From positions 1 to 49,616 of the forward strand of contig CAZTVF010000027.1 in assembly GCA_964616985.1 (NCBI GenBank): a DNA stretch of 49,616 nucleotides. Reading direction: 5' to 3'. This document shows, in pieces, positions 1 through 49,616 of this stretch. A model generated the notes under the pieces. The model did not search any database. It was not told where the DNA came from and saw nothing but the letters and a program-made list of their open reading frames with translations. Origin of the DNA: an uncultured Planctomycetaceae bacterium (lineage in GTDB: Bacteria; Planctomycetota; Phycisphaerae; SM23-33). A program made the translations under genes and the position numbers. Numbering within the stretch: the stretch's first letter is position 1; each line of letters starts with the position of its first letter.

Positions 1-365
1 AGGAATTCTGGGGCATGCTCAAGGCGGCCGGCAAGGAAGTGATCTTCATGGTCGATGGCTGCATCGACAAGTACGCCGACGACATCTTCGCCTGCGGCGC
101 CCGCGGCATCATCAGCGAGCCCTACACCGACTACCGCCAGATCGCCCGCAAACACAAGGACTGCTTCCTCGCCGGCGAGGGCGACAACCGCGTGCTGTTC
201 CGCAACAACCCCGACGAGATCGACGCGATGGTCAAGCGGATGGTCGAGACGGCCGGCATGACCGGCGGCTACATGATGTGCATCGGCAACCACATCCCCT
301 GGAACATCCCCCCCGCCGCCATCAAACGCTACCTCGACCGCTCGGCGGAGTGGGCGAGGAGATAG
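1..365 (+). CDS. URO-D/MtaA-like (uroporphyrinogen decarboxylase family) protein, C-terminal fragment; 5' end lies outside the window
   Basis: The ORF is open to the window edge. Its C-terminal sequence ...MMCIGNHIPWNIPPAAIKRYLD... resembles the end of the URO-D-like fold. A stop falls at 363-365. Confidence 0.45.
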   Translation, partial: EFWGMLKAAGKEVIFMVDGCIDKYADDIFACGARGIISEPYTDYRQIARKHKDCFLAGEGDNRVLFRNNPDEIDAMVKRMVETAGMTGGYMMCIGNHIPWNIPPAAIKRYLDRSAEWARR

Positions 366-367
366 AG

Positions 368-414
368 GGGGGGCGGCCTTCCTGCCTCCGGCAGGCAAGC
401 CCAGGCCGCCGCCT
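368..414. repeat. Partial or variant copy of the GGCGGCCTTCCCAGGCCGCC REP-like element, with an internal TGCCTCCGGCAGGCA palindrome inserted
   Basis: gggcggccttcc-tgcctccggcaggcaag-cccaggccgccgcc sits directly after the stop of the first gene. It matches the arms of the elements at 12607, 22327 and 49509. Confidence 0.4.
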
Positions 415-457
415 GTGACAGAGCGAGGCAGAGGAACATGATGCTACTGTCTTCTGG

Positions 458-502
458 GTCCCGTAGGGACCGCTGAAGTTAGCCCAGTCGTCCCTACGGG
501 AC
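458..502. terminator. Bidirectional terminator-like hairpin between convergent genes
   Basis: A perfect inverted repeat GTCCCGTAGGGAC (458-470) / GTCCCTACGGGAC (490-502) has 13-bp arms and a 19-nt spacer. It lies between the stop of the + gene (365) and the stop of the - gene (539). Confidence 0.5.
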
Positions 503-538
503 GCAGCAGCAGAACAGTCCACCGAGTCCTCCGTAACG

Positions 539-3418
539 CTACCGCACGTCGCGATAGGCGTGCGTGGCGACGTCGAAGAATTGGCCCTCGAACGAGCGGA
601 TGAGCGTGGTGTAGACGCGGAGGCGGAGGTCGTTTGGGCCGCGGCGAAGCTCAGCCGCGTCCACCTGCACGAGCCTGGGCGACCAAGGCATTGCGTGCCA
701 GGGCCCGCCGTTGAACGACACCTCGCACGCATCCTCGAACGAGCCCGGCAGGTCCATCTCCACCAGCACCGGCCCTGCGGTTTGGGGCGGCGCGAGTTCG
801 ACCGCCGCGGAATACTCGACGACCCCCGCGTAGTGCGGCAGGCGGTTGGCGCTGTAGTTCTCAAACTCCCCCGCCGTCGGCGGGGCGACCAGCGATGTCC
901 CGGTGAGTTCGACGCCGAAGCCGCCGGCGAGATAGAGCGCGTTGCGCAGGCCGCCGTCCATGCGATCCGTTTCCACCGTCACGGCGATCGTATTGGGCCC
1001 GGGCTGCAGCAGCGGCGTGATGTCCACGCCCACGCTGCCGCGGACGTGCGCGCGGCTGGGGACGAAATCCGCCGCCCCCAATGCCCGCCCGCCATTGATG
1101 CGGATGGACCACTCGCCCACGAGGGTCTCGGGCTCCATCACGAGTTCAACGGCGCCGGCGTAGCGGTTCTCGAATGCGGCCTCGTACAGCACGCACAAGG
1201 TGGGCAGGTTCAGCTGCGGCACGTCGCCGAAGAAGCCCTCCACCCGGGGCGAAATCCGGAACCCGCCCTTGGCCAACTGGTTCACCAGCGGCACGGCCGG
1301 AACCTTCGCCCGCTGCACCGGCGAGTCCTTCGGCAGCGACATCTCCCATTCGTACAGCCGCAGCACGTTGGGCGCCAGCGGCGCCACCCGCATGAGGCCT
1401 GCGACCCCCGCACGGATGGTCGGCGGCGCGATCGCCGCGGCCGAGGCGTCGGCGGCCGACGTCAGCAGCACCGACTCGAACGGCGCGATCGTGCGGGTAT
1501 ATTGGCCGCTCTCGCCAGCCAGTCGCGGCGGCAGTTCGTCATCCAGCGCGATCTCTCGCAGCGGCTCGGGGTGCTCGATCCGCAGCTTCACGCGCCGCCC
1601 GCCCGTGTTCAGCAGCAGCCAGACCGTGCGGTTGCCATCGGTCCTTCGCACGGCTTGAATGTCGTCAAGGCCCGCATCATCGGAGGCGATGGCGATCGCG
1701 GGCGGTGTGCTCCTTGCGATCGCTTCCGCCCAGCCGGCCGCGTCATTGGCAACCGCGTCCTCAATCACCGTCCCGCCGGCCTGCTTAAAGGTCGTCAGCC
1801 ACGCGGCAAGCTCGTCCTCCACAAACCGCATCGGGGGCACAACCACGACCTCGGCGCGAACATCGCGGACGGTGACTGCCCCGGCCTCGATGCTGCCGGC
1901 CTGGAGGATGTCGGTATCGACGACGAGAAAGTCGATTCGCCGCGCGGCCAGCCCCTGCAGGAGCGACTGGTAGAACGTGCAATGGCCGCCGTCGGGGAGG
2001 CCCGACGAAGGGTCCACCACCAGCACGCGCGCGTCGATGCGGGTGCCCTCGAACGCCCGCCCGATCCGCTCGACCCGCCGGGCCAGGTGCGGCCACTGCG
2101 GCCACCAGGGCATCTGGAAGAAGAAGCTCGGCGGCGCGTCGTGCTTGCGGAGGGCGTGCGTGCTGTAGAAGGCCGCGTGCGGCACGAGGTGCTTGACCCC
2201 CAGCAGCAGCAGTCCTTCGGCGATGAGTCGGGCATCCTGCAGCGTGGCCCCCCAGCCCAGGCTGTGGTAGCACTCGCACATGCTGCCGCTCTTGCCGTAG
2301 AAGTACGCCGCCGACGCGGTCGCCCGCGCGTTGCCCCGGGCGATGCCGCCCAGCAGGTCCATCTTCGCGCCGGCCTTGGTGTGGCCGGGCTCGCAGCCGG
2401 GGACGTCCAGGTGCCGAAGCTGCGAGAGGCGATACGACGGCTTCTCGCCGACGTTGGCCACGCGGTGCTCGCGGCACCAGCGGGCGATGGGCTCATCGAA
2501 GCTGCGGGTGAACATCTCGTACTGCACGCGGGACAGGTCGCGCAGCACCTGCAGGTGCCGCGGGTGAGAGGCATCCTGAAGCGCCGGCAATAGCGGCAGC
2601 ACGTCGTAGCCGCACCGCCGCTGGAACTCCGCCGGCACCAGGGCGGACCATGAGGGGCCCGTTTCATCCATGAAGAACGAACGGATGCTTATGCCCATCT
2701 CGGCCCTGAAGTGACGGGCGTACCACTGGTGCGTGAGGGCGATGAACCGCTCCACGGCGGCCGGGTTCATCACGTCGGGGAAGAAGCCCCAGTACTTGTG
2801 ATGCTCCTGCAGCACCTGCACCGACACATAGATGCGGTGCGGCTCGTCAGGCAGGAAAGCCTCCAGCGTCGGCGTTGGGCGGTTGGCGAAGTAACGTTTG
2901 CGATTGTACGAGGTCAGGCCGGTTTCCTGGTACGTTTCGTCGGGCAGCGTCATGCCCACAGAGGATAGAAGATCGATTTGTTGGCCCCATTGGGCATTTC
3001 CCGCAATGTCCAGCGGGCAGGCAACGCAGGCGAGCACCTTTCCGCGAGGCAACGGGAGTACCAGGTGCCGTCCACCCGTCTCATGCCTCGTCTGCACCAG
3101 TTGCGTCGCGGCCAGCTGCGGTTCGCCCAGGGCCACCATCCCGCCGGCGGCGCCGCTGGGGTAGGGGTACTCGTCGCCGATGTGCACGCTGAGGCCCAGC
3201 CGCTTGGCCTCGTCGACGGCTGCGGCGACCAGAAAGAAGTACGCCCCTGAGAGGTAAGGCTGCCGCAGCCCCTGGCGGGGGTGAATGAAGAAGCCCTTGA
3301 AGCCCCCCGCCGCCATCTCGCCCACCTGCCAGCGGATCTCGGCCTCGGTCATGTTACCGTTCCAGAACCACAGCGGGTAGAAGCCCCAGTCCATCGGTGC
3401 GTCGGCATCGGCGGTCAT
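539..3418 (-). CDS. Large glycoside-hydrolase-like protein (959 aa), family unassigned; N-terminal catalytic-type domain plus C-terminal galactose-binding-like beta-sandwich; no signal peptide
   Basis: ATG at 3418 is preceded by AGGAGA. The N-terminus MDWGFYPLWFWNGNMTEAEIRWQVGEMAAGGFKGFFIH is typical of a group of uncharacterised GH-like proteins. The 959-aa ORF looks protein-like in composition. The antisense 677-aa ORF is Arg/Gly/Ala-rich junk. Confidence 0.6.
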   Translation of the reverse strand: MTADADAPMDWGFYPLWFWNGNMTEAEIRWQVGEMAAGGFKGFFIHPRQGLRQPYLSGAYFFLVAAAVDEAKRLGLSVHIGDEYPYPSGAAGGMVALGEPQLAATQLVQTRHETGGRHLVLPLPRGKVLACVACPLDIAGNAQWGQQIDLLSSVGMTLPDETYQETGLTSYNRKRYFANRPTPTLEAFLPDEPHRIYVSVQVLQEHHKYWGFFPDVMNPAAVERFIALTHQWYARHFRAEMGISIRSFFMDETGPSWSALVPAEFQRRCGYDVLPLLPALQDASHPRHLQVLRDLSRVQYEMFTRSFDEPIARWCREHRVANVGEKPSYRLSQLRHLDVPGCEPGHTKAGAKMDLLGGIARGNARATASAAYFYGKSGSMCECYHSLGWGATLQDARLIAEGLLLLGVKHLVPHAAFYSTHALRKHDAPPSFFFQMPWWPQWPHLARRVERIGRAFEGTRIDARVLVVDPSSGLPDGGHCTFYQSLLQGLAARRIDFLVVDTDILQAGSIEAGAVTVRDVRAEVVVVPPMRFVEDELAAWLTTFKQAGGTVIEDAVANDAAGWAEAIARSTPPAIAIASDDAGLDDIQAVRRTDGNRTVWLLLNTGGRRVKLRIEHPEPLREIALDDELPPRLAGESGQYTRTIAPFESVLLTSAADASAAAIAPPTIRAGVAGLMRVAPLAPNVLRLYEWEMSLPKDSPVQRAKVPAVPLVNQLAKGGFRISPRVEGFFGDVPQLNLPTLCVLYEAAFENRYAGAVELVMEPETLVGEWSIRINGGRALGAADFVPSRAHVRGSVGVDITPLLQPGPNTIAVTVETDRMDGGLRNALYLAGGFGVELTGTSLVAPPTAGEFENYSANRLPHYAGVVEYSAAVELAPPQTAGPVLVEMDLPGSFEDACEVSFNGGPWHAMPWSPRLVQVDAAELRRGPNDLRLRVYTTLIRSFEGQFFDVATHAYRDVR

Positions 3419-3464
3419 AGCATCTCCTGTCGGGGTGGCGATTGAGCGGGCCTCTTGGCCGCTG

Positions 3465-5498
3465 CTACCGCGCCACGGTGAGCCTCGCGGCGGCGCCGGC
3501 GTGCTCGTGCTGGGGCAAGGGCACGGTGAGCGAAAGGCTATCCGGCCTCGACAGCTTCACGGTCACGGCCGCAGCCTGCCCCGCCGGGTCCGCCAGCGTC
3601 AGGTCGATCCGCCCCTCCACCGGCCGGTAGAGCACGATGCAGGGGGCATTGACCGCGAGCGACTGGGCGTCGGGGAACTCGACCGCCCCGGCCTCGTAGA
3701 ACACCGCGTGGCCGCGATGCTCCTTCGCGTGCCAGACGGCCTGGACCTGCACATCGTTTCGAGTGATTGTCAGCGGGGAGACATCCACGGCATCGGCCGC
3801 CAGACCCGGGGCGACCACGTAGGCATATTCCGCGTCGCGAGGTCCCGGCCCGTGATCGATCGCCGCCGTGAACACCGCCTGCGACTGCGGCTCGCCGGAG
3901 CCCACGCCGCAATCGCTCCACGCACCGTGCTGGGTCTGCAGGCGCATCTCGCCCTGGCCGCGGAGGATGGCATAGCCCACGCCGTCGTGCGAGAAGGCCG
4001 AGCCGGCCGCCAGCGCGTGCACGCCATCGGCCAGCGGGGCCGATCGGCCTTTGATGAAGACGCTGCCGCGGCGGCGGCATTGGTTGATTGTGGTGCACAC
4101 AGGCACATCGGCTGCAGACGCGATGCCCGCGCCCAGCGCCACCATGCAGCGGTCGAAGAAGAACCACGCCTTCTTCGCCGACAGCGTCATGCGGCTGAAG
4201 TCCATGGCTGCGCAGCCGACCTCGCCATCGCTGGCCCCGCCGGCGAAGGCCCGCTCGCCGCGCCGCACCAGTTCATCCACGTTCATCGGCCTCGGGTGCT
4301 GCTCGACCGTCGCGCCGGGCACGCGTCGCCAGTTCCACACGGAGAAGACGTCGCGATATTCGTCGCCGTCGCGCATCACGAAGCTGCCGCCCTCGGCCAG
4401 GTGGTGGCAGAGGCGGCCCTCGCCGCCGCCGCAGGGGAAGTCGACGTTCTCGAGGCGGTCGCTGGCGACGCGGACGGAGATGCAATAGTCATCGCGGTGG
4501 TGCACCATAAGGTTGCCCGACCAGAAGTGCCGGTTGCCGGACACGAACGACTTGCGCGCGTCTTCGCCCGCAGCCGCGATGGCGGCGAACTCCTCGCGCC
4601 GTGGGTGCTCCACCCTCGCCATCAGATTGGCGGCGCGGAGGAATCGCGAGTTCTCATGGCCAGCGCGGCTGATCTCGCGCCCGATGGCCCCGTACTCGAA
4701 TGTTCGCCCGCGGACCATCCAGCGGCTGCCGTCGAGCAGGAAGCGGGCGAACAGGTCGACCCCGTGCCGCGGCCACGCGTACGCCGTGCCGTCGGCCAGC
4801 CAGATGAAGCGGGCCACGTCGGCGGCGAAGTTCTGGCCGTACCCGCCGGAGTACAGCAGGCGACCGTGCTGGAAGAAACTCATGTCCGGCTGCAGGCCTT
4901 CCTCGGCGGGGCAGACGCGGACCTCGCGGCCGATGAGCTGCATGCCCTGCGAGACGAGGGCCGGGTCGTCGACGAGCAGCCCGTGGGCGACCTCGACGCC
5001 GGCGGTCCAGACGAGGTTGGCGCCCGTGAATCGCAGCACCGGCTGGTGAGACTCAAAGGCGGGCACGGCCCGCGCGATGTAAGAGCGGTCGCATGAGCCA
5101 TGCACCCGCATCAGCACCTCGGCCAGCAGGGCCGGGGCGCCGATCTGCATCCACCACCAGTTGGGGTTCTGCGGCGAGCGGTCGTACCAGAACCGCAAGC
5201 CGCACAGCACGGCCTGGAGCATCTCGTCCGGCCGCGACGCATCGCCCGCCGCCCCACCGCGCCAGGCGCACGCCATCGCCAGCAGGCGTTTGAGGTGATT
5301 GCCGGCCGACCAGTAAATCAGCAGTTGGCAGCCGTAGTCCACGTCGGCCCACGAGCCGTCGGCCCGCATGGAGGCGCGGAAGCCCTCGGCCCCGGCGCCC
5401 ATGGCCGAGACGGCGTTGCCGTTGCTGAAGTGGGCATCGCTGCACCAGCGGTCGCGAATGACCGCCAGCGCCGCCAGGCGTGGATCTGGTTCTGCCAT
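3465..5498 (-). CDS. Polysaccharide lyase family 8 (chondroitin AC/hyaluronate/xanthan-lyase type) protein, 677 aa, no signal peptide
   Basis: The NPNWWWMQIGAP motif matches the PL8 catalytic Asn region (NWW.YEIG.P). The alpha-toroid N-terminal and beta-sheet C-terminal composition is consistent. ATG at 5498 lies 1 nt after the stop of the upstream gene, so the two form an operon. Confidence 0.7.
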   Translation of the reverse strand: MAEPDPRLAALAVIRDRWCSDAHFSNGNAVSAMGAGAEGFRASMRADGSWADVDYGCQLLIYWSAGNHLKRLLAMACAWRGGAAGDASRPDEMLQAVLCGLRFWYDRSPQNPNWWWMQIGAPALLAEVLMRVHGSCDRSYIARAVPAFESHQPVLRFTGANLVWTAGVEVAHGLLVDDPALVSQGMQLIGREVRVCPAEEGLQPDMSFFQHGRLLYSGGYGQNFAADVARFIWLADGTAYAWPRHGVDLFARFLLDGSRWMVRGRTFEYGAIGREISRAGHENSRFLRAANLMARVEHPRREEFAAIAAAGEDARKSFVSGNRHFWSGNLMVHHRDDYCISVRVASDRLENVDFPCGGGEGRLCHHLAEGGSFVMRDGDEYRDVFSVWNWRRVPGATVEQHPRPMNVDELVRRGERAFAGGASDGEVGCAAMDFSRMTLSAKKAWFFFDRCMVALGAGIASAADVPVCTTINQCRRRGSVFIKGRSAPLADGVHALAAGSAFSHDGVGYAILRGQGEMRLQTQHGAWSDCGVGSGEPQSQAVFTAAIDHGPGPRDAEYAYVVAPGLAADAVDVSPLTITRNDVQVQAVWHAKEHRGHAVFYEAGAVEFPDAQSLAVNAPCIVLYRPVEGRIDLTLADPAGQAAAVTVKLSRPDSLSLTVPLPQHEHAGAAARLTVAR

Positions 5499-5499
5499 G

Positions 5500-7704
5500 T
5501 TATTCGTACTCCGCCAGCAACATCTGGAACACCTTGAGCCTCGGGGCCGCCGCGTGCAGCGTGCCGTCAGGGTCCGTCGTGAACTTCACGGGTTTGAGCG
5601 ACGGGGCCGACAGCAGCCGCGTGAACTTCCGCCCCGCCGGCGGCCGCAGCGTGAACGGCACGCGCGGCAGCGGGATGGCCGGCAGCTGCGCCTGGTTGTT
5701 CAGGAAGCCCACGGTGATGCGCTTGTGCTCGGCCTGGTGGGCGGCATTCATCCACACGGCCGGGTGCGTCTGGGCGGCGAAGGTCAGCGGCTGCTCGCCG
5801 AGCAGCAGGCCCAGCAGGTGAAGCATGAGGCGGTCGTTGGCCTCGCTCTCGACCATCTCCAGGTCGGCGGCGCTGTAGATCGCCCGCCCGCGTCCAAACG
5901 TGTTCACGACGATCGCCGGGGCGCTGGTGTCCTCCCACGGCGGGGAACTGTGGATGCTGATCCACTTCTGATCGCCCAGGCCGCCCCACTCCTTGTTGTA
6001 GGGCAGGGTCACCGTCGCCAGCACCGTGCCCGTCGCGCCCTCGGCCAGGCGGATAACGCCCGCGCCCTCGCTGCCGCCCATGGCCAGGTGGCTGAGGTAC
6101 CGCTGCGGCTGGATCAGCCTGGCCAGCGCCGCGTCCTTGGCGTTCAGGTAGACCACCTTGCCGAAATCGTCGGCGGCCAGGTGACAACCGAAGACGTCGG
6201 CGAGCATGAAATCGTCCTGCCGGCCCTGGCGGCTTTCGACCAGCGACGAATGCCGGCTGGCGTACAGCCGCCCGCCGTCGGCCACGTACTGCCGGATCGC
6301 GTCGACCTCTTCTCGCGACAGCCGCAGCGCGTTGGGCAGGATGATGACCTTGTAGCGGCCCAGCTCGCCCAGCTGCTTGCGGGTGATGACGCCGAACGGC
6401 ATGTGCGACTGCTGCAGCAGCCGGCAGATGCCGCGGATCGCCTTCATGTGCGGGAAGTCCTTCTTCCAGATGTCGCTGTTGCGCATGTCGGTGCCGTTCT
6501 CGGCGAAATCCAACCGCGCGTCGTTGCCGAAGAACACGCCGATGTCCTCGATCTGCTCGCCGCCGAGGAAGGGCTCGTAGGCGGCCGTCTCGCGGAAGAT
6601 CTTGCCGATCCGCTTGTACACGGGCGTGTTGACCGTGCCGTCGGCGTTGACGGCGTCGATGAACAGGAACGCGCCCGAGAACAGCGTGGCGGCCTTGGCG
6701 GCCATCTCCATCTGCTCGTAGCTCTTGGTGCGCTCGTGATCCTGAAGGCTGACGCAGCGGCTGGTCATGAATTCCAGCGGCTTGCTGTTGGTCAGGCTGC
6801 TCATCAGCTTGCAAGTGACGAGCTGGTCGAGTGGATCGCCGTAGAAGTCGCCGCCGAGGAAGTCGCTCGCGTTGGCCGAGTCGACCGACGAGCCCATGGC
6901 CCAGCCGCGGGTGAGCGTGGCGCAGTTGTGATACACGGTGATGGCCGGCGCCTGCGGGTGGTGCTGGGCGTGGACCTTCTTGGTGTAGTCGGTGACGGTC
7001 TGGGCGAACTCGGCCATCCAGCCCTCGCGCGCGAGCTGGAACTGCGGCCACTCGGGCGTGAACCAGTCGATCTTCTCGGGGAATTCGGAGTGGTGCTCGC
7101 GACGGTAGCGGTCGCGGCAATGCGGGCACAGGCACATGCACGGCCAGAACGTCATGTCGTAGAACATGCCCACGAAGCAGTAGCCGCCCACGAGCTCGTC
7201 GATCTGGTCGTGCACGAACTTGCGGTAGTCGGGGTTGTTGGGGCACACCAGGCCGTACCGTGAGCCGGCGAAGCAGCCCAGGTCGCGGCGGTCGGTGACG
7301 TTCTGCCACGGCGCGTGCTGGCGCCACTCGGGCTTCTCCAGGAACGCCCAGTTATTGAAGATGACGCTGTAGTAGCCGCACGCGTCAATCTTCCGCTTGG
7401 CCAGCTCCGTGAGCATCTCGGCCACGATGTCGCGGCCGTGGAGGTTGGCGTGCATCTTGCCCGTCTTCGTGGGCCAGTAGCACAGGCCGATGTGCGACTG
7501 GCAGTAGAACATGGCCGAGCTCAGGCCGGCGGCCTCGTAGAGGTTCGCCATCCGCACGGGATCGTATTTAGTCAGGAACTTGTCGTTCCACTCGGTGATG
7601 TGCATGTCCACCAGCATGCGGCGGTAGCCGCGCTGGTACCACGGGGTCTGCGTCTGGCTCTCGGTCATGATTCGATGATCCTTTCTGGGTGCAAACAGGT
7701 TCAT
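5500..7704 (-). CDS. GHL6-like putative glycoside hydrolase with a beta-galactosidase-trimerisation/glutamine-amidotransferase-like C-terminal domain, 734 aa
   Basis: MLVDMHITEWND...YCQSHIGLCYWPTKTG resembles hypothetical GH-like family 6. A later segment IILPNALRLSREEVDAIRQYVADGGRLYAS resembles a Glyco_hydro_42M-like domain. An alternative ATG at 7668 (MTESQ...) has a better AAAGGA RBS than the ATG at 7704. Confidence 0.55.
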   Translation of the reverse strand: MNLFAPRKDHRIMTESQTQTPWYQRGYRRMLVDMHITEWNDKFLTKYDPVRMANLYEAAGLSSAMFYCQSHIGLCYWPTKTGKMHANLHGRDIVAEMLTELAKRKIDACGYYSVIFNNWAFLEKPEWRQHAPWQNVTDRRDLGCFAGSRYGLVCPNNPDYRKFVHDQIDELVGGYCFVGMFYDMTFWPCMCLCPHCRDRYRREHHSEFPEKIDWFTPEWPQFQLAREGWMAEFAQTVTDYTKKVHAQHHPQAPAITVYHNCATLTRGWAMGSSVDSANASDFLGGDFYGDPLDQLVTCKLMSSLTNSKPLEFMTSRCVSLQDHERTKSYEQMEMAAKAATLFSGAFLFIDAVNADGTVNTPVYKRIGKIFRETAAYEPFLGGEQIEDIGVFFGNDARLDFAENGTDMRNSDIWKKDFPHMKAIRGICRLLQQSHMPFGVITRKQLGELGRYKVIILPNALRLSREEVDAIRQYVADGGRLYASRHSSLVESRQGRQDDFMLADVFGCHLAADDFGKVVYLNAKDAALARLIQPQRYLSHLAMGGSEGAGVIRLAEGATGTVLATVTLPYNKEWGGLGDQKWISIHSSPPWEDTSAPAIVVNTFGRGRAIYSAADLEMVESEANDRLMLHLLGLLLGEQPLTFAAQTHPAVWMNAAHQAEHKRITVGFLNNQAQLPAIPLPRVPFTLRPPAGRKFTRLLSAPSLKPVKFTTDPDGTLHAAAPRLKVFQMLLAEYE

Positions 7705-7744
7705 TCATCGGCCCGGAATTCTGCCTCATAGCACGACCGGGTGC

Positions 7745-7793
7745 CATGCTTTTAGGCCCGAAGGGCCTGCCTGCCGGCAGGCCAAAAGCATGT
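7745..7793. repeat. Long near-perfect hairpin containing the CCTGCCGGCAGG palindrome; sits 3' of the BNR gene and in the promoter region of the GH-PL8 operon
   Basis: catgcttttaggcc / ggccaaaagcatg are the outer arms. The core gggcctgcctgccggcaggcc is a 12-bp perfect palindrome at 7768-7779. Confidence 0.5.
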
Positions 7794-7805
7794 TTGCCGC
7801 CCCGG

Positions 7806-7849
7806 GCCGGGACGGCCATGCGACGCACGGGCGAGACGCCCGTGTTACG
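7806..7849. repeat. Direct-repeat copy A (GCCGGGACGG ... GGGCGAGACGCCCGTGTTACG) flanking the BNR/sialidase-like gene
   Basis: It shares a 10-mer and a 21-mer (one mismatch) with 9265-9326 on the other side of the gene. Each contains a small hairpin cgggcg-aga-cgcccg. Confidence 0.5.
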
Positions 7850-7882
7850 CCAAAACGCAACGCCCGTGCCACGGCAGAGGCC

Positions 7883-9088
7883 TCACGCGCGGCCGAGCCG
7901 TTGTCGCCATTGGGCCAACCGGTGAAACGTGATCCGGTTGGAGTCATGGAAGTTGTTCGCGCCTCGGTACGCGGTGCGAACGAGGTATATAAGGTCGTCG
8001 CCGTCAAATTGCCAGTCCACGTACTGGAAACCCGTCAGCGACCGCGAGGGGCCCTCGGCCAGGCCGCTGTCGTCGGTCAGCAGCACGTCGGCGATCTGCC
8101 AGTTGCGAAGGTCGCGCGAGACGCACAGGCACAGCACATTCCGCTGGTAGGCACCGTCGTGGACGGGGCTGAACACGTCTCGCATCGCCTGCGACGCCCC
8201 GGCCGCCAGCATCTGGCGGGCCACGCTGCGAGTCGAGCCGGCCGCGGGATTCGAAAGCGTGACATACACCCCGGCCACGGCGTCGTGGCGGATCGTGAAC
8301 TTCGTCATGCCGCCGGGGAAATCGATGAACCCCGTCGCGGGATCGAACGTCACCCGCCGGCCGCCGTCTTCGACCTTCACGATCGCGGCCTTGTCAGCCA
8401 GCGGCTCGGAGTTCATCCGCAGGATGTTCCATATCTCGCCCGTCGGCGAGAGCACGCAGTTGCCCTCCAGCCAGCCGGGGTTCACCATCGGCCCCCACGC
8501 CGGGGGCACCCACGCGGGGTCGAACGCCAGCGAGTTGCTCATGGTCCAGCTGCAGGCGTCGAGCAGGTCGGCGTCCTGGGCAGCCGAGATGACGCATGAG
8601 CAAAAACCGCGGCCCCACACGCAGGGCGTGCAGTCCTCCACCGCTCGGTACAGCCGCCCGTCGTGGGCCAGCAGTGGCATGGGGCCGCAGTGATAGTTGG
8701 GCGGGTCGTGGTAGAAGCCGCCGGCGAACAGCAGGCCGCTGCCGGCGTCGGCCGGGTGTGTCCAGCGGTTGCCGCCGTCGTCGCTGCGGCGGATGACCAC
8801 CGAGCCGTACTGCTGCGAGCAGCCCAGCAGGTACACGCTGCCTCGGTGCACGAACAGCGTGCTCCAGAACGCGTTGGCGATATGCGTGACGTTCCGCCAC
8901 GTCCTGCCGTCGTCGACGCTGCGGTACACGCTGGTGAGGTGCTCCTCGTTCTGGTGGTTCTTCGGGCACCCCGACCCGAAATAGTCGTGCGTCGCCAGCA
9001 ACTCCCCGCCCGGCAGCCTCACAATGCTGGGGCTGCCCAGGTACGTCGCCGTCGCCGCATCCTGCTGCCGCAGTTCGATCAATTCCAT
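7883..9088 (-). CDS. BNR/Asp-box repeat exo-alpha-sialidase-like (GH33-like) protein, about 401 aa, no signal peptide
   Basis: Asp-box motifs RSVDDGRTW and RSDDGGNRW are present. The N-terminus SPSIVRLPGGELLATHDYFG resembles the sialidase RIP region. ATG at 9088 (MELIEL...) is preceded by GAGGAA. The longer ORF reaching 9247 lacks an RBS. Confidence 0.6.
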   Translation of the reverse strand: MELIELRQQDAATATYLGSPSIVRLPGGELLATHDYFGSGCPKNHQNEEHLTSVYRSVDDGRTWRNVTHIANAFWSTLFVHRGSVYLLGCSQQYGSVVIRRSDDGGNRWTHPADAGSGLLFAGGFYHDPPNYHCGPMPLLAHDGRLYRAVEDCTPCVWGRGFCSCVISAAQDADLLDACSWTMSNSLAFDPAWVPPAWGPMVNPGWLEGNCVLSPTGEIWNILRMNSEPLADKAAIVKVEDGGRRVTFDPATGFIDFPGGMTKFTIRHDAVAGVYVTLSNPAAGSTRSVARQMLAAGASQAMRDVFSPVHDGAYQRNVLCLCVSRDLRNWQIADVLLTDDSGLAEGPSRSLTGFQYVDWQFDGDDLIYLVRTAYRGANNFHDSNRITFHRLAQWRQRLGRA

Positions 9089-9264
9089 GGTTTCCTCACC
9101 GCCGCACGCTTCGTCAATAAAGCCGCGCGGCCGGGCGAAGATTCTACACCCTCCTGTGGCAATCGACACCAAAAACACCGTCGCATCAGGCGGCTGCGGC
9201 CGCGGCTGTTTCAGAAGCATGGGGGCGTACGCGCGAAGGGAGGTCACTGTTCCTGCTGTTGGCG

Positions 9265-9326
9265 GCCGGGACGGTGAGGCAAATCGAGCCCTTGCGGACA
9301 GTACTGGGCGAGACGCCCGTGCTACG
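9265..9326. repeat. Direct-repeat copy B (GCCGGGACGG ... GGGCGAGACGCCCGTGCTACG) upstream of the BNR gene
   Basis: See 7806-7849; the spacer here is 31 nt versus 13 nt. Confidence 0.5.
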
Positions 9327-9465
9327 GGGGATAATGCGATTGCCGTGCAAACGCGTGCTTGCTTCCCCCTATGCCTTCCATTATTCTCTTCGGCGGCCTC
9401 AGATCATCGAGGGTGGAATGCGCGTGGCCCCGGCCAGCGTGCGGGGACGATCAAAGGAGACGATC

Positions 9466-10122
9466 ATGTACGAATGGTGGCAGAACCTGTCAGGCCTCAA
9501 CCAAGTGTTCTATGCCAGCGCGTGCTTCTTCAGCCTCCTGTTCATCTGGCAGTTCCTCGCCGCATTGATGGGCTTCGGCGATCATGGCGGCATGGACATT
9601 CACGCCGCCGACGTCGACACCGGCGCGGGCTTCACCAATGATGGCGTCGACGTTCACATGGCCGAGCATGCGGCCGACTCGGTGGCGTCGTTCAAGATCC
9701 TCAGCGTGCGGGCCCTGCTCGCGTTCTTCACGATGTTCTCATGGGCGGGCGCCCTGTACCTGGATTCGGACATGAAGCCGGTGCTCGCGATCACCTACGC
9801 TTTCTGCTGGGGCGTCGGCGGGTTCATCATCACCGTGCTGCTGGTGAACTGGCTGCGAAACATGCAGGAGATCGGCACGGGCCGCCTGAGCACGTGCCTG
9901 GGCGCCCTGGGCACCGTATACCTGAACATCCCCGCCGGCGGCACGGGCGAGGTCCGCGTCACCGTCTCGGGCGTCGTCTCGCACATCCGCGCGATCGGCG
10001 CCGGCGGCGTGGCCATCCCGGCCGGCGCTCCCGTCAAAGTCATCCGGCTCATTGACCAGAACACCATCGAAGTCGAACCCGCCGCCCAGGCGGCCAGCGG
10101 AAAGGAAACCGTCTCATGCTGA
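9466..10122 (+). CDS. NfeD-like membrane protein (YuaF/YqiJ type) with C-terminal OB-fold
   Basis: ATG at 9466 is preceded by AGGAGA. N-terminal TM helices are followed by GTGEVRVTVSGVVSHIRAIGAGGVAIPAGAPVKVIRLIDQNTIEVEP. Its stop overlaps the flotillin start (ATGCTGA). Confidence 0.7.
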   Translation: MYEWWQNLSGLNQVFYASACFFSLLFIWQFLAALMGFGDHGGMDIHAADVDTGAGFTNDGVDVHMAEHAADSVASFKILSVRALLAFFTMFSWAGALYLDSDMKPVLAITYAFCWGVGGFIITVLLVNWLRNMQEIGTGRLSTCLGALGTVYLNIPAGGTGEVRVTVSGVVSHIRAIGAGGVAIPAGAPVKVIRLIDQNTIEVEPAAQAASGKETVSC

Positions 10123-11669
10123 GTTCCCTCGCCCTCTTCGCCGAGACCAGCACCAAGGAAGCCCCGTCGGGCATGTCGACGATCATGCTCGTCCTGCTGC
10201 TGGTGATCCTCGTATTTGGCTTCCTCTACATGATCCTCGCCCGCTACCGGCGGTGCCCGTCCAACAAGATCCTGGTCAAGTACGGCAAGACCGGCAGCGG
10301 CGCGGCCCAGTGCATCCACGGCGGTGCGACGTTCATCTGGCCGCTGTTCCAGGCGTACGACTACCTCGACCTCGAACCCTTCGTCGTGCCCGTCGACCTG
10401 ACCAACGCCCTCTCGCGCGAGAACATCCGCGTGGCCGTGCCGACCACCGTGACGGCCGCCATCTCCAACCGCCCGGGCATCATGGAGAACGCCGCCGTGC
10501 GACTCCTGGGCCTCTCCCGCGGGCAGATCCAGGCGCAGGCGCAGGACATCATCCTGGGCCAGATGCGAGCCGTCATCGCCACCATGGGCATCGAGGAAAT
10601 CAACCGCGACCGCCAGGCCTTCATGGCCAAGGTGAACGAGGCCGTTTCGGTGGAACTCGAGAAGATCGGCCTGACCGTCATCAACGTCAACATCCGCGAC
10701 ATCCAGGATGAGTCGGGCTACATCGAGGCCCTGGGCCGCAAGGCCGCCGCCGAGGCCATCAACCAGGCCAACATCGACGTAGCCGAGCAGGAAAAGACCG
10801 GCCAGACCGGCGTGGCCCAGCGCCAGCGCGACACCCGCGTCGCCGTCGCCGCCGCTAACGCCGCCGCCGAAATCGGCGAGGCCAACGCCACCAAGGACAA
10901 GCGCCAGCAGGTCGCCGGGCTCGTCTCGCAGGCGGAAATCGGCGAGGCCACCGCCACCCGAAACAAACGCCAGCAGACGGCGGCCCTGGACGCCGAGGCC
11001 GTCCAGGCGGAGACCGACGCCGGCGTCCGCAAGGCCGCCTTCAATGCCAACCAGGCCGTCGCCGAACAGGAAGCCCGCCAGCGCACCGAGTCCGCCTCCC
11101 GCGAGGCCGACGGCGCCATCCGCGTCGCGCAGGAAATCGCCCAGAAGAAGGCCGAGGATGCCAAGGCCCAGCGAGAGCAGTCGCGACTGAACGCCGAGAT
11201 GGTCGTCCCCGCCAACGCCGCGCGCGAGAAGCTCGTCATCGAGGCCGACGCCAGGAAACAGGAGCAGATCCGCCTCGCCGAAGGCCAGGCCTCCGCGATC
11301 CTGGCCAAGATGACCGCCGAGGCCAAGGGCACCCAGGCCGTCCTCGACGCCAAGGCCGAGGGCTATCGCCACCTCGTCGAGGCCTGCAACGACGCCCAGC
11401 AGATGGCCGCCATGCTCATCATCGAAAAGCTCACCGAGGTGGCCGCCATCCAGGCCAAGGCCATCGCCGACCTGCCGATCGAGAAGATCATCGTCTGGGA
11501 CGGCGGCGGCAGCGGCGGCGGCATGGAGAACCTCGGCAAGAAAATCATGGGCGCCCTGCCCCCCATGCACGAACTGGCCAAGCAGGTCGGCCTCGACCTG
11601 CCCGACTTCCTCGGCCGCATCGCCAAGGCCGCCGACAAGACGCCGCCCAAGGAGCAGGCACAAGCGTAG
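10116..11669 (+). CDS. floT: Flotillin (SPFH/band-7 domain, FloT/YuaG-like), 517 aa
   Basis: An N-terminal TM is followed by an SPFH domain (LVKYGKTGSG...FIWPLFQAYDYLDLEPF). A long Ala/Glu/Gln-rich coiled-coil follows (EA-repeat region). The gene is coupled to the upstream NfeD gene. Confidence 0.85.
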   Translation: MLSSLALFAETSTKEAPSGMSTIMLVLLLVILVFGFLYMILARYRRCPSNKILVKYGKTGSGAAQCIHGGATFIWPLFQAYDYLDLEPFVVPVDLTNALSRENIRVAVPTTVTAAISNRPGIMENAAVRLLGLSRGQIQAQAQDIILGQMRAVIATMGIEEINRDRQAFMAKVNEAVSVELEKIGLTVINVNIRDIQDESGYIEALGRKAAAEAINQANIDVAEQEKTGQTGVAQRQRDTRVAVAAANAAAEIGEANATKDKRQQVAGLVSQAEIGEATATRNKRQQTAALDAEAVQAETDAGVRKAAFNANQAVAEQEARQRTESASREADGAIRVAQEIAQKKAEDAKAQREQSRLNAEMVVPANAAREKLVIEADARKQEQIRLAEGQASAILAKMTAEAKGTQAVLDAKAEGYRHLVEACNDAQQMAAMLIIEKLTEVAAIQAKAIADLPIEKIIVWDGGGSGGGMENLGKKIMGALPPMHELAKQVGLDLPDFLGRIAKAADKTPPKEQAQA

Positions 11670-11692
11670 ACGCACCGGCACTCAAAAACCGA

Positions 11693-11738
11693 GGACCGAC
11701 GACCGACGCAGCGCGGTTGTCGGTCCTTCCTTTTGGGG
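11693..11738 (+). terminator. Rho-independent terminator-like hairpin plus T-tract after flotillin
   Basis: GGACCGAC...GTCGGTCC is followed by TTCCTTTTGGGG. Confidence 0.5.
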
Positions 11739-11811
11739 CGTTCGTTTGTCCGGCTGGTGTGACCTGAGTCGATAGGTGGCAGCCTAACCAGGCGCCGCCA
11801 AGAGCGCGTCA

Positions 11812-11840
11812 GGGGCGGCGGTCCGTGAAGGCCGCCACCC
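11812..11840. repeat. Half-copy of the REP-like element (…GTGAAGGCCGCCACCC)
   Basis: ggggcggcggtccgtgaaggccgccaccc matches the right arm of the 12607/22327/49509 elements. It sits at the 3' end of thpR. Confidence 0.4.
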
Positions 11841-11847
11841 GTTCCTG

Positions 11848-12423
11848 TCACGAGCGACTGGACCCCAGCGTTGCTCGCGCCATCGGCGTGTAGATCGACC
11901 CCTTGGGCGCGAGTGTGCTGCTGAAAACGATCACTTCCTCGGCGAGGCAGGCGCCGAAATCTTCCCCGGCCTGCGGCGCAATGGCGGAGCGGACCTCGTC
12001 GGGATGCTTGGCGAACTTGACCCGCCCCAGCGTGATGTGCGGCTTGAAGCTGCGTTCTTCTTCCTTGAGCCCCAGGCCCTCGAACGCCATCGCCAGCGCC
12101 TTGTGCAACTGCGTCATCCGGCCAGTCGAGTCATGCACGCCCACCCAGATCATCCGCAGTTGCCCGTGCGGTGGCACGGCCAGCACGCCTTCCACGTCGA
12201 AGTCGAAGGGCTCGACCGTCGCCGCGACCTCGGCCGCGATGTGGCAGACGTCGGCGGCCATCTCGTCCTTCACGTCGCCCAGGAAGTTCAGCGTGATGTG
12301 CAGATTTTCCGCCGCGACCCAGCTGATCCTGGCGTCCTGCGAGGCCAGCATCTCCTCCACATCCGCCAGCCCCTTGCGGATATGCTCGTCGATATCGATC
12401 GCCAGAAACGTTCGCTCGGACAT
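11848..12423 (-). CDS. thpR: RNA 2',3'-cyclic phosphodiesterase (2H phosphoesterase, LigT/ThpR)
   Basis: Two H-x-T-x motifs are present (HITLNFLG and HITLGRV). ATG at 12423 (MSERTFLAIDID...) is used. The upstream in-frame extension has no support. Confidence 0.75.
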   Translation of the reverse strand: MSERTFLAIDIDEHIRKGLADVEEMLASQDARISWVAAENLHITLNFLGDVKDEMAADVCHIAAEVAATVEPFDFDVEGVLAVPPHGQLRMIWVGVHDSTGRMTQLHKALAMAFEGLGLKEEERSFKPHITLGRVKFAKHPDEVRSAIAPQAGEDFGACLAEEVIVFSSTLAPKGSIYTPMARATLGSSRS

Positions 12424-12606
12424 AGTGACTCCGAATAATGAGCCTGTGCCATCTTCGGTCGCCCTGGTGCCTCGGCGGCACCCCTGCAAGCAATCCACCC
12501 TCATGCCACTTGGTGCCATCCCCGGTGCCACCCCCAAACTTGTTTGGGGGTGTCCTCAGATCGCGCCACCGACCTCATCGAAGGCGACACCGCCTGACGC
12601 ATTGAT

Positions 12607-12675
12607 GGGTGGCGGCCTTCCCAGGCCGCCGCCAACAACCACCCGAAAGGCGGCGGCCTGGGAAGGCCGCCACCC
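12607..12675. repeat. REP-like palindromic element: perfect 24-bp inverted repeat GGGTGGCGGCCTTCCCAGGCCGCC / GGCGGCCTGGGAAGGCCGCCACCC with a roughly 20-nt spacer
   Basis: The arms are exact reverse complements of each other. The same element recurs at 22327-22394 and 49509-49576, with partial copies at 368 and 11812. Confidence 0.6.
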
Positions 12676-12728
12676 GCCATTTCACGCGTCATGCAGCGTC
12701 AACTCGACACATTCCGACCACACAGCCG

Positions 12729-13640
12729 TCACGCCCAGAACCGCACCAGGTCCTGGAACTCGCCCATGCGGGCGTCGACCTCTTTGCGGCTGGACTTGGT
12801 GAAGCGGTCCAGCGAGAAACCTTCCAGGCCGATGCTCGCGGTGACCGTTCCGTACGCGATCGCCTGGCGAAGGGCGAAGGCGTCGACGCGGTCTTCGGCC
12901 GCCAAGTACCCCATCATAGCCCCGGCGAAGCTGTCGCCAGCGCCGGTGGGGTCGATCACGTTGAAGGTGGGGTAGCTGGGCAGGGCGAAGACCTTGCCGT
13001 CGGTGAACAGCAGGCTGCCGTGCTCGCCCTTCTTGATGACCACGAACCGCTTGACCACGCGAGCGATCTCCAGCCCCGCCGCCACCACGTTCGACTGGCA
13101 GGTCAGCAGCTTGGCCTCCGAGTCATTCAGCACCAGCCCGTCGAGCCGCTGCACCAGACCCATCAGGTTGTCCCGTTCGGCGTTGATCCACAGGTCCATC
13201 GTGTCGGCCACGACCAGCTTGGGCGCCTCCAGCTGGTCCAGCATCTGCATCTGCAGCGCCGGGTGCGTGTTGGCCAGGAAGACGTAGCGGCTGTCGCGGA
13301 AGGCCTGCGGGATGGTAGGCCCGCGCTCGGCCAGCACGTTGAGCTCCACGGCCACCGTGTCGCGCTCGTTCACGTCGTTGTGATACCGGCCATGCCAGCG
13401 GAAGGTCTTGGAGCCCTTGCGGACCTCCAGGCCGGCCAGGTCGATTCGCGCATTGGCCCGCACCGGGTCGAGGAAGCCCTCGGGGCAGTCCTCCCCCACC
13501 ACGCCCACCAGGCGAACGGGCGTGAAGAAGCTCGCGGCATAGGCGAAGTAGATGCTCGACCCGCCCAGGGCGTCCTTGACCATGCCCGAGGGCGTTTCAA
13601 CCGTGTCGATTCCGATGCTTCCGGTGACCAGCAGAGACAT
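12729..13640 (-). CDS. PfkB-family carbohydrate kinase (ribokinase/fructokinase-like), 303 aa
   Basis: It carries the DPTGAGDSFAGAMMGYL motif and has an N-terminal GG-like motif. ATG at 13640 is preceded by AAGGAA. It lies 12 nt downstream of the GH116 stop. Confidence 0.8.
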   Translation of the reverse strand: MSLLVTGSIGIDTVETPSGMVKDALGGSSIYFAYAASFFTPVRLVGVVGEDCPEGFLDPVRANARIDLAGLEVRKGSKTFRWHGRYHNDVNERDTVAVELNVLAERGPTIPQAFRDSRYVFLANTHPALQMQMLDQLEAPKLVVADTMDLWINAERDNLMGLVQRLDGLVLNDSEAKLLTCQSNVVAAGLEIARVVKRFVVIKKGEHGSLLFTDGKVFALPSYPTFNVIDPTGAGDSFAGAMMGYLAAEDRVDAFALRQAIAYGTVTASIGLEGFSLDRFTKSSRKEVDARMGEFQDLVRFWA

Positions 13641-13652
13641 AGGTGTTCCTTG

Positions 13653-16379
13653 TTATTCAACGGTCCATTCGATCGTCGCGCCCTCGGCCAGCTCCGTCGC
13701 CGGGCAGGCGAATCGCTTGTACTTGCCCATCGCGCCGGCCGCCGCCAGGGCCTTGCCCCCCATCTTCGCCTCCCGCGCGCCGGGGGGCAACTCCAGACCT
13801 TGCAGCCTGGGCGTGCGGCCGAACGTCTTGCGGATCGTCATCCGTATGCTGCCGCCCTGTCGCTGGGCGGTGGCCCAGAACAGCGGGTGCACGATCGCGA
13901 AGCGGCCGTCCTGCATCGGGCTCAGCCGCAGCACGCCCTCGGCCGGCCAGTAGAAGAAGTCCAGCGTCGCCTGGTACACCAGCCAGCTGGCCGGGGCGGT
14001 CATGTAGTAGCTGCCCCAGGACTGCTTGCCCGAGACCGGCTGGTACATCAGGCGCGTGTCGCACGGGCTCTTGCCATCGGGGTCCATCGCCTCGATGATC
14101 CGCCGCCAGATGTCCATCATGCGGCCGTCGCCGCGGATCGCCAGCGGCGCCAGGCAGAAGCTCTCCACGTACGGCAGCCAGCCATACTGCGTGAATTCCT
14201 TCAGGTCGGCCGACACCTCGTCGGGCGGCACGGCGAACTTGGCGTTGCCGTTGAGCTGCACCATCGCGTCGGCGCAAGCCTGCAGGCGGTCGTCGCCCAG
14301 CACGTCCACGCCGGCCAGCATGCGGCTGTAGTATTCGCCCGCGAGCATGCCCGCGTGGCAGTTCTCGTTGGCCGGGCCTTGGGGGCTGTTGTACGCGCGG
14401 TAGAAGCGGCCGTTCCACAGGTCGGCCTCCAGACGCTCGCGGGCCTGCTTCTCCCACGCGTCGAGGCGAGGCAGCAGGTCGCGATCGCCGAACTTCGTCG
14501 CCCACTTCCTCGCCACTTCCAGGGCCGCCAGCCACAGCGTGGCCACGTATGCAACCGTGCCGATATAATGGTAACCATCGTAGCTGGTGCCCAGCCCGTG
14601 GCCGATCTGCGCCACCCCGCCGCCCGCCTGGGCCCACTCCGCATGCCGCAGCAGCGCCTTCTTCGCCCGCTGCCAGGTGAGCTCCTCGATCTCCGTCGCC
14701 CCGTTCGACCACACGTGCGACGCCCACTGGATGATGAACGAGCACGTCAGGTCCGGCCAGTGGCTGTCCACCGCCTTGGCCTCCAGGTGCCCCTGGCCCA
14801 GATCGTGATTCACCCCGCCGTTGTCCGCCTGCTTGAGCGAGAATTCCTCCAGCTCCTGCCAGTTGAGCTGGGGGAACAGCAGCAGCGTCGCCGCGTGCGC
14901 CGCCAGCCGCTGATCGATCGTCCCGAAGCACGCCGCCATCTCGGTCGGCCCTTCGTTCACGCTGAAGCGGCCGTCCTTGTACAGCACGCTGTTGGTCACC
15001 AGCGGATAGCAGCAGTTCGCCAGCCGCCGCTTCAGCCACGCCGGCAGCGACGTGTCCTTCAACAGGGCCGGCAACTGCCCGGCGGCCGCCAGAATGGTAT
15101 CGAACGACTTGAATATGTAATCGAGAATCTCCTCGCCGCCCGCGAAGTGGTTCTGCCAGAGGTGGCCGCGGTCGACGTTGTGGATGTCGATCCAGTGAGG
15201 CATGTCCCAGACGACGGCCATGTCCGCCGTCGCGCTGCCGCCGGCGGGCACGGTCATTTCCTTGGCGACCGAGGCCGTGCGGCTGCTCTTCTCCACCAGC
15301 ACGCTGGAATCCCGGCGCACCGCAACAAAATGAAACCCGTCGGCGGCCGGGCTGATCTCGCTGGGTTCGTTGCCGTAGCGGATCGCCTCGTAGTCGCCGC
15401 CCTTGGCCAGGTTGCACGCGGGCTGGTCGGGCGCGGTCCAGTAGCGATAGAAACCGTCGCCGTAGCCGATGCGGCTTTCGGCCTCACCGATGCCGCCGCC
15501 GAAGCCCACCAGGTTCGGCCAGGCCATCCGGCACGCGATGCGCACGGGTTGGCCCGTGCGGTTGCTCACGCGGAAACGAACGATGAACCCCGGCAGGCCC
15601 GAGGTCTTCAGATCGTGCGGGCACAGCATGCCCGACAGCGTCGCCTCCACGTCGATGCCGGGGAACACCTCCGCCGCCCGCAGCGTCGCCTGGGGGAATG
15701 CCAGGTCCGCCTGCAGGTTCGCCACCGGCGGAATGAGCCCGCCCTTGCCCGCCGCCGCTCGCGTGGCCAGCACGCGCTGCGCCTCGCCCAGGGCGATGGA
15801 AAGGTACGCGCCCTCCAGGCCGTCGGGGTCCTCGAAGGGCATGTCCTGGTTGTTGTTGCCGCTGAAGTTGCGGAACCTGCCGTCGCGGCAGATCTCGACC
15901 TTGCCGCAGCCGATGCCGCCCAGCGGCACGCCCGTGGGCGCCCACTGCGGATCGGCCTGGCATGCCAGCCAATCGTCGGCCTGGCCGCTGGAGACGAACC
16001 GCGTCCACGTGCACAACAGCACGTCGGCCTGCTCCAGGCCTTGGGGCAGGTTGGCGATCGTCAGCGGGCCCTCTCCGCGGCTGGCCATCAGGCGGCCCAG
16101 GCAGACCCACGTCTTTGCGGCCTGCTTGGAGGCGAACGTCGCGGGGCCCTTGTTGCCCTCGCCGAACTTCTGCTGCACCTCAAAGCTCCGCAGGCCGGTG
16201 ATGGTGAGCTTCACCTCCACCGCCGCCAGGGCCCCGGCCAGGGCGCTGTCCACGCGGACGAACAGGTAGTATCCCAGTTTGCCCAGGGCGCTGGGGATGT
16301 GGACGTTGATCGGGCGGCGCAGGTCGGCCGCGGGGAAGAATATCTCCTGGTGCTCCGTCTCGCCGTACATCTGGCTCAT
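13653..16379 (-). CDS. GH116-family beta-glucosidase/glucosylceramidase (GBA2-like), about 908 aa
   Basis: GVPLGGIGCGKVEICRDGRFRNFSG matches the GBA2/GH116 N-domain hallmark (G.PLGGIG.G...RG.F). A large (alpha/alpha)6 C-terminal region follows. ATG at 16379 is preceded by GAGGAA. Confidence 0.75.
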   Translation of the reverse strand: MSQMYGETEHQEIFFPAADLRRPINVHIPSALGKLGYYLFVRVDSALAGALAAVEVKLTITGLRSFEVQQKFGEGNKGPATFASKQAAKTWVCLGRLMASRGEGPLTIANLPQGLEQADVLLCTWTRFVSSGQADDWLACQADPQWAPTGVPLGGIGCGKVEICRDGRFRNFSGNNNQDMPFEDPDGLEGAYLSIALGEAQRVLATRAAAGKGGLIPPVANLQADLAFPQATLRAAEVFPGIDVEATLSGMLCPHDLKTSGLPGFIVRFRVSNRTGQPVRIACRMAWPNLVGFGGGIGEAESRIGYGDGFYRYWTAPDQPACNLAKGGDYEAIRYGNEPSEISPAADGFHFVAVRRDSSVLVEKSSRTASVAKEMTVPAGGSATADMAVVWDMPHWIDIHNVDRGHLWQNHFAGGEEILDYIFKSFDTILAAAGQLPALLKDTSLPAWLKRRLANCCYPLVTNSVLYKDGRFSVNEGPTEMAACFGTIDQRLAAHAATLLLFPQLNWQELEEFSLKQADNGGVNHDLGQGHLEAKAVDSHWPDLTCSFIIQWASHVWSNGATEIEELTWQRAKKALLRHAEWAQAGGGVAQIGHGLGTSYDGYHYIGTVAYVATLWLAALEVARKWATKFGDRDLLPRLDAWEKQARERLEADLWNGRFYRAYNSPQGPANENCHAGMLAGEYYSRMLAGVDVLGDDRLQACADAMVQLNGNAKFAVPPDEVSADLKEFTQYGWLPYVESFCLAPLAIRGDGRMMDIWRRIIEAMDPDGKSPCDTRLMYQPVSGKQSWGSYYMTAPASWLVYQATLDFFYWPAEGVLRLSPMQDGRFAIVHPLFWATAQRQGGSIRMTIRKTFGRTPRLQGLELPPGAREAKMGGKALAAAGAMGKYKRFACPATELAEGATIEWTVE

Positions 16380-16548
16380 GGGGTTCCTCGGTTTGTCATT
16401 CGTGCGGATCATCGCGTCTCCGTCGGCTGGCGGCCTTGCGCTTCGCGGCAGGCAGCGGCCGCGTCCATCGGTCATCGCAGCGGAGAAGGTATTCCCCGGG
16501 GGCAAGATTTTCCAACATTTCTGACGCAAAACCGATAGAAATAGAGCC

Positions 16549-19077
16549 GTGAACAAATCAAGCAAACGCACCGAGCTGTTGTCGCCCGCCGGCGACTGGG
16601 AATGCCTCAAGGCCGCCGTCGCCAACGGCGCCGACGCCGTCTACTTCGGACTGCCCGCCTTCAACGCGCGGGCCAAGGCGACCAACTTCCGCCTGGAGGA
16701 ACTGCCCGAGGTCATGGACTACCTCCACGCCCGCAACGCCCGCGGGTACGTCGCGCTCAACACGCTCATCTTCGCCCCCGAGCTTGAGCAGGCGGCCGCC
16801 TTCGTCGCCCGCGTCGCCGAGGCCGGCGCCGACGCCGTCATCGTCCAGGACCTGGGCCTGGCCGCCGTCGTCCGCCGCACCGCCCCCACGCTGCCCATCC
16901 ACGCCTCCACGCAGATGAGCCAGACCGATGCTGCCGGCATCAACCTGCTGGCCGAGCTGGGCGTGTCGCGGGTGATCCTCGCCCGCGAGCTGACGCTGGA
17001 GCAGGTGCGGGCGATCCGCGCGGCCACGAAGATGGAACTGGAAGTCTTCGTCCACGGCGCCCTGTGCATCTCCGTCAGCGGCCAGTGCCTGGCGAGCGAG
17101 TCGCTCTGGGGGCGCAGCGCCAACCGCGGCCTGTGCGGCCAGGCCTGCCGCCTGCCCTACCAGCTCGTCGTCGACAGCGAGAGCCGCACCACCGACACCC
17201 CCGTCTATCCGCTGAGCCCGCTGGACCTGGCCGCCCACGACCACGTGGCCGAACTCGTCCGCCTGGGCACGGCCGGGCTGAAGATCGAGGGCCGCCTCAA
17301 GAGCGCCCACTACGTAGCGGCCGCAACGGCCACCTACCGCGCGGCCTTGGACGCGGCGTTGAACGACCGCCCCTGGCGCCTGGGCGAGCAGCAGCAGTAC
17401 GACCTGGCGCAGAGCTTCTCGCGCGGGTTCACCGGCGGGTTCCTCGGCGGGCCGAATCATCAGGCCCTCGTGCCCGGCCGCTTCCCCAAGAGCCGCGGCG
17501 TGCGGCTGGGCGTGGTGACGCAGATCACAGACGCCAGCGTGGTGATCGAGCTCGATGCCGCCGCGCGCCGGCCGGGCCTGAGCGAAGAGCCCATCAAGCC
17601 CGGAGACGGCATCGTTTTCGACGAGGGCCACCCCGAGCGCGACGAGCAAGGCGGCCGCGTCTATTCGGTTCAGCCGATCAGCGGCCCGCGCGGCGGCCCG
17701 TGCCTGGTGGAGATGATGTTCGGCCCCGGCGACGTGAACCTCTCCGCCCTCACGCCCGGCAACATCGTCTGGAAGACCGACGACCCCAAGCTTCGCCGCC
17801 GCATGGAGCAGACGTACTCGCGCGACGTCATCGTGCACAAGACGCCCGTCGATTTCGACGTCGCCGCCGACTTGGACAAGCCGCTGGAGCTCATCGCCCG
17901 CGACGCGCACGGCCAGTTCGCCCGCGCCCGCGGGGCCGCCCCGCTGCAGGCCGCTCAGAAGCACCCGCTGACGCGCGAGCTGCTCGTGCAGCAGCTCGAC
18001 CGCCTGGGGCCCACGCCGTTCGAACTGGGCACGGTGCGGCTGCTGTCGTCGGGCAAGGAGGTCGAATCGACCTCGGTCATGGCGCCCAAGAGCGTGCTGA
18101 ACGAGCTGCGCCGCCAGGTGATCGAAGACCTCTCGCGGCGGCACCTGTCCCGCTACCGCCACGCCGTCGCCGAACCAGCGGCGCTGCAGCACCTGCGGCA
18201 GGAACCGCCCGCCGCGACGGCCGCGGCAAAGATTGAACTGAGCGTGCTGGCCCGCACGATGGACCAGCTCGAGGCCGTCATCGCCGCCAAGGCGGCGGCC
18301 CTGGTCTACTGCGACCTGATGGACGACGAGCTCAATGCCGCCGCCCTCGCCGCCTGCCGCGCGGTTGGCCTGGCCGCCGCACTGGTCACGCCCCGCATTC
18401 TCTTGAGCGGCGAAGAGGCGCGTCTCGATGCGCTGGCCGCTGCGGCGCCCGCGGCCATCCTCGTGCGAAACCTCGGGGCGCTGTCGCTGCTCCGCAAGCG
18501 GTCGCCGCAGGTGCCACTCGTTGCAGACCAGTCGCTCAACGCCATCAACGACGTCACGTGCGGTGTGCTGACGGGCCTGGGGGCCGCTCGCGTCACGGCG
18601 GCCGCCGACTTGAGCTTCGCGCAGCTGCAGGCGATGGCCCGTTTCCTGTCGCCGGCCTCGCTGGAGGTGGTCATCCACCAGCACGTGACGATGTTCCACA
18701 CGATGCACTGCCTCTTCGCCGCCAACCTCGCCGGGGGGCGGAGTTGCACCGCCTGCCGCCGCCCCTGCCGCCAGCACCGCCTGCACCTTCTCGACCGCGT
18801 CGCCGCCGAGCACCTCGTGCTGGCCGACGAGGCCGGTCGCAACACCGTCTTCACCTCGCGTGCGCAGACGGCGGCAGACTTCCTGCCGGGCATCATGCAG
18901 CTGGGCGTCGGGCATCTTCGCATCGAGCTACTGGAGGAATCCGCCGCCGAGGCCGCGGAGCTCGTGACGACCTATGCTGAAGTGCTGTCGAGCCCGCAGC
19001 AGGCCGCCGCGGCGTGGAAGCACCTTGCCGCCATCAGTCGCGATCGCCTGACCAAGGGCACGTGGGATTTCGAGTAA
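16549..19077 (+). CDS. Peptidase U32 family protein (collagenase-like, long form with DUF3656-type C-terminal region), 842 aa
   Basis: ELLSPAGDWECLKAAVANGADAVYFG...FNARAKATNF is the canonical U32 N-terminus. It uses a GTG start. It is divergent from the GH116 gene across an AT-richer 170-bp spacer. Confidence 0.8.
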   Translation: MNKSSKRTELLSPAGDWECLKAAVANGADAVYFGLPAFNARAKATNFRLEELPEVMDYLHARNARGYVALNTLIFAPELEQAAAFVARVAEAGADAVIVQDLGLAAVVRRTAPTLPIHASTQMSQTDAAGINLLAELGVSRVILARELTLEQVRAIRAATKMELEVFVHGALCISVSGQCLASESLWGRSANRGLCGQACRLPYQLVVDSESRTTDTPVYPLSPLDLAAHDHVAELVRLGTAGLKIEGRLKSAHYVAAATATYRAALDAALNDRPWRLGEQQQYDLAQSFSRGFTGGFLGGPNHQALVPGRFPKSRGVRLGVVTQITDASVVIELDAAARRPGLSEEPIKPGDGIVFDEGHPERDEQGGRVYSVQPISGPRGGPCLVEMMFGPGDVNLSALTPGNIVWKTDDPKLRRRMEQTYSRDVIVHKTPVDFDVAADLDKPLELIARDAHGQFARARGAAPLQAAQKHPLTRELLVQQLDRLGPTPFELGTVRLLSSGKEVESTSVMAPKSVLNELRRQVIEDLSRRHLSRYRHAVAEPAALQHLRQEPPAATAAAKIELSVLARTMDQLEAVIAAKAAALVYCDLMDDELNAAALAACRAVGLAAALVTPRILLSGEEARLDALAAAAPAAILVRNLGALSLLRKRSPQVPLVADQSLNAINDVTCGVLTGLGAARVTAAADLSFAQLQAMARFLSPASLEVVIHQHVTMFHTMHCLFAANLAGGRSCTACRRPCRQHRLHLLDRVAAEHLVLADEAGRNTVFTSRAQTAADFLPGIMQLGVGHLRIELLEESAAEAAELVTTYAEVLSSPQQAAAAWKHLAAISRDRLTKGTWDFE

Positions 19078-19170
19078 AACGGGCGCTGCGATGGATCCAA
19101 CGAGTGAAGCCGCAGACCTTGCGGCGGCCTGGGAAGGTCGCCTGCACGGAACAGCTGAAGGAAGATCATC

Positions 19171-19476
19171 ATGAACAGGATTGGCACGTTTGGGATGCTG
19201 ACGATTCTCGCCGTCCTTGCGGTGGCCGCGCCCGCGATGGCCGTCATCGCGGGAGTGGCCTCCGCTCCGGTCGTTCATCAGACCGAGTCGCTGCTGGAGG
19301 AATTGGTGGCGCCCCTTGGCATCGTGACGCTGGCGCTGGTGGCGGGCACCGTCTCGCTGGGGGTTTTCCGCCGCATCAAGCCCAAGGTGATGTTCCAGTG
19401 GCACAAAATCATCGCGTTCGCGGCCCTCATCGCGGCGCTGGTGCATGCGACGATGGCAATCCTCAGCGGCGACTAA
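19171..19476 (+). CDS. Small hypothetical membrane protein (101 aa, 2-3 predicted TM segments)
   Basis: ATG is preceded by GAAGGAAG. The hydrophobic segments look protein-like. Its stop overlaps the mutY stop on the opposite strand. Confidence 0.4.
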   Translation: MNRIGTFGMLTILAVLAVAAPAMAVIAGVASAPVVHQTESLLEELVAPLGIVTLALVAGTVSLGVFRRIKPKVMFQWHKIIAFAALIAALVHATMAILSGD

Positions 19477-20552
19477 GCCGTCGCGAACGATGCGGATTCG
19501 ATGATCTTTTTCGTCGCCGCCGGGAAGGCATAGGCGTCCAGTTCGCCCGGAAGCACCCATTTCACCTGCTGGCAGGCGATGGCGCGGGCCCGGCCGCGGA
19601 TGTGAACACAGCGGAAGACGTGCATCGTGATCTTGAAGTGCGAGTACGCGTGGCGGACCACGCCGATCTTTTCGCCCACCGCGACCTCCAGGCCTACCTC
19701 TTCGCGCACCTCGCGCCGCAACGCGTCCTGGAGCGTCTCGCCCGCCTCGACCTTGCCGCCGGGAAACTCCCACAGCCCGCCCAGCAGGCCCTGTGGCGCA
19801 CGCTGGTCGATCAGCAGCCGCGCCCCCTTGTGGATGACGCCGGCCACGATGGTGTAGTGCGGCACGGCCTTGGCCTTCACCCGCGTGGGCAGTTTCTCCT
19901 GGCGGCCGGCGGCGCGGGCGCGGCAATCGGCCCGCACGGGGCACTGGTCGCAGCGAGGGCTGCGCGGCAGGCAGACGGTCGCACCGAGGTCCATCATCGC
20001 CTGGTTGAATTCGCCCGCCGAGCCGCGGGGCAATAGTTCGCCCGCCAGCTTCCACAGCCGCTTGCCGACGGCGGCGCCCTTGGGGTCGCCTGCGATCGCG
20101 AACAGCCGGCACAGCACGCGCATCACGTTGCCGTCGAGCACCGGCTCGTCGCGCCCAAACGCGATGCTGGCGATGGCGCCGGCGGTGTAGCGTCCGATCC
20201 CCGGCAGCGCCCGCAGCGCCTCCGCCGTGGAGGGAATCTCGCCCCCGTGCTGCGAGACGATCTTGCCCGCCGCCCGGTGGAGGTTCCGCGCGCGGCTGTA
20301 GTAGCCCAGCCCCTCCCACGCCTTGAGCACCGCGTCGAGCGGCGCCGCGGCCAGGGCGGCCACGTCGGGGAATCGTTCGAGGAATCGCGCGAAGTAAGGC
20401 CCGGCCGTCTCGACGCGGGTCTGCTGGAGCATGATCTCGGAGATCCAAACGCGGTAGGCGTCGCGGCTGGCGCGCCATGGCAGGGCTCGCGCGGCGCGGC
20501 CGTACCAGCGGCACAGCCGGCGGGCGATGGTGTGTGCAGGCGTCCGCGGCAC
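19473..20552 (-). CDS. mutY: A/G-specific adenine DNA glycosylase MutY whose C-terminal domain carries an intact MutT-type Nudix box
   Basis: VWISEIMLQQTRV (catalytic Glu), LDGNVMRVL (Asp) and the FeS loop CLPRSPRCDQCPVRADC are present. The C-terminus GLWEFPGGKVEAGETLQDALRREVREEVGLEV is a full Nudix box. The start is inferred as GTG at 20552, 2 nt after the folE stop. Everything upstream in the ORF is in a wrong-looking Arg-rich frame that overlaps folE. Confidence 0.8.
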   Translation of the reverse strand: MPRTPAHTIARRLCRWYGRAARALPWRASRDAYRVWISEIMLQQTRVETAGPYFARFLERFPDVAALAAAPLDAVLKAWEGLGYYSRARNLHRAAGKIVSQHGGEIPSTAEALRALPGIGRYTAGAIASIAFGRDEPVLDGNVMRVLCRLFAIAGDPKGAAVGKRLWKLAGELLPRGSAGEFNQAMMDLGATVCLPRSPRCDQCPVRADCRARAAGRQEKLPTRVKAKAVPHYTIVAGVIHKGARLLIDQRAPQGLLGGLWEFPGGKVEAGETLQDALRREVREEVGLEVAVGEKIGVVRHAYSHFKITMHVFRCVHIRGRARAIACQQVKWVLPGELDAYAFPAATKKIIESASFATA

Positions 20553-20554
20553 GG

Positions 20555-21148
20555 TCAGATGTGCTGCCGGCCGCCGCCGGTCAGCAGGTTGACCGCCTCG
20601 GTCCGCGTCGCCAGGTTGCTCTTGAAGGTGCCCCGCATGGCCGAGGTCACCATGACCGAGCCGGGCTTGCGGACGCCGCGGATGGTCATGCACGTGTGGG
20701 TGGCCTCGATGATGACGGCGGCGCCCTTGGCGTCCAGTTCGGTCATCATCAGGTCGGCGATCTGGCACGTCAGCCGTTCCTGCAACTGCGGGCGGCGGGC
20801 GAAGGTCTCGACGACCCGCGCGATCTTCGACAGTCCGCACACCTTGCCGCGCGGCAGGTACGCCACGTGCGCCTTGCCCATGAAAGGCAGCAGGTGGTGC
20901 TCGCACATCGAGTAGAACGGGATGTCGCGCAGGACGACCATCTCGTCGTACTGCTCCTGGAAGCCCACATCCAGGTGCCCCGCGGGATCCTCGCCCAGGC
21001 CCCAGAACAGCTCGGCATACATGCGGGCCACGCGCTGGGGCGTCTTCTTGAGCCCCTCTCGCTCTACGTCTTCGCCCACGGCCTGGAGGATCTGCCGCAC
21101 GGCGGCCTCGATGGCGGGCAGGTCGATGTCTTTTTTGAGTTCGGTCAT
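20555..21148 (-). CDS. folE: GTP cyclohydrolase I
   Basis: ...[18 protein letters not shown]...[14 protein letters not shown]... are FolE signatures. ATG at 21148 ([11 protein letters not shown]) is used. Confidence 0.85.
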
Positions 21149-21207
21149 TTCATGCCTCGATGGTTGTACGAATGCTACCACACTCCCGCCGACGTGCAAG
21201 CGGCGTG

Positions 21208-22296
21208 TTAGATCCGCACGAGATAGCTCAGCTCGGCGTGGCAGTTCCAGTAGCACTGGCGGCAGGGCAGTGATCGCAGCCGCTCCTGGCGAAACACCTC
21301 GTCGTTCCACATCGATCCCAGCGGCGTCTCGCCGTCCCACCGGGCGAAGCTGCGACCCATCTCCAGGTGCGGCCAGCAGCGGTACAGCCGCAGGTCGGCC
21401 CCGAGGAACAGCGTCGTGTAGGCCGCGTTGCACGGCACCGGCAGCTGCCCGCCGGACATCGCGGCGTCCAGCCCGCTGATGTACGCATCGCTGTTCTCGA
21501 TCGGCAGCGAGTAGACGGCCGACAGCTCGCGCAGCCGCCCCGCCAGGCCCACCGCGGCCGGCCCGAGGTTGGCGATGCCGCACTGGCCGTCACCGGCGTT
21601 GTGCAGCGGCATGAAGCCGATGCGGTCGGCCCCGCTGGCGGCGACGCGTTGGAACAGCACCTCCAGGTCGTTGACGTTCGCTTCGCTCAGGACCGTCACG
21701 ACGGTGAGGGTGTACCCGGCCCTCGCGGACCGCCGCCTGGCCTCCAGGGCCGACACGCGGTCCAGCGTCCGACGCAGCACGTCGCGCCCGCCGCGGAGGT
21801 GGTCGTTCACGTCGTCGCGCCCGCTGTCGATCGAGATGTTGATGTTCGTGGGGTCGGCCGCAACAAGTTCGTCCAGCCGGTCGTCGGTCAGCGGCAGCGC
21901 GTTGGTGTTCAGCGTCACGGGCAGGCCGTGGCGCCTCGCGTGGCCGATGAGTTCAAAGATGTCCTTCCGCAGGGTGCATTCGCCGCCGGTGAAGCCCACC
22001 CCCGCGGCCCCCATTTTGTGAAGGTCGTCGATCGCCCGCTTCCAGACGGCCGTGCCGATCTCCACGGGGTTGCGACGGAACCGGTGCGGCAGGTCGCACA
22101 TGGGGCAGCGGCCGTTGCAGTTCTCGGTCACCAGCAGCACGGCCATCAGCGGCGCGGGGGCCAGGCCCGCCCGCGTGCGGCGGCGCGACTTGAGACATGC
22201 CAGGGCCCACGCCCGCCGGGCCAGCCATCGCCACTGCAGGCCAAGCAGCTTGCTCCAGATCACCTCGCGGAAGATTTTGCGCCTCAGCACGCCCAT
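21208..22296 (-). CDS. Radical SAM/SPASM(twitch)-domain protein, MoaA/PqqE/NifB superfamily, 362 aa; substrate unknown
   Basis: CNGRCPMC is a CX3CX2C motif. [11 protein letters not shown]...NTNALPL...INISIDS forms the core. The C-terminus is Cys-rich (CNAAY...YRCWPHL...[11 protein letters not shown]). ATG at 22296 is used. Confidence 0.75.
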
Positions 22297-22326
22297 GTGC
22301 CCTCGTGCTCCGTCACACCTATGGAT

Positions 22327-22394
22327 GGGTGGCGGCCTTCCCAGGCCGCCACCAGGAACGCTGTGATGGCGGCGACCCGGGAAGGCCGCCACCC
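22327..22394. repeat. REP-like palindromic element (second full copy), located in the divergent intergenic region between the radical SAM and GT9 genes
   Basis: GGGTGGCGGCCTTCCCAGGCCGCCACC ... GGCGGCGACCCGGGAAGGCCGCCACCC. Confidence 0.55.
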
Positions 22395-22667
22395 CTGGCA
22401 TCGCGACTACACGACCCTAGTGTAAGATCCCCCCGTGCCTCAAACAAGGCGATGCCTTTTGCCGATAATTCGACTACGGGAATTCGCCGTCTGCAAGTAT
22501 GATCGTGGTGTCATCCATCGCCCGTTGTGTTTGGATTTCGCCGCGGCCCGCGGCCTTGCTCGCGGCGGCCTTTCCGTAACTCACCTCCTGGGACAACAGC
22601 GTTGAGTGAAGCGAAGACACCATCATCGCGGCCGTCGCCGGACCGCCGCGTCGGCCGCTTGGCGGCC

Positions 22668-23864
22668 ATGAAGGCAACGGACCACTGGCTGGGCCTGCCC
22701 CTGTGCTTCCTGCTGGGCGTGCTGGCGGCCGCCGCACGGTGCATCCTGCCCTCCCGCCGCCGGCCGGTGAGCGGCCGCCGCCCCATCGCCGTGCTGAAGT
22801 TCTTCGGCCTCGGCAGCATCGTCGAGGCGACGCCGCTGCTGCGGGCCCTCCGCAAGCGGTACCCCGACGCGCCGCTGGTGTTCGTCAGCTTCGGCCCCAG
22901 CCGCGAGCTTCTCCAGTTGACCGGCCTGTGCACGCACGTCCGCCTCATCCGCACCGACTCGCCGCTGCGTTTCGCCGCCGACGCGATCGCCACCCTCTGG
23001 TGGCTGCGTCGCTGCCGCGTCGAGGCGGTCATCGATCTGGAACTCTTCAGCAAGTTCTCCACGCTGGTATCCTTCGCCTCCGGGGCCTCGACCCGCGTCG
23101 GGTACCACCTCAACAACTTCTGGCGGTACAGCCTCGTGACTCACCCGGTGTACTACAACTACTTCGGCCGCCTTCCCGACGTCTTCGCCGAGGCGGGCGC
23201 CGCGCTGGGCGCCCCCGTCGCCGACCGCGGCCTGCAGGCGCTGCAACTGCCCCCCGCCGCCCGAGACGCCGTTGCCGCCTGGCTGCAGGCGCAAGGCTGG
23301 CGCCCGGGCACCAGGCTTGTGGGCGTGAACGTCAACGCGGCCGAGTTGTCCTTTGAGCGACGATGGCCGCTGGACCGGTTCGCCGCCGTCGTCGAGGCCA
23401 TCCTCGGCCAGGACCCGCAACTACGTGTCGTGCTCACCGGCAGCCCCGACGAGCGTGAGTACGTCCAATCGCTGCTGCCGCTCTTGAGCGAGACCGCCCG
23501 CACGCGCGTTGCCGTCGCCGCGGGCCAGTGGTCGCTGGCCGAGTTCCTCGCCGGCCTTGAGATGATGGACGCGTTCGTCACCAACGACTCGGGCCCGCTG
23601 CACCTGGCCGCCGCGCAAGGCGTGCCCATCGTCTCCATCTGGGGCCCCACACGCCCGGAATTCTTCGCCCCGGCCGCCGCCGACCAATGCATCGTCTCGG
23701 CCCACCACCCGTGCAGCCCGTGCGTGGGCATGTTCACCACGTTCGAGGGCATGTCCTGCCGCGGCCAAGCCCACTGCATGCAGGCCATCGAGACGGCGGC
23801 CGTGCTCACCCCCCTGCGTTCGCTGCTGCATCGCCCCTGCCGCACCACCGGGGGCGCGTCATGA
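22668..23864 (+). CDS. Glycosyltransferase family 9 (ADP-heptose:LPS heptosyltransferase-like)
   Basis: AVLKFFGLGSIVEATPLL...NDSGPLHLAAAQGVPIVSIWGPT is the GT9 C-terminal signature. ATG at 22668 is used. Its stop overlaps the next start (ATGA). Confidence 0.75.
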   Translation: MKATDHWLGLPLCFLLGVLAAAARCILPSRRRPVSGRRPIAVLKFFGLGSIVEATPLLRALRKRYPDAPLVFVSFGPSRELLQLTGLCTHVRLIRTDSPLRFAADAIATLWWLRRCRVEAVIDLELFSKFSTLVSFASGASTRVGYHLNNFWRYSLVTHPVYYNYFGRLPDVFAEAGAALGAPVADRGLQALQLPPAARDAVAAWLQAQGWRPGTRLVGVNVNAAELSFERRWPLDRFAAVVEAILGQDPQLRVVLTGSPDEREYVQSLLPLLSETARTRVAVAAGQWSLAEFLAGLEMMDAFVTNDSGPLHLAAAQGVPIVSIWGPTRPEFFAPAAADQCIVSAHHPCSPCVGMFTTFEGMSCRGQAHCMQAIETAAVLTPLRSLLHRPCRTTGGAS

Positions 23865-25687
23865 GCAACGCCCAAGTCCGCAGGAAGTCGCCGCCCCCGC
23901 CCGCCGAGCTGCCTGCCCCCGATGGCGGCAGCGACGCCTTGCCCGCCTCCGGCCGGCGGCTGACCCGCGGCTGTCACATCGGGGCATGGGTGGCCTCGGT
24001 CGTCATCTTCTGCATCATGTGCAGCCTGAGCGACAAGGACGTCATCTGGCCCAACGACCACTTCAGCGACATGAACGTGCTGATGTCGGGCGAGAACTTC
24101 GCCAAGCATGGTTTCGCCAAGCTGCATTTCCTGCCGGTGCACTACGTCGGCGACATCGGCGATCACCCGCAGTATTACCTGCACTATCCCCCGCTGCCCA
24201 ACATCATCAACGGCCTGATGCAGTCGGCCGGGATTCATTCGCTCAGCGTCATGCGATGCTCCATGGCGTTCGTCTTCGTCGCGGGCCTCTTCTGCATTTA
24301 CTGGGCCCTGTGGCCGCGGGTGGGGCCGCTGACGGCGCTCTGCGCGATGATCTTCGCCGGGACGTGCTCGTACAGCATGAACCACGGCCTGAGCCTGCAC
24401 ACGCACGCGTACGACAACCTGTTCCTGGGGCTGTGGCTGCTGGTGTTCTTCCGCGCGATGGCCGGCGACCGCCCCCGCCTGATGTGGTCGGCGTGCTGGG
24501 CGATCCTGTTCACGCAGTCGCTGTTCACCTTCGAGTTCATCCCCTACGCGCAGATATTCATGTGGGTCTATGCCATCGCGACCCGGCGCCTTCGCACCCA
24601 TTGGCGGATGCTGCTCCTGCTCGCCTCGGCCCCGGTGGTCGGCGTGGGCCTGCACGTGCTGCAGAACATTCTCGCCGTCGGCTGGCAGGCGGTGGCGCAG
24701 GATTCGCTGGGCTCCGGCCAGTATACCGAGAAAAGCCGCTGGCTCCTGTACCTCCAACTGCCCGCGGACCTGGCCGACAAGACCGGGTTCATGTACTCCT
24801 TCCGCTGGCCGGTGCTGCTGGCGATGGGGCTGCTGTGGCTGGGCCTGTCGCGCCTGCGAAGTGCATGGGGCCTGCAACTGCGGCCGGCGGCGGCCATCTA
24901 TGTCGCCAGCCTCGCCGCGGCGATGGCGTGGTACCTCCTGCTGCCGGGGCACACGATCGCGCACACGCACACGGTGAACCAACTGCTGCTGCCGGCCAGC
25001 CTGGCCGTGGGCGGGTGCCTGGCGCTGCTGGTCCGATGGGCTGCCCAACCTGTTGTCGGAAAGATCGCCATTCGTCTCGCCGCCGCCTCGGCCATACTGG
25101 CCATCGGCCTCATGCAGGTGGCGTACTTCCGCGAGAACGTCAAGCTGTTCACGCTGCCGCACTTCATCGTTCTGGACGCCCTGGGGCGCTCGGCCGACCT
25201 GGCCCCCGACTCCGTGATCCTGTGCAACACGGGCGCCGAAGCGCAGGCGAGGTACTTCCTCCGCCGGCCGATGTGGCCGTTCCCCTCGCGCGAGCTGCGA
25301 TTCCCGGACGACCTCCCGCTCCTGCCCCAGCACATCTCGAGCCAATTCCGTAAGAAGTACTTCCTGCTCATGGGCCCAAGCGATCGATCGCTGCTGATGT
25401 ACCTGGCCACGAACTGCCGAGGGTACGCGACGAACGTGCCGACGCTTGAAAATCAGCACATCTTCCTCATCCTTTTTGAAATCGACGACCTGTACCTGCC
25501 GCCCGAGAAGCGCCGGGGCCTGGACCCCGCCACGCGCGAGGCGCAGCTTTCGGGGATGTTCGCCCCGTGGCAGATTCCGAATTTTGAGCAAGAGATGCGG
25601 CGGGCGTGTCAGCGGCAGTCGGGCAAGCTGCCCGAAGAGCCCAGCCGCTCAGCCGCCCACGCGGCCAGCCCGCTCAAACCGGGATGA
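23861..25687 (+). CDS. Polytopic inner-membrane protein (about 12 or more TM segments), possible GT-C-type glycosyltransferase or polysaccharide/O-antigen-related; function unknown
   Basis: There is ATGA translational coupling to the GT9 gene. Hydrophobic helices run throughout. The longer ORF from 23687 is rejected because it is out of frame with GT9 and has no RBS. Confidence 0.55.
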   Translation: MSNAQVRRKSPPPPAELPAPDGGSDALPASGRRLTRGCHIGAWVASVVIFCIMCSLSDKDVIWPNDHFSDMNVLMSGENFAKHGFAKLHFLPVHYVGDIGDHPQYYLHYPPLPNIINGLMQSAGIHSLSVMRCSMAFVFVAGLFCIYWALWPRVGPLTALCAMIFAGTCSYSMNHGLSLHTHAYDNLFLGLWLLVFFRAMAGDRPRLMWSACWAILFTQSLFTFEFIPYAQIFMWVYAIATRRLRTHWRMLLLLASAPVVGVGLHVLQNILAVGWQAVAQDSLGSGQYTEKSRWLLYLQLPADLADKTGFMYSFRWPVLLAMGLLWLGLSRLRSAWGLQLRPAAAIYVASLAAAMAWYLLLPGHTIAHTHTVNQLLLPASLAVGGCLALLVRWAAQPVVGKIAIRLAAASAILAIGLMQVAYFRENVKLFTLPHFIVLDALGRSADLAPDSVILCNTGAEAQARYFLRRPMWPFPSRELRFPDDLPLLPQHISSQFRKKYFLLMGPSDRSLLMYLATNCRGYATNVPTLENQHIFLILFEIDDLYLPPEKRRGLDPATREAQLSGMFAPWQIPNFEQEMRRACQRQSGKLPEEPSRSAAHAASPLKPG

Positions 25688-26652
25688 GACTCCGCCAGCC
25701 GCTGCACCGCCGGCAGGAGGCGCGGGTCGCCCGAGTTGCCTGCGGCGATCAGCGCGTTGCGTAGGACCATCTCCCACCGGGCGCGGCGCACGGTTGAGCC
25801 CCGCGTCGCCACGTCCCAATCCTCCCAGCGCCATTGCAGCACCTGCCCCAGCGTCAAATCCGCCGCCGGCAGATGCTCGGTCAGCTCCGCGTCGCCGGCG
25901 GGCACGTCGCCATTGTGCGGGCAGGCCTGCTGGCAACGGTCGCAGCCGAACACGCTGACGCCCATCTGCGGCCACAGTTCCGCCGCGACGGCCCCGCGGT
26001 GCTCGATGGTGAGATAGCTGATGCAGCGGCGAGCGTCCACCAGAGCCGCCGCGGAGTCGTCACCGACGCCCAGGGCCGCGGTCGGACAGGCGCGAACGCA
26101 CGCGCCGCAGCCGTCGCACCCGCTGGGAAGCGGCGAATCGTACTCCAATTCCTGGTTGCACAGGATCTCGCACAGCATCACGTGGCTGCCGAGGCCGGGG
26201 CAGACGAGGCACCCGTTTCGGCCGATCCAACCCAGCCCCCCCAGCACGGCCAGGCTGCGTTCCATCACCGGCGCGGTGTCGACGAACGCCCTGCCTTCGA
26301 AGCCGGGCAGCGCATCGCGCAGGCGGTCCATGAGGGCGTGGGCACGTTTCTTGAGCACGACGTGGTAATCGCGTCCGCGTGCGAAGCGGGCAACGAGGCC
26401 ATCGCCGTCGGCGGCGCAGGAGACGGCCAGGCAGATGGCGCTGCGGGCGCCCTCGTGCAGGAGGGACGGGTGAAGGCGTTTGGGCAGGTTCTCGGCCATG
26501 TAGGACATGTCGCCCTGCATGCCGCGGGCCAGCCAGTTGCAGAGCCCCTGCGCGTTAGGCAGCGGCGTGCAGGGCGCGATGCCGACGCGTGCAAAGCCGC
26601 ACTCGCCCGCCATCGCCTTGATCGTCGCCGTCCGTTGTGACGCGTCACTCAT
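25609..26652 (-). CDS. queG: Epoxyqueuosine reductase (tRNA queuosine biosynthesis), 4Fe-4S protein
   Basis: Ferredoxin-type motifs CDGCGACVRACP and CDRCQQACP are present. ...LEFDSPLP...CISYLTIEHRG... is characteristic of QueG. ATG at 26652 is used. Confidence 0.8.
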   Translation of the reverse strand: MSDASQRTATIKAMAGECGFARVGIAPCTPLPNAQGLCNWLARGMQGDMSYMAENLPKRLHPSLLHEGARSAICLAVSCAADGDGLVARFARGRDYHVVLKKRAHALMDRLRDALPGFEGRAFVDTAPVMERSLAVLGGLGWIGRNGCLVCPGLGSHVMLCEILCNQELEYDSPLPSGCDGCGACVRACPTAALGVGDDSAAALVDARRCISYLTIEHRGAVAAELWPQMGVSVFGCDRCQQACPHNGDVPAGDAELTEHLPAADLTLGQVLQWRWEDWDVATRGSTVRRARWEMVLRNALIAAGNSGDPRLLPAVQRLAESHPGLSGLAAWAAERLGSSGSLPDCR

Positions 26653-26694
26653 GGCGATAGTGTACCGTCGGGGGCGAGATCGCCAAAGCGCTAT

Positions 26695-26724
26695 GCAGTG
26701 CGGCGGCAACGACGCCGCACTCCA
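26695..26724. terminator. GC-rich hairpin (9-bp stem AGTGCGGCG/CGCCGCACT, 7-nt loop) between the NPCBM gene stop and the queG start
   Basis: A perfect stem is seen in the sequence. There is no strong U-tract. A split copy of the same element lies at 47805-47916. Confidence 0.4.
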
Positions 26725-26743
26725 AAGGCGCAGTCCAAGGACG

Positions 26744-27925
26744 CTACTTGATCAGTCGCGCCGAGGCAATGTCGACCTGGTCGCCGACGGGGAGATTGTC
26801 GGGGCCGAAGTCGATGCGGATGGTGAGCTTCTTCACGCCAGTCAAGTCCAGGCGGACATCGAGCGGCGCATCCTTGCCGGTGATGAGGAACGGCTTGGCC
26901 AGTTCCTTCTCATCGCCCAGGAAGGTGACGGCGGCGTTGCCCAGCGGCCGCGCGGCGTCGTCGATGCCGAGGACCGCCACGAACATCTTGAACTTGCCGT
27001 CCACGGCATAGTCGAGCTTGGTGAAGCTGCTGGCGCCCACGCCGCTGGCGTAGACCTTGCCCGCGAGCTTCAGCGGCCCGCCCGCCGCGGCCTTGTTGAT
27101 GCCCACAGGCGTCTTGACGTCGAAGAAGGCGGCCTCTTCCACCTCGGGCTTCAGGGTCGACAACTCCGTGACGCGGGCGGAGATGAATCGCACCGCCGCC
27201 ACCGACTTCCGCGGAATCTGCACCTCGCCGAGGGCGACCGTCTTGGCCGTGAAGATCTCGGCCGCCATCGTGAGGGAATCGAAGACGACCTCGCTGCCGT
27301 CGGTGAGCGTGAGCTTGCCCTTGGCGCCGGCGGGCGTGGCCCCGGCCGTGGCGATGCGGATCGCCCGGATGTTCTTGCGATCGATGAGGCGATCTTCGCC
27401 CTCGTAGCGGAGCGTCACCTTCTGGTCGCCCACCGACACGAGCACGCCCTCGACGCCCGTCCACTCCTTGCCCTGGTCGACGATCACAGTGTCGGCCGAC
27501 TCGGCGCCGGCGGCAACGTCCCTGGCCTGCTGCATGACGGCCTGGGGCAGTTGGCCCGCGGGCGAGAAATAGATGGCGCTGAGCGTCGTGACGTCGCAGG
27601 TGACCTTCCCGAGCCGCGAGTCGAAGCTGGCCTTGCCGTCGGCCACCTTGAGCCCCGACGCCCCCAGCGTGTCGCCAGCGCGGGTGGTGATCACAGTCGC
27701 CCCCGCCTGGGCCAGCAGCGAATCGGCCGTGAGCAGTTCGAGCGAACTCACGTCGGCCAGCGGGATCGCCTGCGACCCCTGGGCGAGCTTGACCTGCACC
27801 TGCTGGGCGGAGATCGACTCGATGGCGCCTTCGAGGACGTTGGCCTCAACGGTCTCGGCGCGCTCCGCCGCACCGGCGACGGCGGCGGCCATGGCGACAC
27901 ATAGGACGGCTGCGAGATATCTCAT
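26744..27925 (-). CDS. Secreted protein with C-terminal NPCBM-like (putative carbohydrate-binding, GH98-associated) domain, 393 aa
   Basis: A signal peptide MRYLAAVLCVAMAAAVAGAA is present. The C-terminus ...DYAVDGKFKMFVAVLGIDDAARPLGNAAVTFLGDEKE...KKLTIRIDFGPDNLPVGDQVDIASARLI resembles NPCBM/NEW2. Confidence 0.55.
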   Translation of the reverse strand: MRYLAAVLCVAMAAAVAGAAERAETVEANVLEGAIESISAQQVQVKLAQGSQAIPLADVSSLELLTADSLLAQAGATVITTRAGDTLGASGLKVADGKASFDSRLGKVTCDVTTLSAIYFSPAGQLPQAVMQQARDVAAGAESADTVIVDQGKEWTGVEGVLVSVGDQKVTLRYEGEDRLIDRKNIRAIRIATAGATPAGAKGKLTLTDGSEVVFDSLTMAAEIFTAKTVALGEVQIPRKSVAAVRFISARVTELSTLKPEVEEAAFFDVKTPVGINKAAAGGPLKLAGKVYASGVGASSFTKLDYAVDGKFKMFVAVLGIDDAARPLGNAAVTFLGDEKELAKPFLITGKDAPLDVRLDLTGVKKLTIRIDFGPDNLPVGDQVDIASARLIK

Positions 27926-27989
27926 GCAAAGGCCTCTGGGCCCGCGGGCCCGGATGGTTCGTGTGGCGCCGGCCTGGCCGGCGCGTCAG

Positions 27990-29252
27990 CTACTTCTGTT
28001 CCTGCGACAGCGACGAGTGGTAGTCGCTCACCAGGTCGCGGTTGCGCTCCGACATGACCTTCTTCATGATCTGCTGCAGGCGGTCGCGTTCGCGAGGCGG
28101 CAGCGACGACCAGTCGGAGGTCTCGTCGGTGGGGTGAATCGTGCCGAGGTTGCGCGGGCGTTCCACCGAGCCGGGAACCACGGCGCTCTTCTGTGCGGGC
28201 GATGACGGGTTGTTGCCGTTCGGCGGCCCGCCCTGGCCCTGCGCCTGGCCCTGCTTCTGTTCCTTGCCGCCTTCCTCGCCCTTCTCGCCCTTCTTCTTGT
28301 CCTTGTCCTGGCTTTGACTCTGGCTCTGGTTGTTCTTTTCCTTCTCTTCCAGCGTGCGGATGAGGTCTTCGAGCACCGCGACGATTTCCTTTTCCTTCTC
28401 CTGCGTCGCCGGGCCGCTGTCCTTCTCGTTGAGCTTCTGCTCCACCTCGCCCATCCGCCCGCCGATGTGGGCCAGCGGATCCTTGTAGATCTTCTGCCAG
28501 CCCTCGACCTTGGCCGTGAGCTTCTGGAAGTCCGCCGTGCTGAACACCAGCCCGTAGTTGCGGGCGCAGTACGTCAGCATCTCCGACGCATAAATGAAGC
28601 GGCCGAGCTTCTCGTACATCTCAGCCGACTCCAGCGCCGACGCCACCGCGAAGCTGATCCGCTCGGGCATGCTCGCCAGCAATTCCTGGTACGCCGCCAG
28701 TGCCTGGTAGGCAGTGTCGCGGCTTTCCTTGCCCTTGTTCTCCTTCGCCTGGTCCTGCGACAGGCCCGCCAGCGCCTTGGCGTAGAGATAGTGCTTGGCC
28801 GTGTTGAGGTAGCTCGACTGCGTGTGATCGAGGCTCTTCAACGCCTCGGTCAATTCGAGGTGCTTGCCCTCGGCCAGCAGCTTGTGATACTTGCCGAACT
28901 GCGTGTCGACCTTGGCCATGGCCTTGCAGATGCGGTCGATGTTGTCCTGGCGGGTGTTGGCGGGCTTGTCGTGCATCGCCTTGATCGCCGCTTCCTTGGC
29001 GTCTTCCTCCAGCAGGAGGCTGTCGCGGATCTCGTCCGACGCCTTGACGCGCTCATCGGCCAGGCGAGATTCCTCCGCCCGCTGCAGGAGCTTCTCGAGT
29101 TCCTCGGGGCTGATGTCCTTCCACAACTCCGCGGCCGTGGCGTTGGCATCGGCCGAGGGCAGCGTGGTGGCTTCCAACCAGGTCTGCGCACGGGCGGCGG
29201 CGGTAAGGCCAAGGCCCGCGACGATTGCGATGATCAGCAGCTTAGTTTTCAT
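27990..29252 (-). CDS. Secreted K/E/Q-rich low-complexity protein (420 aa), member of the MoxR-vWA supra-operon
   Basis: A signal peptide MKTKLLIIAIVAGLGLTAAARA is present. The C-terminal third is poly-charged (KEKNNQSQSQSQDKDKKKGEKGEEGGKEQKQGQAQGQGG). ATG is preceded by GAGGTG. It overlaps the upstream gene end by 11 nt. Confidence 0.5.
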   Translation of the reverse strand: MKTKLLIIAIVAGLGLTAAARAQTWLEATTLPSADANATAAELWKDISPEELEKLLQRAEESRLADERVKASDEIRDSLLLEEDAKEAAIKAMHDKPANTRQDNIDRICKAMAKVDTQFGKYHKLLAEGKHLELTEALKSLDHTQSSYLNTAKHYLYAKALAGLSQDQAKENKGKESRDTAYQALAAYQELLASMPERISFAVASALESAEMYEKLGRFIYASEMLTYCARNYGLVFSTADFQKLTAKVEGWQKIYKDPLAHIGGRMGEVEQKLNEKDSGPATQEKEKEIVAVLEDLIRTLEEKEKNNQSQSQSQDKDKKKGEKGEEGGKEQKQGQAQGQGGPPNGNNPSSPAQKSAVVPGSVERPRNLGTIHPTDETSDWSSLPPRERDRLQQIMKKVMSERNRDLVSDYHSSLSQEQK

Positions 29253-31602
29253 TTTTCACCTCGGTCGGGACAATCGCGCGCGGCTGGGGCTGGTCCTGCT
29301 TCTTGGCCAGCTTCTCCTGGAGTTCCTTGGTCATCTTCGTCACGGACGCCTGGCGATCAGCCAGCGACTTCTGCTGCGTCTCCAACTGCTCGCCGGTCAG
29401 GCTGCCGAGGCGCTTGTCCTGCTCGACGGCCACGGTGCGACTATGGATGCCCGCTTCCAGGGCCATGAGCATCTTCAGTTCGGCGATGGGCGGCACGAGC
29501 GGCTTCTTCCCGCCGCCACCCCCGCCGCCGCCACCACCGCCACCCCCGCCGCCCTTGGGCGGGTTGCGGCGTTCGGCCAGTTCCTTGCGGATCGCGTCGA
29601 TCATCTCCTGCAGATTGCGCTCGATGTCCTTCTGCACGGTCTGCGTCAGCACGCCCGCCTGCTTCTCGGCCAGGCGTTTCTGCGCTTCCTTCAGGTCGTT
29701 CTGCACCTCGACCAGGATCTTCGGGAAGATCGCCGTGGTGCCTTCCTTGGTGAGCATCTCATGGACCTTGGCGATGTCGACGGCGATGTTCGCCTCGCCC
29801 GGCGCCAACTGCCCGGTCAGCTTCAGCTCCGCCGTGCGCAACTCGGTCTTGTCGTTCTCCTTCAAGGAGACCATCTTCTCGTGCGTGGCACGCGTCTGCT
29901 CGGAGATGGCCTTCTGGGCCTTGAGGGACCGGTCCAGCATCTCGTCGATCTTGGCCAGTTCCTCCGCCTTCTTCTGCTCGGTTTCCCTGGCGATGGCCTC
30001 TTCGAGATCTTTCTTCGCCTTCTCGAGTTCTTCGACCGCGTCCTTCTGCTCCGAATTCGCCTTGCCGGGCTTCGACTCACCCATGCTCTGCGAGGCCTTG
30101 TCCATCGACTTCTTGGCGTTCTGTGCCGACTGCTGCCCCGGCGAAGGCTTGCCCGGCTGGGCCGACTTGTCCATGTCCTTGGCCACGTCTTCGGTCTTCT
30201 TGGCGTTCTCTTCCTGGTCCTTCTTCTGCTCGCCGGTCGGCCGCGGCGGCTGTTCCTTCATCTTTCGCTCGAGCTGCGCGAGCTTGTACTGCGCGTCCTT
30301 CTCGAGCTTCTTGATGGCCTCTTTCTGATTCTTGGCGGCCTCGGGGTTGGCCTGCTTCTCGAGATTCTCGCTGGCCTTCTTCATGTCCTCGGCCGCCTTG
30401 GCGATGTTGTCCGTGTTCAAGGCCGGCTGCGACGTCGCGCCCGCGGCCGAGTTCGAATCCGCCGGCTTGGCCCCCAACTGGTTGGGGTCCACGCCCGCGT
30501 CCTTGGCCAGGTCGTTCGCCTTCTTCTCAAGGTCCTGGGTCTTCTTGCCCAGGTCTGATTGCTTCGAGGCCATCTGCCCGCTCTTGCTGCCGGAGCTCAT
30601 CTTGGAGATCGCGTCGGACAGGGCCTGATCGGCCGCCTTCAGGTCGCTCATCGCCTGCGCCTGCGGGTCCGACGCCTTCTTCGACTCGCTCTTGCTCAGG
30701 GCGCTGGCGGCCTTGGACATTTCCTTCGCCGCCGAGTTGATCGCCTTGGCCGCATTGGCAATCGCGTTGGGGTCGGCCCCGGCGCCGGCGACGGCCTTGG
30801 CGAGGTTGGGGTCCTTGGCCGCGTCATCGGCCTTCTTGGCCGTCTCGCCGGTTCGGCCGGCGAGCTTCTCCTGCGACGCGCCGGCCACCGGCAGCTGATC
30901 GACCGGCGTGTTCTCCACCGCCTTGGCGGTCGCGTCCTGGTCGGCCATCGCCTTGCGGACTTCCTCGCGCAGCGCGGCGAGCTTGGCGATATTGGGGTCG
31001 CCGTCGCCAAGTTTCTCCGTCTCGTTCAGCAGTTCCTTCTGTTCCTTGACGATGTCCTTGAGCTGCGAGAACAGGTCCTGCATCCGCTGGTCCATCTCTT
31101 TGCCGTTCTCGGTGCGGGCGGACTCCTTGGCAAGGTTCTTCTCCTTGTCGAGGATCTTGTCCACCTTCTCCAGCTGGGCCTTGAGCTTCTCGATGTACTT
31201 GGCCCGTTCCTCGGGGTCCATCGCGTTGCGGCGCAGCGTCTCGAGCACCTCGCGGAGCTTTTTGATGACTTCGCCTTCCGTTTCGGCCGCCTTCGACGGC
31301 AGGCCCTTGGTCAGCAGCTCGATCACCTTCTCCATATCCTGCGAGATGAACGCCTTCTGGGCCGCGGCCACCGCGTCCAGCAGCGCCTTGGCCGACTCGG
31401 GCTCCGTCTTCTCCAGCAGCTTGGACAGCTCGATCATCGAAGCCGTCAGCTTCTCGAACTGCTCCTTGCTCAGCCGCTGCTCCAGGATCGTGCCCGCGCT
31501 CTGCGTGGCCGCGGCATCCTCGGCGCCGCGCGTCGGCGGCGTCAGACCGGCCAGCCCCGCCAGGGCCGCTGCTACACATGCTGCCACAATGAAACGTTTC
31601 AT
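29242..31602 (-). CDS. Secreted 786-aa coiled-coil/low-complexity protein with a 15-residue polyglycine tract (TIGR02302/DUF4175-like by composition)
   Basis: A signal peptide MKRFIVAACVAAALAGLAGL is present. The protein is extremely K/E/A/Q-rich with heptad-like repeats. ...RNPPKGGGGGGGGGGGGGGGKKPLVPP... is the Gly run. ATG at 31602 is preceded by AAAGGA. Confidence 0.55.
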   Translation of the reverse strand: MKRFIVAACVAAALAGLAGLTPPTRGAEDAAATQSAGTILEQRLSKEQFEKLTASMIELSKLLEKTEPESAKALLDAVAAAQKAFISQDMEKVIELLTKGLPSKAAETEGEVIKKLREVLETLRRNAMDPEERAKYIEKLKAQLEKVDKILDKEKNLAKESARTENGKEMDQRMQDLFSQLKDIVKEQKELLNETEKLGDGDPNIAKLAALREEVRKAMADQDATAKAVENTPVDQLPVAGASQEKLAGRTGETAKKADDAAKDPNLAKAVAGAGADPNAIANAAKAINSAAKEMSKAASALSKSESKKASDPQAQAMSDLKAADQALSDAISKMSSGSKSGQMASKQSDLGKKTQDLEKKANDLAKDAGVDPNQLGAKPADSNSAAGATSQPALNTDNIAKAAEDMKKASENLEKQANPEAAKNQKEAIKKLEKDAQYKLAQLERKMKEQPPRPTGEQKKDQEENAKKTEDVAKDMDKSAQPGKPSPGQQSAQNAKKSMDKASQSMGESKPGKANSEQKDAVEELEKAKKDLEEAIARETEQKKAEELAKIDEMLDRSLKAQKAISEQTRATHEKMVSLKENDKTELRTAELKLTGQLAPGEANIAVDIAKVHEMLTKEGTTAIFPKILVEVQNDLKEAQKRLAEKQAGVLTQTVQKDIERNLQEMIDAIRKELAERRNPPKGGGGGGGGGGGGGGGKKPLVPPIAELKMLMALEAGIHSRTVAVEQDKRLGSLTGEQLETQQKSLADRQASVTKMTKELQEKLAKKQDQPQPRAIVPTEVKNEN

Positions 31603-31651
31603 ACGGTCATCCTTTCCCCGCGGCCCCGCCGAAGCGCGCCGCATTATGCAC

Positions 31652-33880
31652 TCATTTATTCTCTGCCGCAGGTCCGGCGGGCTTGGTCTTGGCGCCCGGC
31701 GTGGGATCGAACAGCCTGGAATCTGTCGCCCGCTTGATCTTGAGAATCTCTTCCAGTGTCATATTCGACCGCTCGATCAGCTTGAGCAGTTCCTTCTCCG
31801 CTTCCTGGCGGCTGGTCTTCTCGATCATCTTCCGCAGGATCTCTTCCATCGTGGCGTGGATCTGCGCCTGGGCGGCGGCGATCGCGTCGCCCCGCTGCTG
31901 TATCGCCGCGGCGTCGCCCAGGGCGCCCGCCTGCCCCAGCAGGCCGATCGTTTCCTGGATCGGCTTGCCCAGTTCGGCCAGGGGCTTGGTGAGTTCATCC
32001 GTCATCTGGTCCAGCTCGCGCGGCAGGCTCACCCGGTTGCAACGCATCTCGGCCACGATCGCCGCCATCGTGTCGGCCGCCTTGGCGCATTCGGTGCCCA
32101 CGCTGGTCTGCAGGCGGCCCGACTCGGCCAGCAGGTTGCGGGCCGTGGCCAGGTCGCCGCCCTGGGCGGCCTCGACGGCCGAGGCGGTCCTCGTACGGGC
32201 GGTCTTTTCCACTTCCACCGCCTCGGAGAACTCCACGCGGAGCTCCTTCTGGCGGCGGATCATTTCTTCCTTCATGTCCTCGGGCTTGATGATCCGCAGT
32301 TCGATAACGCCGCTGCGCGAGCCGTTGGGGCCGCACGTGCCGTTGGGCTCCTTCGCCGTCGCCGGGGCCGTCAGCTGCGAAGGCATGTTGTCCCGTGCGG
32401 AGGCGACGATCTCGATGCTCTCGCCCACCTTCAGCGAATACTTCTCCAGGTCCAGCGTGTGCTCCACGCGGAAATCGCGAGACGAGGGCAGGTCGGTCAA
32501 CTCTTCCTTGACCGCCGGCGTGTCCTTTCTGGACATCATGACGTTGGCCACCGCGATGCCGTAGTCATCCTTCAATTGCACCACCAGCGGGATATACGCG
32601 TTGGGCGTCACCACCGCGCCCACCGAGTGCTTCTTCATCTCCACATCCGGCGGCAGGTCGGGCTGGATCTGCACCATGTAAGGCCGCTCGCGGCGGTTGG
32701 TCGAGCTGTCCGTGGCGGTCAGCACCATCTTGAAGCTCCGCGACAAGGCCACGTTTTCGCTGCTGACGGGGAACGAGCCCTTCAACTGCCGCTGGCCGGT
32801 GACGGTCATGTCCTGGACCTTCTTGTCGTCCACGTACAGCGTTGCCGACTGGATGTCCTTGCTCGCGTTGCCGTCGATGAAGATGGTGCTGCCGGGGGTG
32901 GCGACGAAGATGTCACGACCGCCCTCGGAGGAACTCGCCGGCCGCTTCATGTACTCCATGTGCTCGACGCGGAAGCGGATGTCCCTCATCGCCGGCGGGG
33001 GCACGACGGTGACGCGATGCTTGCGGCGGCCGTCGCGGCGGTCGTCGCCGCCGGTGGCATAGAAGGTGAACGGTTCGTCCACGGCAGGGATCTTCTTGCT
33101 GAACCGCACGCCTTCGCTGGCCTGGGCTTCGACCTTGACCTGCAGTTTCTCGCCCGAGGCGTATTCGACGTTGAGCAGGATGAACGGCGGCACCTTGCCG
33201 ACGGCCTCGACCGTGACGTCGAAGTCGTCGCCGCGGATGACGGTGAAGTCCGGGCCGCCCTGCACCACCAGGACCGTGTCCTGCGGCCAGTCGACGTCGG
33301 CAAAGGCGACGTTCCGCTGGAACCACATGGCCATCACGGGCTGCTGCCAGACGGTGAAGCCGATCAGCAGCCCCAGGGCGCAGGCGGCGATCATGCCCAA
33401 CTGGCGGAGGCGGCGGCGTTCGACGACGGCGCTGAAATCCAGTTCGCCGGCCAGTTGATTGGTCTCGGCCGCCAGGCGGCTGAGCATGGCGGGGCTGGCA
33501 TTCTCGGCCTGCTCGGGGGGGCGCTGCGAGAACTGCACCACGCTGACGAGGCGGTCGTCGAGTGTGGGATAATGCTTCTCCAGCAGCAGGGCCAGCGCGC
33601 TGGGGTCCATCGGCACCCGCAGGGGCGACACGAGCGAGCGCCACACCACCAGGCCCACCGCGCCCAGCGACACGGCCATCACCAGGCCTCGCAGCAGCCG
33701 GTCGGTGCGGAAGACGTAGTCGAAGGCGAGCGTGGCGAACACCGTGGCCACCAGCGCCACCAGCATCCAGGCCAGGCCTTCGTTCACCAGGCGCCGCCGC
33801 AGCGACTGCCGCAGCGATTGCAGCTTGTGACGCACTTCCGATTTGAGATAATCGTTGTTCATTCTGGGGCGTTCTCGCAT
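31652..33880 (-). CDS. Membrane-anchored protein (N-terminal TM helices plus large extracytoplasmic region, 742 aa), unknown function
   Basis: TM helices are GLAWMLVALVATVFATLAFDYVF, GLVMAVSLGAVGLVVW and MIAACALGLLIGFTVW. A long, globular-looking domain follows. It runs in series with the vWA genes. Confidence 0.55.
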   Translation of the reverse strand: MRERPRMNNDYLKSEVRHKLQSLRQSLRRRLVNEGLAWMLVALVATVFATLAFDYVFRTDRLLRGLVMAVSLGAVGLVVWRSLVSPLRVPMDPSALALLLEKHYPTLDDRLVSVVQFSQRPPEQAENASPAMLSRLAAETNQLAGELDFSAVVERRRLRQLGMIAACALGLLIGFTVWQQPVMAMWFQRNVAFADVDWPQDTVLVVQGGPDFTVIRGDDFDVTVEAVGKVPPFILLNVEYASGEKLQVKVEAQASEGVRFSKKIPAVDEPFTFYATGGDDRRDGRRKHRVTVVPPPAMRDIRFRVEHMEYMKRPASSSEGGRDIFVATPGSTIFIDGNASKDIQSATLYVDDKKVQDMTVTGQRQLKGSFPVSSENVALSRSFKMVLTATDSSTNRRERPYMVQIQPDLPPDVEMKKHSVGAVVTPNAYIPLVVQLKDDYGIAVANVMMSRKDTPAVKEELTDLPSSRDFRVEHTLDLEKYSLKVGESIEIVASARDNMPSQLTAPATAKEPNGTCGPNGSRSGVIELRIIKPEDMKEEMIRRQKELRVEFSEAVEVEKTARTRTASAVEAAQGGDLATARNLLAESGRLQTSVGTECAKAADTMAAIVAEMRCNRVSLPRELDQMTDELTKPLAELGKPIQETIGLLGQAGALGDAAAIQQRGDAIAAAQAQIHATMEEILRKMIEKTSRQEAEKELLKLIERSNMTLEEILKIKRATDSRLFDPTPGAKTKPAGPAAENK

Positions 33881-33934
33881 TACGCAAGCTTCAGGCCTGC
33901 GGGATTAGACGATCCATCCGGGTGCAAGTTCCAA

Positions 33935-36544
33935 TCAGGCCATGTTGTGTTTCTTGCGGAGCATCCACTCAGCCGCCAGCAGCACCACGATCATCACCAG
34001 GGCGAGGTTGGTGTCCCAGATGAAGCGAGGCTCGTCGTGGATGCTCACGCCGCGGTCCACGGGAATCTCGCCCAGGCGGCCCAACTGGCCCAGGGTGAGG
34101 AAGTTCTCGGCCGGGTACGCCATCGCCTTCATGGCTGAGGCGTCGGCCTCGGTGCGGACGAACTCGGCCTGCGGGAGATCGATCTCGATCTGCTTGACGA
34201 TGGTGGATTCGTTGGCGTCGCCGTCGCCGGGGGCCGGCAGCAGCTTGAACGAGCCCTTGCGATCGACGGTGAAGTTGGCCTTGAAATGCCCGGGCTTCTC
34301 ATCGCCGACGGCGTTGGCGACGATCTTGCGGTCGAGGAGGTTCGTCGAGGCGTCGATCATCTGCACCTCGTACGACTTTTCCTTGCGCGGCTGGAACTTC
34401 TCGTCATAGGCCTCCACCTCAACGGTGATGGGCTCGCCGACGGAGAAGTTGTTGCCGCCGGTGGTGATGATCACTCGCCGGGCCTGCAGCGTCGCCAGGT
34501 ACCGCACGACGTTGGCCCAGAATCGCCGGTGGTACTGCCCGTCCTTGACGTAGCGCCACCGCCACGTGTCGTCGAAGCCGACGTACAGGACGTTGCCCTT
34601 GCCATAAGGCTGGGCGGCCACCAGGGGCAGGGGCTCGTTCTTGCCGCTCATGCGCCGCAGCGGGTTGGAGCTGACGGCCAGCGTGCGGGCGCCGGGCTTG
34701 CTCTTGTAGACCGGGTGGGCCCAGAACAGCCCGGGGAGGTTCGTCCAGACGTTCTGCGATTCCTCGGCCGTGCCGGCCATGCGCATCACCGGATGGTCCA
34801 TGCCGTACGAGGTCAACCGCAGCGGGTACGCCTCGGGCCGGCCCTCGGACAGGCGGGTGATCTCGTTGATCGCGTTGGGGGCCAGGCTCACCGGCAGCAT
34901 CTCGGCGAAGTCGGCGAATTCCTTCGCGCCTTCGCTGGTCAGCAGCGTGGTCTCGGCGTACTTGTTGCCGGCGATGAGGCACAGGCCACCGTTGTGCTCC
35001 TGCACGAAGGGCTTGAGCAGGTCCTTCACGAAGTGCTGATCGAAGCCCCCGCCCGCCGACGGCGAGGGATCGTACAGGATGATCACGTTGTAGCCGGGCT
35101 TGTTCTCATCGCCCGGCACGCCGATCAGTTCTTCGAGCGACTGCGGCAGCTGGGCCAGCTTCATCCCGTTGGAGGACGCCTGGTTGATGTCCTTGTCGGC
35201 GTTCTGCTGCCAGATGCTCGTGCGGTACAGGTCGGGCTGCTGCAGCAGGAAGTTGCGGAGGTACTGGAATTCCCACCCCGCGTCGCCGCTGACCAGCAGC
35301 ACGCGGATCTTCTCGTCGGCCACCGTCACCTGGGCCAACGAGGAATTGTCGGCGGTGTTCTGCTCGCCCACCAGGGGCTCGATGAGGGCGCGGTATTCGA
35401 AGTCGCCCAGTTCGTCGGGCTCCAGCTGCATCGACACGGCCTGCAGACCCTGGGCCGACTGGTTGGGGTCGCCGGTGGCCTCCAGCGTGGCGGCCTGCGA
35501 AACCACCCGCCCGTCGGCGCTGATGGCTTCCTTCCAGTCGGACTCGCCGATGGCCCGCTTCTGCAGCTTCACCGTCACCGACTCCCCGGCCATGTTGCGG
35601 TGGGCGACCATGGCGGTGAATTCCACGTTGGCGCCGCGGCGGGTTTCGCGCGGGGCCTGCAGGGCGGTCACGGCCACGTTGCGGGGCGGCGTGGACACGC
35701 CCACCGCCACCGAGTACAGCCGCACGCCGCGCTCGGCGACGTAAGCCATCGCGCTGGCGCGGCGGGTCTCGGCGCCCAGCGTGGTGATCTGGCCGTCGCT
35801 CAGGTGAATGATGACGGGGGCCCGCTGGCCTTCCATCAGTTCCATCGCGCTGCGCAGGGCCGAGGGCGGATTTGTCGAATAGCCCGACCGCGTCAGGCCG
35901 CCCAGGGCCTGGCGCACGCGGGCCGACGCCTCGTTGGGGTCGAACACGCCGCCCTCGGGCCGCACCATGTCGATCCGCGCCATCTCGCGGGTGTAGCCCT
36001 GCTGCGACTGGGTGGGCTGGGTCGTCGAATATCGCATGACCACCAGCGGATGGTCGGCGGCGAGTTTCACCAGCGGCCCGTCCTTGGCGGCTAGGGCCTG
36101 CACGATCATCTCGCCGCGGCTGAGGTCGGCCAGCTTCTCGGCCGGCACGTTCAGCATCCTCGCCAGTTCGTCACGCTGGGCGGCGAGGTTCGGCTCGTCA
36201 TACTTGTCTTTGAAGGACATGCTCTGGCTGTCGTCGATCAGCAGCACGACGCTGCTGCTGAGCGTCTTGACGAACCGCAGCACCACCGCCGGCTGGAAGA
36301 TGATGCCGAACACCAGCGCGATAATCAGAATTCGGAGGGTCGCCAGCGTGGCCTTGGCCCGGACGGGCGCCTCGCCCTCGCGCCGGTAGCTGCGGATCGT
36401 CAGCCACACCATGCCCGCCAGCAGCACCACCAGGGCGAAGTTGACGTACTCGTTGTACTCGGCCACGGCACGCAAGCGCCAGTCGCCGTGGGAGAAGATG
36501 TCTTCCACGTCCGAATTCAGCAGCCATTTCCACAAAGCTATCAT
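33935..36544 (-). CDS. Membrane-anchored von Willebrand factor A (vWA/MIDAS) protein, BatB-like, 869 aa
   Basis: An N-terminal TM precedes the MIDAS motif VVLLIDDSQSMSF. ATG at 36544 lies immediately after the TAA of the upstream gene (TAAATG). Confidence 0.7.
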   Translation of the reverse strand: MIALWKWLLNSDVEDIFSHGDWRLRAVAEYNEYVNFALVVLLAGMVWLTIRSYRREGEAPVRAKATLATLRILIIALVFGIIFQPAVVLRFVKTLSSSVVLLIDDSQSMSFKDKYDEPNLAAQRDELARMLNVPAEKLADLSRGEMIVQALAAKDGPLVKLAADHPLVVMRYSTTQPTQSQQGYTREMARIDMVRPEGGVFDPNEASARVRQALGGLTRSGYSTNPPSALRSAMELMEGQRAPVIIHLSDGQITTLGAETRRASAMAYVAERGVRLYSVAVGVSTPPRNVAVTALQAPRETRRGANVEFTAMVAHRNMAGESVTVKLQKRAIGESDWKEAISADGRVVSQAATLEATGDPNQSAQGLQAVSMQLEPDELGDFEYRALIEPLVGEQNTADNSSLAQVTVADEKIRVLLVSGDAGWEFQYLRNFLLQQPDLYRTSIWQQNADKDINQASSNGMKLAQLPQSLEELIGVPGDENKPGYNVIILYDPSPSAGGGFDQHFVKDLLKPFVQEHNGGLCLIAGNKYAETTLLTSEGAKEFADFAEMLPVSLAPNAINEITRLSEGRPEAYPLRLTSYGMDHPVMRMAGTAEESQNVWTNLPGLFWAHPVYKSKPGARTLAVSSNPLRRMSGKNEPLPLVAAQPYGKGNVLYVGFDDTWRWRYVKDGQYHRRFWANVVRYLATLQARRVIITTGGNNFSVGEPITVEVEAYDEKFQPRKEKSYEVQMIDASTNLLDRKIVANAVGDEKPGHFKANFTVDRKGSFKLLPAPGDGDANESTIVKQIEIDLPQAEFVRTEADASAMKAMAYPAENFLTLGQLGRLGEIPVDRGVSIHDEPRFIWDTNLALVMIVVLLAAEWMLRKKHNMA

Positions 36545-38869
36545 TTATTGCACCCGCCGGGAGCGGCTGGGCCCCCGCAAGTCTGTGTAGTGACCGAATC
36601 GCTGACCGAGGAAAATCTCCGCCGCCAGCAGTGCCAACACCGCACCAATGAAGTACATCCAATAGTCTTTGCGCGGGGCCGTGCGCGATTCCTCCGACGC
36701 CCCCGCCGTCGCCAGCATAGACCGATACTCGTAGTCCTCCGTGCCGAACGCCGCCGTGATGCCCGCCTGCGCGCCCGGCGCCAGGTCGCCCTCGGCCGGA
36801 TCGAGATTCCGGGCGAACAGCACCTGCGACTCATCCCCGCGCGGCTGGTGCAGCCGCAGCGTATAGACGCCCGCCGACCGCGGCCGCTCGTACCGCAGGG
36901 CGCGGCCCTCGGCCGCCCGCTCCAAGGGCACTTCCTCTTCCTTGGGGAACTTGGGCGTGATCATCGACGTGGTGGCGTCGGCCCATTCCTTCGCCGGCGT
37001 GTAGACGATGGGCTGATCGACCAGGGCGGTTCGCGGGCGGTCGCCGCGGCAGAGCTGCGTCACCAGGCCCATCATCGTGGTGGCGTACGTGCCGACGGGG
37101 TCGCTGGGCCAGTCGCACCAGCGGGCGCTGCCGGAGGAATAGAACATGACTACCTCGCCCTTGCCGAACGAACGCGTCGCGATGGCGGGCGAGTTGCCTG
37201 CGTCGGCAAAGCGGGCGGCCACGTGCGGCGGCCCCGCGTCGCCCGCGGCCAGGGCGGTCGTCTCGGCCGCGGCGGTGAACACCCAGAACCGCACCAGGCC
37301 GGTGAATGCGCCGCCCTCGCCCTGGAACTTCTCCAGGAAGCGGTCGGGGCCGATCGACTTGGGGTTCAGGCGGAAATACTCGCCCGAGGGATCGGCCTTG
37401 CCTTGCGGCGAGCCGATTCGGAACGGCATCAGGCCCGAGCCGGCCGACCACATGTGGTCGTTGTAGAACCGCAGGTCCATGTGGCTGCCGCTGAAGATGG
37501 CCAGGCCGCCGCCGCTGCGGACGAACCGCTCCAACGCCGCCAGCTGCGGGTACGCCGTGTGACGCTCATTCGCGTCGGCCGGACGCGTCGTCACCGCCGT
37601 GTCCTGCGGGAAGGCCGCCACGTTCATCAGCACCACCACGTCGTAGTCTTCGAAGTTGACCGACGCCAGCGCGTCCTCGGAAATCACGTCGGGCCGGCAG
37701 CCGTACGAGCCGCTGCGGCGAGGGTCCAGCGCGCGGGTGAAGAAGAACGATTCGCTCTCGGTCGGGTCGGCGGCGTCCAACTGCCCGTCGACCACCAGCA
37801 CCCGCATGTGCTCGCGGACTTCGAAGGCCGCGAATGCCGTGTTGTCGGCCGGAAGCTCATCCTCGCTCAGCGTGGCCGTGATCACCGCGGGCCCGGCGAA
37901 CGTGCAAGTGATTCGGCATTCGACGGTCTCGGCCTTGCCCGGATCAATCTCCTTGATCGTCAGCATCGGCAGCGAAACCTCTCGCTGGCCTTCCTTGGTG
38001 TTCATGCGGGCGGCCATGCGGATCTCGACGTCGGAGGCGAGGGTCGTGCCGTTGTTGCGGACGGTGATTTCCACCCGTATCGGGTCCTTCGCCAGCACCA
38101 TGCGGTCCAGCAGCTTGATCTCCTGCAGCGTGAGGTTGTTCTTCGGCGCTCGGCCGTAGTCCAGTGCGGTCAGCTCGACGCCGTCCTTCTTCAGGGCGGC
38201 GATCTGCTGGCGGATGGCGGCCATCTGGTCGGCCGAGGAAAGATCCACGCGGCGGAAGTCGCTGGCGATCACCAGCCGCTTGGGGCCCTGCACGTCCTGG
38301 AACTTCTGGGCGGCGGCGGCCAGGCTGTCGGCGAGGTTCATCCGCCCGCTGGCGGGCTCAAGGGTCCTGAGCTGCCCGGCGAGGGAGTTGGAGTCGGAGG
38401 CGAAATCGCGGCGGGCGTAGGCCCAACCCTCGCCGTCGAGGCGGCTGGAAAGCAGCACGGACATCTGCTGCGTCCCCGGGATGCGTGCGGCCTGCTGGGC
38501 CAGGTCGCCGGCGGCCGTGCTCAAGGCCGAGGAGGTGCCCACCTTTTGCCCCATCGAGGCGCTGTCGTCGAGGACGAAGACGGAGGTCATCGTCCCGCTG
38601 CCGGAGGTGGGCCCGACCGCCTGACCGGAGCAGCCGACGAAGCGTCCCAGGGCCATGCCCAGCAGGAGGATCACCATGCAGCGGATGGCCAGGAGGATCA
38701 GTTCCTCCAGGCGTAGTCGCCGGCGGTTCTTCCGCAGGGAGTCCAGGAGGAACTTCATCGCGGCCCAGTCGCGCACCTTGAACCGCCTGCGGTTGAGCAG
38801 GTGGATCAAGATCGGCACACTCACCGCCGCCAGTCCTGTCCAGAATATGATCGGATGTAAAAAGGGCAT
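36545..38869 (-). CDS. BatA-like protein: 'aerotolerance regulator N-terminal' double-TM domain plus vWA/MIDAS domain, about 774 aa
   Basis: MPFLHPIIFWTGLAAVSVPILIHLLNRRRFKVRDWAAMKFLLDSLRKNRRRLRLEELILL is the BatA_N signature. The MIDAS motif is SVFVLDDSASMGQ. ATG at 38869 is preceded by GAGGA. Confidence 0.7.
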   Translation of the reverse strand: MPFLHPIIFWTGLAAVSVPILIHLLNRRRFKVRDWAAMKFLLDSLRKNRRRLRLEELILLAIRCMVILLLGMALGRFVGCSGQAVGPTSGSGTMTSVFVLDDSASMGQKVGTSSALSTAAGDLAQQAARIPGTQQMSVLLSSRLDGEGWAYARRDFASDSNSLAGQLRTLEPASGRMNLADSLAAAAQKFQDVQGPKRLVIASDFRRVDLSSADQMAAIRQQIAALKKDGVELTALDYGRAPKNNLTLQEIKLLDRMVLAKDPIRVEITVRNNGTTLASDVEIRMAARMNTKEGQREVSLPMLTIKEIDPGKAETVECRITCTFAGPAVITATLSEDELPADNTAFAAFEVREHMRVLVVDGQLDAADPTESESFFFTRALDPRRSGSYGCRPDVISEDALASVNFEDYDVVVLMNVAAFPQDTAVTTRPADANERHTAYPQLAALERFVRSGGGLAIFSGSHMDLRFYNDHMWSAGSGLMPFRIGSPQGKADPSGEYFRLNPKSIGPDRFLEKFQGEGGAFTGLVRFWVFTAAAETTALAAGDAGPPHVAARFADAGNSPAIATRSFGKGEVVMFYSSGSARWCDWPSDPVGTYATTMMGLVTQLCRGDRPRTALVDQPIVYTPAKEWADATTSMITPKFPKEEEVPLERAAEGRALRYERPRSAGVYTLRLHQPRGDESQVLFARNLDPAEGDLAPGAQAGITAAFGTEDYEYRSMLATAGASEESRTAPRKDYWMYFIGAVLALLAAEIFLGQRFGHYTDLRGPSRSRRVQ

Positions 38870-38934
38870 TACGTCCTCATTCGGCGTTCTCGCGGCCACG
38901 GAGAGCACGGAGAAACGCGGAGAAAAACATGAGA

Positions 38935-39194
38935 CTAAAGAATCACTCGCTGCAGCCCGTCCACAAGTTTGTCCATGTTGAAATTCATCACCAGCGCCAC
39001 CTTTGCGCCAGCGGTTTTCAGGGTGCTGATCACCTGCACCAAGTCTCTAGGCCTCAGTGAATCGCCAAGGCCCTGTGCACTTTGATCGCAGCCCCGATGA
39101 TCCTCTGAGTCAGTTCCCAGTGCGGGTGGCTGTTCTCACGGCAATCCGCCGCCAGAACCTCCGCTCCCGCCTGCTGTAGATAACTCTTCGACAT
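38935..39194 (-). pseudogene. Decayed GxxExxY-family (TIGR04256-like) gene: N-terminal and C-terminal thirds retained, central core deleted and frameshifted
   Basis: One frame reads MSKSYLQQ...HWELTQRIIGAAIKVHRALAIH*. The +1 frame continues ...LRPRDLVQVISTLKTAGAKVALVMNFNMDKLVDGLQRVIL*. These match the conserved IIGAAIEVHR.LG start and the ...ILTYLK..G.RLGLLINFN..LKDGIKR end of GxxExxY proteins. About 60 central residues, including the eponymous motif, are missing. Confidence 0.6.
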
Positions 39195-39360
39195 CGTCCT
39201 GCTTTCCGTCTTCGCTTCTTCTCTCTGAGTTCTCTGAGCCTCTGTGGTCAGCTTCTTCTTCTTCTTCTTCTTTTGCTTATTCTTCTGCAGCTGTTGCTTT
39301 TGCTTCTTCTCTCCGCTTTCTCCGTGCTCTCCGTGGCCTTCCCGTGCTTTTGTGGTCAGC
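39195..39360. repeat. Low-complexity polypyrimidine/polypurine island containing a (CTT)7/(GAA)7 microsatellite and TGTGGTCAGC direct repeats; AT-richer than surroundings
   Basis: It contains cttcttcttcttcttcttttgcttattcttctgcagctgttgcttttgcttcttctc. tgtggtcagc occurs at 39244-39253 and 39351-39360. It lies between the DUF58 stop and the GxxExxY remnant. Confidence 0.6.
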
Positions 39361-40287
39361 CTATTTCCGTGCGCTGGCCTTGCGGAGGGCGGCGGCGCGG
39401 GCGGCGAGGAAGGAGAGCAACGCGGCGTCGAGGTGGTCGGCGGTGGAGACCAGCTTGTAGTCGATCCTGCCGGCGATGCAGCGGCGATTGACGTCGCGGC
39501 AGAAGTCATCCACGGCCTTGAGGTAGCCTTCGCGAAGAGCGCGGGGCTCGATGATGACCCGCCCCGCCTGTTCCAGGCCGCGGAACATCGTGTTGCCCTG
39601 GAACGGGAACGTCAGTTCGTCCTCGTCCATGATGTGCAGCACCATCACCTCGTGGTCGTAGTGGCGGAAGTGCTGCAGGCCCTTGATCAGGCCCTCGATG
39701 TCCGTGAACAGGTCGCTGATCAGGCACACCAGGCCGCGGCGGCTGATCTTCTCGGCCAGGGAATGGCAGATCGGCTCCAGCGAGGTCTTGGCCCGGGGCG
39801 TCTGAAGGTCCAGGGCGTGCACCATCGTCTTGATCTGGTTGGGATTCGCCGAGGCCGGCAGGTACGCCTTCAGTTCCTCGTCGAAGACGGCCAGGCCGAC
39901 GGCGTCCTGCTGCCTCAGCAGCAGCATGGACAGCGAGGCCGCCACCGCGCAGGCGTAGTGGTACTTGGTCATGGCGTCGCGGCCGTCGCGGCGATAGAGC
40001 ATGGACTCGCTCGCGTCGACGATGAACGTCGCCTTGAGGTTGGTCTCCTGCTCGTACTGCTTGATGTAGTAACGGTCGGTCTTGGCCTGCACCTTCCAGT
40101 CGAGGTGCTTGAGATCGTCACCGGGCACGTACTCGCGGTGCGTGGCGAATTCGATCGAGAACCCGTGGAAGGGGCTGCGGTGCAGGCCGGAGATGAAGCC
40201 TTCGACCACCTGCCTGGCCAGGAGGTCCAGGCGGGTGATCTTCGACAGCACCCGCGGGTCGAGATACTTCTGTAATTCGTTACTCAT
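39361..40287 (-). CDS. DUF58-domain protein (degenerate vWA-fold, MoxR partner), 308 aa
   Basis: YVPGDDLKHLDWKVQAKTDRYYIKQYEQETNLKATFIVDASESMLY is the DUF58 hallmark. ATG at 40287 is used, with an in-frame TAA 15 nt upstream. Confidence 0.8.
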   Translation of the reverse strand: MSNELQKYLDPRVLSKITRLDLLARQVVEGFISGLHRSPFHGFSIEFATHREYVPGDDLKHLDWKVQAKTDRYYIKQYEQETNLKATFIVDASESMLYRRDGRDAMTKYHYACAVAASLSMLLLRQQDAVGLAVFDEELKAYLPASANPNQIKTMVHALDLQTPRAKTSLEPICHSLAEKISRRGLVCLISDLFTDIEGLIKGLQHFRHYDHEVMVLHIMDEDELTFPFQGNTMFRGLEQAGRVIIEPRALREGYLKAVDDFCRDVNRRCIAGRIDYKLVSTADHLDAALLSFLAARAAALRKASARK

Positions 40288-40326
40288 CGTTTGGCTTACT
40301 CGTTAACTGGTTAACTCGTTAACTCG
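40279..40326. repeat. 8-nt periodic array TTACTCA/TTACTCG/GTTAACTG/GTTAACTC/GTTAACTC spanning the DUF58 start codon and 5' leader
   Basis: GTTAACT occurs at 40302, 40310 and 40318, with TTACTC variants at 40280 and 40295. The array is AT-rich within a GC-rich genome. Confidence 0.55.
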
Positions 40327-40463
40327 TGGTCGGCCGCTCGGTCGTCTGTGGCGCGCCCCGGGGGCCCGCCGGCCATGGACCGCGCGGCGGCCTGTGCCGG
40401 CGCCGCGACCCATGCGTGTGGGCAGGCGGCGGCCCGGCAAGGCCGCCGCCCGCACGTGCTGCC

Positions 40464-41519
<1,056 letters not shown>

Positions 41520-41533
41520 TCAATTCTCCTTCG

Positions 41534-42676
41534 TCATCTCTGGTAAATGGGGAGGTATCCGTAGGGAAGCTGCAGAATCACCGTCGCCATGGCGGTGCCG
41601 TACGTGGTGCCCACGCTATCGCCGTCCCAACTGCCGTCGGCGGCCTGCATGCTCAACAACTTGTTGCGAATCTTGGGGTAGTACTCGGCCCAGTCCTTCC
41701 CGCCGTGCTGGTACATGCCCTGGGCCATGTAGTACTGCGTGTAGAACCAGTGGCCGTCGTTGGTGTCGGGGAAGGCCGACTTCTTCACGTAGGCCAGGAG
41801 CTTGTCGACCATCTCGGCCTCGACGCCCTTGCCGCCGGCCTGGCGGTCGTAGATGCCCGCGGCGTAGAAGCAGGCGATGGCGGCGGCCGAAATCGCCGGG
41901 CGGCTGGAGCCCTTGGAGGCGAACGAGTAGCAGATGCCGCCGTCGGCCATCTGGCAGGCCTTGAGGTACAGCACCGCCCGCTCGATGGTGCTCTTGGGGA
42001 CGCTGATGCCCGCGTTGCGGCACGCGCGAAGGGCCTGCAGCTGCGTCACGGTCACGCTGCCCTCGTCGCTCTTGCCGTCGGGGGTGTAGATCCACCCGCC
42101 CGCGTGCTTGAGGTTGGGCCCCAGGTCCGACTGTGCCTTGGCCGTGAGGGCGACGGCCTTGTCCAGGGCCTTCTTGATGCGCTTCTCGTTCTCGGTGTTC
42201 ATCTCGATGCCGTAGCACTGGGCCAGGAACAGCATGGCGAAGCCGTGCCCGTACATGCTGCGGCTCTCGGCGCCGGGGCCGGCGATCATGCCGTCGTCCT
42301 GCGCCTCGGCCACGTTGAGGATGTAGTTCATGGCCCGCGTGACTTCCTTGGCGTACGTGCCGCTTTCGGGGGTCGAGCCGTTGGCCATCAGCGACAGGCC
42401 CGCCAGGGACGTCATCACGCTGGGGTACACGCCATAGCCGCCGCCGTTGAGCCACGCCCCGTTGTTGCGCTGCGTCTGGGCGAGGTAGCCGATACCGCGG
42501 TCGATGGCCTTGACCGTCTTCTCGTCCATCATGTCCGGCAGGACGGGCCCCGGGGCCGCCGCCTGCACCGGCGGCGTGCGGACCAGCATCGTGCCCACGG
42601 TGACGGACAGGGCCACAAAGCCCACCATCAACGCCGGGCCGATGAGTCTTCGGTTGTCTCGGTTACGGTGCGCCAT
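41534..42676 (-). CDS. Secreted prenyltransferase/squalene-oxidase-repeat (terpene-cyclase-like alpha/alpha-toroid) protein, 380 aa
   Basis: A signal/anchor LIGPALMVGFVALSVTVGTMLV is present. Three QW-type motifs appear (QRNNGAW, QMADGGICY, QAADGSWDG). Its ATG overlaps the giant gene stop by 14 nt. Confidence 0.7.
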   Translation of the reverse strand: MAHRNRDNRRLIGPALMVGFVALSVTVGTMLVRTPPVQAAAPGPVLPDMMDEKTVKAIDRGIGYLAQTQRNNGAWLNGGGYGVYPSVMTSLAGLSLMANGSTPESGTYAKEVTRAMNYILNVAEAQDDGMIAGPGAESRSMYGHGFAMLFLAQCYGIEMNTENEKRIKKALDKAVALTAKAQSDLGPNLKHAGGWIYTPDGKSDEGSVTVTQLQALRACRNAGISVPKSTIERAVLYLKACQMADGGICYSFASKGSSRPAISAAAIACFYAAGIYDRQAGGKGVEAEMVDKLLAYVKKSAFPDTNDGHWFYTQYYMAQGMYQHGGKDWAEYYPKIRNKLLSMQAADGSWDGDSVGTTYGTAMATVILQLPYGYLPIYQR

Positions 42677-45600
42677 AGATCACCACGCCTTCATTGGTTT
42701 CGATGGCCAGCCGGCCGTTCGTCATCACCGGCGGACCCAGGGGTATCGCGGTCATTCCGTTCATCATCATGAATTGGCGGTTTCCCATCCGCCCCATCCT
42801 CAGGGCGTTGGCCGCTGCCACGTTGTCCGCGCCGCCCTTGCGGGCGACGGCGATCTTCGAGGCGATCTTGCCGGTCTGCACGTCCAGCACGTACACCATG
42901 TCTTCGCCGGTGCCCGTGGTGACGGCGACGGCCACGTGCGTCTGGCCGGCCACCGGCGGCGTCACGAGCAGGTTGGCGTTGTTGCCCACCACCTCGCTCA
43001 CCCAGGCGTACTTCTTGCGTTCGAGGTCCACCTTGGCCACCCAGAGCCCCATGAAAGGCCGCACCGTGCCCCACTGCCGCGGATCGGCAAACTGCGAACT
43101 GCAGGCGATGTAGGCCGAGCTGCCGTCGAAGACGGCGTAGATCGGCGTGATCTCGCCGCCTGAACCGGCCGTGGGCGCCGGCAGCGAGACCAGCGGTTCT
43201 TTGCCGGCCGTCACCGAGCAGATGTCGACCCGGCGGGAGTTGAAGGTGAAGGCGGCGTAGTCGGGGCTGACGCCCAGGATGGTGGGCGCGCTGTTGGCGT
43301 TGTCGTACGTCCGGCTCCACAGGGGCTTGGAGACCTGCCCCGGGTCCAGCGCCGTGACCTTGTTGTCGCTGCACACGATGGCCACGCCCGTGGGCGTGAA
43401 GCAGCCGACGGAACTGGCCTGGCCCTGGAAGGTCTGAATGATGCGGCCCTTCTGGGCCACGTCCAGCAGCGTCACCTGCCGCATCGAGGAGTGGCGGATC
43501 ATGACCAGCCCCCCGCCCACCTGCGGGGGCGTCATCATGGGGTTGCCCACCGCCAGTTGAACCTGGTTCCAGAGCACCTCGCCGGTGGCCATGTCGATGC
43601 AGATGATCCGCCCCACGCCGTCGGCCAGGGCCAGCAGGCCGTCGCCGGTGCCCATGAGGCAGTTGCCCTGCGCGCCGACGGCAGGCTCGGCCAGCGTGCG
43701 GGCCCACTTGGCCTTGGCCGTCCGCAGGTCGTAGCCGCGGATGCCCTCGTTGCTGGCGATCGTCAGCACCTTCTGATCTTTGCTCAGGGCGGCGATGGCG
43801 CCGGTGCCCAGGCCCGAGAAACCGCCCTGCCGCAGCGCGTCCGAAGTGATCGGCGACAACCCCTGCCAGCTGACGGCCGAGGCGGCGTCGCGGGCCTGCG
43901 TGTCGGCCATGATCGCGTGGTTGTTGCTCAGGACCAGGATGCGGTCGCCCAGCCGCAGGGGCTGGTAGTTCTGATCGCGGAGGATGCAGGTATTGTCCTT
44001 GGTCATCTCGAAGATCTTGGTCAAGGGCATTCGCAGCATCGCCGGCAGGCGGGCCTGGCGGACGGGGCCCTCGTGGGGGCCCTGCAGCTTGGTGAGGACG
44101 GTCTCCAGCGACCCCTGCAGATCGCCGAAGGCGACCTGGATGTCGGCCTCGGAGGCGGCCATGCCGGCGGCCTCGCGGGCGGCGTCGCAGTGATAGTTCA
44201 TCGTGCCGCGCTGGTTGTTGCGGCCGTAGACGGCCGCCAGGCCCACGTGAGCGTTAACGCGAAGGGCCCGCTCGACGGTCTCGGCCGTCAGGGGGGACAG
44301 CAGCGGCACGATTTGGGACAACGACCGGTCGGCCTGCTCGGGGGCCTCTTCCAGCGAGCGGCGGTAGAGCAGTTCGCCGGCGAGCAGGCGGGCGTTGTCG
44401 GACCACAGGCTGTTGGGCCAGCGGCGCGAGATGTCGGCCATCGCGTTGGCGTCGTTGGCGGCGCGGGCGCCATCCAGGGCCTCCTTGGCCTGCGCGTCGT
44501 AGGCGGCGTAGATCTGCTGGCCGTGCGTCTGCAGCAGGTCGCGAATGAGATTCTCGCCCAGGCGCGAGCCGACGATGTACTCCACCGACGGCCCCATCAG
44601 GGCGTTCTCCTGGCCGGGGCCGATCTCGACGTCGGCCAGCTCGGTCGAGCCGAACTGCTCGCGAAGCTCCTGTGCCAGCTGCACCGCCAGCGTCGCCTCG
44701 GTGATCTTGGCCTGGCGGAGCTTGGCCGCCTCGGCCGCGTCGGCGACCTTGTCCCTGTCGATGGCGGCCGCAATCTGGTCGGCCCGCAGGCGGTGGAACT
44801 TGGCCAGGCGCACCTTCATGTGCCCCTTCTCCTGGGGCGTCGCCGCGACGCTGTCGGCCAGGAGGTAGTTCTGCTCCATCGCGTTGGGGTCGGTGCCATG
44901 GTCGGCCAGCGCGACATACGTGCGGTAGAGCATGGTCTCGATGCGGGCGATCTTGACGTTGCCGTCGGGGGCGGCGATTTCCTTGGCGGCCAGCAGGTCG
45001 GCCAGGCACTCGCTGAAGTTGCGGCTGCTGAAGGCGAGCTGGGCCCGCGAGAGCAGCAGGTCGGGCTTGTTCTTGGCCGGGGCGGCCTCGAGGCGTTCAC
45101 TCAGGCGGCTGCGGGCGTCGGCATAGTTGAGGTAGCCGCACAGGCCGCCGGCGTTGGCGGCGATCAGCTGCCCGCGGACGCTGAGCAGGTTGCCCAGCAT
45201 GCCGGCGGCCCCGTCGCCGGCCACCAGCGGCAGAGGCTTGCTGGGATAGTTCGGGTCGGTGAGGTCCACGCGGATCAGCCGGCCCGAACCGCTGGCCAGG
45301 ATCGCCGAAGGCGTGACGGCCGGCCGCCCCACCACGGTTTCAGACGAGCCCACGGGCTTGCGGCCCATGTCGGTCAGCGAGACGATCTCCATCGAGGGGC
45401 CGCTGAGCAGCACGCGCGACGTATCGATGGCCGTCAGATCCCTCTTGCCCGAACGCTCCATCTGCTTGAGCAGCGTGCCGTCGTCGGCGGACAGGACCAG
45501 CAGAGTCTGGCTGTCGGCGGGCAGGGCGACAACCTTCGAACCGGCGACGATGATGGGATTGCCGGGGTAGCCCGGTCCCGGGTTGGGGTTGTAGCCCATG

Positions 45601-47396
45601 TTGGGGTTGTTCAACATGCCATGGGGGCTGTCGTACTGGTAGGCCCAGGCGGGCTGGCCGGTGTCGGCCTCGAAGGCGGCGACCACGCCGGCATTGGTTG
45701 CGACATAAACGCGGCCGTCGGCCACGGCCGGAGGGCTGCCCCGGTGGGGCGCCGGGTCGTAACCGTAATTCGGCGTCGGGGGCGGCGTCTGGCAGACCAT
45801 CGCCTGCCACTGCAGCGAGCCGTTGGCGGCGTCGAGGCACAAGAGCTGATAGTTGCCCGCGTAGGCCACGACGGTGTACAGGCGGCCCGCGTCGTAGGTC
45901 GGGGCACACATGTAGCGGCAGCCGCGGACGATCTCGTCCTTGCCCACGCCCTGTCCCAGGCGCCACACCTGCTTGAGCTGGCCCTTGAGCGACAACGCCA
46001 CCAGGTCCGAGGTGTCGCCCGCGTCGTTCCCGTCGCGGCGGCCGCCGTAGTTCTGCGTCGAGGCGCGGTAATTCGCCAGGGCGAATACCTTGCCCTCGGC
46101 CAGCGTCAACGTATAGCGGCCGGTGTCTACAGGCGCTTGCATGTTGCCGTAGTAGCCGCCGTAGCGCTCGGAGCTCTTGTTCTCCCGCTCCAGCGGAAGG
46201 TTCACGGTGATCCACCGCTGCTCGCCGGTGACCAGGTCGCAGGCGACGACCGCGTCGTCGCGACGATAGATCACCACGTCGCCGTAGACGACCGGCTGCA
46301 CCAGCGGCGCCATCGTGAAGCCCGACTGCGAACTGCCGTTGCCGCTGAAGCCCACCGAGACGTGGCCGTTCTTGAGGTTGATCGCGACGCGCTGGTTGGG
46401 GTTATTGCTCGCCTTGAAGGTCTGCCCCATCGCCACCAGCGAGAGCTTGCCCACCTCGACGGGCGGGTTCTGCCAACGCGGCGAGAGCACCACGTTGCTC
46501 TCGCCCATCAGGCCCTGGCCCATCTTCTGGGCGCCCAGGCCGCCCCACTCGTCGGCCGACGCCACCGGCGGCGCCGTCACCGGCGGCATCTTCGCCACCT
46601 CGGCGAGGAAGTCGCTGATCTTCTGCAAACGCCCGGCGATCTTCGCCTCGGCGGCGGCGTGCTTTTCCGACAACTCCTTGGCCACCTCGGCCGCCTTGGC
46701 GGCCTGGCCGCTGAGATGATAGGCGGCGTAGAGCTTGGCCAGCAGCACCGGCCGCTCCAGGCTGCTGTTGCGACGGTCCAGCGCCAGGCGCCAGAAGCGC
46801 GACGCCTGTTCCACCTTGCCCGCGTCGAACAGGATACTGCCGATGATGTTCAGCGTCTTGCCGCCGTAACTGCTGTTGGCGTACCGCATGGCGACTTGCC
46901 GCAGGAGCCCCAGGTCGGAATTGGCCACGCCCTGGTTGTACAACTGCTCCGCCTGCGGATCGTACATCTGGCGGTACAGGGCCAGGCCGTCCTCGGGCAT
47001 CGAGCCGATGATCTCGTTGGCCTTGGCCACGAAAGAGACGTACCGCTTGCCGTCGTCGGCGATCAGCTTGCCCTCGGACTTCTCGGCCAGGGCCTGGAGG
47101 TACTCGATCGCCTTGAGGTATTCCTTCTGCTGGATGAAGTCCTGCGCCTTCTTGACCAGCGCCGCCCGCTCTTCATCGACGTTCACCAGGGGGATGGGCT
47201 TGCTGGTATCGGGCTTCTTGGGCGTGCTGACGCGGACCTGCCCGAGGCACAAGCCCCCTGCCGTCAATAGAACGGCGGCAACGATGGACGCAATGCGAAT
47301 TCTGCCGGTAGTCAATAGCCTACCCCCGCCCAAGGCTGCGGCCTTGGAGCTTGGTGTGAGGACAGGGTCGTTTATCTTCGCCTTCTTTACTGCCAA
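42663..47396 (-). CDS. Giant (1577 aa) membrane-anchored multi-beta-propeller protein with PQQ/BamB-like repeats and a central TPR-like alpha-solenoid; first gene of the supra-operon
   Basis: An N-terminal TM IASIVAAVLLTAGGLCLG is present. Recurrent propeller motifs appear (DLVTGEQRW, AANGSLQWQA, ADTGQPAWAY, MATGEVLWNQ). The putative TTG start at 47396 is preceded by GGAAGG. The antisense 1259-aa ORF is compositional junk. Confidence 0.7.
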   Translation of the reverse strand: MAVKKAKINDPVLTPSSKAAALGGGRLLTTGRIRIASIVAAVLLTAGGLCLGQVRVSTPKKPDTSKPIPLVNVDEERAALVKKAQDFIQQKEYLKAIEYLQALAEKSEGKLIADDGKRYVSFVAKANEIIGSMPEDGLALYRQMYDPQAEQLYNQGVANSDLGLLRQVAMRYANSSYGGKTLNIIGSILFDAGKVEQASRFWRLALDRRNSSLERPVLLAKLYAAYHLSGQAAKAAEVAKELSEKHAAAEAKIAGRLQKISDFLAEVAKMPPVTAPPVASADEWGGLGAQKMGQGLMGESNVVLSPRWQNPPVEVGKLSLVAMGQTFKASNNPNQRVAINLKNGHVSVGFSGNGSSQSGFTMAPLVQPVVYGDVVIYRRDDAVVACDLVTGEQRWITVNLPLERENKSSERYGGYYGNMQAPVDTGRYTLTLAEGKVFALANYRASTQNYGGRRDGNDAGDTSDLVALSLKGQLKQVWRLGQGVGKDEIVRGCRYMCAPTYDAGRLYTVVAYAGNYQLLCLDAANGSLQWQAMVCQTPPPTPNYGYDPAPHRGSPPAVADGRVYVATNAGVVAAFEADTGQPAWAYQYDSPHGMLNNPNMGYNPNPGPGYPGNPIIVAGSKVVALPADSQTLLVLSADDGTLLKQMERSGKRDLTAIDTSRVLLSGPSMEIVSLTDMGRKPVGSSETVVGRPAVTPSAILASGSGRLIRVDLTDPNYPSKPLPLVAGDGAAGMLGNLLSVRGQLIAANAGGLCGYLNYADARSRLSERLEAAPAKNKPDLLLSRAQLAFSSRNFSECLADLLAAKEIAAPDGNVKIARIETMLYRTYVALADHGTDPNAMEQNYLLADSVAATPQEKGHMKVRLAKFHRLRADQIAAAIDRDKVADAAEAAKLRQAKITEATLAVQLAQELREQFGSTELADVEIGPGQENALMGPSVEYIVGSRLGENLIRDLLQTHGQQIYAAYDAQAKEALDGARAANDANAMADISRRWPNSLWSDNARLLAGELLYRRSLEEAPEQADRSLSQIVPLLSPLTAETVERALRVNAHVGLAAVYGRNNQRGTMNYHCDAAREAAGMAASEADIQVAFGDLQGSLETVLTKLQGPHEGPVRQARLPAMLRMPLTKIFEMTKDNTCILRDQNYQPLRLGDRILVLSNNHAIMADTQARDAASAVSWQGLSPITSDALRQGGFSGLGTGAIAALSKDQKVLTIASNEGIRGYDLRTAKAKWARTLAEPAVGAQGNCLMGTGDGLLALADGVGRIICIDMATGEVLWNQVQLAVGNPMMTPPQVGGGLVMIRHSSMRQVTLLDVAQKGRIIQTFQGQASSVGCFTPTGVAIVCSDNKVTALDPGQVSKPLWSRTYDNANSAPTILGVSPDYAAFTFNSRRVDICSVTAGKEPLVSLPAPTAGSGGEITPIYAVFDGSSAYIACSSQFADPRQWGTVRPFMGLWVAKVDLERKKYAWVSEVVGNNANLLVTPPVAGQTHVAVAVTTGTGEDMVYVLDVQTGKIASKIAVARKGGADNVAAANALRMGRMGNRQFMMMNGMTAIPLGPPVMTNGRLAIETNEGVVIYGAP

Positions 47397-47534
47397 GGGG
47401 ACCTTCCACGAACAACGGTGCGATTATAAGCGAACGCATCGACGGTACACAACCGGCAGCGCTGTTAGTCGCCGCTGCACGCCGCCGGTTCCGGGCTGGT
47501 TGAGAAATATTTCGAGCCCCAGCCCGATTGCGGA

Positions 47535-47554
47535 CCTGCCTGCCGGCAGGCAGG
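47535..47554. promoter_or_regulatory. Perfect 20-bp palindrome CCTGCCTGCCGGCAGGCAGG about 140 nt upstream of the supra-operon start; candidate operator
   Basis: The same CCTGCC(N)GGCAGG core recurs at 7768-7779 and, degenerate, at 384-398. Confidence 0.35.
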
Positions 47555-47974
47555 TTGCGGATTGAGGAGGCCAGGGGACCACGGACTGGCCAAGAGGATT
47601 GGGCGCGCGACGGCTCCGCGCCATACACAAAGGCGACCAGATCATGGGGCTGACGCTGGCCATCCGAGAAAGCACTACCATTCTGTCTATCGCTAGAGCA
47701 TCATCATGATGCGTTCGTTTGTGGCACAGAGGCAGACAGAGGCAGGACATGGCCTGCAACAAGTCACGCGGAAGACGCAGTTGCCGTCAAATGCGGCTGC
47801 CCCATTTGGAGTGCGGCGGCAACGACGCCGCTATGGATTCAGGCGCCGGTGCGTGCGATAAATCCAAAGCGGTGTCGCGGCCGCTGCGCGGCCTCTGCCA
47901 CCGCACTCCAAAAGGCCGCCGCACGGCATACGTGCATCGGTTCTTTTGCTTCTACAATATAAGGAACCGCCGCC

Positions 47975-48502
47975 GTGCGATGTGCGTCGATCGTCATCTT
48001 CTGTGCTTCGCTGCTGGCCGCCCTGGCGGCGGCACAGGACGCGTCCCGCCCGGCCTCGGCAACCAAGGAGCCAATGACCATGCCCCAGACGCTTGCCGCA
48101 ACCACCCAGCAGGCCCATGCCCTGCGGGCGGGACCGTTGAGAATGAAGCTGCAGGACGGCCAGCTCAGGTACATCTGCCTGGGCAACCGCGAACTGGTGC
48201 GGCGGGTCTACTTCGCCGTCCGCGACAAGGACTTCGACACCCCGCCGGCCGTCTTCTCGCAGATGGACGTGCAGGCGCGGGCCGACTCGTTCACCGTCCA
48301 ATTCGCCGCCACCTGCCACAACGACCATTCCGACTTTGCGTGGAAAGGCAGCATCGAGGGCGACGCCAACGGCCGCATCGTCTTTCGGATCGACGGGGCG
48401 GCGACGCGCGATTTCCGCTCCCCCCGCATCGGCATCACCGCGCTGTACGGCAATGCCGCCGTGGGCGGGTACAAGTTCTTCCGCCAGGCCGCCGGGGCCT
48501 AG
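47975..48502 (+). CDS. Secreted hypothetical protein, N-terminal part (175 aa), terminated by a TAG that is in frame with the next ORF
   Basis: A GTG start is preceded by AAGGAA. A signal peptide MRCASIVIFCASLLAALAAAQDA is present. TACAAT lies 17 nt upstream of the RBS. Confidence 0.5.
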   Translation: MRCASIVIFCASLLAALAAAQDASRPASATKEPMTMPQTLAATTQQAHALRAGPLRMKLQDGQLRYICLGNRELVRRVYFAVRDKDFDTPPAVFSQMDVQARADSFTVQFAATCHNDHSDFAWKGSIEGDANGRIVFRIDGAATRDFRSPRIGITALYGNAAVGGYKFFRQAAGA

Positions 48503-48505
48503 GTC

Positions 48506-49486
48506 GTGAAGGAAGGCCGCAAGCAGACGCTTGGCGAACGGCTGACGATGGCTGAGTTCCCCCGCCTGGCCGCCCCGCCGCTGTGGGACCTGGGCAACTG
48601 GTTCCGCACACTGCGATACCAGGATGACCGCGGCACGATCGTGCAGGCGACGATCAACGGCGGCTACGCCGGCATCGAGGACCAGCGGAACTACGGCGAC
48701 AGCTCGTACAAGCTCTACGGCTACCTGCCGTACGATTATCCCGCCGTCACCGCCGGCACGAAGATGGCCCAGGAGGCGGTGCTGGAGATCATCGACGCCA
48801 ATGCCGCCGCGGCGGCCGGCGAGATCGAGACCGTCACGCAAGTGCTGGTGGAGGGGGTCGTGGGCGACTCGAAGATGCCCGCCCTGCTGCCGCTGGCCCG
48901 CGCGCCGAAACCGCGGGATTTCGTCGCCGTCAACGATGCCGACAAGTACGGCTCGGCCGCCGAGATCGCGTGGCGATTCAACCCCGCCGCCCATCTCAAT
49001 GACGACGACATGCTGATGGAGAACATCCCGGCCGTGCTCGACCAGGTGCTCACGGTCCGCCAGTGGGCGCCCAAGGCGAGGATCACCATCGGGCCCAATT
49101 CATTCCATTGGCACCATCCCGGCCGCCCTGTGGACGCGCGAAACAGCACGCAGTTCGGCGCGGCGTGGTGTGCGGCCCTGTGGAAATACCTGGCCCTGGC
49201 GAGCGTGGACGAGGTGGCGTTTGACGTGGGCCCCGGCCCCGCCGATGCCGTGCAGCAATCGCTGGGGGCCCTGGCCGGCCGGCGGCTGCACCACGTCGCC
49301 ATCCGCGGCCCGCTTCCCCGGCCGGTGGAGGCCTTCGCCGTGGCCGCCCCCGCGGGTGTGGCGCTGTGGCTGGTGAATCTCACCGACGCGCCCCAGCCGG
49401 TCGAGATCCCCTCCATCCCCGCCGGCCTCGCCCCCAAGAGCCTCACGCTCCAGCCGTACGAGGTCAAGACGGTGATGGTGCCTTGA
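48506..49486 (+). CDS. Hypothetical protein, C-terminal part (326 aa); same reading frame as 47975-48502 and separated from it by only TAG+GTC
   Basis: Composition is protein-like (W/Y/N/D/K-rich). It has no convincing RBS of its own. It is followed by a REP element. Confidence 0.5.
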   Translation: MKEGRKQTLGERLTMAEFPRLAAPPLWDLGNWFRTLRYQDDRGTIVQATINGGYAGIEDQRNYGDSSYKLYGYLPYDYPAVTAGTKMAQEAVLEIIDANAAAAAGEIETVTQVLVEGVVGDSKMPALLPLARAPKPRDFVAVNDADKYGSAAEIAWRFNPAAHLNDDDMLMENIPAVLDQVLTVRQWAPKARITIGPNSFHWHHPGRPVDARNSTQFGAAWCAALWKYLALASVDEVAFDVGPGPADAVQQSLGALAGRRLHHVAIRGPLPRPVEAFAVAAPAGVALWLVNLTDAPQPVEIPSIPAGLAPKSLTLQPYEVKTVMVP

Positions 49487-49508
49487 GTTTGTCCGTGGGG
49501 TCATTCAA

Positions 49509-49576
49509 GGGGTGGCGGCCTTCCCAGGCCGCCACCACAGCCGTCTGCAGGTGGCCGCCTCGGAAGGCCGCCACCC
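49509..49576. repeat. REP-like palindromic element (third full copy), immediately 3' of the last gene
   Basis: GGGGTGGCGGCCTTCCCAGGCCGCCACC ... GTGGCCGCCTCGGAAGGCCGCCACCC. Confidence 0.55.
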
Positions 49577-49616
49577 CTCACTTGACGGCAGACAGAGCAC
49601 TGGTCGTCACGAACAA

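Follow-up and report, generated by a model that had tools for sequence, protein, structure and literature searches.

A run of co-directional genes from an uncultured Planctomycetaceae bacterium (Phycisphaerae; SM23-33) places a MoxR ATPase, a DUF58 protein and two vWA proteins among large exported and membrane proteins, and raises the question of whether these genes belong together, to which class of MoxR cluster they should be assigned and what they may do. The stretch analysed here, referred to as the window, comprises 49,616 nt of the forward strand of contig CAZTVF010000027.1 (assembly GCA_964616985.1). Between positions 26744 and 47396, its minus strand carries ten genes that all point in the same direction and are real by codon-position GC; the roughly eleven genes of the initial annotation come down to these ten and one pseudogene remnant. 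From upstream to downstream, the features are:

47397 to 47974, no strand: divergent intergenic stretch ahead of g1, presumed to hold the cluster promoter
42663 to 47396, minus strand: g1, exported or anchored giant of 1577 aa; PQQ_2 at 4.6e-28 in two stretches
41534 to 42676, minus strand: g2, exported toroid of 380 aa; weak SQHop_cyclase_C match
40464 to 41519, minus strand: g3, MoxR-type AAA+ ATPase ('MoxR proper' type); AAA_3 at 1.7e-63, AAA_lid_2 at 1.4e-16
39361 to 40287, minus strand: g4, DUF58 protein; DUF58 at 2.4e-44
38938 to 39161, minus strand: PDDEXK_3 (GxxExxY-type) remnant, a decayed gene within the g4–g5 gap
36545 to 38908, minus strand: g5, BatA_N and vWA protein; BatA at 1.7e-14, TIGR02226 at 64.5 bits
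33935 to 36544, minus strand: g6, TM-vWA protein of 869 aa; VWA_2 at 25.8 bits, under the cutoff of 27
31652 to 33880, minus strand: g7, N-terminal piece of a split DUF4175-type protein, 736–742 aa; no Pfam match for the window protein
29242 to 31602 (or to 31644), minus strand: g8, C-terminal piece of the split protein, 786 aa; DUF4175 at 38.9 bits (cutoff 27.3)
27990 to 29252, minus strand: g9, exported protein of 420 aa; no Pfam match for the window protein
26744 to 27925, minus strand: g10, exported protein of 393 aa; NPCBM at 2.1e-23, aa 254–391
25609 to 26709, minus strand: QueG, a tRNA-modification gene outside the system

The domains named in the initial annotation were recovered by Pfam and NCBIfam HMM searches, gene by gene from g1 to g10, and the motifs were located as well: DASES (DUF58, at aa 91), DDSAS and DDSQS (the vWA pair) and a run of exactly 15 Gly. 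Three products with a DxSxS (MIDAS-type) motif thus stand beside one AAA+ ATPase, as had been proposed. Likewise, the 14-nt overlap, the 11-nt overlap and the TAAATG junction are all present. The gaps, however, were put at 0–60 nt, and three junctions exceed this: MoxR to DUF58 (176 nt), DUF58 to BatA (452 nt, or 491 nt if g5 starts, as is likely, at the ATG at 38869, giving a product of 774 aa) and g9 to the NPCBM gene g10 (64 nt). Promoters could lie in the two long gaps within the cluster (176 and 452–491 nt); in Leptospira, the bat genes are each transcribed independently (PMC3557215). g1 starts with a TTG at 47396, with a GGAAGG ribosome-binding site in front; a consensus scan reported no promoter in 47397–47974, beyond which lie plus-strand coding ORFs (47975–48502 and 48506–49486). 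At the other end, the co-directional run does not stop with the cluster, which is minus-strand throughout as described, but extends one gene beyond, to QueG. As for the remnant in the g4–g5 gap, tblastn with the intact 141-aa copy of locus L001 aligns aa 9–40 and aa 109–141 only, with stops in between. PDDEXK_3 is intact at this junction in L001/L008, L012, L016, L018 and L021, and in the window it probably has no function in the system.

On the level of the individual products, a cytoplasmic core can be set apart from an envelope portion. The MoxR protein g3 (Walker A GVPGLAKT, Walker B LILADE; 71–82% identity to its orthologues in related loci) and the DUF58 protein g4 both have no TM, and g4 no signal peptide either; g3 is predicted to be cytoplasmic and g4 to be a vWA-like cytoplasmic partner. 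For all eight other products, a signal peptide or TMs are predicted, and because this holds for every product outside the core, a location in the envelope fits.

The vWA domains of g5 and g6 are predicted to be periplasmic. In g5, the loop of the BatA_N double-TM hairpin is rich in Arg and Lys, and the hairpin is followed by the vWA domain (MIDAS DDSAS), an Ig-like domain (CARDB/DUF11), a GATase1/ThuA-like domain and, at the C-terminus, a TM. Its orthologues match BatA (25/25), VWA_2 (25/25), CARDB (16), GH42M (9), GATase1_like (7) and ThuA (4), and have D114 and S118 invariant and S116 nearly so. A topology with three TMs and a periplasmic vWA domain, as in the g5 layout, is experimentally established for BB0173 (PMC5700661). 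g6 has a TM hairpin at its N-terminus and a TM at its C-terminus, and between them lie a vWA domain (MIDAS DDSQS) and domains of the GATase1_like, DUF7408 and MG2/Ig-like types; among its orthologues, VWA_2 is matched in 20 of 28, DUF7408 in 15, GATase1_like in 10 and MG2 in 5, with D104 and S108 invariant and S106 nearly so.

The 742-, 786- and 420-aa products g7, g8 and g9 had been regarded as independent novel accessories. Since they are fused in other genomes, sequence comparison identifies them instead as fragments of a single long protein of the DUF4175 type, and this family is already annotated in databases. g7 has three TMs and a highly conserved segment (aa 81–159) predicted to be cytoplasmic; after the TMs come three beta-sandwich domains with an invariant TGGDD motif, predicted to be periplasmic, and then a long helical bundle. 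Its AF2 model (pLDDT 87.7) retrieved only generic tandem Ig/MG arrays in Foldseek (TM-score 0.11–0.16). Within the g7 family, 2 of 27 members match DUF4175, and a profile search gathered 19,269 cluster representatives at E<=1e-3, with 6,347 still matching at E<=1e-30. g8 is exported, Ala/Lys/Glu-rich and apparently helical; its Gly run (15 G here) and the subsequent PLVPPxAELKML are kept in 21 orthologues, and hhalign places it on the C-terminus (824–1214) of a 1224-aa protein that is undivided in L044, with a probability of 99.9 (E 8.9e-34). In g9, the N-terminal part is TPR-like (TPR_16, ANAPC3 and TPR_6 match in 4–6 of 23 orthologues), and a linker of low-complexity K/E/Q sequence connects it to a C-terminal part in which the motif W..LPPR.RE...SERYR..IRDY is conserved. 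The last 160 aa of g9 can be aligned with the C-terminus (1117–1268) of the 1279-aa g7-like protein of L061 (probability 98.5, E 1.9e-15). TIGR02302 was not matched by any window protein in the NCBIfam search.

The remaining three products are exported, and no accessory fell into any well-characterised unrelated enzyme family, in line with what had been expected. The giant g1 has a hydrophobic anchor at its N-terminus (one TM, aa 33–51) and a TPR region, and a helical region separates its two beta-propeller regions, which are PQQ_2/BamB-like; NCBIfam yields weak matches to BamB and YbgF-TPR only, and the PF01011 match covers just positions 51–149 of 595. A quinoprotein (PQQ) dehydrogenase was considered for g1 and rejected, as its score (TIGR03075, 29 bits) is far under the cutoff of 480 bits and its blades are BamB-like. 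g2, the accessory protein with the best conservation, is a single (alpha/alpha)6 domain with QW-type repeats, in which an export signal precedes a barrel of ~340 aa. The 'terpene-cyclase fold' attributed to it is borne out for the barrel and the QW repeats, which it shares with squalene-hopene cyclase and prenyltransferase/squalene-oxidase-repeat (QW) proteins, and no further: the repeats alone align, the DxDD catalytic region does not, and NCBIfam cyclase scores are 24–30 bits against cutoffs of 322–851. Finally, g10, the last cluster gene, encodes a signal peptide and a C-terminal NPCBM (discoidin-like lectin) domain.

The same gene order is found in about 30 species-level Phycisphaerae/Planctomycetota genomes, in which the poorly conserved proteins are 28–45% identical. 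In the neighbourhood comparison, the accessory genes thus keep their place beside the MoxR core even between deeply diverged genomes; accidental adjacency, which would have refuted the initial annotation, is not what is seen. g2–g6 occur in 24 of 26 close loci; g8–g10 keep an identical order in all 19 that are long enough, and g10 lies downstream in all 19 reaching that far. In L001 and L062–L064, a PQQ_2 protein of 1509–1577 aa is the first gene, directly upstream of the toroid gene. The flanks vary among genomes (MarR, QueG, HtrA, KdpA), which marks the block itself as the conserved unit. Rearranged loci of Pirellulales, Thermoguttaceae and other lineages retain the propeller protein and the toroid. 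The order in Pirellulales and Thermoguttaceae is PQQ_2, MoxR, DUF58, BatA, g6, fused g7/g8 and toroid; Pirellulales-type loci also keep NPCBM, which follows the toroid where the rearranged locus is long enough (L040, L044, L061). In a third arrangement, giant and toroid are placed between g6 and g7. Since g2 is missing from its usual place in two of the 26 loci and duplicated in two, and the block stops after g6 in one genome (L063), the system is modular, without obligatory completeness. The non-planctomycete clusters compared were those of Acidobacteriota, which have a simpler form of the core, with DUF4159; compared with them, only the propeller giant, the toroid and the NPCBM protein count as additions.

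The core had been equated with the Bat arrangement of Bacteroides and Leptospira. The Bat cluster (MoxR, DUF58 and BatA–BatE in Bacteroides fragilis and spirochaetes) likewise has a MoxR (AAA_3) gene followed by DUF58, a protein with a BatA_N double-TM hairpin, a MIDAS vWA domain and a C-terminal TM, and a second membrane vWA protein (PMC3557215, PMC5700661). Deletion of the Leptospira bat genes gave no phenotype (PMC3557215). The equation nevertheless fails: HMM searches of the ten products found no match to BatD (PF13584) or the SH3 domain of BatE, and BatA and BatB measure ~330 aa, whereas g5 and g6 are long, multidomain proteins of 774–869 aa. Judged by its sequence, g9 is the sole possible BatC counterpart, with a weak TPR match in its orthologues only. 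As had been noted, the Bat operon has no propeller giant, toroid or NPCBM protein. The Gly15 protein counted among the additions is a DUF4175 fragment; DUF4175, too, is absent from the Bat cluster. With GATase1-like, Ig-like and DUF7408 domains in g5 and g6, and without BatD and the BatE SH3 domain, the core has more in common with MoxR clusters of the long BatA_N/DUF4175 type than with BatA–BatE of Bacteroides.

We take the 'broadly conserved operon' RL3499–RL3502 of Rhizobium leguminosarum to represent this TIGR02226 (BatA_N)/DUF4159/DUF4175 (TIGR02302) neighbourhood. By domain annotation and family descriptions, this type shares MoxR proper, DUF58, long BatA_N membrane proteins and a DUF4175-type protein whose N-terminal TMs are combined with a long exported stretch, low in complexity and rich in Gly; the planctomycete cluster differs in having DUF4175 split over three genes and in its three extra exported proteins. 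RL3499 is cited in PMC3893208 for its importance to membrane integrity and cell morphology. A MoxR-like ATPase and a vWA protein are also shared with arc2 (PA4317–PA4323), an uncharacterised Pseudomonas aeruginosa operon that gives some protection from the T6SS-delivered toxin ColA and so helps cells to survive envelope damage; toroid, NPCBM and propeller are not reported there (bioRxiv 2021.08.22.457286). We read the locus, with about even confidence, as a conserved planctomycete variant of the MoxR–DUF58–BatA_N/vWA–DUF4175 envelope systems, in which a membrane platform serves exported partners.

To our knowledge, the only MoxR/DUF58/two-vWA module with a defined biochemical output is Mxa, and by analogy MxaRSACKL is the closest functional precedent: its MoxR is MxaR, its DUF58-type vWA protein is MxaS, and MxaC and MxaL are vWA proteins as well. 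MxaR, MxaS, MxaC, MxaL, MxaA and MxaK are all needed to insert Ca2+ into methanol dehydrogenase, a periplasmic, PQQ-type beta-propeller protein encoded in the same gene cluster (PMC12276312). The MoxR–DUF58–vWA–vWA core might accordingly act solely to insert a metal such as Ca2+ or a cofactor into g1 as its client, with the other products as helpers; g1 has PQQ_2/PQQ repeats and leads the cluster in every locus reaching that far, and rearranged clusters also retain a PQQ_2 protein. We nevertheless consider this unlikely, given the sub-cutoff quinoprotein score and BamB-like blades of g1, the core without any propeller in Acidobacteriota and the failure to detect counterparts of MxaA, MxaK, MxaJ or cytochrome cL in the cluster. 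Furthermore, the large DUF4175, toroid and lectin parts have no Mxa counterpart, and the Mxa vWA proteins do not have the large extra domains of g5 and g6.

The NPCBM domain, the barrel and the propellers might instead bind polysaccharide, either external or in the periplasm, with the ATPase platform driving uptake, tethering or attachment to surfaces, as would fit a polysaccharide-degrading lifestyle. Such glycan capture or adhesion seems distinctly improbable: transporter, TonB-dependent receptor, secretin and pilus genes are all absent from the conserved block, g2 showed no signature of a catalytic glycosidase, nearby CAZyme genes vary rather than being conserved with the cluster, and the lectin is lacking from relatives of the core in Acidobacteriota and elsewhere.

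A MoxR–vWA 'ternary' conflict (immunity) system of the type that Kaur, Burroughs, Iyer and Aravind have set out, with the propeller as invader sensor and NPCBM as lectin-type sensor, is very hard to sustain. The MoxR protein does match Pfam bpMoxR (38.7 bits, cutoff 27), and beta-propeller, vWA and NPCBM are all there, the latter occurring in some conflict systems (PMC8195603); yet AAA_3 scores far higher (212.8 bits), effector, VMAP, iSTAND and Death-like domains were not detected, and PADLOC matched none of the ten proteins. Moreover, the propeller, vWA and NPCBM proteins are predicted to be exported or membrane-anchored here and are intracellular there (PMC8195603), and the block lies in conserved chromosomal synteny without mobile or variable character. 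That the accessories neighbour the core merely through close relatedness of the compared genomes is scarcely credible: these are all MAGs of one phylum, and the unrelated QueG trailing the cluster in 11 loci indicates that gene order is passively retained here, but order and strand hold down to 23–45% identity, membership outlasts differing flanks and three different rearrangements, and g7, g8 and g9 are fused elsewhere.

The reading as a planctomycete variant of the long BatA_N/DUF4175 envelope systems builds on the genes present and their synteny, on the topology predicted for their products, on the g2 and g7 folds and on the gene fusions. MoxR and the vWA-like DUF58 protein would remain in the cytoplasm, while an inner-membrane platform would be formed by g5, by g6 and by the DUF4175 protein split into g7, g8 and g9. 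Its short conserved cytoplasmic segments would be the BatA_N loop and aa 81–159 of g7, and its large periplasmic parts the vWA/MIDAS, Ig-like, GATase1-like and helical-bundle modules, to which the exported partners may bind, namely g1 with its TPR region and double propeller, g2 with its (alpha/alpha)6 toroid, and g10, the NPCBM lectin. As for the direction of action, we infer that ATP-driven remodelling by MoxR–DUF58 on the cytoplasmic side could be passed on to metal-dependent, MIDAS-mediated binding or maturation of g1, g2 and g10 in the periplasm. Because only binding modules and no catalytic domain were recognised in the cluster products, assembly or maintenance is the default reading of its physiological role. 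The cluster most likely builds or maintains a cell-envelope complex, which may be a glycan-binding one.

The cluster consists of ten genes, which we call g1 to g10 and list here with their junctions and flanks. The G+C content of the window is 64–70%, and true genes were told from the many shadow ORFs by codon-position GC.

Genes, junctions and flanks of the cluster
47397–47974: divergent intergenic region 5' of g1
47396 down to 26744, minus strand: cluster of ten genes, g1 to g10
42663–47396, minus strand: g1, propeller giant; 14-nt overlap with g2
41534–42676, minus strand: g2, toroid protein; 14-nt gap to g3
40464–41519, minus strand: g3, MoxR; 176-nt gap to g4 on the same strand
39361–40287, minus strand: g4, DUF58; 452-nt gap to g5 (491 nt if g5 starts at the ATG at 38869)
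38938–39036 and 39066–39161, minus strand: PDDEXK_3 (GxxExxY-type) gene remnants inside the gap 38909–39360
36545–38908, minus strand: g5, BatA-type protein; abuts g6 (TAAATG)
33935–36544, minus strand: g6, vWA membrane protein; 54 nt to g7
31652–33880, minus strand: g7; 49 nt to g8
29242–31602, minus strand: g8; 11-nt overlap with g9
27990–29252, minus strand: g9 (420 aa); 64-nt gap to g10
26744–27925, minus strand: g10, NPCBM protein
25609–26709, minus strand: queG (epoxyqueuosine reductase), 34 nt 3' of g10

Domain scans and a motif check bore out the gene list, domains, MIDAS motifs and Gly15 run of the initial annotation. Two of its statements were wrong: the count of about eleven genes, and the range of 0–60 nt for the gaps, which is exceeded widely at g3/g4 and g4/g5 and slightly at g9/g10. 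For g5, the start at 38869, with its GAGGA ribosome-binding site, is the more likely one. Neither the promoter nor the terminator scan rose above chance level, so that both are uninformative on transcript structure, and Rfam and tRNA scans across the window gave no matches. We rejected queG as an eleventh member: its function is known and unrelated, and it comes after the cluster in 11 related loci, no more than about half of the loci extending that far. Its adjacency probably reflects passive retention of gene order; read-through co-transcription with the cluster is possible. A 666-aa plus-strand ORF (23687–25687; predicted bounds), with coding-like GC3 and no Pfam match, converges with queG and is predicted to overlap its 3' end by about 79 nt. 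The left part of the window carries genes for glycan-degrading enzymes (539–7704 and 13653–16625: GH106-like, PL8 lyase, GHL6/fucosidase-like and GH116), consistent with a polysaccharide-degrading planctomycete; these have no conserved linkage to the cluster.

The cluster is conserved as a block. A neighbourhood search anchored on the g7 family, with a 12-sequence alignment and one genome per species, yielded 54 loci, nearly all from Phycisphaerae/Planctomycetota and a few from Acidobacteriota, and all from metagenome-assembled genomes (MAGs). A genome whose g7 is 39% identical contains the full series in unchanged order and carries an intact PDDEXK_3 gene at the junction where the window has its remnant; the order is also unchanged at 34% and 27% g7 identity, with differing flanks. 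In a tblastn matrix, g2–g6 were found in 24 of 26 close loci and g8–g10 in all 19 that extend far enough, while a g2-anchored search revealed three further genomes in which a PQQ_2 giant of about 1500 aa opens the cluster directly upstream of g2. Given this conserved order in divergent genomes, the accessory genes are syntenic with the MoxR core; a lack of such synteny is what would have refuted the initial annotation. Other arrangements exist: loci of the Pirellulales/Thermoguttaceae type encode a PQQ_2 protein, MoxR, DUF58, BatA, g6 and one g7-like protein of 1220–1390 aa, followed by the toroid and then, where the locus extends that far, by the NPCBM protein, and in a third planctomycete arrangement the giant and the toroid are inserted between g6 and g7. 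The Acidobacteriota relatives, the only non-planctomycete clusters compared, have just MoxR, DUF58, BatA, a long g7-like protein and DUF4159, so that the double-propeller giant, the conserved toroid and the NPCBM protein are additions over them. A literature search found no description of the planctomycete cluster or its arrangement.

Individual loci vary further. In L063 (15671–21131), g6 is the last gene of the cluster and AraC and pyruvate formate-lyase genes come next, which makes g1–g6 separable from g7–g10. Lineage-specific additions are a GH172 gene between g6 and g7 (L004, 8896–9993) and, 3' of the NPCBM gene, two HtrA-like PDZ proteases (L005, 16609–19829) or an STN-domain protein gene (L006, 18003–19688).

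The core of the cluster is formed by g3 to g6. [quoted passage not shown] The BatA-type protein g5 (PF07584, 54.5 bits; TIGR02226, 64.5 bits; VWA_2, 31.1 bits) has three transmembrane helices (TMs), two in a BatA_N hairpin and one at the C-terminus, and a vWA domain with the MIDAS motif DDSAS. At 25.8 bits, g6 falls under the VWA_2 cutoff of 27; 20 of its 28 orthologues match this model (E ≤ 0.1), and within the orthologue set two MIDAS residues, D104 and S108, are invariant and a third, S106, is nearly so. The two proteins share a common plan, namely an N-terminal TM hairpin, a vWA domain with an invariant or near-invariant MIDAS and a C-terminal TM, and their orthologue sets also contain Ig-like, GATase1-like and DUF7408 domains; Pfam scans of these sets are the sole basis of the common domain order, as pairwise BLASTP of g5 against g6 gave no significant similarity. 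GATase1_like (PF07090), which stands with ThuA and DUF4159-type domains for the periplasmic GATase1-like module of the vWA membrane proteins in RL3499–3502-like clusters, is matched by 10 of 28 g6 orthologues (best E 6.9e-7) and 7 of 25 g5 orthologues (best 1.3e-4); in the window proteins, the region is marked by a weak ThuA match alone (E = 0.09). The positive-inside distribution predicts a periplasmic vWA domain in both proteins, and for the Borrelia BatA-type protein BB0173 this location has been shown experimentally (PMC5700661). In two MAGs, the g5 orthologue carries an in-frame stop (L014, 4858–7158; L020, 4896–7226), for which sequencing error, pseudogene formation and recoding are all conceivable.

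Besides the PDDEXK_3 remnants, the gap between DUF58 and BatA contains a purine-rich (AAG)n run. Intact PDDEXK_3 copies lie at this junction in L001/L008, L012, L016, L018 and L021, and at other cluster junctions in L036, L054 and L055. Their identity in close planctomycete loci (59–67%) exceeds the conservation of the flanking g5, which suggests a recurrent hitch-hiker or an optional member.

The three genes that follow the core had been read as separate accessories, a view that gene fusions in other genomes contradict. The confidently predicted structure of g7 (pLDDT 87.7) comprises three TM helices, with a small helical segment set between the second and the third, as well as three β-sandwich domains and a long helical bundle. 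Its conservation peaks in residues 81–159, the predicted cytoplasmic TM2–TM3 segment, and in an invariant TGGDD motif (270–274) in the first, predicted periplasmic, β-sandwich; the former is a candidate docking site for MoxR-DUF58, the latter for a MIDAS site. We rejected g7 as an α-2-macroglobulin/C3 homolog, since Foldseek against the PDB returned only generic tandem Ig/complement MG arrays with TM-scores of 0.11–0.16. The exported, Ala/Lys/Glu-rich g8 matches DUF4175 (PF13779) at 38.9 bits, above the cutoff of 27.3, and its Gly run and the ensuing PLVPPxAELKML motif are conserved among orthologues; two relatives of g7 also hit PF13779. Likewise exported, g9 has a conserved C-terminal motif and, in some orthologues, weak TPR similarity. 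Pairwise BLASTP found no significant similarity between g7 and g8, and the alphaproteobacterial DUF4175 model TIGR02302 matched neither at E ≤ 0.01. In L044, g7 and g8 are fused: a single 1224-aa protein has a Gly12 run near its end, followed by PLIPPMAELKML, and aligns with the g8 profile over residues 824–1214 (probability 99.9, E 8.9e-34). In L061, the C-terminus of a 1279-aa g7-like protein aligns with the last 160 residues of the g9 profile (probability 98.5, E 1.9e-15). By these alignments, g7 and g8, together with the tail of g9 at least, correspond to one long DUF4175-type protein that is split here, and thus to pieces of a known, if uncharacterised, family. Judged by sequence, the fusions link the three physically and indicate which parts make one protein. 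The three-way split is found in the window's lineage, but not in Pirellulales-type loci.

The remaining products are exported. The 1577-aa g1 bears a hydrophobic anchor at its N-terminus, and besides a TPR stretch it includes a pair of PQQ_2/BamB-like propeller regions. The g2 product consists of one barrel, about 340 aa long, and the best 120 of its more than 3000 homologues are at least 62% identical. Its terpene-cyclase-like fold, as initially annotated, stands insofar as the QW repeats align to squalene-hopene cyclase; no full-length match including the DxDD region was found. With the profile meeting this enzyme at the QW repeats only, we rejected g2 as a class II terpene or squalene-hopene cyclase; the cyclase models TIGR01507, TIGR01787 and TIGR03463 gave 24–30 bits, with cutoffs of 322–851. 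We also rejected a thioester (TED) domain, because g2 has no CGEQ-like motif and C4, C5 and TEP1 ranked well under cyclases and glycosidases. Tandem g2 copies occur in L019 (490–2755) and L022 (487–2753), whereas in L035 and L039 (near 2000–2500) g2 is absent from its usual position and g1 adjoins MoxR. Finally, g10 carries a C-terminal NPCBM lectin domain.

How do these components relate to known systems? The Bat-type core proposed initially holds for MoxR, DUF58 and BatA_N-vWA: as in the Bat (BatA–E) class, MoxR-type AAA_3 and DUF58 genes are adjacent, and g5 has the BatA architecture, at more than twice the usual BatA length. For BatB, a second membrane vWA protein, g6 is a candidate counterpart, with its VWA_2 score just under the cutoff. 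The likeness does not extend to BatC, BatD and BatE, as BatD (PF13584) and the SH3 domain of BatE had no match among the ten products (E ≤ 0.01) or the six that were rescanned (E ≤ 10), and BatC (TPR) has a counterpart just in the weak TPR matches of some g9 orthologues. The long BatA_N/GATase1-like/DUF4175 type fits the cluster better than the Bat class. Like the RL3499–3502 type, as judged by domain annotation, it encodes a DUF4175-type protein with N-terminal TMs and a long exported, Gly-rich low-complexity part, although TIGR02302 gave no match.

Of the ten products, one is an AAA+ ATPase, another a soluble vWA-like protein, three are membrane proteins with their bulk predicted in the periplasm, and five are exported proteins with binding or scaffold modules; no enzyme signature is recognisable among them. 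Conservation covers the MIDAS sites and also short segments in g5 and g7 with a predicted cytoplasmic location. We infer that MoxR-DUF58 docks on these segments and that its ATP-driven remodelling would be passed on to a periplasmic platform of vWA and DUF4175 proteins. This platform may bind, mature or hold g1, g2 and g10 via metal-dependent contacts, and the end product would be a glycan-binding envelope complex.

The best functional precedent is MxaRSACKL, which likewise has MoxR, a DUF58-type vWA protein and two further vWA proteins per cluster, each of them required to load a periplasmic propeller enzyme with Ca2+ (PMC12276312). The main rival explanation is an Mxa-like system with g1 as its single client. 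The Mxa client, however, is a PQQ-dependent alcohol dehydrogenase of the MxaF/XoxF type, and g1 lies far under the quinoprotein dehydrogenase models (TIGR03075, 29.4 bits against a cutoff of 480), its match to PF01011 being confined to profile positions 51–149 of 595. The second rival is a glycan-capture system. A conflict (immunity) system fails on architecture, location and the absence of PADLOC matches for the ten products: MoxR-vWA ternary conflict systems are intracellular and combine vWA proteins tied to effectors with a VMAP/iSTAND/TERNS3-type third component (PMC8195603), whereas the window's vWA proteins and propeller are membrane-anchored or exported, and neither effector nor VMAP/iSTAND/TERNS3-type domains were detected among the cluster's products. 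Envelope-integrity phenotypes reported for related clusters in Pseudomonas (bioRxiv 2021.08.22.457286) and Rhizobium (PMC3893208) are in line with the envelope-complex reading.

The arrangement of the cluster is not surprising in principle. A bolder reading, which we consider improbable, is a Planctomycetota-specific trans-envelope nanomachine. Here, a cytoplasmic MoxR-DUF58 AAA+ motor would power, across the inner membrane, a stalk of helical and Ig domains, the split DUF4175 protein, that would span the periplasm and bear a head of lectin, toroid and double-propeller. It might form part, in structure or in function, of the apparatus with which planctomycetes capture macromolecules, or of their unusual enlarged periplasm. 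If true, this would also explain the role of the enigmatic Bat/MoxR-DUF58 class as a whole.

Among bacterial gene neighbourhoods without a known function, MoxR-DUF58-BatA-type clusters rank with the most widespread, and their role has been elusive since 1999. To our knowledge, genetics in Bacteroides, Leptospira, Francisella, Rhizobium and Pseudomonas has yielded just vague stress or envelope phenotypes. The g7 family is large: a profile search returned 6,347 cluster representatives at E ≤ 1e-30, and 19,269 with the threshold relaxed to E ≤ 1e-3. The thousands of environmental relatives at the stricter threshold indicate that the system is common in nature. The planctomycete version is unusually informative because candidate clients or partners, the double-propeller giant, the toroid and the lectin, are kept within a conserved block, while the gene fusions and the conserved segments predicted to be cytoplasmic, as natural ATPase docking sites, lead to testable predictions on contacts, topology and clients. 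The cluster is thus useful in supplying candidate partners and contact sites for a functionally elusive class of systems.

Follow-up and report, generated by a model that had tools for sequence, protein, structure and literature searches.

The window, by which we mean the entire stretch of DNA that was analyzed (49.6 kb; 49,616 nt), carries on its minus strand a stress operon in which the ORF list places a MoxR-like ATPase, a DUF58 protein, a gap, a BatA-like protein and a large membrane protein in this order (Table 1). In Logan contig L001 (L numbers are our labels for fetched loci), PF01882 is annotated on a protein identical to the DUF58 product, and DUF58 orthologues shared 65-79% identity. 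All BatA-like orthologues begin with MPF(I/L/V)HP, which corresponds in the window to the ATG at 38869, preceded by GAGGA. Thus, the BatA start was placed at this ATG and the DUF58-BatA gap measured 491 nt, not the 450 nt first reported. The original prediction, a decayed gene of the GxxExxY family (PD-(D/E)XK type) inside the MoxR-DUF58-BatA operon, was supported by profile matches, tblastn, DNA alignment and a structure model of an orthologue. The coordinates first given to it (38935-39194) fall within the feature, which reaches from approximately 38894 to 39358.

Table 1. Coordinates of the operon genes, of the cassette parts in the window, and of two comparable genes in other fetched loci
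Feature	Position	Strand	Basis and remarks
MoxR-like ATPase	41519..40464	minus	ORF list
DUF58 gene, upstream neighbor	40287..39361; TAG stop 39363-39361	minus	ORF list; PF01882
Whole degenerate GxxExxY cassette, ~465 bp	38894..39358	minus	Alignment with syntenic orthologues
Outer 5' arm GGCCACGGAGAGCACGGAGAAA, tandem 9-mers	39317..39338; imperfect to ~39304	minus	Complementary to 38894-38915
(GAA)n-rich spacer, purine-rich microsatellite on the operon strand	39252..39286	minus	Tandem Repeats Finder: period 3, 11.7 copies
Inner second 5'-arm copy GCTGACCACAGAGGCTCAGAGAACTCAGAGAG / TGACCACAGAGGCTCAGAGAACTCAGAGAG	39221..39252	minus	Direct repeat, 79-80% identical to the outer 5' module
N-terminal fragment ORF, 46 codons + stop	39054..39194	minus	Translation MSKSYLQQAGAEVLAADCRENSHPHWELTQRIIGAAIKVHRALAIH, then stop; homologous block 39066-39128
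Deletion junction	39043..39065	minus	tblastn HSP boundaries; single gap, alignment columns 325-499
C-terminal fragment, 35 codons + stop, other frame	38935..39042	minus	Translation LVQVISTLKTAGAKVALVMNFNMDKLVDGLQRVIL, then stop; TIGR04256/PF13366 profile positions 79-117
3' arm TTTTCTCCGCGTTTCTCCGTGCTCTCCGTGGCC	38894..38926; perfect part 38894-38915	minus	Inverted repeat, RNA fold, arm pairing
BatA-like/vWA membrane protein, 775 residues, downstream neighbor	38869..36545	minus	ORF list; orthologue starts
Further large membrane protein, after BatA-like	36544..33935	minus	ORF list
PF05635 23S_rRNA_IVP gene within tandem-repeat arms	L150 1197-1647		60.6 bits
PF05635 gene within tandem-repeat arms, directly downstream of DUF58	L052 6887-7318		55.3 bits

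Relatives of the locus were gathered via a DUF58 search, and further loci via the DNA of the closest protein-database homologues, from metagenomes. A tblastn search with the intact GxxExxY protein of the syntenic locus L009 returned two matches in different frames: residues 2-22 aligned with 39128..39066 (67% identity, E = 4e-4) and residues 89-123 with 39042..38938 (46% identity, E = 8e-6), with 23 nt standing in place of residues 23-88. Nucleotide alignment with six syntenic orthologues resolved this difference as one clean gap of ~175 nt, equivalent to 66 residues, which causes a frameshift; the motif-bearing center is therefore absent as had been claimed, its length being 66 residues instead of the ~60 first estimated. 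The GxxExxY motif (G-Y-V-E-x-I-Y in orthologues) and the catalytic D and ExK (HRADLIV and VELK in orthologues) all lie in the deleted part and are missing from the remnant, in which no uninterrupted ORF of ~125-145 codons was found and the two surviving fragments occupy different frames. With the motif and every catalytic residue lost to this single deletion, and the frame shifted by it, no nuclease can be produced from the gene, which is dead.

The match of two frames to the N- and C-terminal blocks of the family, claimed at the outset, held in the translations, in tblastn and in the profile scores. The C-terminal piece alone gave weak matches to TIGR04256 and PF13366 (E = 0.012). The joined blocks scored 28.1 bits against TIGR04256 (E = 2e-6, below the cutoff of 35) and 27.9 bits against PF13366 (above the gathering score of 22), in two matched stretches each. 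A PDB sequence search gave a marginal match at best (E = 0.038). The N-terminal fragment, which keeps its ATG with AGGA 5 nt upstream, aligned with a subfamily-specific N-terminal extension and the ELTExIIGCAIxVHReL helix; the closest homologues form a 141-residue subfamily whose extension aligns with MSKS...HPHWELTQ of the window. Descent from a member of the family was further evident from 13 syntenic copies and from DNA alignment across both flanks. The structure model of an intact orthologue showed a PD-(D/E)XK fold with Cas4 as the closest solved fold, and in the fold search Cas4, Dna2 and RecB-type DNA nucleases were nearest, with archaeal Holliday-junction resolvases also among the matches. 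The remnant is the sole GxxExxY copy detected by tblastn in the 49.6-kb window.

As a pseudogene, the remnant is ordinary; of greater interest is the architecture of the cassette, with its shared tandem-repeat arms, interchangeable cargo, co-evolution of the arms and persistence past the death of the cargo. Read along the operon strand, the DUF58 stop is followed by TGACCACA, the outer 5' arm, the (GAA)n spacer, the inner 5' arm, the broken ORF and the 3' arm. The cassette begins with TGACCACA, 3 nt past the DUF58 stop, and ends at the outer end of the 3' arm, which itself starts 8 nt past the stop codon of the remnant and is separated from the BatA ATG by 24 nt that include the GAGGA. It sits just upstream of BatA's ribosome-binding region. 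The outer 5' arm and the 3' arm form a perfect 22-nt inverted repeat (38894-38915 / 39317-39338), a match that appeared in 0 of 100 shuffles, and the repeat extends imperfectly to ~32 bp through tandem 9-mers (CACGGAGAG / CACGGAGAA / AGCGGAGAG). Neither this bracket nor the cassette character of the element was part of the original prediction. A young inverted duplication, or a conversion event of recent date, could account for the perfect identity between the arms instead of selection.

In the minimum-free-energy RNA fold of 38860-39370 (511 nt; dG = -197 kcal/mol, z = -6.6 vs. shuffles), the outer arms were paired in a stem of 32 bp with one bulge, and they have probably kept the ability to form such a long stem. 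The inner 5' arm, of the ancestral CACAGAG type, is left unpartnered in the window: it is complementary to the 3' arms of L082 and L089 (score 22), which are built of CTCTGAG/CTCTGTG units, and not to the window's own 3' arm, whose CTCCGTG units pair with the outer 5' arm only. Spacers of the GAAGAAGCAGAAAC kind, similar to the (GAA)n spacer, occur in the orthologues L087, L088 and L091. The 3' arm and one of the two tandem 5' arms have changed jointly from CACAGAG to CACGGAG units, and the pair is still complementary at 22 of 22 positions. The CACGGAG arm was not found elsewhere in the 49.6-kb window, nor were additional copies of the element. We consider it likely that the arms belong to the cassette as a component that is being maintained, and are not debris.

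We further compared flanking repeats across the GxxExxY family by scoring inverted repeats that link the region just upstream with that just downstream of each gene, with random 400-nt positions on the same contigs as controls. Scores of at least 14 were found at 46 of 73 GxxExxY loci and at 1 of 144 random positions (Mann-Whitney test, P = 4e-21). The arms are always tandem 7-10-mers, with a unit that depends on the lineage: CACAGAG(G), CAGGAAG, CGCAGATGAA, ACGGAGAT or CAGGATT. Within the syntenic set, complementarity averaged 19.4 to the arm's own partner vs. 13.8 to the partners of other loci (permutation test, P = 5e-5). This better match to the own arm indicates that complementarity has been maintained through change, by selection or conversion, despite the dead ORF. 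Transition mismatches inside the arms comprised 45 G.T (G.U wobble in sense RNA) and 39 A.C (P = 0.59), the strand comparison with flanks included gave 153 vs. 154, and sense and antisense arm folds were equally stable (dG, P = 0.15). The lack of a G.U excess and the equal folds lend no support to long-term selection on a sense-RNA helix, and the mismatch parity fits DNA-level pairing or gene conversion between the arms equally well. No meaningful Rfam match was obtained in 38000-40000 at E <= 10, and a further 40 GxxExxY loci gave none at the gathering threshold, which places all 40 outside rRNA.

On lower-G+C contigs, the upstream gene usually ends 1-43 nt ahead of the 5' arm on the same strand, which is suggestive only, since co-orientation was called by a longest-ORF heuristic that is unreliable in high-G+C contigs (e.g., DUF58 was mis-called in L082). 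Tandem-repeat arms also explain many spurious ORFs near such genes (...TEAQRTQRE..., ...SVLSVSLW...). Neither flanking arms nor residence at an operon junction was described in the literature that we found on GxxExxY/PF13366 (PDDEXK_3), a limited search by which novelty is unproven.

When every fetched locus was scanned without bias for inverted repeats spaced 200-1100 nt, the same kind of bracket was found around other cargo. Tandem-repeat arms enclose PF05635 genes in two loci (Table 1), a MazE/PIN pair in L056, and cores of ~200 nt that hold no evident gene in L012, L015 and L043. At the DUF58-BatA junction of other PVC genomes, we also found ParE/Phd pairs (L069, L078) and small membrane proteins (L002, L042), and this junction has repeatedly received small accessory genes. 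It is conceivable, if doubtful, that the GxxExxY and S23p genes of PVC bacteria and some toxin-antitoxin pairs share a common, hitherto undescribed promoter-less cassette that is delimited by co-evolving inverted arrays of tandem 7-10-mers specific to each lineage, lodges directly past host stops at operon junctions or in rRNA, and has arms that stay under selection after the cargo has died. Under such a shared vehicle, the arms may serve, e.g., for processing, by RNase III or otherwise, through which the host transcript tolerates the insert. If this were true, the window would offer a natural example of the class in its 'cargo-dead, arms-alive' state.

How the arms act is a matter on which our confidence is low. 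The remnant had been thought a possible supplier of internal promoter or terminator sequence, a suggestion that found no support: a consensus scan, which may not fit planctomycete promoters, detected neither a sigma-70-like promoter nor a terminator-like site on the operon strand. The cassette would then have no promoter of its own and be transcribed within the operon, where the arms could pair as a stem of 22-32 bp, loop out the remnant of ~400 nt and place the start of BatA near the stop codon of DUF58. The likeliest mechanistic analogy would be the intervening sequence (IVS) of 23S rRNA, i.e., an ORF-carrying, hairpin-bracketed insert that is tolerated or processed by RNase III at the RNA level. 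That the arms function as an RNA stem once the operon is transcribed, whether or not RNase III takes part, is a reading that we offer tentatively and rate below even odds.

Since the arm mismatches show no G.U excess, the folds of both strands are equal and an rRNA context is lacking, a role at the DNA level is a serious rival, although we judge it, too, less likely than not. In this case, the arms would be terminal inverted repeats, or cruciform or hairpin sites for mobility or recombination of the cassette, and the window would hold a non-autonomous, MITE-like derivative; as variants, the enzyme could be the PD-(D/E)XK nuclease itself (cf. REP/RAYT), or the arms could have been homogenized by intramolecular gene conversion. 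The parity of G.T and A.C mismatches is what the symmetry of double-stranded DNA leads one to expect, and the kinship of the nuclease fold with Cas4, Dna2 and RecB-type enzymes, and among its matches with Holliday-junction resolvases, points the same way. So do the occurrence of the same arms around unrelated cargo and around cores without an evident gene, the concerted change of units in both arms, and nested and opposite-polarity arm arrays in L094 and L084. Against mobility, however, the cassette has stayed fixed at one site through saturating synonymous divergence, co-diverging with its neighbors, and its CACGGAG arm is unique within 49.6 kb. No target-site duplication was seen, either as a direct repeat flanking the arms or in a comparison of the filled site in L009 with the empty one in L010. 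Moreover, the arms differ greatly among orthologues whose proteins are 55-88% identical, which is hard to reconcile with sequence-specific recognition. Integron attC sites and target-site duplications were also considered as models and dropped, their anatomy being unfitting.

The age of the cassette is clearer than the function of its arms. A GxxExxY gene, mostly intact, occupies the same DUF58-BatA gap in at least 13 related contigs (L009, L082-L092, L094). Most of these syntenic cassettes start with (T)GACCACAGAG 0-17 nt past the DUF58 stop and end with CTCTGTGG(T/C) 5-35 nt ahead of the BatA start; in L009, CACAGAGGCCCAGAG-type arms flank the gene. GxxExxY identity follows BatA identity across the 13 syntenic loci (Mantel test, r = 0.78, P = 2e-4), a signal partly driven by a few close pairs. 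Among the syntenic GxxExxY copies, pN was 0.17-0.31 and pS, at 0.6-0.9, was saturated, which indicates that the intact copies are real, selected genes that have long been resident at the site. In a neighbor-joining tree of DUF58, drawn without support values, carriers and cassette-free loci were interleaved and the carrier L094 was basal, an arrangement that favors one old gain followed by repeated loss.

Losses took several forms. Independent inactivations comprised in-frame stops in L087 and L095 and an ORF without internal stops that lacks a start codon in L009, and in L093 the ORF of a second cassette was almost wholly deleted. Cassette-free relatives (L003-L008, L010, L011) had DUF58-BatA gaps of 14-145 nt. 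Taken as a tally of the junction, the gene is mostly intact in 13 relatives, otherwise inactivated in four, deleted in its core here and completely lost in ~8. In most carriers, the nuclease is kept by purifying selection, and several lineages have lost the cassette. As to the short gaps, that of L007 contains a 3'-arm-like CCTCTGCGGCTCTGTGGTCAGC, and those of L067 and L077 fold well. The z-scores of short-gap folds in cassette-free orthologues were mostly non-significant, and we make no claim of 'empty hairpin scars'.

Because mostly intact copies sit in the same gap of at least 13 relatives, the window captures an ancestral resident on its way to being lost, and not a private insertion. The 'old insertion' proposed originally was thereby borne out, with the refinement that it is older than this genome. 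In our reading, the cassette was already present at the DUF58-BatA junction in the ancestor of this Phycisphaerae-like clade and has been inherited vertically from there. A recent, independent insertion into the operon of this genome, followed by decay, is improbable. Presence and absence are indeed patchy among close relatives, and the varied small genes at the junction elsewhere (L069, L078, L052, L002, L042) indicate that the site can be hit repeatedly. However, the nearest homologues of the remnant, including its N-terminal extension, are copies from the same gap, GxxExxY distances co-vary with those of BatA, and the inner 5' arm and the spacer can be aligned with those of the orthologues. 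The locus is thus almost certainly a dead, vertically inherited GxxExxY cassette, and we hold its identification and history with high confidence. Identification, history and cassette architecture taken jointly, with the RNA step left aside, are likely to be correct.

Might the remnant instead have acquired a new function? It could encode a micro-protein of 46 codons, or act as a structured RNA that regulates BatA translation or operon stoichiometry, the deletion then being adaptive. The retained ATG and upstream AGGA of the N-terminal ORF, the perfect arms around a broken ORF and the folding of the region far beyond that of shuffled sequences (z = -6.6) would all suit this explanation. We nevertheless regard it as quite improbable: other lineages inactivate the ORF differently or delete the whole cassette, a pattern that looks like neutral loss; a protein search, limited by its word index, found no homologue of the 46-residue product; and neither an Rfam match nor a promoter- or terminator-like site on the operon strand was present. 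That the gene is intact and its break an artefact of sequencing or assembly, a possibility raised with the original prediction, is exceedingly improbable, for although metagenome assemblies can collapse repeats, the missing 175 nt are unique coding sequence and not a homopolymer slip, the Logan assembly of run SRR21799889 (whose reads are possibly common with those of the window) is base-for-base identical over 531 nt spanning the whole gap, which makes a simple sequencing error unlikely, and related loci carry other independent inactivations.

Overall, the whole life cycle of such a cassette is visible at one operon junction, with arms that co-evolve and outlast the gene. The context of the locus offers a comparative handle on the nature of two very widespread, multi-copy kinds of gene, GxxExxY and S23p/IVS-protein, and on the persistence of hairpin-bracketed intervening sequences. 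Should processing of the arms in mRNA be demonstrated, elements of the IVS type would cease to be a peculiarity of rRNA and would represent a general route for small selfish genes inside host transcripts.

Compared with the GxxExxY family, the window copy retains the N-terminal helix (ELTxxIIGAAIxVHRxL) and the C-terminal block (QxxSTLKxxGxKxGLxxNFxxxKLxDGxxRV), both of which match the profiles and the intact orthologues. It lacks the motif, the D, the ExK and an intact frame, however, and is a pseudogene rather than a member protein. With MITEs, the cassette shares its short length, terminal inverted repeats and a deleted internal gene; it differs in having no transposase family and in a position that has been stable over long divergence. 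REP/REPIN-RAYT systems likewise place a nuclease-type gene between inverted copies of a short, repeat-derived hairpin and leave gene-less hairpin derivatives in intergenic regions. RAYTs, however, are relatives of HUH/Y1 (IS200/IS605-like) transposases, whereas the cargo here is of the PD-(D/E)XK, Cas4-like type; REPs are dispersed in many copies per genome, whereas the CACGGAG arm is unique in the window; and orthologous cassettes do not share a conserved arm sequence.

By analogy of structure, the closest described system appears to be the IVS of 23S rRNA. In Coxiella burnetii, the IVS is 428-444 nt long with a 28-bp terminal stem. Its S23p ORF, which is evolving reductively, is preceded by tandem heptamers (GACAGAT) and an AG-rich stretch, and RNase III cuts the element out (PMC4990558). 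Our cassette differs in lying between protein-coding genes and not in helix 25 or 45 of 23S rRNA, in carrying a PF13366 PD-(D/E)XK nuclease instead of the PF05635/S23p four-helix bundle, and in arm mismatches that show no G.U bias, so that RNase III excision has no positive support here. The likenesses extend to most of the anatomy: the size is ~430-465 nt; a complementary terminal stem of 22-32 bp surrounds the insert (22 nt perfect in the window; 28 bp in Coxiella); and tandem repeats of 7-9 nt and an AG-rich stretch precede a small ORF. The PF05635 genes in the fetched loci L150 and L052 are themselves enclosed by the same type of arm. In both systems, the element is inherited vertically and its ORF undergoes reductive evolution while the stem persists.

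The second cassette at L093, a locus related to the window, has its own arms (inverted arrays of tandem short repeats), lies right behind an intact GxxExxY cassette, and is placed with an ABC ATPase gene on one side and an ABC-2 permease gene on the other. Its ORF is reduced to the final ~13 codons (KLVDGIRRVVLTKQ), and the locus is an independent case of internal deletion in which the arms were kept. Inactivated copies were also found at L087, L095, and L009, which are syntenic with or related to the window copy (see table). At L094, the GxxExxY gene lies inside an inverted repeat of 75-90 nt that is near-perfect and has the opposite polarity (upstream arm pyrimidine-rich), and several more CACAGAG arrays, the units of ancestral-type arms, lie outside this repeat in a nested arrangement. 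The combination of the opposite-polarity inverted repeat and the outer arrays suggests a nested insertion or an inversion.

Coordinates of repeats, cassettes, and accessory genes
Feature	Locus	Position	Detail
Second cassette	L093	3341-3610	
GxxExxY gene in inverted repeat	L094	1819-2740	
Inactivated GxxExxY copy	L087	182-607	In-frame stop, QLPEGF*EICG
Inactivated GxxExxY copy	L095	800-1210	In-frame stop, YELK*QGL
Inactivated GxxExxY copy	L009	6937-7010	Conserved N-terminal block without ATG/GTG/TTG upstream
(GAA)n on operon strand, (CTT)n on plus strand	Window	39252-39286	11.7 copies, within cassette spacer
ORF with arm-derived extension	Window	39054..39509	
Proteins with arm-derived N-termini	P0001, P0038, P0047		Database homologues
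REP-like full palindromes (n = 3)	Window	12607-12675; 22327-22394; 49510-49576	
REP-like degenerate half-sites (n = 2)	Window	11817-11840; 40428-40451	
PF05635 gene	L052	6887-7318	Spartobacteria MAG
Phd/YefM-ParE toxin-antitoxin pair in DUF58-BatA gap	L069; L078	1566-2197; 6874-7508	Two PVC genomes
Small predicted membrane or zinc-ribbon proteins in DUF58-BatA gap	L002; L042	6928-7537; 6892-7301	Other PVC genomes

Gene callers run ORFs on through the arms, and the resulting artefactual N-termini (for example MTAEAQRRRE, DHRDTEGTEE, and LTTEAQRTQREE) are translated CACAGAG arrays, which could act as a text signature for locating such cassettes. For the BatA-like gene, the mechanical ORF start (GTG 38908) would result in an overlap with the 3' arm, and alignment with its orthologues puts the actual start codon at ATG 38869 (MPFLHP...). 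Slippage-prone purine tracts similar to that of the window spacer were observed in the cassette spacers of L084 and L087-L091.

The window also carries a REP-like palindromic repeat, GGGTGGCGGCCTTCCCAGGCCGCC, which pairs with its own inverse at a distance of 12-15 nt, is unrelated to the cassette, and gave 8 matches versus 0 expected in the window. One half-site falls inside the 176-nt MoxR-DUF58 intergenic gap, that is, within the operon that also holds the GxxExxY remnant.

Small accessory genes of PVC genomes have a hot spot in the DUF58-BatA junction, where the occupants differ among the loci compared (see table). At L052, a gene for a PF05635 '23S rRNA-intervening sequence protein' lies directly 3' of DUF58 on the opposite strand, at the junction equivalent to that of the window's GxxExxY remnant, and is bracketed by arms 36 nt long, in which TTTTCGA/TTTTTGA units are repeated in tandem.

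What the first reader, a model, noticed from the sequence alone, without database searches (positions are those of the whole stretch)
41534..47396. Operon is led by a 1577-aa multi-propeller giant and a secreted QW-motif alpha/alpha-toroid protein directly coupled to MoxR
The giant protein starts with a TM anchor and contains several PQQ/BamB-type blade motifs (…TGE..W…) separated by a TPR-like helical region. Its stop overlaps the start of a 380-aa secreted protein carrying three terpene-cyclase QW motifs (QxxNGAW, QxxDGSW). The MoxR GTG start begins 15 nt after that gene's TGA, with the AAGGAG RBS immediately following the stop. The toroid fold is the same as in alpha2-macroglobulin thioester domains and squalene cyclases. 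Pairing it with MoxR is unusual.
Basis: partly seen in the sequence, partly recalled or inferred. Interest (0 to 1): 0.55.

Follow-up and report, generated by a model that had tools for sequence, protein, structure and literature searches.

The report
Conserved planctomycete envelope operon with toroid
The two genes are real and begin a nine-gene operon found in hundreds of Planctomycetota species, in which a secreted two-propeller scaffold protein and a secreted, apparently non-enzymatic relative of terpene cyclases accompany a MoxR ATPase and membrane-anchored VWA proteins whose function nobody has established.

Summary
On the minus strand a 1577-aa protein (47396..42663) overlaps by 14 nt a 380-aa secreted protein (42676..41534). 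MoxR follows after a 14-nt spacer containing AAGGAG.

The structure models show two BamB-like 8-bladed propellers plus two helical/TPR regions in the giant. The 380-aa protein is a single (alpha/alpha)6 toroid. The toroid has no DxDD, DCTAE, DDxxD or CGEQ motif, and no isoprenoid genes lie nearby, so it is not a cyclase or a thioester protein.

The adjacency is not chance. The toroid family occurs in at least 588 species genomes (Planctomycetota, some Verrucomicrobiia). In 80 loci a TPR-propeller gene lies directly upstream in 61 of 68 evaluable cases. MoxR follows in 45 of 66. In 18 of 66 the membrane-anchored BatA-type VWA gene follows directly, with no MoxR nearby. The toroid's constant partner is therefore the whole Bat-like module (MoxR, DUF58, two double-anchored VWA proteins, a 742-aa membrane protein, DUF4175), not MoxR itself.

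Close relatives of the toroid form the extracytoplasmic domain of Ser/Thr kinases and of a sigma-factor fusion. This points to ligand binding. I read the pair as the periplasmic binding and scaffold subunits of a PVC-specific Bat-type machine. The function is inferred, not shown.

The parts
42663..47396 (-). Giant protein, 1577 aa (TTG start as in the longest ORF; the true start may be further downstream). Layout: signal peptide, TPR-like region, 8-bladed propeller, helical solenoid, 8-bladed propeller.
   Evidence: ORF. Pfam PQQ_2 4.6e-28. Homologues at 33-62% identity. AF2 model of residues 378-1577, pLDDT 76. Best Foldseek matches are BamB, E 9e-12.
47238..47396 (-). N-terminal export signal of the giant (residues 1-53, hydrophobic core 33-51).
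   Evidence: Hydropathy scan. The homologues carry ordinary Sec-type signal peptides.
46557..47189 (-). N-terminal TPR-like helical region of the giant (about residues 70-280).
   Evidence: NCBIfam YbgF TPR match at residues 164-251. TPR families are found at the equivalent place in distant homologues. This region was not modelled.
45135..46499 (-). Propeller 1 of the giant (about residues 300-754). 28 strands lie in the modelled part 384-754; the first blade or so lies outside the model.
   Evidence: Pfam PQQ_2 at 476-663. AF2 secondary structure. Strand count.
44082..45125 (-). Central helical (TPR-like) solenoid of the giant, residues 758-1105.
   Evidence: AF2: 15 long helices, pLDDT mostly 80-93. 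TPR_16 and TPR_21 hits in the same region of a distant homologue, L054.
42666..43991 (-). Propeller 2 of the giant (residues 1136-1577), 34 strands, about 8 blades.
   Evidence: NCBIfam BamB TIGR03300 match at 1206-1314. AF2. Foldseek matches to BamB and to designed 8-bladed propellers.
41534..42676 (-). Secreted (alpha/alpha)6 toroid protein, 380 aa. Signal peptide residues 1-39 (42560..42676); the mature protein starts at AAPGPVLP.
42041..42067 (-). Invariant block D204-E-G-S-V-T-V-T-Q212 at the N-cap of inner helix 208-221 of the toroid.
   Evidence: At least 97% conserved in 93 sequences at 47-72% identity. Retained as DE(G/S)xxT(I/V)xQ in the kinase-fused relatives.
41520..41533 (-). 14-nt toroid-MoxR spacer with the ribosome-binding site AAGGAG (41526..41531).
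   Evidence: Read directly from the sequence.
40464..41519 (-). MoxR AAA+ ATPase, 351 aa, GTG start, Walker A GVPGLAKT, no TM segment.
   Evidence: Pfam AAA_3 1.7e-63 and AAA_lid_2. P-loop. No TM segment.
39361..40287 (-). DUF58 protein, 308 aa. VWA-like with the MIDAS motif DASES; cytoplasmic.
   Evidence: Pfam DUF58 2.4e-44. DxSxS at residue 91. No TM segment.
36545..38908 (-). BatA-type protein. N-terminal double-TM anchor, VWA domain (MIDAS DDSAS), large periplasmic region, C-terminal TM. The likely true start is Met14 (38869).
   Evidence: Pfam BatA 1.7e-14 and VWA_2; NCBIfam TIGR02226 8e-18. TM segments. MIDAS motif.
33935..36544 (-). 869-aa protein with the same layout (two N-terminal TMs, DxSxS DDSQS, C-terminal TM): a BatB-like second VWA protein.
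   Evidence: Weak VWA_2 hit. TM segments. MIDAS motif. Conserved in position in the related loci.
31652..33880 (-). 742-aa membrane protein (three N-terminal TM segments), no family match.
   Evidence: Conserved in position in the related loci.
29242..31644 (-). 800-aa DUF4175 protein with a signal peptide.
   Evidence: Pfam DUF4175 3.9e-10. Signal peptide. Conserved at the operon end in the related loci.
27990..29252 (-). 420-aa secreted protein whose start overlaps the DUF4175 stop by 11 nt. Possibly the last gene of the operon; membership is uncertain.
   Evidence: ORF coordinates. Signal peptide. No homologue was found in the fetched loci.

Best explanation
The region holds the first two genes of a roughly 19-kb, nine-gene envelope operon that is a Planctomycetota-specific elaboration of the MoxR-DUF58-BatA/BatB ('Bat-like') type.

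Shown:
- Both proteins are exported.
- The giant is a non-enzymatic scaffold: TPR region, BamB-like 8-bladed propeller, helical solenoid, second 8-bladed propeller.
- The 380-aa protein is a single terpene-cyclase-like (alpha/alpha)6 toroid that lacks every known catalytic or thioester motif.
- Its family is strongly conserved and syntenic with the Bat-like module across the phylum.
- The same domain is used elsewhere as the outside-facing domain of Ser/Thr kinases and of a sigma-factor fusion.

Inferred:
- The toroid is a ligand-binding (sensor or receptor) subunit.
- Together with the propeller-TPR scaffold it docks in the periplasm on the MIDAS-bearing VWA domains of the two double-anchored BatA/BatB-like proteins.
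- The cytoplasmic MoxR hexamer and its DUF58 (VWA) adaptor assemble or remodel this membrane complex from the inside, through the short arginine-rich cytoplasmic loops and tails of the anchored proteins.

The tight toroid-MoxR spacing (14 nt, strong RBS) and the 14-nt giant-toroid overlap provide co-translation and balanced amounts of the products. They do not indicate a private toroid-MoxR partnership.
For: Gene order. The order giant, toroid, MoxR, DUF58, BatA-VWA, about 860 aa, about 740 aa, DUF4175 is identical in unrelated metagenome contigs. It recurs across 80 species-level loci: TPR-propeller upstream in 61 of 68 cases, and MoxR next in 45 of 66 or BatA-VWA next in 18 of 66.

Distribution. 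The family is present in at least 588 species genomes and in 1005 50%-identity clusters at E <= 1e-30.

Toroid. The model is confident (pLDDT 85). The fold matches are terpene cyclases, GH76 and TED domains. No DxDD, DCTAE, DDxxD or CGEQ motif is present. All members have Sec signal peptides, and a twin-arginine motif occurs in only 12 of 120.

Sensor-type fusions. The architecture Pkinase-TM-toroid is seen in P0225, P0238 and P0237 (Gemmataceae), and Sigma70_r2/r4-TM-toroid in P0256.

Giant. Two beta regions of 28 and 34 strands separated by a helical solenoid, with best matches to BamB. Scores are far below the PQQ-dehydrogenase and BamB family cut-offs.

Topology and MIDAS. MoxR and DUF58 have no TM segment. 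BatA-VWA and the 869-aa protein each have two N-terminal TMs and one C-terminal TM, and all three VWA-type proteins carry DxSxS. The homologous layout of Borrelia BB0173 was shown experimentally to put the VWA domain in the periplasm (PMC5700661).
Against: No interaction, ligand or phenotype is known for any component. Even the classical Bat operons lack a demonstrated function: deleting all bat ORFs in Leptospira gave no detectable change in growth, morphology or oxidative-stress tolerance (PMC3557215).

The near-invariance of polar residues at the predicted cavity mouth (H144, D204, E205, several Tyr) fits an enzyme as well as a binding site.

I could not inspect the model coordinates, so the placement of these residues is inferred from the helix order only.

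Orphan copies of the toroid gene exist outside the operon (L045, L050). Verrucomicrobiia loci lack the propeller gene.
Confidence: 0.55

Rival explanations
1. The toroid is a true periplasmic enzyme, either a divergent class II terpenoid cyclase or isomerase or an (alpha/alpha)6 glycan-active enzyme. It would use the invariant D204-E205 pair and H144, and the operon would be a substrate-processing pathway.
Against: No DxDD or DCTAE motif. Scores are far below every cyclase family cut-off (30 vs 322.7 bits and similar). No isoprenoid or glycan-pathway genes lie inside the operon. Relatives serve as the outer domain of kinases and of a sigma-factor fusion, which is typical of sensor domains, not enzymes. 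Sequence identity to the GH families is only 8-12%.
Confidence: 0.2
2. The locus is a MoxR-vWA-beta-propeller 'ternary' conflict (immunity) system of the kind described by Kaur, Burroughs, Iyer and Aravind (eLife 2020), with the giant as the TM-TPR-propeller third component.
For: Pfam bpMoxR matches the MoxR above its cut-off (38.7 vs 27 bits). The paper describes systems in planctomycetes and verrucomicrobia with a third component carrying a membrane segment, TPR and a beta-propeller, plus extra alpha-helical proteins (PMC7159879). The giant evolves quickly (21-36% identity where the toroid keeps 52-70%).
Against: The vWA partner (DUF58, 308 aa) has no propeller. The P-loop is the ordinary GVPGLAKT, not GxxxTAKS. 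AAA_3 scores 212.8 bits against 38.7 for bpMoxR. No bp-system families hit the other proteins. The operon is a stable, syntenic, near-universal feature of the lineage rather than a patchy mobile island.
Confidence: 0.07
3. The MoxR-DUF58 pair matures the toroid itself, for example by cofactor or metal insertion before export, as MoxR/VWA pairs do for other enzymes. That would make the tight toroid-MoxR coupling functional.
For: The 14-nt spacer with a strong RBS. MoxR follows the toroid in 45 of 66 loci. The window protein has an RR pair in its signal peptide.
Against: The RR is not conserved (12 of 120), and the signals look Sec-type, so the protein crosses the membrane unfolded. In 18 of 66 loci no MoxR or DUF58 lies within 10 kb of the toroid. 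No conserved Cys/His cluster typical of a metal site is obvious beyond H144 and C219.
Confidence: 0.08
4. Chance adjacency of unrelated genes.
For: None beyond the existence of orphan toroid copies.
Against: Conserved order in dozens of species at 47-72% toroid identity, and overlapping or near-abutting reading frames.
Confidence: 0.01

Closest known systems
Bat (Bacteroides aerotolerance) type operons: MoxR (BatI), DUF58, BatA and BatB (TM-anchored VWA proteins), BatC/BatE (TPR proteins), BatD. Known in Bacteroides, spirochaetes and Riemerella.
   Same: MoxR of the AAA_3 type. DUF58 with a MIDAS motif. A BatA N-terminal double-TM domain followed by VWA, and a second anchored VWA-like protein. 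TPR-containing accessory protein(s). A periplasm-facing VWA topology like that of BB0173.
   Different: No BatD match. The TPR component is a 1577-aa double-propeller protein. The anchored VWA proteins are 790-870 aa, against about 330 aa in Borrelia BB0173. There are extra 742-aa and DUF4175 proteins. A secreted terpene-cyclase-like toroid is a constant member.
Class II terpene cyclases (squalene-hopene cyclase, and the single-domain MstE type).
   Different: No DxDD catalytic acid. Sec signal peptide, so periplasmic. 13-16% identity (21% to one squalene-hopene cyclase chain, 1gsz). Family scores are about ten times below the cut-offs.
Thioester domains of alpha2-macroglobulin, complement and TEP proteins.
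   Different: No CGEQ thioester. Stand-alone rather than embedded in MG domains. It ranks lower than the cyclases and the GH families.
BamB (the outer-membrane protein assembly lipoprotein) and other PQQ_2 propellers.
   Same: The 8-bladed PQQ-like propeller fold. Best structural matches at E 9e-12 and a Pfam PQQ_2 hit.
   Different: Two propellers in one chain, joined by helical repeats. No lipobox. TIGR03300 scores 57 bits against a cut-off of 285.
MoxR-vWA-beta-propeller ternary systems (Kaur et al. 2020, PMC7159879).
   Same: MoxR together with vWA and a membrane-associated TPR/propeller protein, found in planctomycetes and verrucomicrobia.
   Different: The vWA component has no propeller. 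The P-loop is ordinary. The content is conserved rather than diversifying.

Membership tests
Class II terpene cyclase (SHC/OSC, TIGR01787/TIGR01507) | Catalytic acid motif DxDD (or DCTAE in oxidosqualene cyclases) | tested here: not met
   The regex finds no DxDD, DCTAE or DxD[DE]T in the window protein. DxDD is present in only 2 of 120 homologues and is not conserved.
Class II terpene cyclase (SHC/OSC, TIGR01787/TIGR01507) | Score above the curated family cut-off | tested here: not met
   TIGR01787 scores 30 bits vs 322.7, TIGR01507 23.9 vs 431, and TIGR03463 27.6 vs 851. Pfam SQHop_cyclase_C scores 27.0 vs 26.1, carried by the QW repeats only.
Class II terpene cyclase (SHC/OSC, TIGR01787/TIGR01507) | (alpha/alpha)6 toroid with QW repeats | tested here: met
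Class II terpene cyclase (SHC/OSC, TIGR01787/TIGR01507) | Isoprenoid or hopanoid pathway genes nearby | tested here: not met
   The window neighbours are MoxR, DUF58, VWA, DUF4175, NPCBM, QueG, radical SAM and GH116.
Protein prenyltransferase beta subunit (PF00432) | Pfam Prenyltrans match and the Zn-binding Asp/Cys/His triad | tested here: not met
   No PF00432 hit at E <= 0.01 for the window protein. The triad itself could not be checked without a residue-level superposition.
Thioester-containing (A2M/C3/TEP) domain | CGEQ thioester motif | tested here: not met
Bat-like MoxR-DUF58-BatA/B operon | MoxR AAA_3 ATPase followed by DUF58 | tested here: met
   AAA_3 1.7e-63 and DUF58 2.4e-44; the genes are adjacent on the same strand.
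Bat-like MoxR-DUF58-BatA/B operon | BatA N-terminal double-TM domain plus a VWA domain with MIDAS, and a second anchored VWA protein | tested here: met
   PF07584 1.7e-14, TIGR02226 8e-18, VWA_2. DDSAS and DDSQS motifs. TM layout.
Bat-like MoxR-DUF58-BatA/B operon | BatD and stand-alone TPR proteins BatC/BatE | tested here: not met
   No BatD family hit on any operon protein. TPR-like regions are present only inside the giant.
MoxR-vWA-beta-propeller ternary system (PMC7159879) | [quoted passage not shown] | tested here: not met
   DUF58 is 308 aa with no propeller. No propeller family hits on the 787-aa or 869-aa VWA proteins. Their structures were not modelled, so a cryptic propeller is not fully excluded.
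MoxR-vWA-beta-propeller ternary system (PMC7159879) | MoxR P-loop variant GxxxTAKS, which the paper says is often present | tested here: not met
   The Walker A motif is GVPGLAKT.
MoxR-vWA-beta-propeller ternary system (PMC7159879) | Third component with a membrane segment, TPR and a beta-propeller | tested here: met
   The giant has an N-terminal hydrophobic segment, TPR-like regions and two propellers.
BamB / PQQ-dependent dehydrogenases | Score above the family cut-off; lipobox (BamB) or PQQ-binding enzyme signature | tested here: not met
   TIGR03300 scores 57 vs 285, NF008351 36 vs 423, and TIGR03075 29 vs 480. No lipobox at the N-terminus. Only the fold is BamB-like.

The most novel reading that the evidence does not exclude
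The secreted toroid is a cyclase-derived receptor that has lost catalysis but kept a pocket for a polycyclic or polyprenyl lipid (hopanoid, sterol, carrier lipid) or for an envelope glycan. In this reading, the toroid on the propeller-TPR scaffold forms the substrate-recognising head of a MoxR-powered VWA machine. That machine would monitor or maintain the unusual PVC cell envelope. The kinase- and sigma-fused paralogues would be the signalling versions of the same receptor. If true, this would give the first concrete substrate class for any Bat-type MoxR-VWA system.
Probability: 0.12. Interest if true: 0.75.

Novelty: new variant of a known kind. Interest (0 to 1): 0.45.

Why it matters
MoxR-DUF58-BatA operons are very widespread, yet their function has stayed unresolved since they were named for aerotolerance. 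The Planctomycetota version described here adds two strictly exported partners. One belongs to a strongly conserved family that also serves as a sensor domain of kinases. That gives an experimental handle: find what the toroid binds, and there is a candidate for what the whole machine acts on. It also corrects a large annotation class. Thousands of 'terpene cyclase/mutase family' or 'squalene cyclase' proteins in PVC genomes are almost certainly not cyclases, which matters for surveys that infer hopanoid or sterol synthesis from such names.

Tried and rejected
- Kamneva et al. 2012. I recalled a 'conserved PVC genetic module' from this paper and suspected it was this operon. Reading it showed that the module is the DUF1501/PSCyt system, which is unrelated.
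- The MoxR-vWA-transglutaminase operon of Zhang and Aravind 2012 is a different MoxR context.
- Four literature searches combining planctomycete or PVC terms, MoxR, DUF58, BatA, prenyltransferase and squalene-cyclase terms found nothing on this operon.
- A profile search to enlarge the giant's family added only one sequence, so the giant was modelled on 10 sequences.
- An exact look-up of the window's own giant protein found no record.
- BLASTP of the 787-aa protein against the 869-aa protein shows no significant similarity. Calling them paralogues rests only on shared topology, the DxSxS motif and HMM cross-hits.
- The 869-aa and 742-aa proteins have no relatives among solved structures by sequence.
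- The ORF upstream of the giant is unrelated to the upstream gene of related loci.
- Tat export and cytoplasmic maturation of the toroid were considered and rejected, because the RR is not conserved.

Full report
THE SEQUENCE

The region is coding on the minus strand. The 1577-aa ORF runs 47396..42663 (TTG start) and the 380-aa ORF runs 42676..41534. The 380-aa gene's ATG lies inside the last codons of the giant gene, an overlap of 14 nt. Its TGA is followed by cg-AAGGAG-aattga-GTG, the start of a 351-aa MoxR gene.

Downstream, on the same strand and mostly abutting, lie:
- DUF58 (40287..39361);
- a BatA-type VWA protein (38908..36545);
- an 869-aa protein (36544..33935);
- a 742-aa protein (33880..31652);
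- a DUF4175 protein (31644..29242);
- a 420-aa secreted protein (29252..27990).

A 434-nt gap precedes the giant. It contains a terminator-like hairpin and a perfect 20-bp palindrome. In related contigs the next gene upstream is on the other strand. The giant is therefore most likely the first gene of the operon.

THE GIANT

Pfam finds PQQ_2 (BamB-type propeller) at 4.6e-28 in two stretches. NCBIfam finds weak BamB and PQQ matches, all far below the family cut-offs, and a TPR (YbgF) match at residues 164-251.

An AlphaFold2 model of residues 378-1577, built on a 10-sequence alignment, has mean pLDDT 76. It shows:
- a beta region at 384-754 (28 strands, with the first blade or so outside the modelled fragment);
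- a helical solenoid of 15 long helices at 758-1105;
- a second beta region at 1136-1574 (34 strands).

The best structural matches are BamB structures (E 9e-12) and designed 8-bladed propellers. The protein therefore has two 8-bladed propellers, not 'several', and two helical repeat regions.

Its N-terminal hydrophobic stretch (33-51) aligns with ordinary cleavable signal peptides in the homologues. It is probably a soluble exported protein rather than a membrane-anchored one. Nothing suggests a PQQ enzyme.

THE TOROID

The AlphaFold2 model, built on 51 sequences, is confident (pLDDT 85, pTM 0.84). It consists of twelve helices arranged as six outer/inner pairs.

- Foldseek ranks single-domain class II terpene cyclases (MstE), AprG and squalene-hopene cyclases first, at E about 1e-7 and TM about 0.55.

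The fold claim is therefore correct, but the protein has no close structural relative. Sequence similarity to cyclases is confined to the QW loops.

Neither the window protein nor the family carries a conserved DxDD, DCTAE, DDxxD or CGEQ motif: DxDD appears in 2 of 120 homologues and the others in none. All members have Sec-type signal peptides ending in A-x-A just before a conserved APGPVLP. A twin-arginine motif is present in only 12 of 120. The protein is therefore exported unfolded, and it is neither a canonical cyclase nor a thioester protein.

CONSERVATION OF THE TOROID FAMILY

The family is unusually conserved for an exported protein.
- The best 120 database relatives are 62-85% identical.
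- The family comprises 1005 clusters (at 50% identity) at E <= 1e-30, and 13,394 at E <= 1e-3.
- Across 93 sequences from 80 species-level loci (47-72% identity, Verrucomicrobiia included), the block D204-E-G-S-V-T-V-T-Q212 is at least 97% invariant. So are H144, Q182-S183, G193-G-W195, Y237, Y312, Y316 and W329.

From the helix order in the model, these residues sit at or just before the N-termini of inner helices. In toroid enzymes that is the mouth of the central cavity. This placement is an inference; I could not access the coordinates. The proteins also all end in ...LQLPYGYLPI(Y/F)QR.

GENOMIC CONTEXT

Three long metagenome or MAG contigs carrying 62-70%-identical toroid genes have exactly the same order: a roughly 1500-aa PQQ_2 protein, toroid, MoxR, DUF58, BatA-VWA, about 860 aa, about 740 aa, DUF4175.

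They are mainly Planctomycetota (Phycisphaerae, Planctomycetales, Brocadiaceae, Isosphaeraceae-type bins) plus a few Verrucomicrobiia.

In the 80 loci fetched I classified neighbours with iterated HMMs.
- A TPR-plus-propeller gene lies directly upstream in 61 of 68 evaluable loci. Pfam confirmed TPR and PQQ_2 in divergent examples that tblastn had missed.
- The next downstream gene is MoxR in 45 of 66 loci and the BatA-type VWA gene in 18 of 66.
- In those 18 loci no MoxR or DUF58 is found within 10 kb.
- Those 18 loci have a shorter, one-propeller upstream protein (about 920-1100 aa). Loci with MoxR-DUF58 have the two-propeller form (about 1300-1650 aa).
- Twelve loci carry tandem duplicates of the toroid gene.
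- Two have orphan copies in unrelated contexts. One of these is a second copy in a genome that also has the operon.
- The Verrucomicrobiia locus checked (L058) keeps toroid-MoxR-DUF58-BatA but has sulfatase genes in place of the propeller gene.

Relative conservation among the Phycisphaerae-type loci is MoxR 72-83%, DUF58 60-81%, toroid 52-70%, the anchored VWA proteins 35-50% and the giant 21-36%.

The triplet is therefore not a chance adjacency. The toroid's constant companion is the membrane module, not MoxR specifically.

THE REST OF THE OPERON

- MoxR has the ordinary Walker A motif GVPGLAKT and no TM segment.
- DUF58 has a DxSxS MIDAS motif and no TM segment.
- The 787-aa and 869-aa proteins each have two N-terminal TM helices separated by an arginine-rich loop, then a DxSxS motif, then a large region, then a C-terminal TM helix.
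- The 742-aa protein has three N-terminal TM helices.
- DUF4175 and the 420-aa protein have signal peptides.

The 787-aa protein matches the BatA N-terminal domain (PF07584, TIGR02226). The same two-plus-one TM layout in Borrelia BB0173 was shown experimentally to place the VWA domain in the periplasm (PMC5700661). The operon thus encodes a cytoplasmic AAA+/adaptor pair and a set of membrane-anchored and soluble periplasmic proteins. This is the general plan of Bat operons. Their function remains undemonstrated (PMC3557215).

WHAT THE TOROID DOMAIN DOES ELSEWHERE

Among the 150 best cluster representatives, nearly all are stand-alone proteins of 330-400 aa. Five are longer.
- Three are Ser/Thr protein kinases with one TM helix followed by the toroid domain: P0225, P0238, and P0237 from a Gemmataceae MAG. 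P0237 also carries an anti-sigma zinc finger.
- One is a sigma-70 region 2/region 4 protein with TM helices followed by the toroid (P0256).
- One looks like a triple toroid (P0195).

The kinase-fused domains keep the DE(G/S)xxT(I/V)xQLQxLxAARNxG block, the GHG(F/Y) motif and the C-terminal Y(Q/R)R. A cytoplasmic signalling domain joined through a membrane helix to an outside domain is the architecture of a sensor. The domain family is therefore used to bind something outside the cytoplasm. This is the strongest argument that the operon's toroid is a binding module rather than an enzyme.

INTERPRETATION

I conclude that the finding describes the first two genes of a Planctomycetota-wide variant of the Bat-type MoxR-VWA envelope operon. 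The giant is a periplasmic scaffold of two BamB-like propellers and two helical repeat regions. The toroid is a cyclase-derived, probably non-catalytic ligand-binding subunit.

The most likely mechanism is inferred, not shown. Both proteins would assemble on the MIDAS-bearing periplasmic VWA domains of the two anchored proteins. MoxR with DUF58 would drive assembly or remodelling from the cytoplasmic face. The gene overlaps and the short spacer serve co-expression.

Rivals:
- The toroid is a real enzyme. The invariant D-E pair and His, and the equally good fold matches to GH76, keep this alive at about 0.2.
- The locus is a MoxR-vWA-beta-propeller conflict system. The bpMoxR hit and the TM-TPR-propeller third component fit. 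The vWA lacks a propeller, the P-loop is ordinary and the operon is a stable lineage feature.
- MoxR matures the toroid before export. Sec-type signals and the MoxR-less loci contradict this.

NOVELTY

The components are individually annotated only generically, as 'prenyltransferase/squalene oxidase repeat-containing protein' or 'terpene cyclase/mutase family protein'. I found no paper describing the operon or the toroid's link to MoxR/Bat systems. It is a new variant of a known kind of system rather than a new kind. Its function is as open as that of Bat operons in general. Interest is moderate. The sensor-domain fusions and the extreme conservation give a concrete experimental handle, but nothing here is mechanistically surprising yet.

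Noticed in passing
window 38935..39194 (minus strand), in the roughly 450-490 nt gap between DUF58 and the BatA-type gene: There are two short reading-frame pieces, MSKSY...ELTQRIIGAAIKVHRALAIH* and ...LVQVISTLKTAGAKVALVMNFNMDKLVDGLQRVIL*. They look like the two ends of a GxxExxY-family protein with the middle deleted. The C-terminal piece matches TIGR04256 positions 86-115 of 116 at E 0.006. The 151-aa ORF listed at 39054..39509 is an artefact spanning this remnant.
   Followed up: partly
window 39250..39330 (minus strand): A purine-rich low-complexity run (gaagaagcaaaagcaacag...aagaagaagaagaagaag) in a 64-70% GC genome, just downstream of the DUF58 stop codon and upstream of the GxxExxY remnant.
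   Followed up: no
window 47535..47554: A perfect 20-bp palindrome, CCTGCCTGCCGGCAGGCAGG, in the 434-nt region upstream of the giant gene, next to a terminator-like hairpin at 47527..47512. It could be an operator or the terminator of the upstream gene.
   Followed up: no
loci L030, L033, L034, L038, L046, L048, L063, L064, L069, L073, L080, L085: The toroid gene is tandemly duplicated inside the operon in 12 of 80 loci, in both operon types.
   Followed up: partly
L045:9869-11029 and L050:9616-10965: These are orphan toroid genes outside any Bat-like operon. One lies next to a glycogen-debranching-type amylase and an MscS channel, the other next to RlmL and an aldo/keto reductase. L045 comes from the same MAG as the operon copy in L035.
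   Followed up: partly
loci L061-L064, L066, L068-L070, L072-L076, L078-L080, L083, L085 versus the rest: There are two operon types. A one-propeller upstream protein (about 920-1100 aa) goes with the toroid directly followed by batA and no MoxR/DUF58 within 10 kb. The two-propeller form (about 1300-1650 aa) goes with MoxR-DUF58 between the toroid and batA. The correlation was perfect in this sample.
   Followed up: partly
proteins P0225, P0238, P0237, P0256 (not in the window): Toroid-family domains are fused C-terminally, after a TM helix, to Ser/Thr kinases and to a sigma-70 r2/r4 protein. P0237 (Gemmataceae) also carries an anti-sigma zinc finger, a 3-keto-disaccharide hydrolase-like domain and DUF1579.
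   Followed up: partly
window 13653..16625, 21208..22401, 25609..26709, 26744..27925 (all minus strand): Other genes of the window are a GH116-family glycosidase, a radical SAM protein, a QueG-like epoxyqueuosine reductase and a secreted NPCBM-domain protein. None is related to isoprenoid metabolism.
   Followed up: no
L058:5190-9758: In a Verrucomicrobiia locus, three sulfatase genes occupy the place upstream of the toroid gene that the TPR-propeller gene holds in Planctomycetota.
   Followed up: no

Follow-up and report, generated by a model that had tools for sequence, protein, structure and literature searches.

A putative apionate-lactonase-like gene cut by one in-frame TAG in an uncultured planctomycete, probably by a very recent nonsense mutation

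Close to the end of the 49,616-nt stretch of contig CAZTVF010000027.1 that was analysed here (assembly GCA_964616985.1, an uncultured Planctomycetaceae bacterium; hereafter the window, with 67% GC), two open reading frames follow each other in a shared frame, namely 47975-48502, with 175 amino acids, a GTG start, and a TAG stop, and 48506-49486, with 326 amino acids and likewise a GTG start. Their sole separator is the TAG at 48500-48502, and the coordinates and description that the first-pass annotation of this DNA had given for the pair proved correct against the sequence, the ORF list, and the translation. Translated from end to end, 47975-49486 contains exactly one internal stop, preceded by FRQAAGA and followed by VVKEGRKQ, and no second stop or frameshift was found in that translation. 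Both parts also carry the codon-position GC pattern of real genes, with a GC3 of 0.88 in the 5′ part and 0.90 in the 3′ part, which bears out the earlier remark that the two halves have a protein-like composition, unlike the antisense ORFs. The latter do not have the coding GC3 pattern, and a genuine antisense gene over the TAG was dropped on this ground. In the public records, the gene callers have left two separate “hypothetical proteins” in place of the gene, one of 140 or 175 amino acids and one of 326; the 326-aa product beginning at GTG 48506 (P0001) and the shorter N-terminal call of 140 aa from ATG 48080 (P0023) are each recorded by NCBI and by Logan. The features of the locus are collected in Table 1.

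Table 1. Features in and around the interrupted gene, in window coordinates.
Feature	Position	Strand	Remarks
Shine-Dalgarno-like AAGGAA	47961..47966	+	9 nt upstream of GTG 47975; motif scan and sequence
5′ part of the gene	47975..48502	+	175 codons and the premature TAG; signal-peptide-like N-terminus and first half of the beta-rich N-terminal domain
Putative Sec signal peptide	47975..48034	+	MRCASIVIFCASLLAALAAA, followed by QD; recognised by eye in the translated sequence; valid only with GTG 47975 as start
Alternative start region	48065..48082	+	AAGGAG 48065-48070, ATG 48074, ATG 48080; motif scan
Premature in-frame TAG, codon 176	48500..48502	+	GAG (Glu) in the syntenic orthologue
3′ part of the gene	48503..49486	+	327 codons and TGA stop; second half of the beta-rich domain, alpha/beta middle region, C-terminal beta-sandwich
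GTG one codon past the stop	48506..48508	+	gene callers’ start for the 326-aa product; possible re-initiation codon
REP-like palindromic hairpin pair	49508..49578		immediately behind the gene; inverted repeat I1 with arms of 29 nt, 93% complementary

The neighbourhood of the gene is seen on one side only, with the contig ending 130 nt downstream of it, and the neighbours on that side are a giant PQQ-propeller protein, a squalene-hopene-cyclase-like protein, and a MoxR-DUF58-BatA/VWA operon. Carbohydrate-active genes are abundant in the window (GH106-like, PL8, GH29-like/fucosidase-like, GH116, and NPCBM), and a carbohydrate-related role of the encoded protein is plausible.

The region 47975-49486 is a single gene with one interrupting in-frame TAG, as had been proposed at first reading, and both homology and synteny back this. 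The NCBIfam model NF049900 (D-apionate lactonase ApnL) matches the two halves collinearly, at profile positions 11-134 for the 5′ half (E 2.8e-20) and then at 147-263, and when they were joined as a conceptual read-through protein, with Glu substituted at the stop, a single alignment ran across the stop from residue 43 to residue 304 (profile 11-262, 117.8 bits, E 5e-34). A search of 5.8 billion protein clusters returned 17 full-length homologues, with lengths of 431-559 aa and a coverage of the joined query of 84-100%, and the junction is continuous in all 17 of them in the resulting alignment (A1). Likewise, a scan of the GTDB species representatives gave 78 distinct loci, none of them above 43% identity and hence no close orthologue, from the Planctomycetota (Tepidisphaerales, Phycisphaerae), Lentisphaerota/Victivallales, Verrucomicrobiota, Armatimonadota, Acidobacteriota, and others, and the frame is uninterrupted in every one of the 51 loci whose match covers both halves. 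Orthologues with two separate genes and a conserved start for the second, which the first-pass annotation had named as the finding that would speak against a single gene, were therefore encountered neither among the 17 proteins nor among the 51 spanning loci. One GTDB locus (L035) was considered as interrupted and dropped, given that its apparent internal stop sits upstream of its start codon. The closest homologue, P0002, with 473 aa as called and 62% identity, is encoded on the Logan contigs L002 and L003, from the runs SRR26084408 and SRR26084409, and has the same giant gene (~1580 aa) divergently upstream as in the window, so that we take it as the syntenic orthologue.

The protein that the uninterrupted gene would encode, of about 500 aa, is best explained as a member of an “apionate-lactonase-like” superfamily, with a predicted beta-supersandwich followed by an alpha/beta region and a C-terminal beta-sandwich. 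The AlphaFold2 (AF2) model built on alignment A1 (mean pLDDT 85.7, pTM 0.85) has a disordered segment at residues 1-44 (pLDDT <50), consistent with a leader, and then a continuous beta-rich region from residue 48 to about 295, an alpha/beta region at about 320-430, and a beta-sandwich at 438-502. Compared with the PDB by Foldseek, the first domain resembles the galactose-mutarotase-like supersandwiches (E ~1e-8 to 1e-6 over ~290-335 columns), with matches to LacZ domain 5, GH36, GH97, galactose mutarotase, and the aldose-epimerase-like Slr1438. The likeness to LacZ domain 5, to the N-terminal domains of GH36 and GH97, and to the aldose 1-epimerases lies in this beta-supersandwich, whereas the identity to them is only 7-13% and the query-normalised TM-scores are low (0.25-0.35), with one domain matching. 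A sequence search of the PDB with the family profile gave nothing meaningful.

As to the name of the family, D-apionate lactonase ApnL is reportedly an enzyme of the D-apiose catabolic pathways of Carter et al. 2018, and our literature search on apionate lactonase and ApnL returned nothing usable. What the window protein has in common with ApnL is the N-terminal stretch of ~260 residues aligned to NF049900 as given above, which supports an N-domain relationship, together with precomputed matches to the three domains Apionate_lact_N, M, and C (PF25837-PF25839). These precomputed matches exist for both pieces and for all homologues, with M marked weak; the 5′ part matches Apionate_lact_N and the 3′ part Apionate_lact_N/M/C. 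A local Pfam hmmscan with the halves, the joined protein, and the homologues gave no Apionate_lact match, the models being probably absent from that copy. In contrast to ApnL, the window protein has ~450 aa without its leader against the 595 positions of the model, it carries a probable signal peptide, and no apiose or sugar-acid catabolic genes lie beside it on the one side that the contig covers. Moreover, the read-through protein and P0002 reach 117.8 and 111.7 bits, respectively, against a curated cut-off of 750, and identity with ApnL as defined by this equivalog was thus rejected, also because apiose/apionate catabolic neighbours are lacking. Judged by these scores, the protein is a distant ApnL relative of a distant paralogous subfamily, and not ApnL itself.

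The start codon of the gene bears directly on its presumed export. An AAGGA motif stands 9 nt before GTG 47975, at a spacing similar to that of the AAGGA found by the motif scan before several other window genes, and the N-terminus read from this GTG is signal-like, so the “strong RBS” and signal peptide of the first reading do have a basis; however, ATG 48080 has the better motif, AAGGAG, also at a 9-nt spacing, and a start there yields the 140-aa N-terminal piece without any signal peptide. The “secreted” label is accordingly qualified by the ambiguity between these two starts. In the orthologue on L002, too, the called ATG follows AAGGAG at a spacing of 9 nt, and upstream of that called start there is an in-frame hydrophobic stretch that is signal- or lipobox-like, ARGFMLFGILALSLAAASCSQ, which supports export. 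Leader-like N-terminal extensions are present in some family members and absent in others, and many members of the family have no signal peptide. Taking the sequence features together, the protein is likely exported. For the second ORF, the motif scan found no Shine-Dalgarno-like motif before GTG 48506, in agreement with the earlier observation that it has no RBS, but the accompanying statement that it has no plausible independent start was slightly overstated, since this GTG exists and the recorded 326-aa product begins there.

It is in the orthologue where the probable ancestral codon can be read. In the codon alignment, L002/P0002 has GAG (Glu) exactly at the position of the window’s TAG, so that one G>T transversion explains the stop; the alignment to orthologues that had been proposed as a check on the first reading has thus produced a sense codon one substitution away. 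The flanks of codon 176 are conserved as G-G/A-x-(E or stop)-V-V-K, with the flanking Val-Val-Lys kept, and GTG 48506 aligns to the Val-Val pair within the continuous ORF of the orthologue. The codon falls inside a 13-aa insertion that only the window protein and P0002 have in common, and the ancestral GAG is for this reason drawn from one orthologue. In the AF2 model, residue 176 lies in a hairpin of lower confidence (170-190, pLDDT 68-73) within the first domain and not between domains.

The gene shows no sign of decay on either side of the stop. Among the other 17 sequences there are 40 invariant columns, and the window sequence keeps all 40 of them, 23 in the N-terminal half and 17 in the C-terminal half, as well as 26 of the 27 nearly invariant columns. 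Against the orthologue, the dN/dS by the Nei-Gojobori method (NG86) is 0.50 upstream and 0.40 downstream of the stop, and so is no higher behind it, as rough values given that the GC3 bias depresses dS. Purifying selection has therefore acted on the downstream part during practically the whole time of divergence. This leaves a lesion of very recent origin, continued expression of the gene, or an erroneous base, and the absence of decay fits a recent lesion and a still-expressed gene (through leaky read-through or re-initiation at GTG 48506) equally well.

We favour, with a probability of roughly 0.6, a very recent GAG>TAG nonsense mutation that has left a young pseudogene or null allele of a probably exported ApnL-like protein. 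The first reading had offered a recent nonsense mutation, a sequencing error, and programmed read-through side by side; our results favour the first and disfavour the third, and the second may still hold as an error at the level of the reads. In the proposed course of events, a single G-to-T transversion would have turned codon 176 from GAG (Glu) into TAG, within a lineage-specific surface insertion in the middle of the N-terminal beta domain. Ribosomes would stop there and free a fragment of 175 aa, or of 140 aa if ATG 48080 is the start, and this fragment, amounting to half a fold domain, would probably be unstable. The remaining 327 codons would stay untranslated, or would be weakly re-initiated at GTG 48506 to give a product without a signal peptide. 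Since the stop falls inside a fold domain, the 175-aa product is presumably non-functional, and the net effect would be a loss of function. The lesion may be fixed in the strain or may be a variant still segregating in the population, and we call it very recent on the ground that the gene shows no other damage. With the known nonsense pseudogenes and null alleles, the locus shares one in-frame stop where all relatives read on without a break, a sense codon at the orthologous position that a single substitution separates from TAG, and a split by the gene callers into two “hypothetical proteins”; it differs from them in having zero secondary lesions, which would place it among the very youngest pseudogenes or among alleles that are not fixed.

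The weight of this reading depends on whether the T itself is real. A sequencing or consensus artefact would mean that the organism has GAG and an intact gene, the T having come from low-coverage read errors, for example through oxidative (8-oxoG) G>T damage to the library as it was prepared, or from a minor variant that the assembler had picked. G>T is a typical 8-oxoG library artefact, and the change seen here is a single transversion of precisely this class, in an otherwise flawless gene on what is presumably a metagenome-assembled contig. The other window genes that were examined all look intact, so that the contig as a whole is neither error-ridden nor decaying, and by the same token the lone lesion stands out. 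Nevertheless, the Logan contig L001 (run SRR12261224, 1605 bp) is identical to window positions 47883-49487, the T of the TAG included, so k-mers with the T are present in the reads. L001 comes from a different assembly pipeline, possibly working on the same underlying reads, and the T was thus not introduced by one assembler. The consensus of short-read assemblies, moreover, seldom carries substitution errors. The T is probably real in the organism, beyond the reads, and we consider an artefact or a minority variant unlikely. The search for an intact allele gave only the two pieces of the window gene in a junction-centred protein search of imperfect recall (P0002 was missed too), no match in the JGI metagenomes for an exact DNA pattern that left the mutated base open as N, and nothing in a protein-based scan of the same metagenomes; no intact allele and no other copy was thus found in the protein collection or in the JGI metagenomes, and a polymorphism was likewise not demonstrated. 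Besides L001, one further similar place is on record.

If the nonsense allele is real, the gene might still be working, either as two polypeptides, with a restart of translation at GTG 48506, or by way of some full-length protein from basal near-cognate read-through of the UAG, or the TAG might even be decoded by design. For programmed recoding, in which a suppressor tRNA, pyrrolysine, or context-stimulated read-through would decode the TAG and so regulate the amount or form of the protein, the bare facts of a lone in-frame TAG with an undamaged frame behind it are what can be put forward, and these it does share with the known cases of UAG recoding. Unlike those cases, the stop here is not conserved, with GAG in the sole orthologue, continuous frames in the other relatives, and no relative that has a stop at this codon. 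TAG is a normal stop in the window, where it terminates ~9 of ~27 genes, about a third; this confirms the earlier point that it is a genuine stop elsewhere, made from the flotillin gene (Band_7, 10116-11669), to which we can add the PL8 lyase, NPCBM, and DUF58 genes. In some of the TAG-ended genes, the Pfam domain ends within a few residues of the stop, and in the NPCBM gene, only 2 residues before it. None of the other window genes contains an in-frame TAG; the same-frame pairs 13653/12729 and 36545/33935 were tried as in-frame-stop cases and dropped, as each consists of two separate genes that have an ATG start of their own and differ in their domains, and so was the pair 22527-23864/23861-25687, which is an ordinary ATGA stop-start overlap. 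There are also no tRNA genes in the window, no stimulatory RNA structure after the TAG (the ~120 nt of 48490-48610 fold no better than shuffles, z = 0.53), and no relevant Rfam family match near the stop. Programmed read-through is thus poorly supported and already largely refuted, and we hold it to be extremely improbable.

A gene that goes on working in spite of a real nonsense allele is quite unlikely too. Close stop-start spacing favours re-initiation, and here the GTG starts three bases after the TAG; the stop falls in a variable insertion of lower confidence where any inserted residue should be tolerated, nothing downstream has decayed, and, with many family members having no signal peptide, a cytoplasmic form would not be absurd. 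On the other hand, the stop halves one beta-supersandwich domain, no relative is split at this point, and a recent lesion explains the lack of decay just as well. If GTG 47975 is the start, the signal peptide would be on the first piece only, so that the pieces would be sorted to different compartments; a re-initiated C-terminal piece of an exported protein would stay in the cytoplasm, and this, together with the missing Shine-Dalgarno motif before GTG 48506, argues against a working split protein. Very improbable in our estimation is a deliberate retention of the TAG, in which re-initiation at GTG 48506, or else a regulated read-through of the UAG, would give two products from one former gene. 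In that case, an exported half-domain fragment would be accompanied by a cytoplasmic remainder or by the full-length protein, and the locus would represent a gene fission in its beginnings, or an expression switch based on a nonsense codon, in an uncultured bacterium that degrades polysaccharides.

Most likely, then, the recent nonsense mutation is an ordinary and already known phenomenon, the usual recent knockout and not a new translation mechanism, and only under the unlikely read-through or split readings would it bear on recoding or translation biology. Its main value is one of annotation hygiene, in that the recorded pieces ought to be merged into a single entry and marked as an interrupted gene. 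Should the T prove real and still segregate, it would also serve as a population marker for an exported carbohydrate-related protein that has lately been lost from a genome with many genes for glycan degradation.

Just behind the gene lies the hairpin pair of Table 1. Its core, GGTGGCGGCCTTCC, is repeated as inverted pairs at other sites of the window (19 matches, where 1.3 would be expected); these hairpins are probably a terminator or a repeat element and not part of the lesion.

The interrupted ApnL-like gene (a distant relative of D-apionate lactonase) and its syntenic orthologue on the Logan contig L002 both carry, 3' of the signal-peptide-like stretch, a perfect AAGGAG motif that is read in frame as AAG-GAG (Lys-Glu) and lies 9 nt 5' of an internal ATG. 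This arrangement could provide dual starts and, with them, an exported and a cytoplasmic isoform of the same protein, or, alternatively, it may merely mislead gene callers. We also found a homologue, P0024 (277 aa, from an ENA contig of 9325 bp), which has Apionate_lact_N as its sole domain match and aligns at 38% identity over 99% of the 240-aa query centred on the junction at the premature TAG, suggesting that the mutarotase-like domain may elsewhere also occur as a stand-alone protein.

The change seen at 48500, in this TAG, belongs to the G:C>T:A class, the one suppressed by MutY. Given this role of MutY, and since the MutY-like gene of the window appears intact, that gene gives no hint of a mutator background.

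The long array divergent from the interrupted gene is a Bat/MoxR-type cluster. Its members encode a PQQ/BamB-like beta-propeller protein of 1577 aa, a protein resembling squalene-hopene cyclases, a MoxR AAA+ ATPase, DUF58 and BatA/VWA proteins, and one more VWA protein. The giant propeller gene and the ApnL-like gene form a pair that is also kept in L002 and in L003, a second Logan contig encoding the orthologue. The divergent intergenic region upstream of the interrupted gene is long (578 bp) and holds an inverted repeat, within which the Logan contig identical to the gene region starts (47883); this region and the 290-bp spacer of the orthologue share no conservation.

Elsewhere in the window, an apparent frameshift in the stop-to-stop ORF map was rejected, the ATGA overlap there being that of an ordinary coupled gene pair, made up of a GT9 heptosyltransferase-like gene upstream and an ORF without a Pfam match downstream.

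Coordinates of the features discussed
Feature	Position	Strand	Remarks
In-frame AAGGAG + internal ATG	48065-48082		L002: about 5016-5036
MutY-like adenine glycosylase gene	19476-20906	-	HhH-GPD + NUDIX_4
Same-strand gene array	33935-47396	-	
ATGA stop-start overlap	23861-23864		links 22527-23864 to 23861-25687
Inverted repeat	47802-47915		20 nt, 90% complementary, spacing 74 nt
REP-like element	12608-12674		
REP-like element	22328-22393		
REP-like element	49508-49578		
REP-like element, further site	369-382		
REP-like element, further site	11826-11839		
REP-like element, further site	37609-37622		

A REP-like palindromic element with the core GGTGGCGGCCTTCC has 19 matches in the window at up to 2 mismatches, against 1.3 expected, and forms exact inverted pairs, with about 50 nt between copies, within or close to intergenic regions. 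One such pair lies directly 3' of the stop of the interrupted gene, near the end of the Logan contig.
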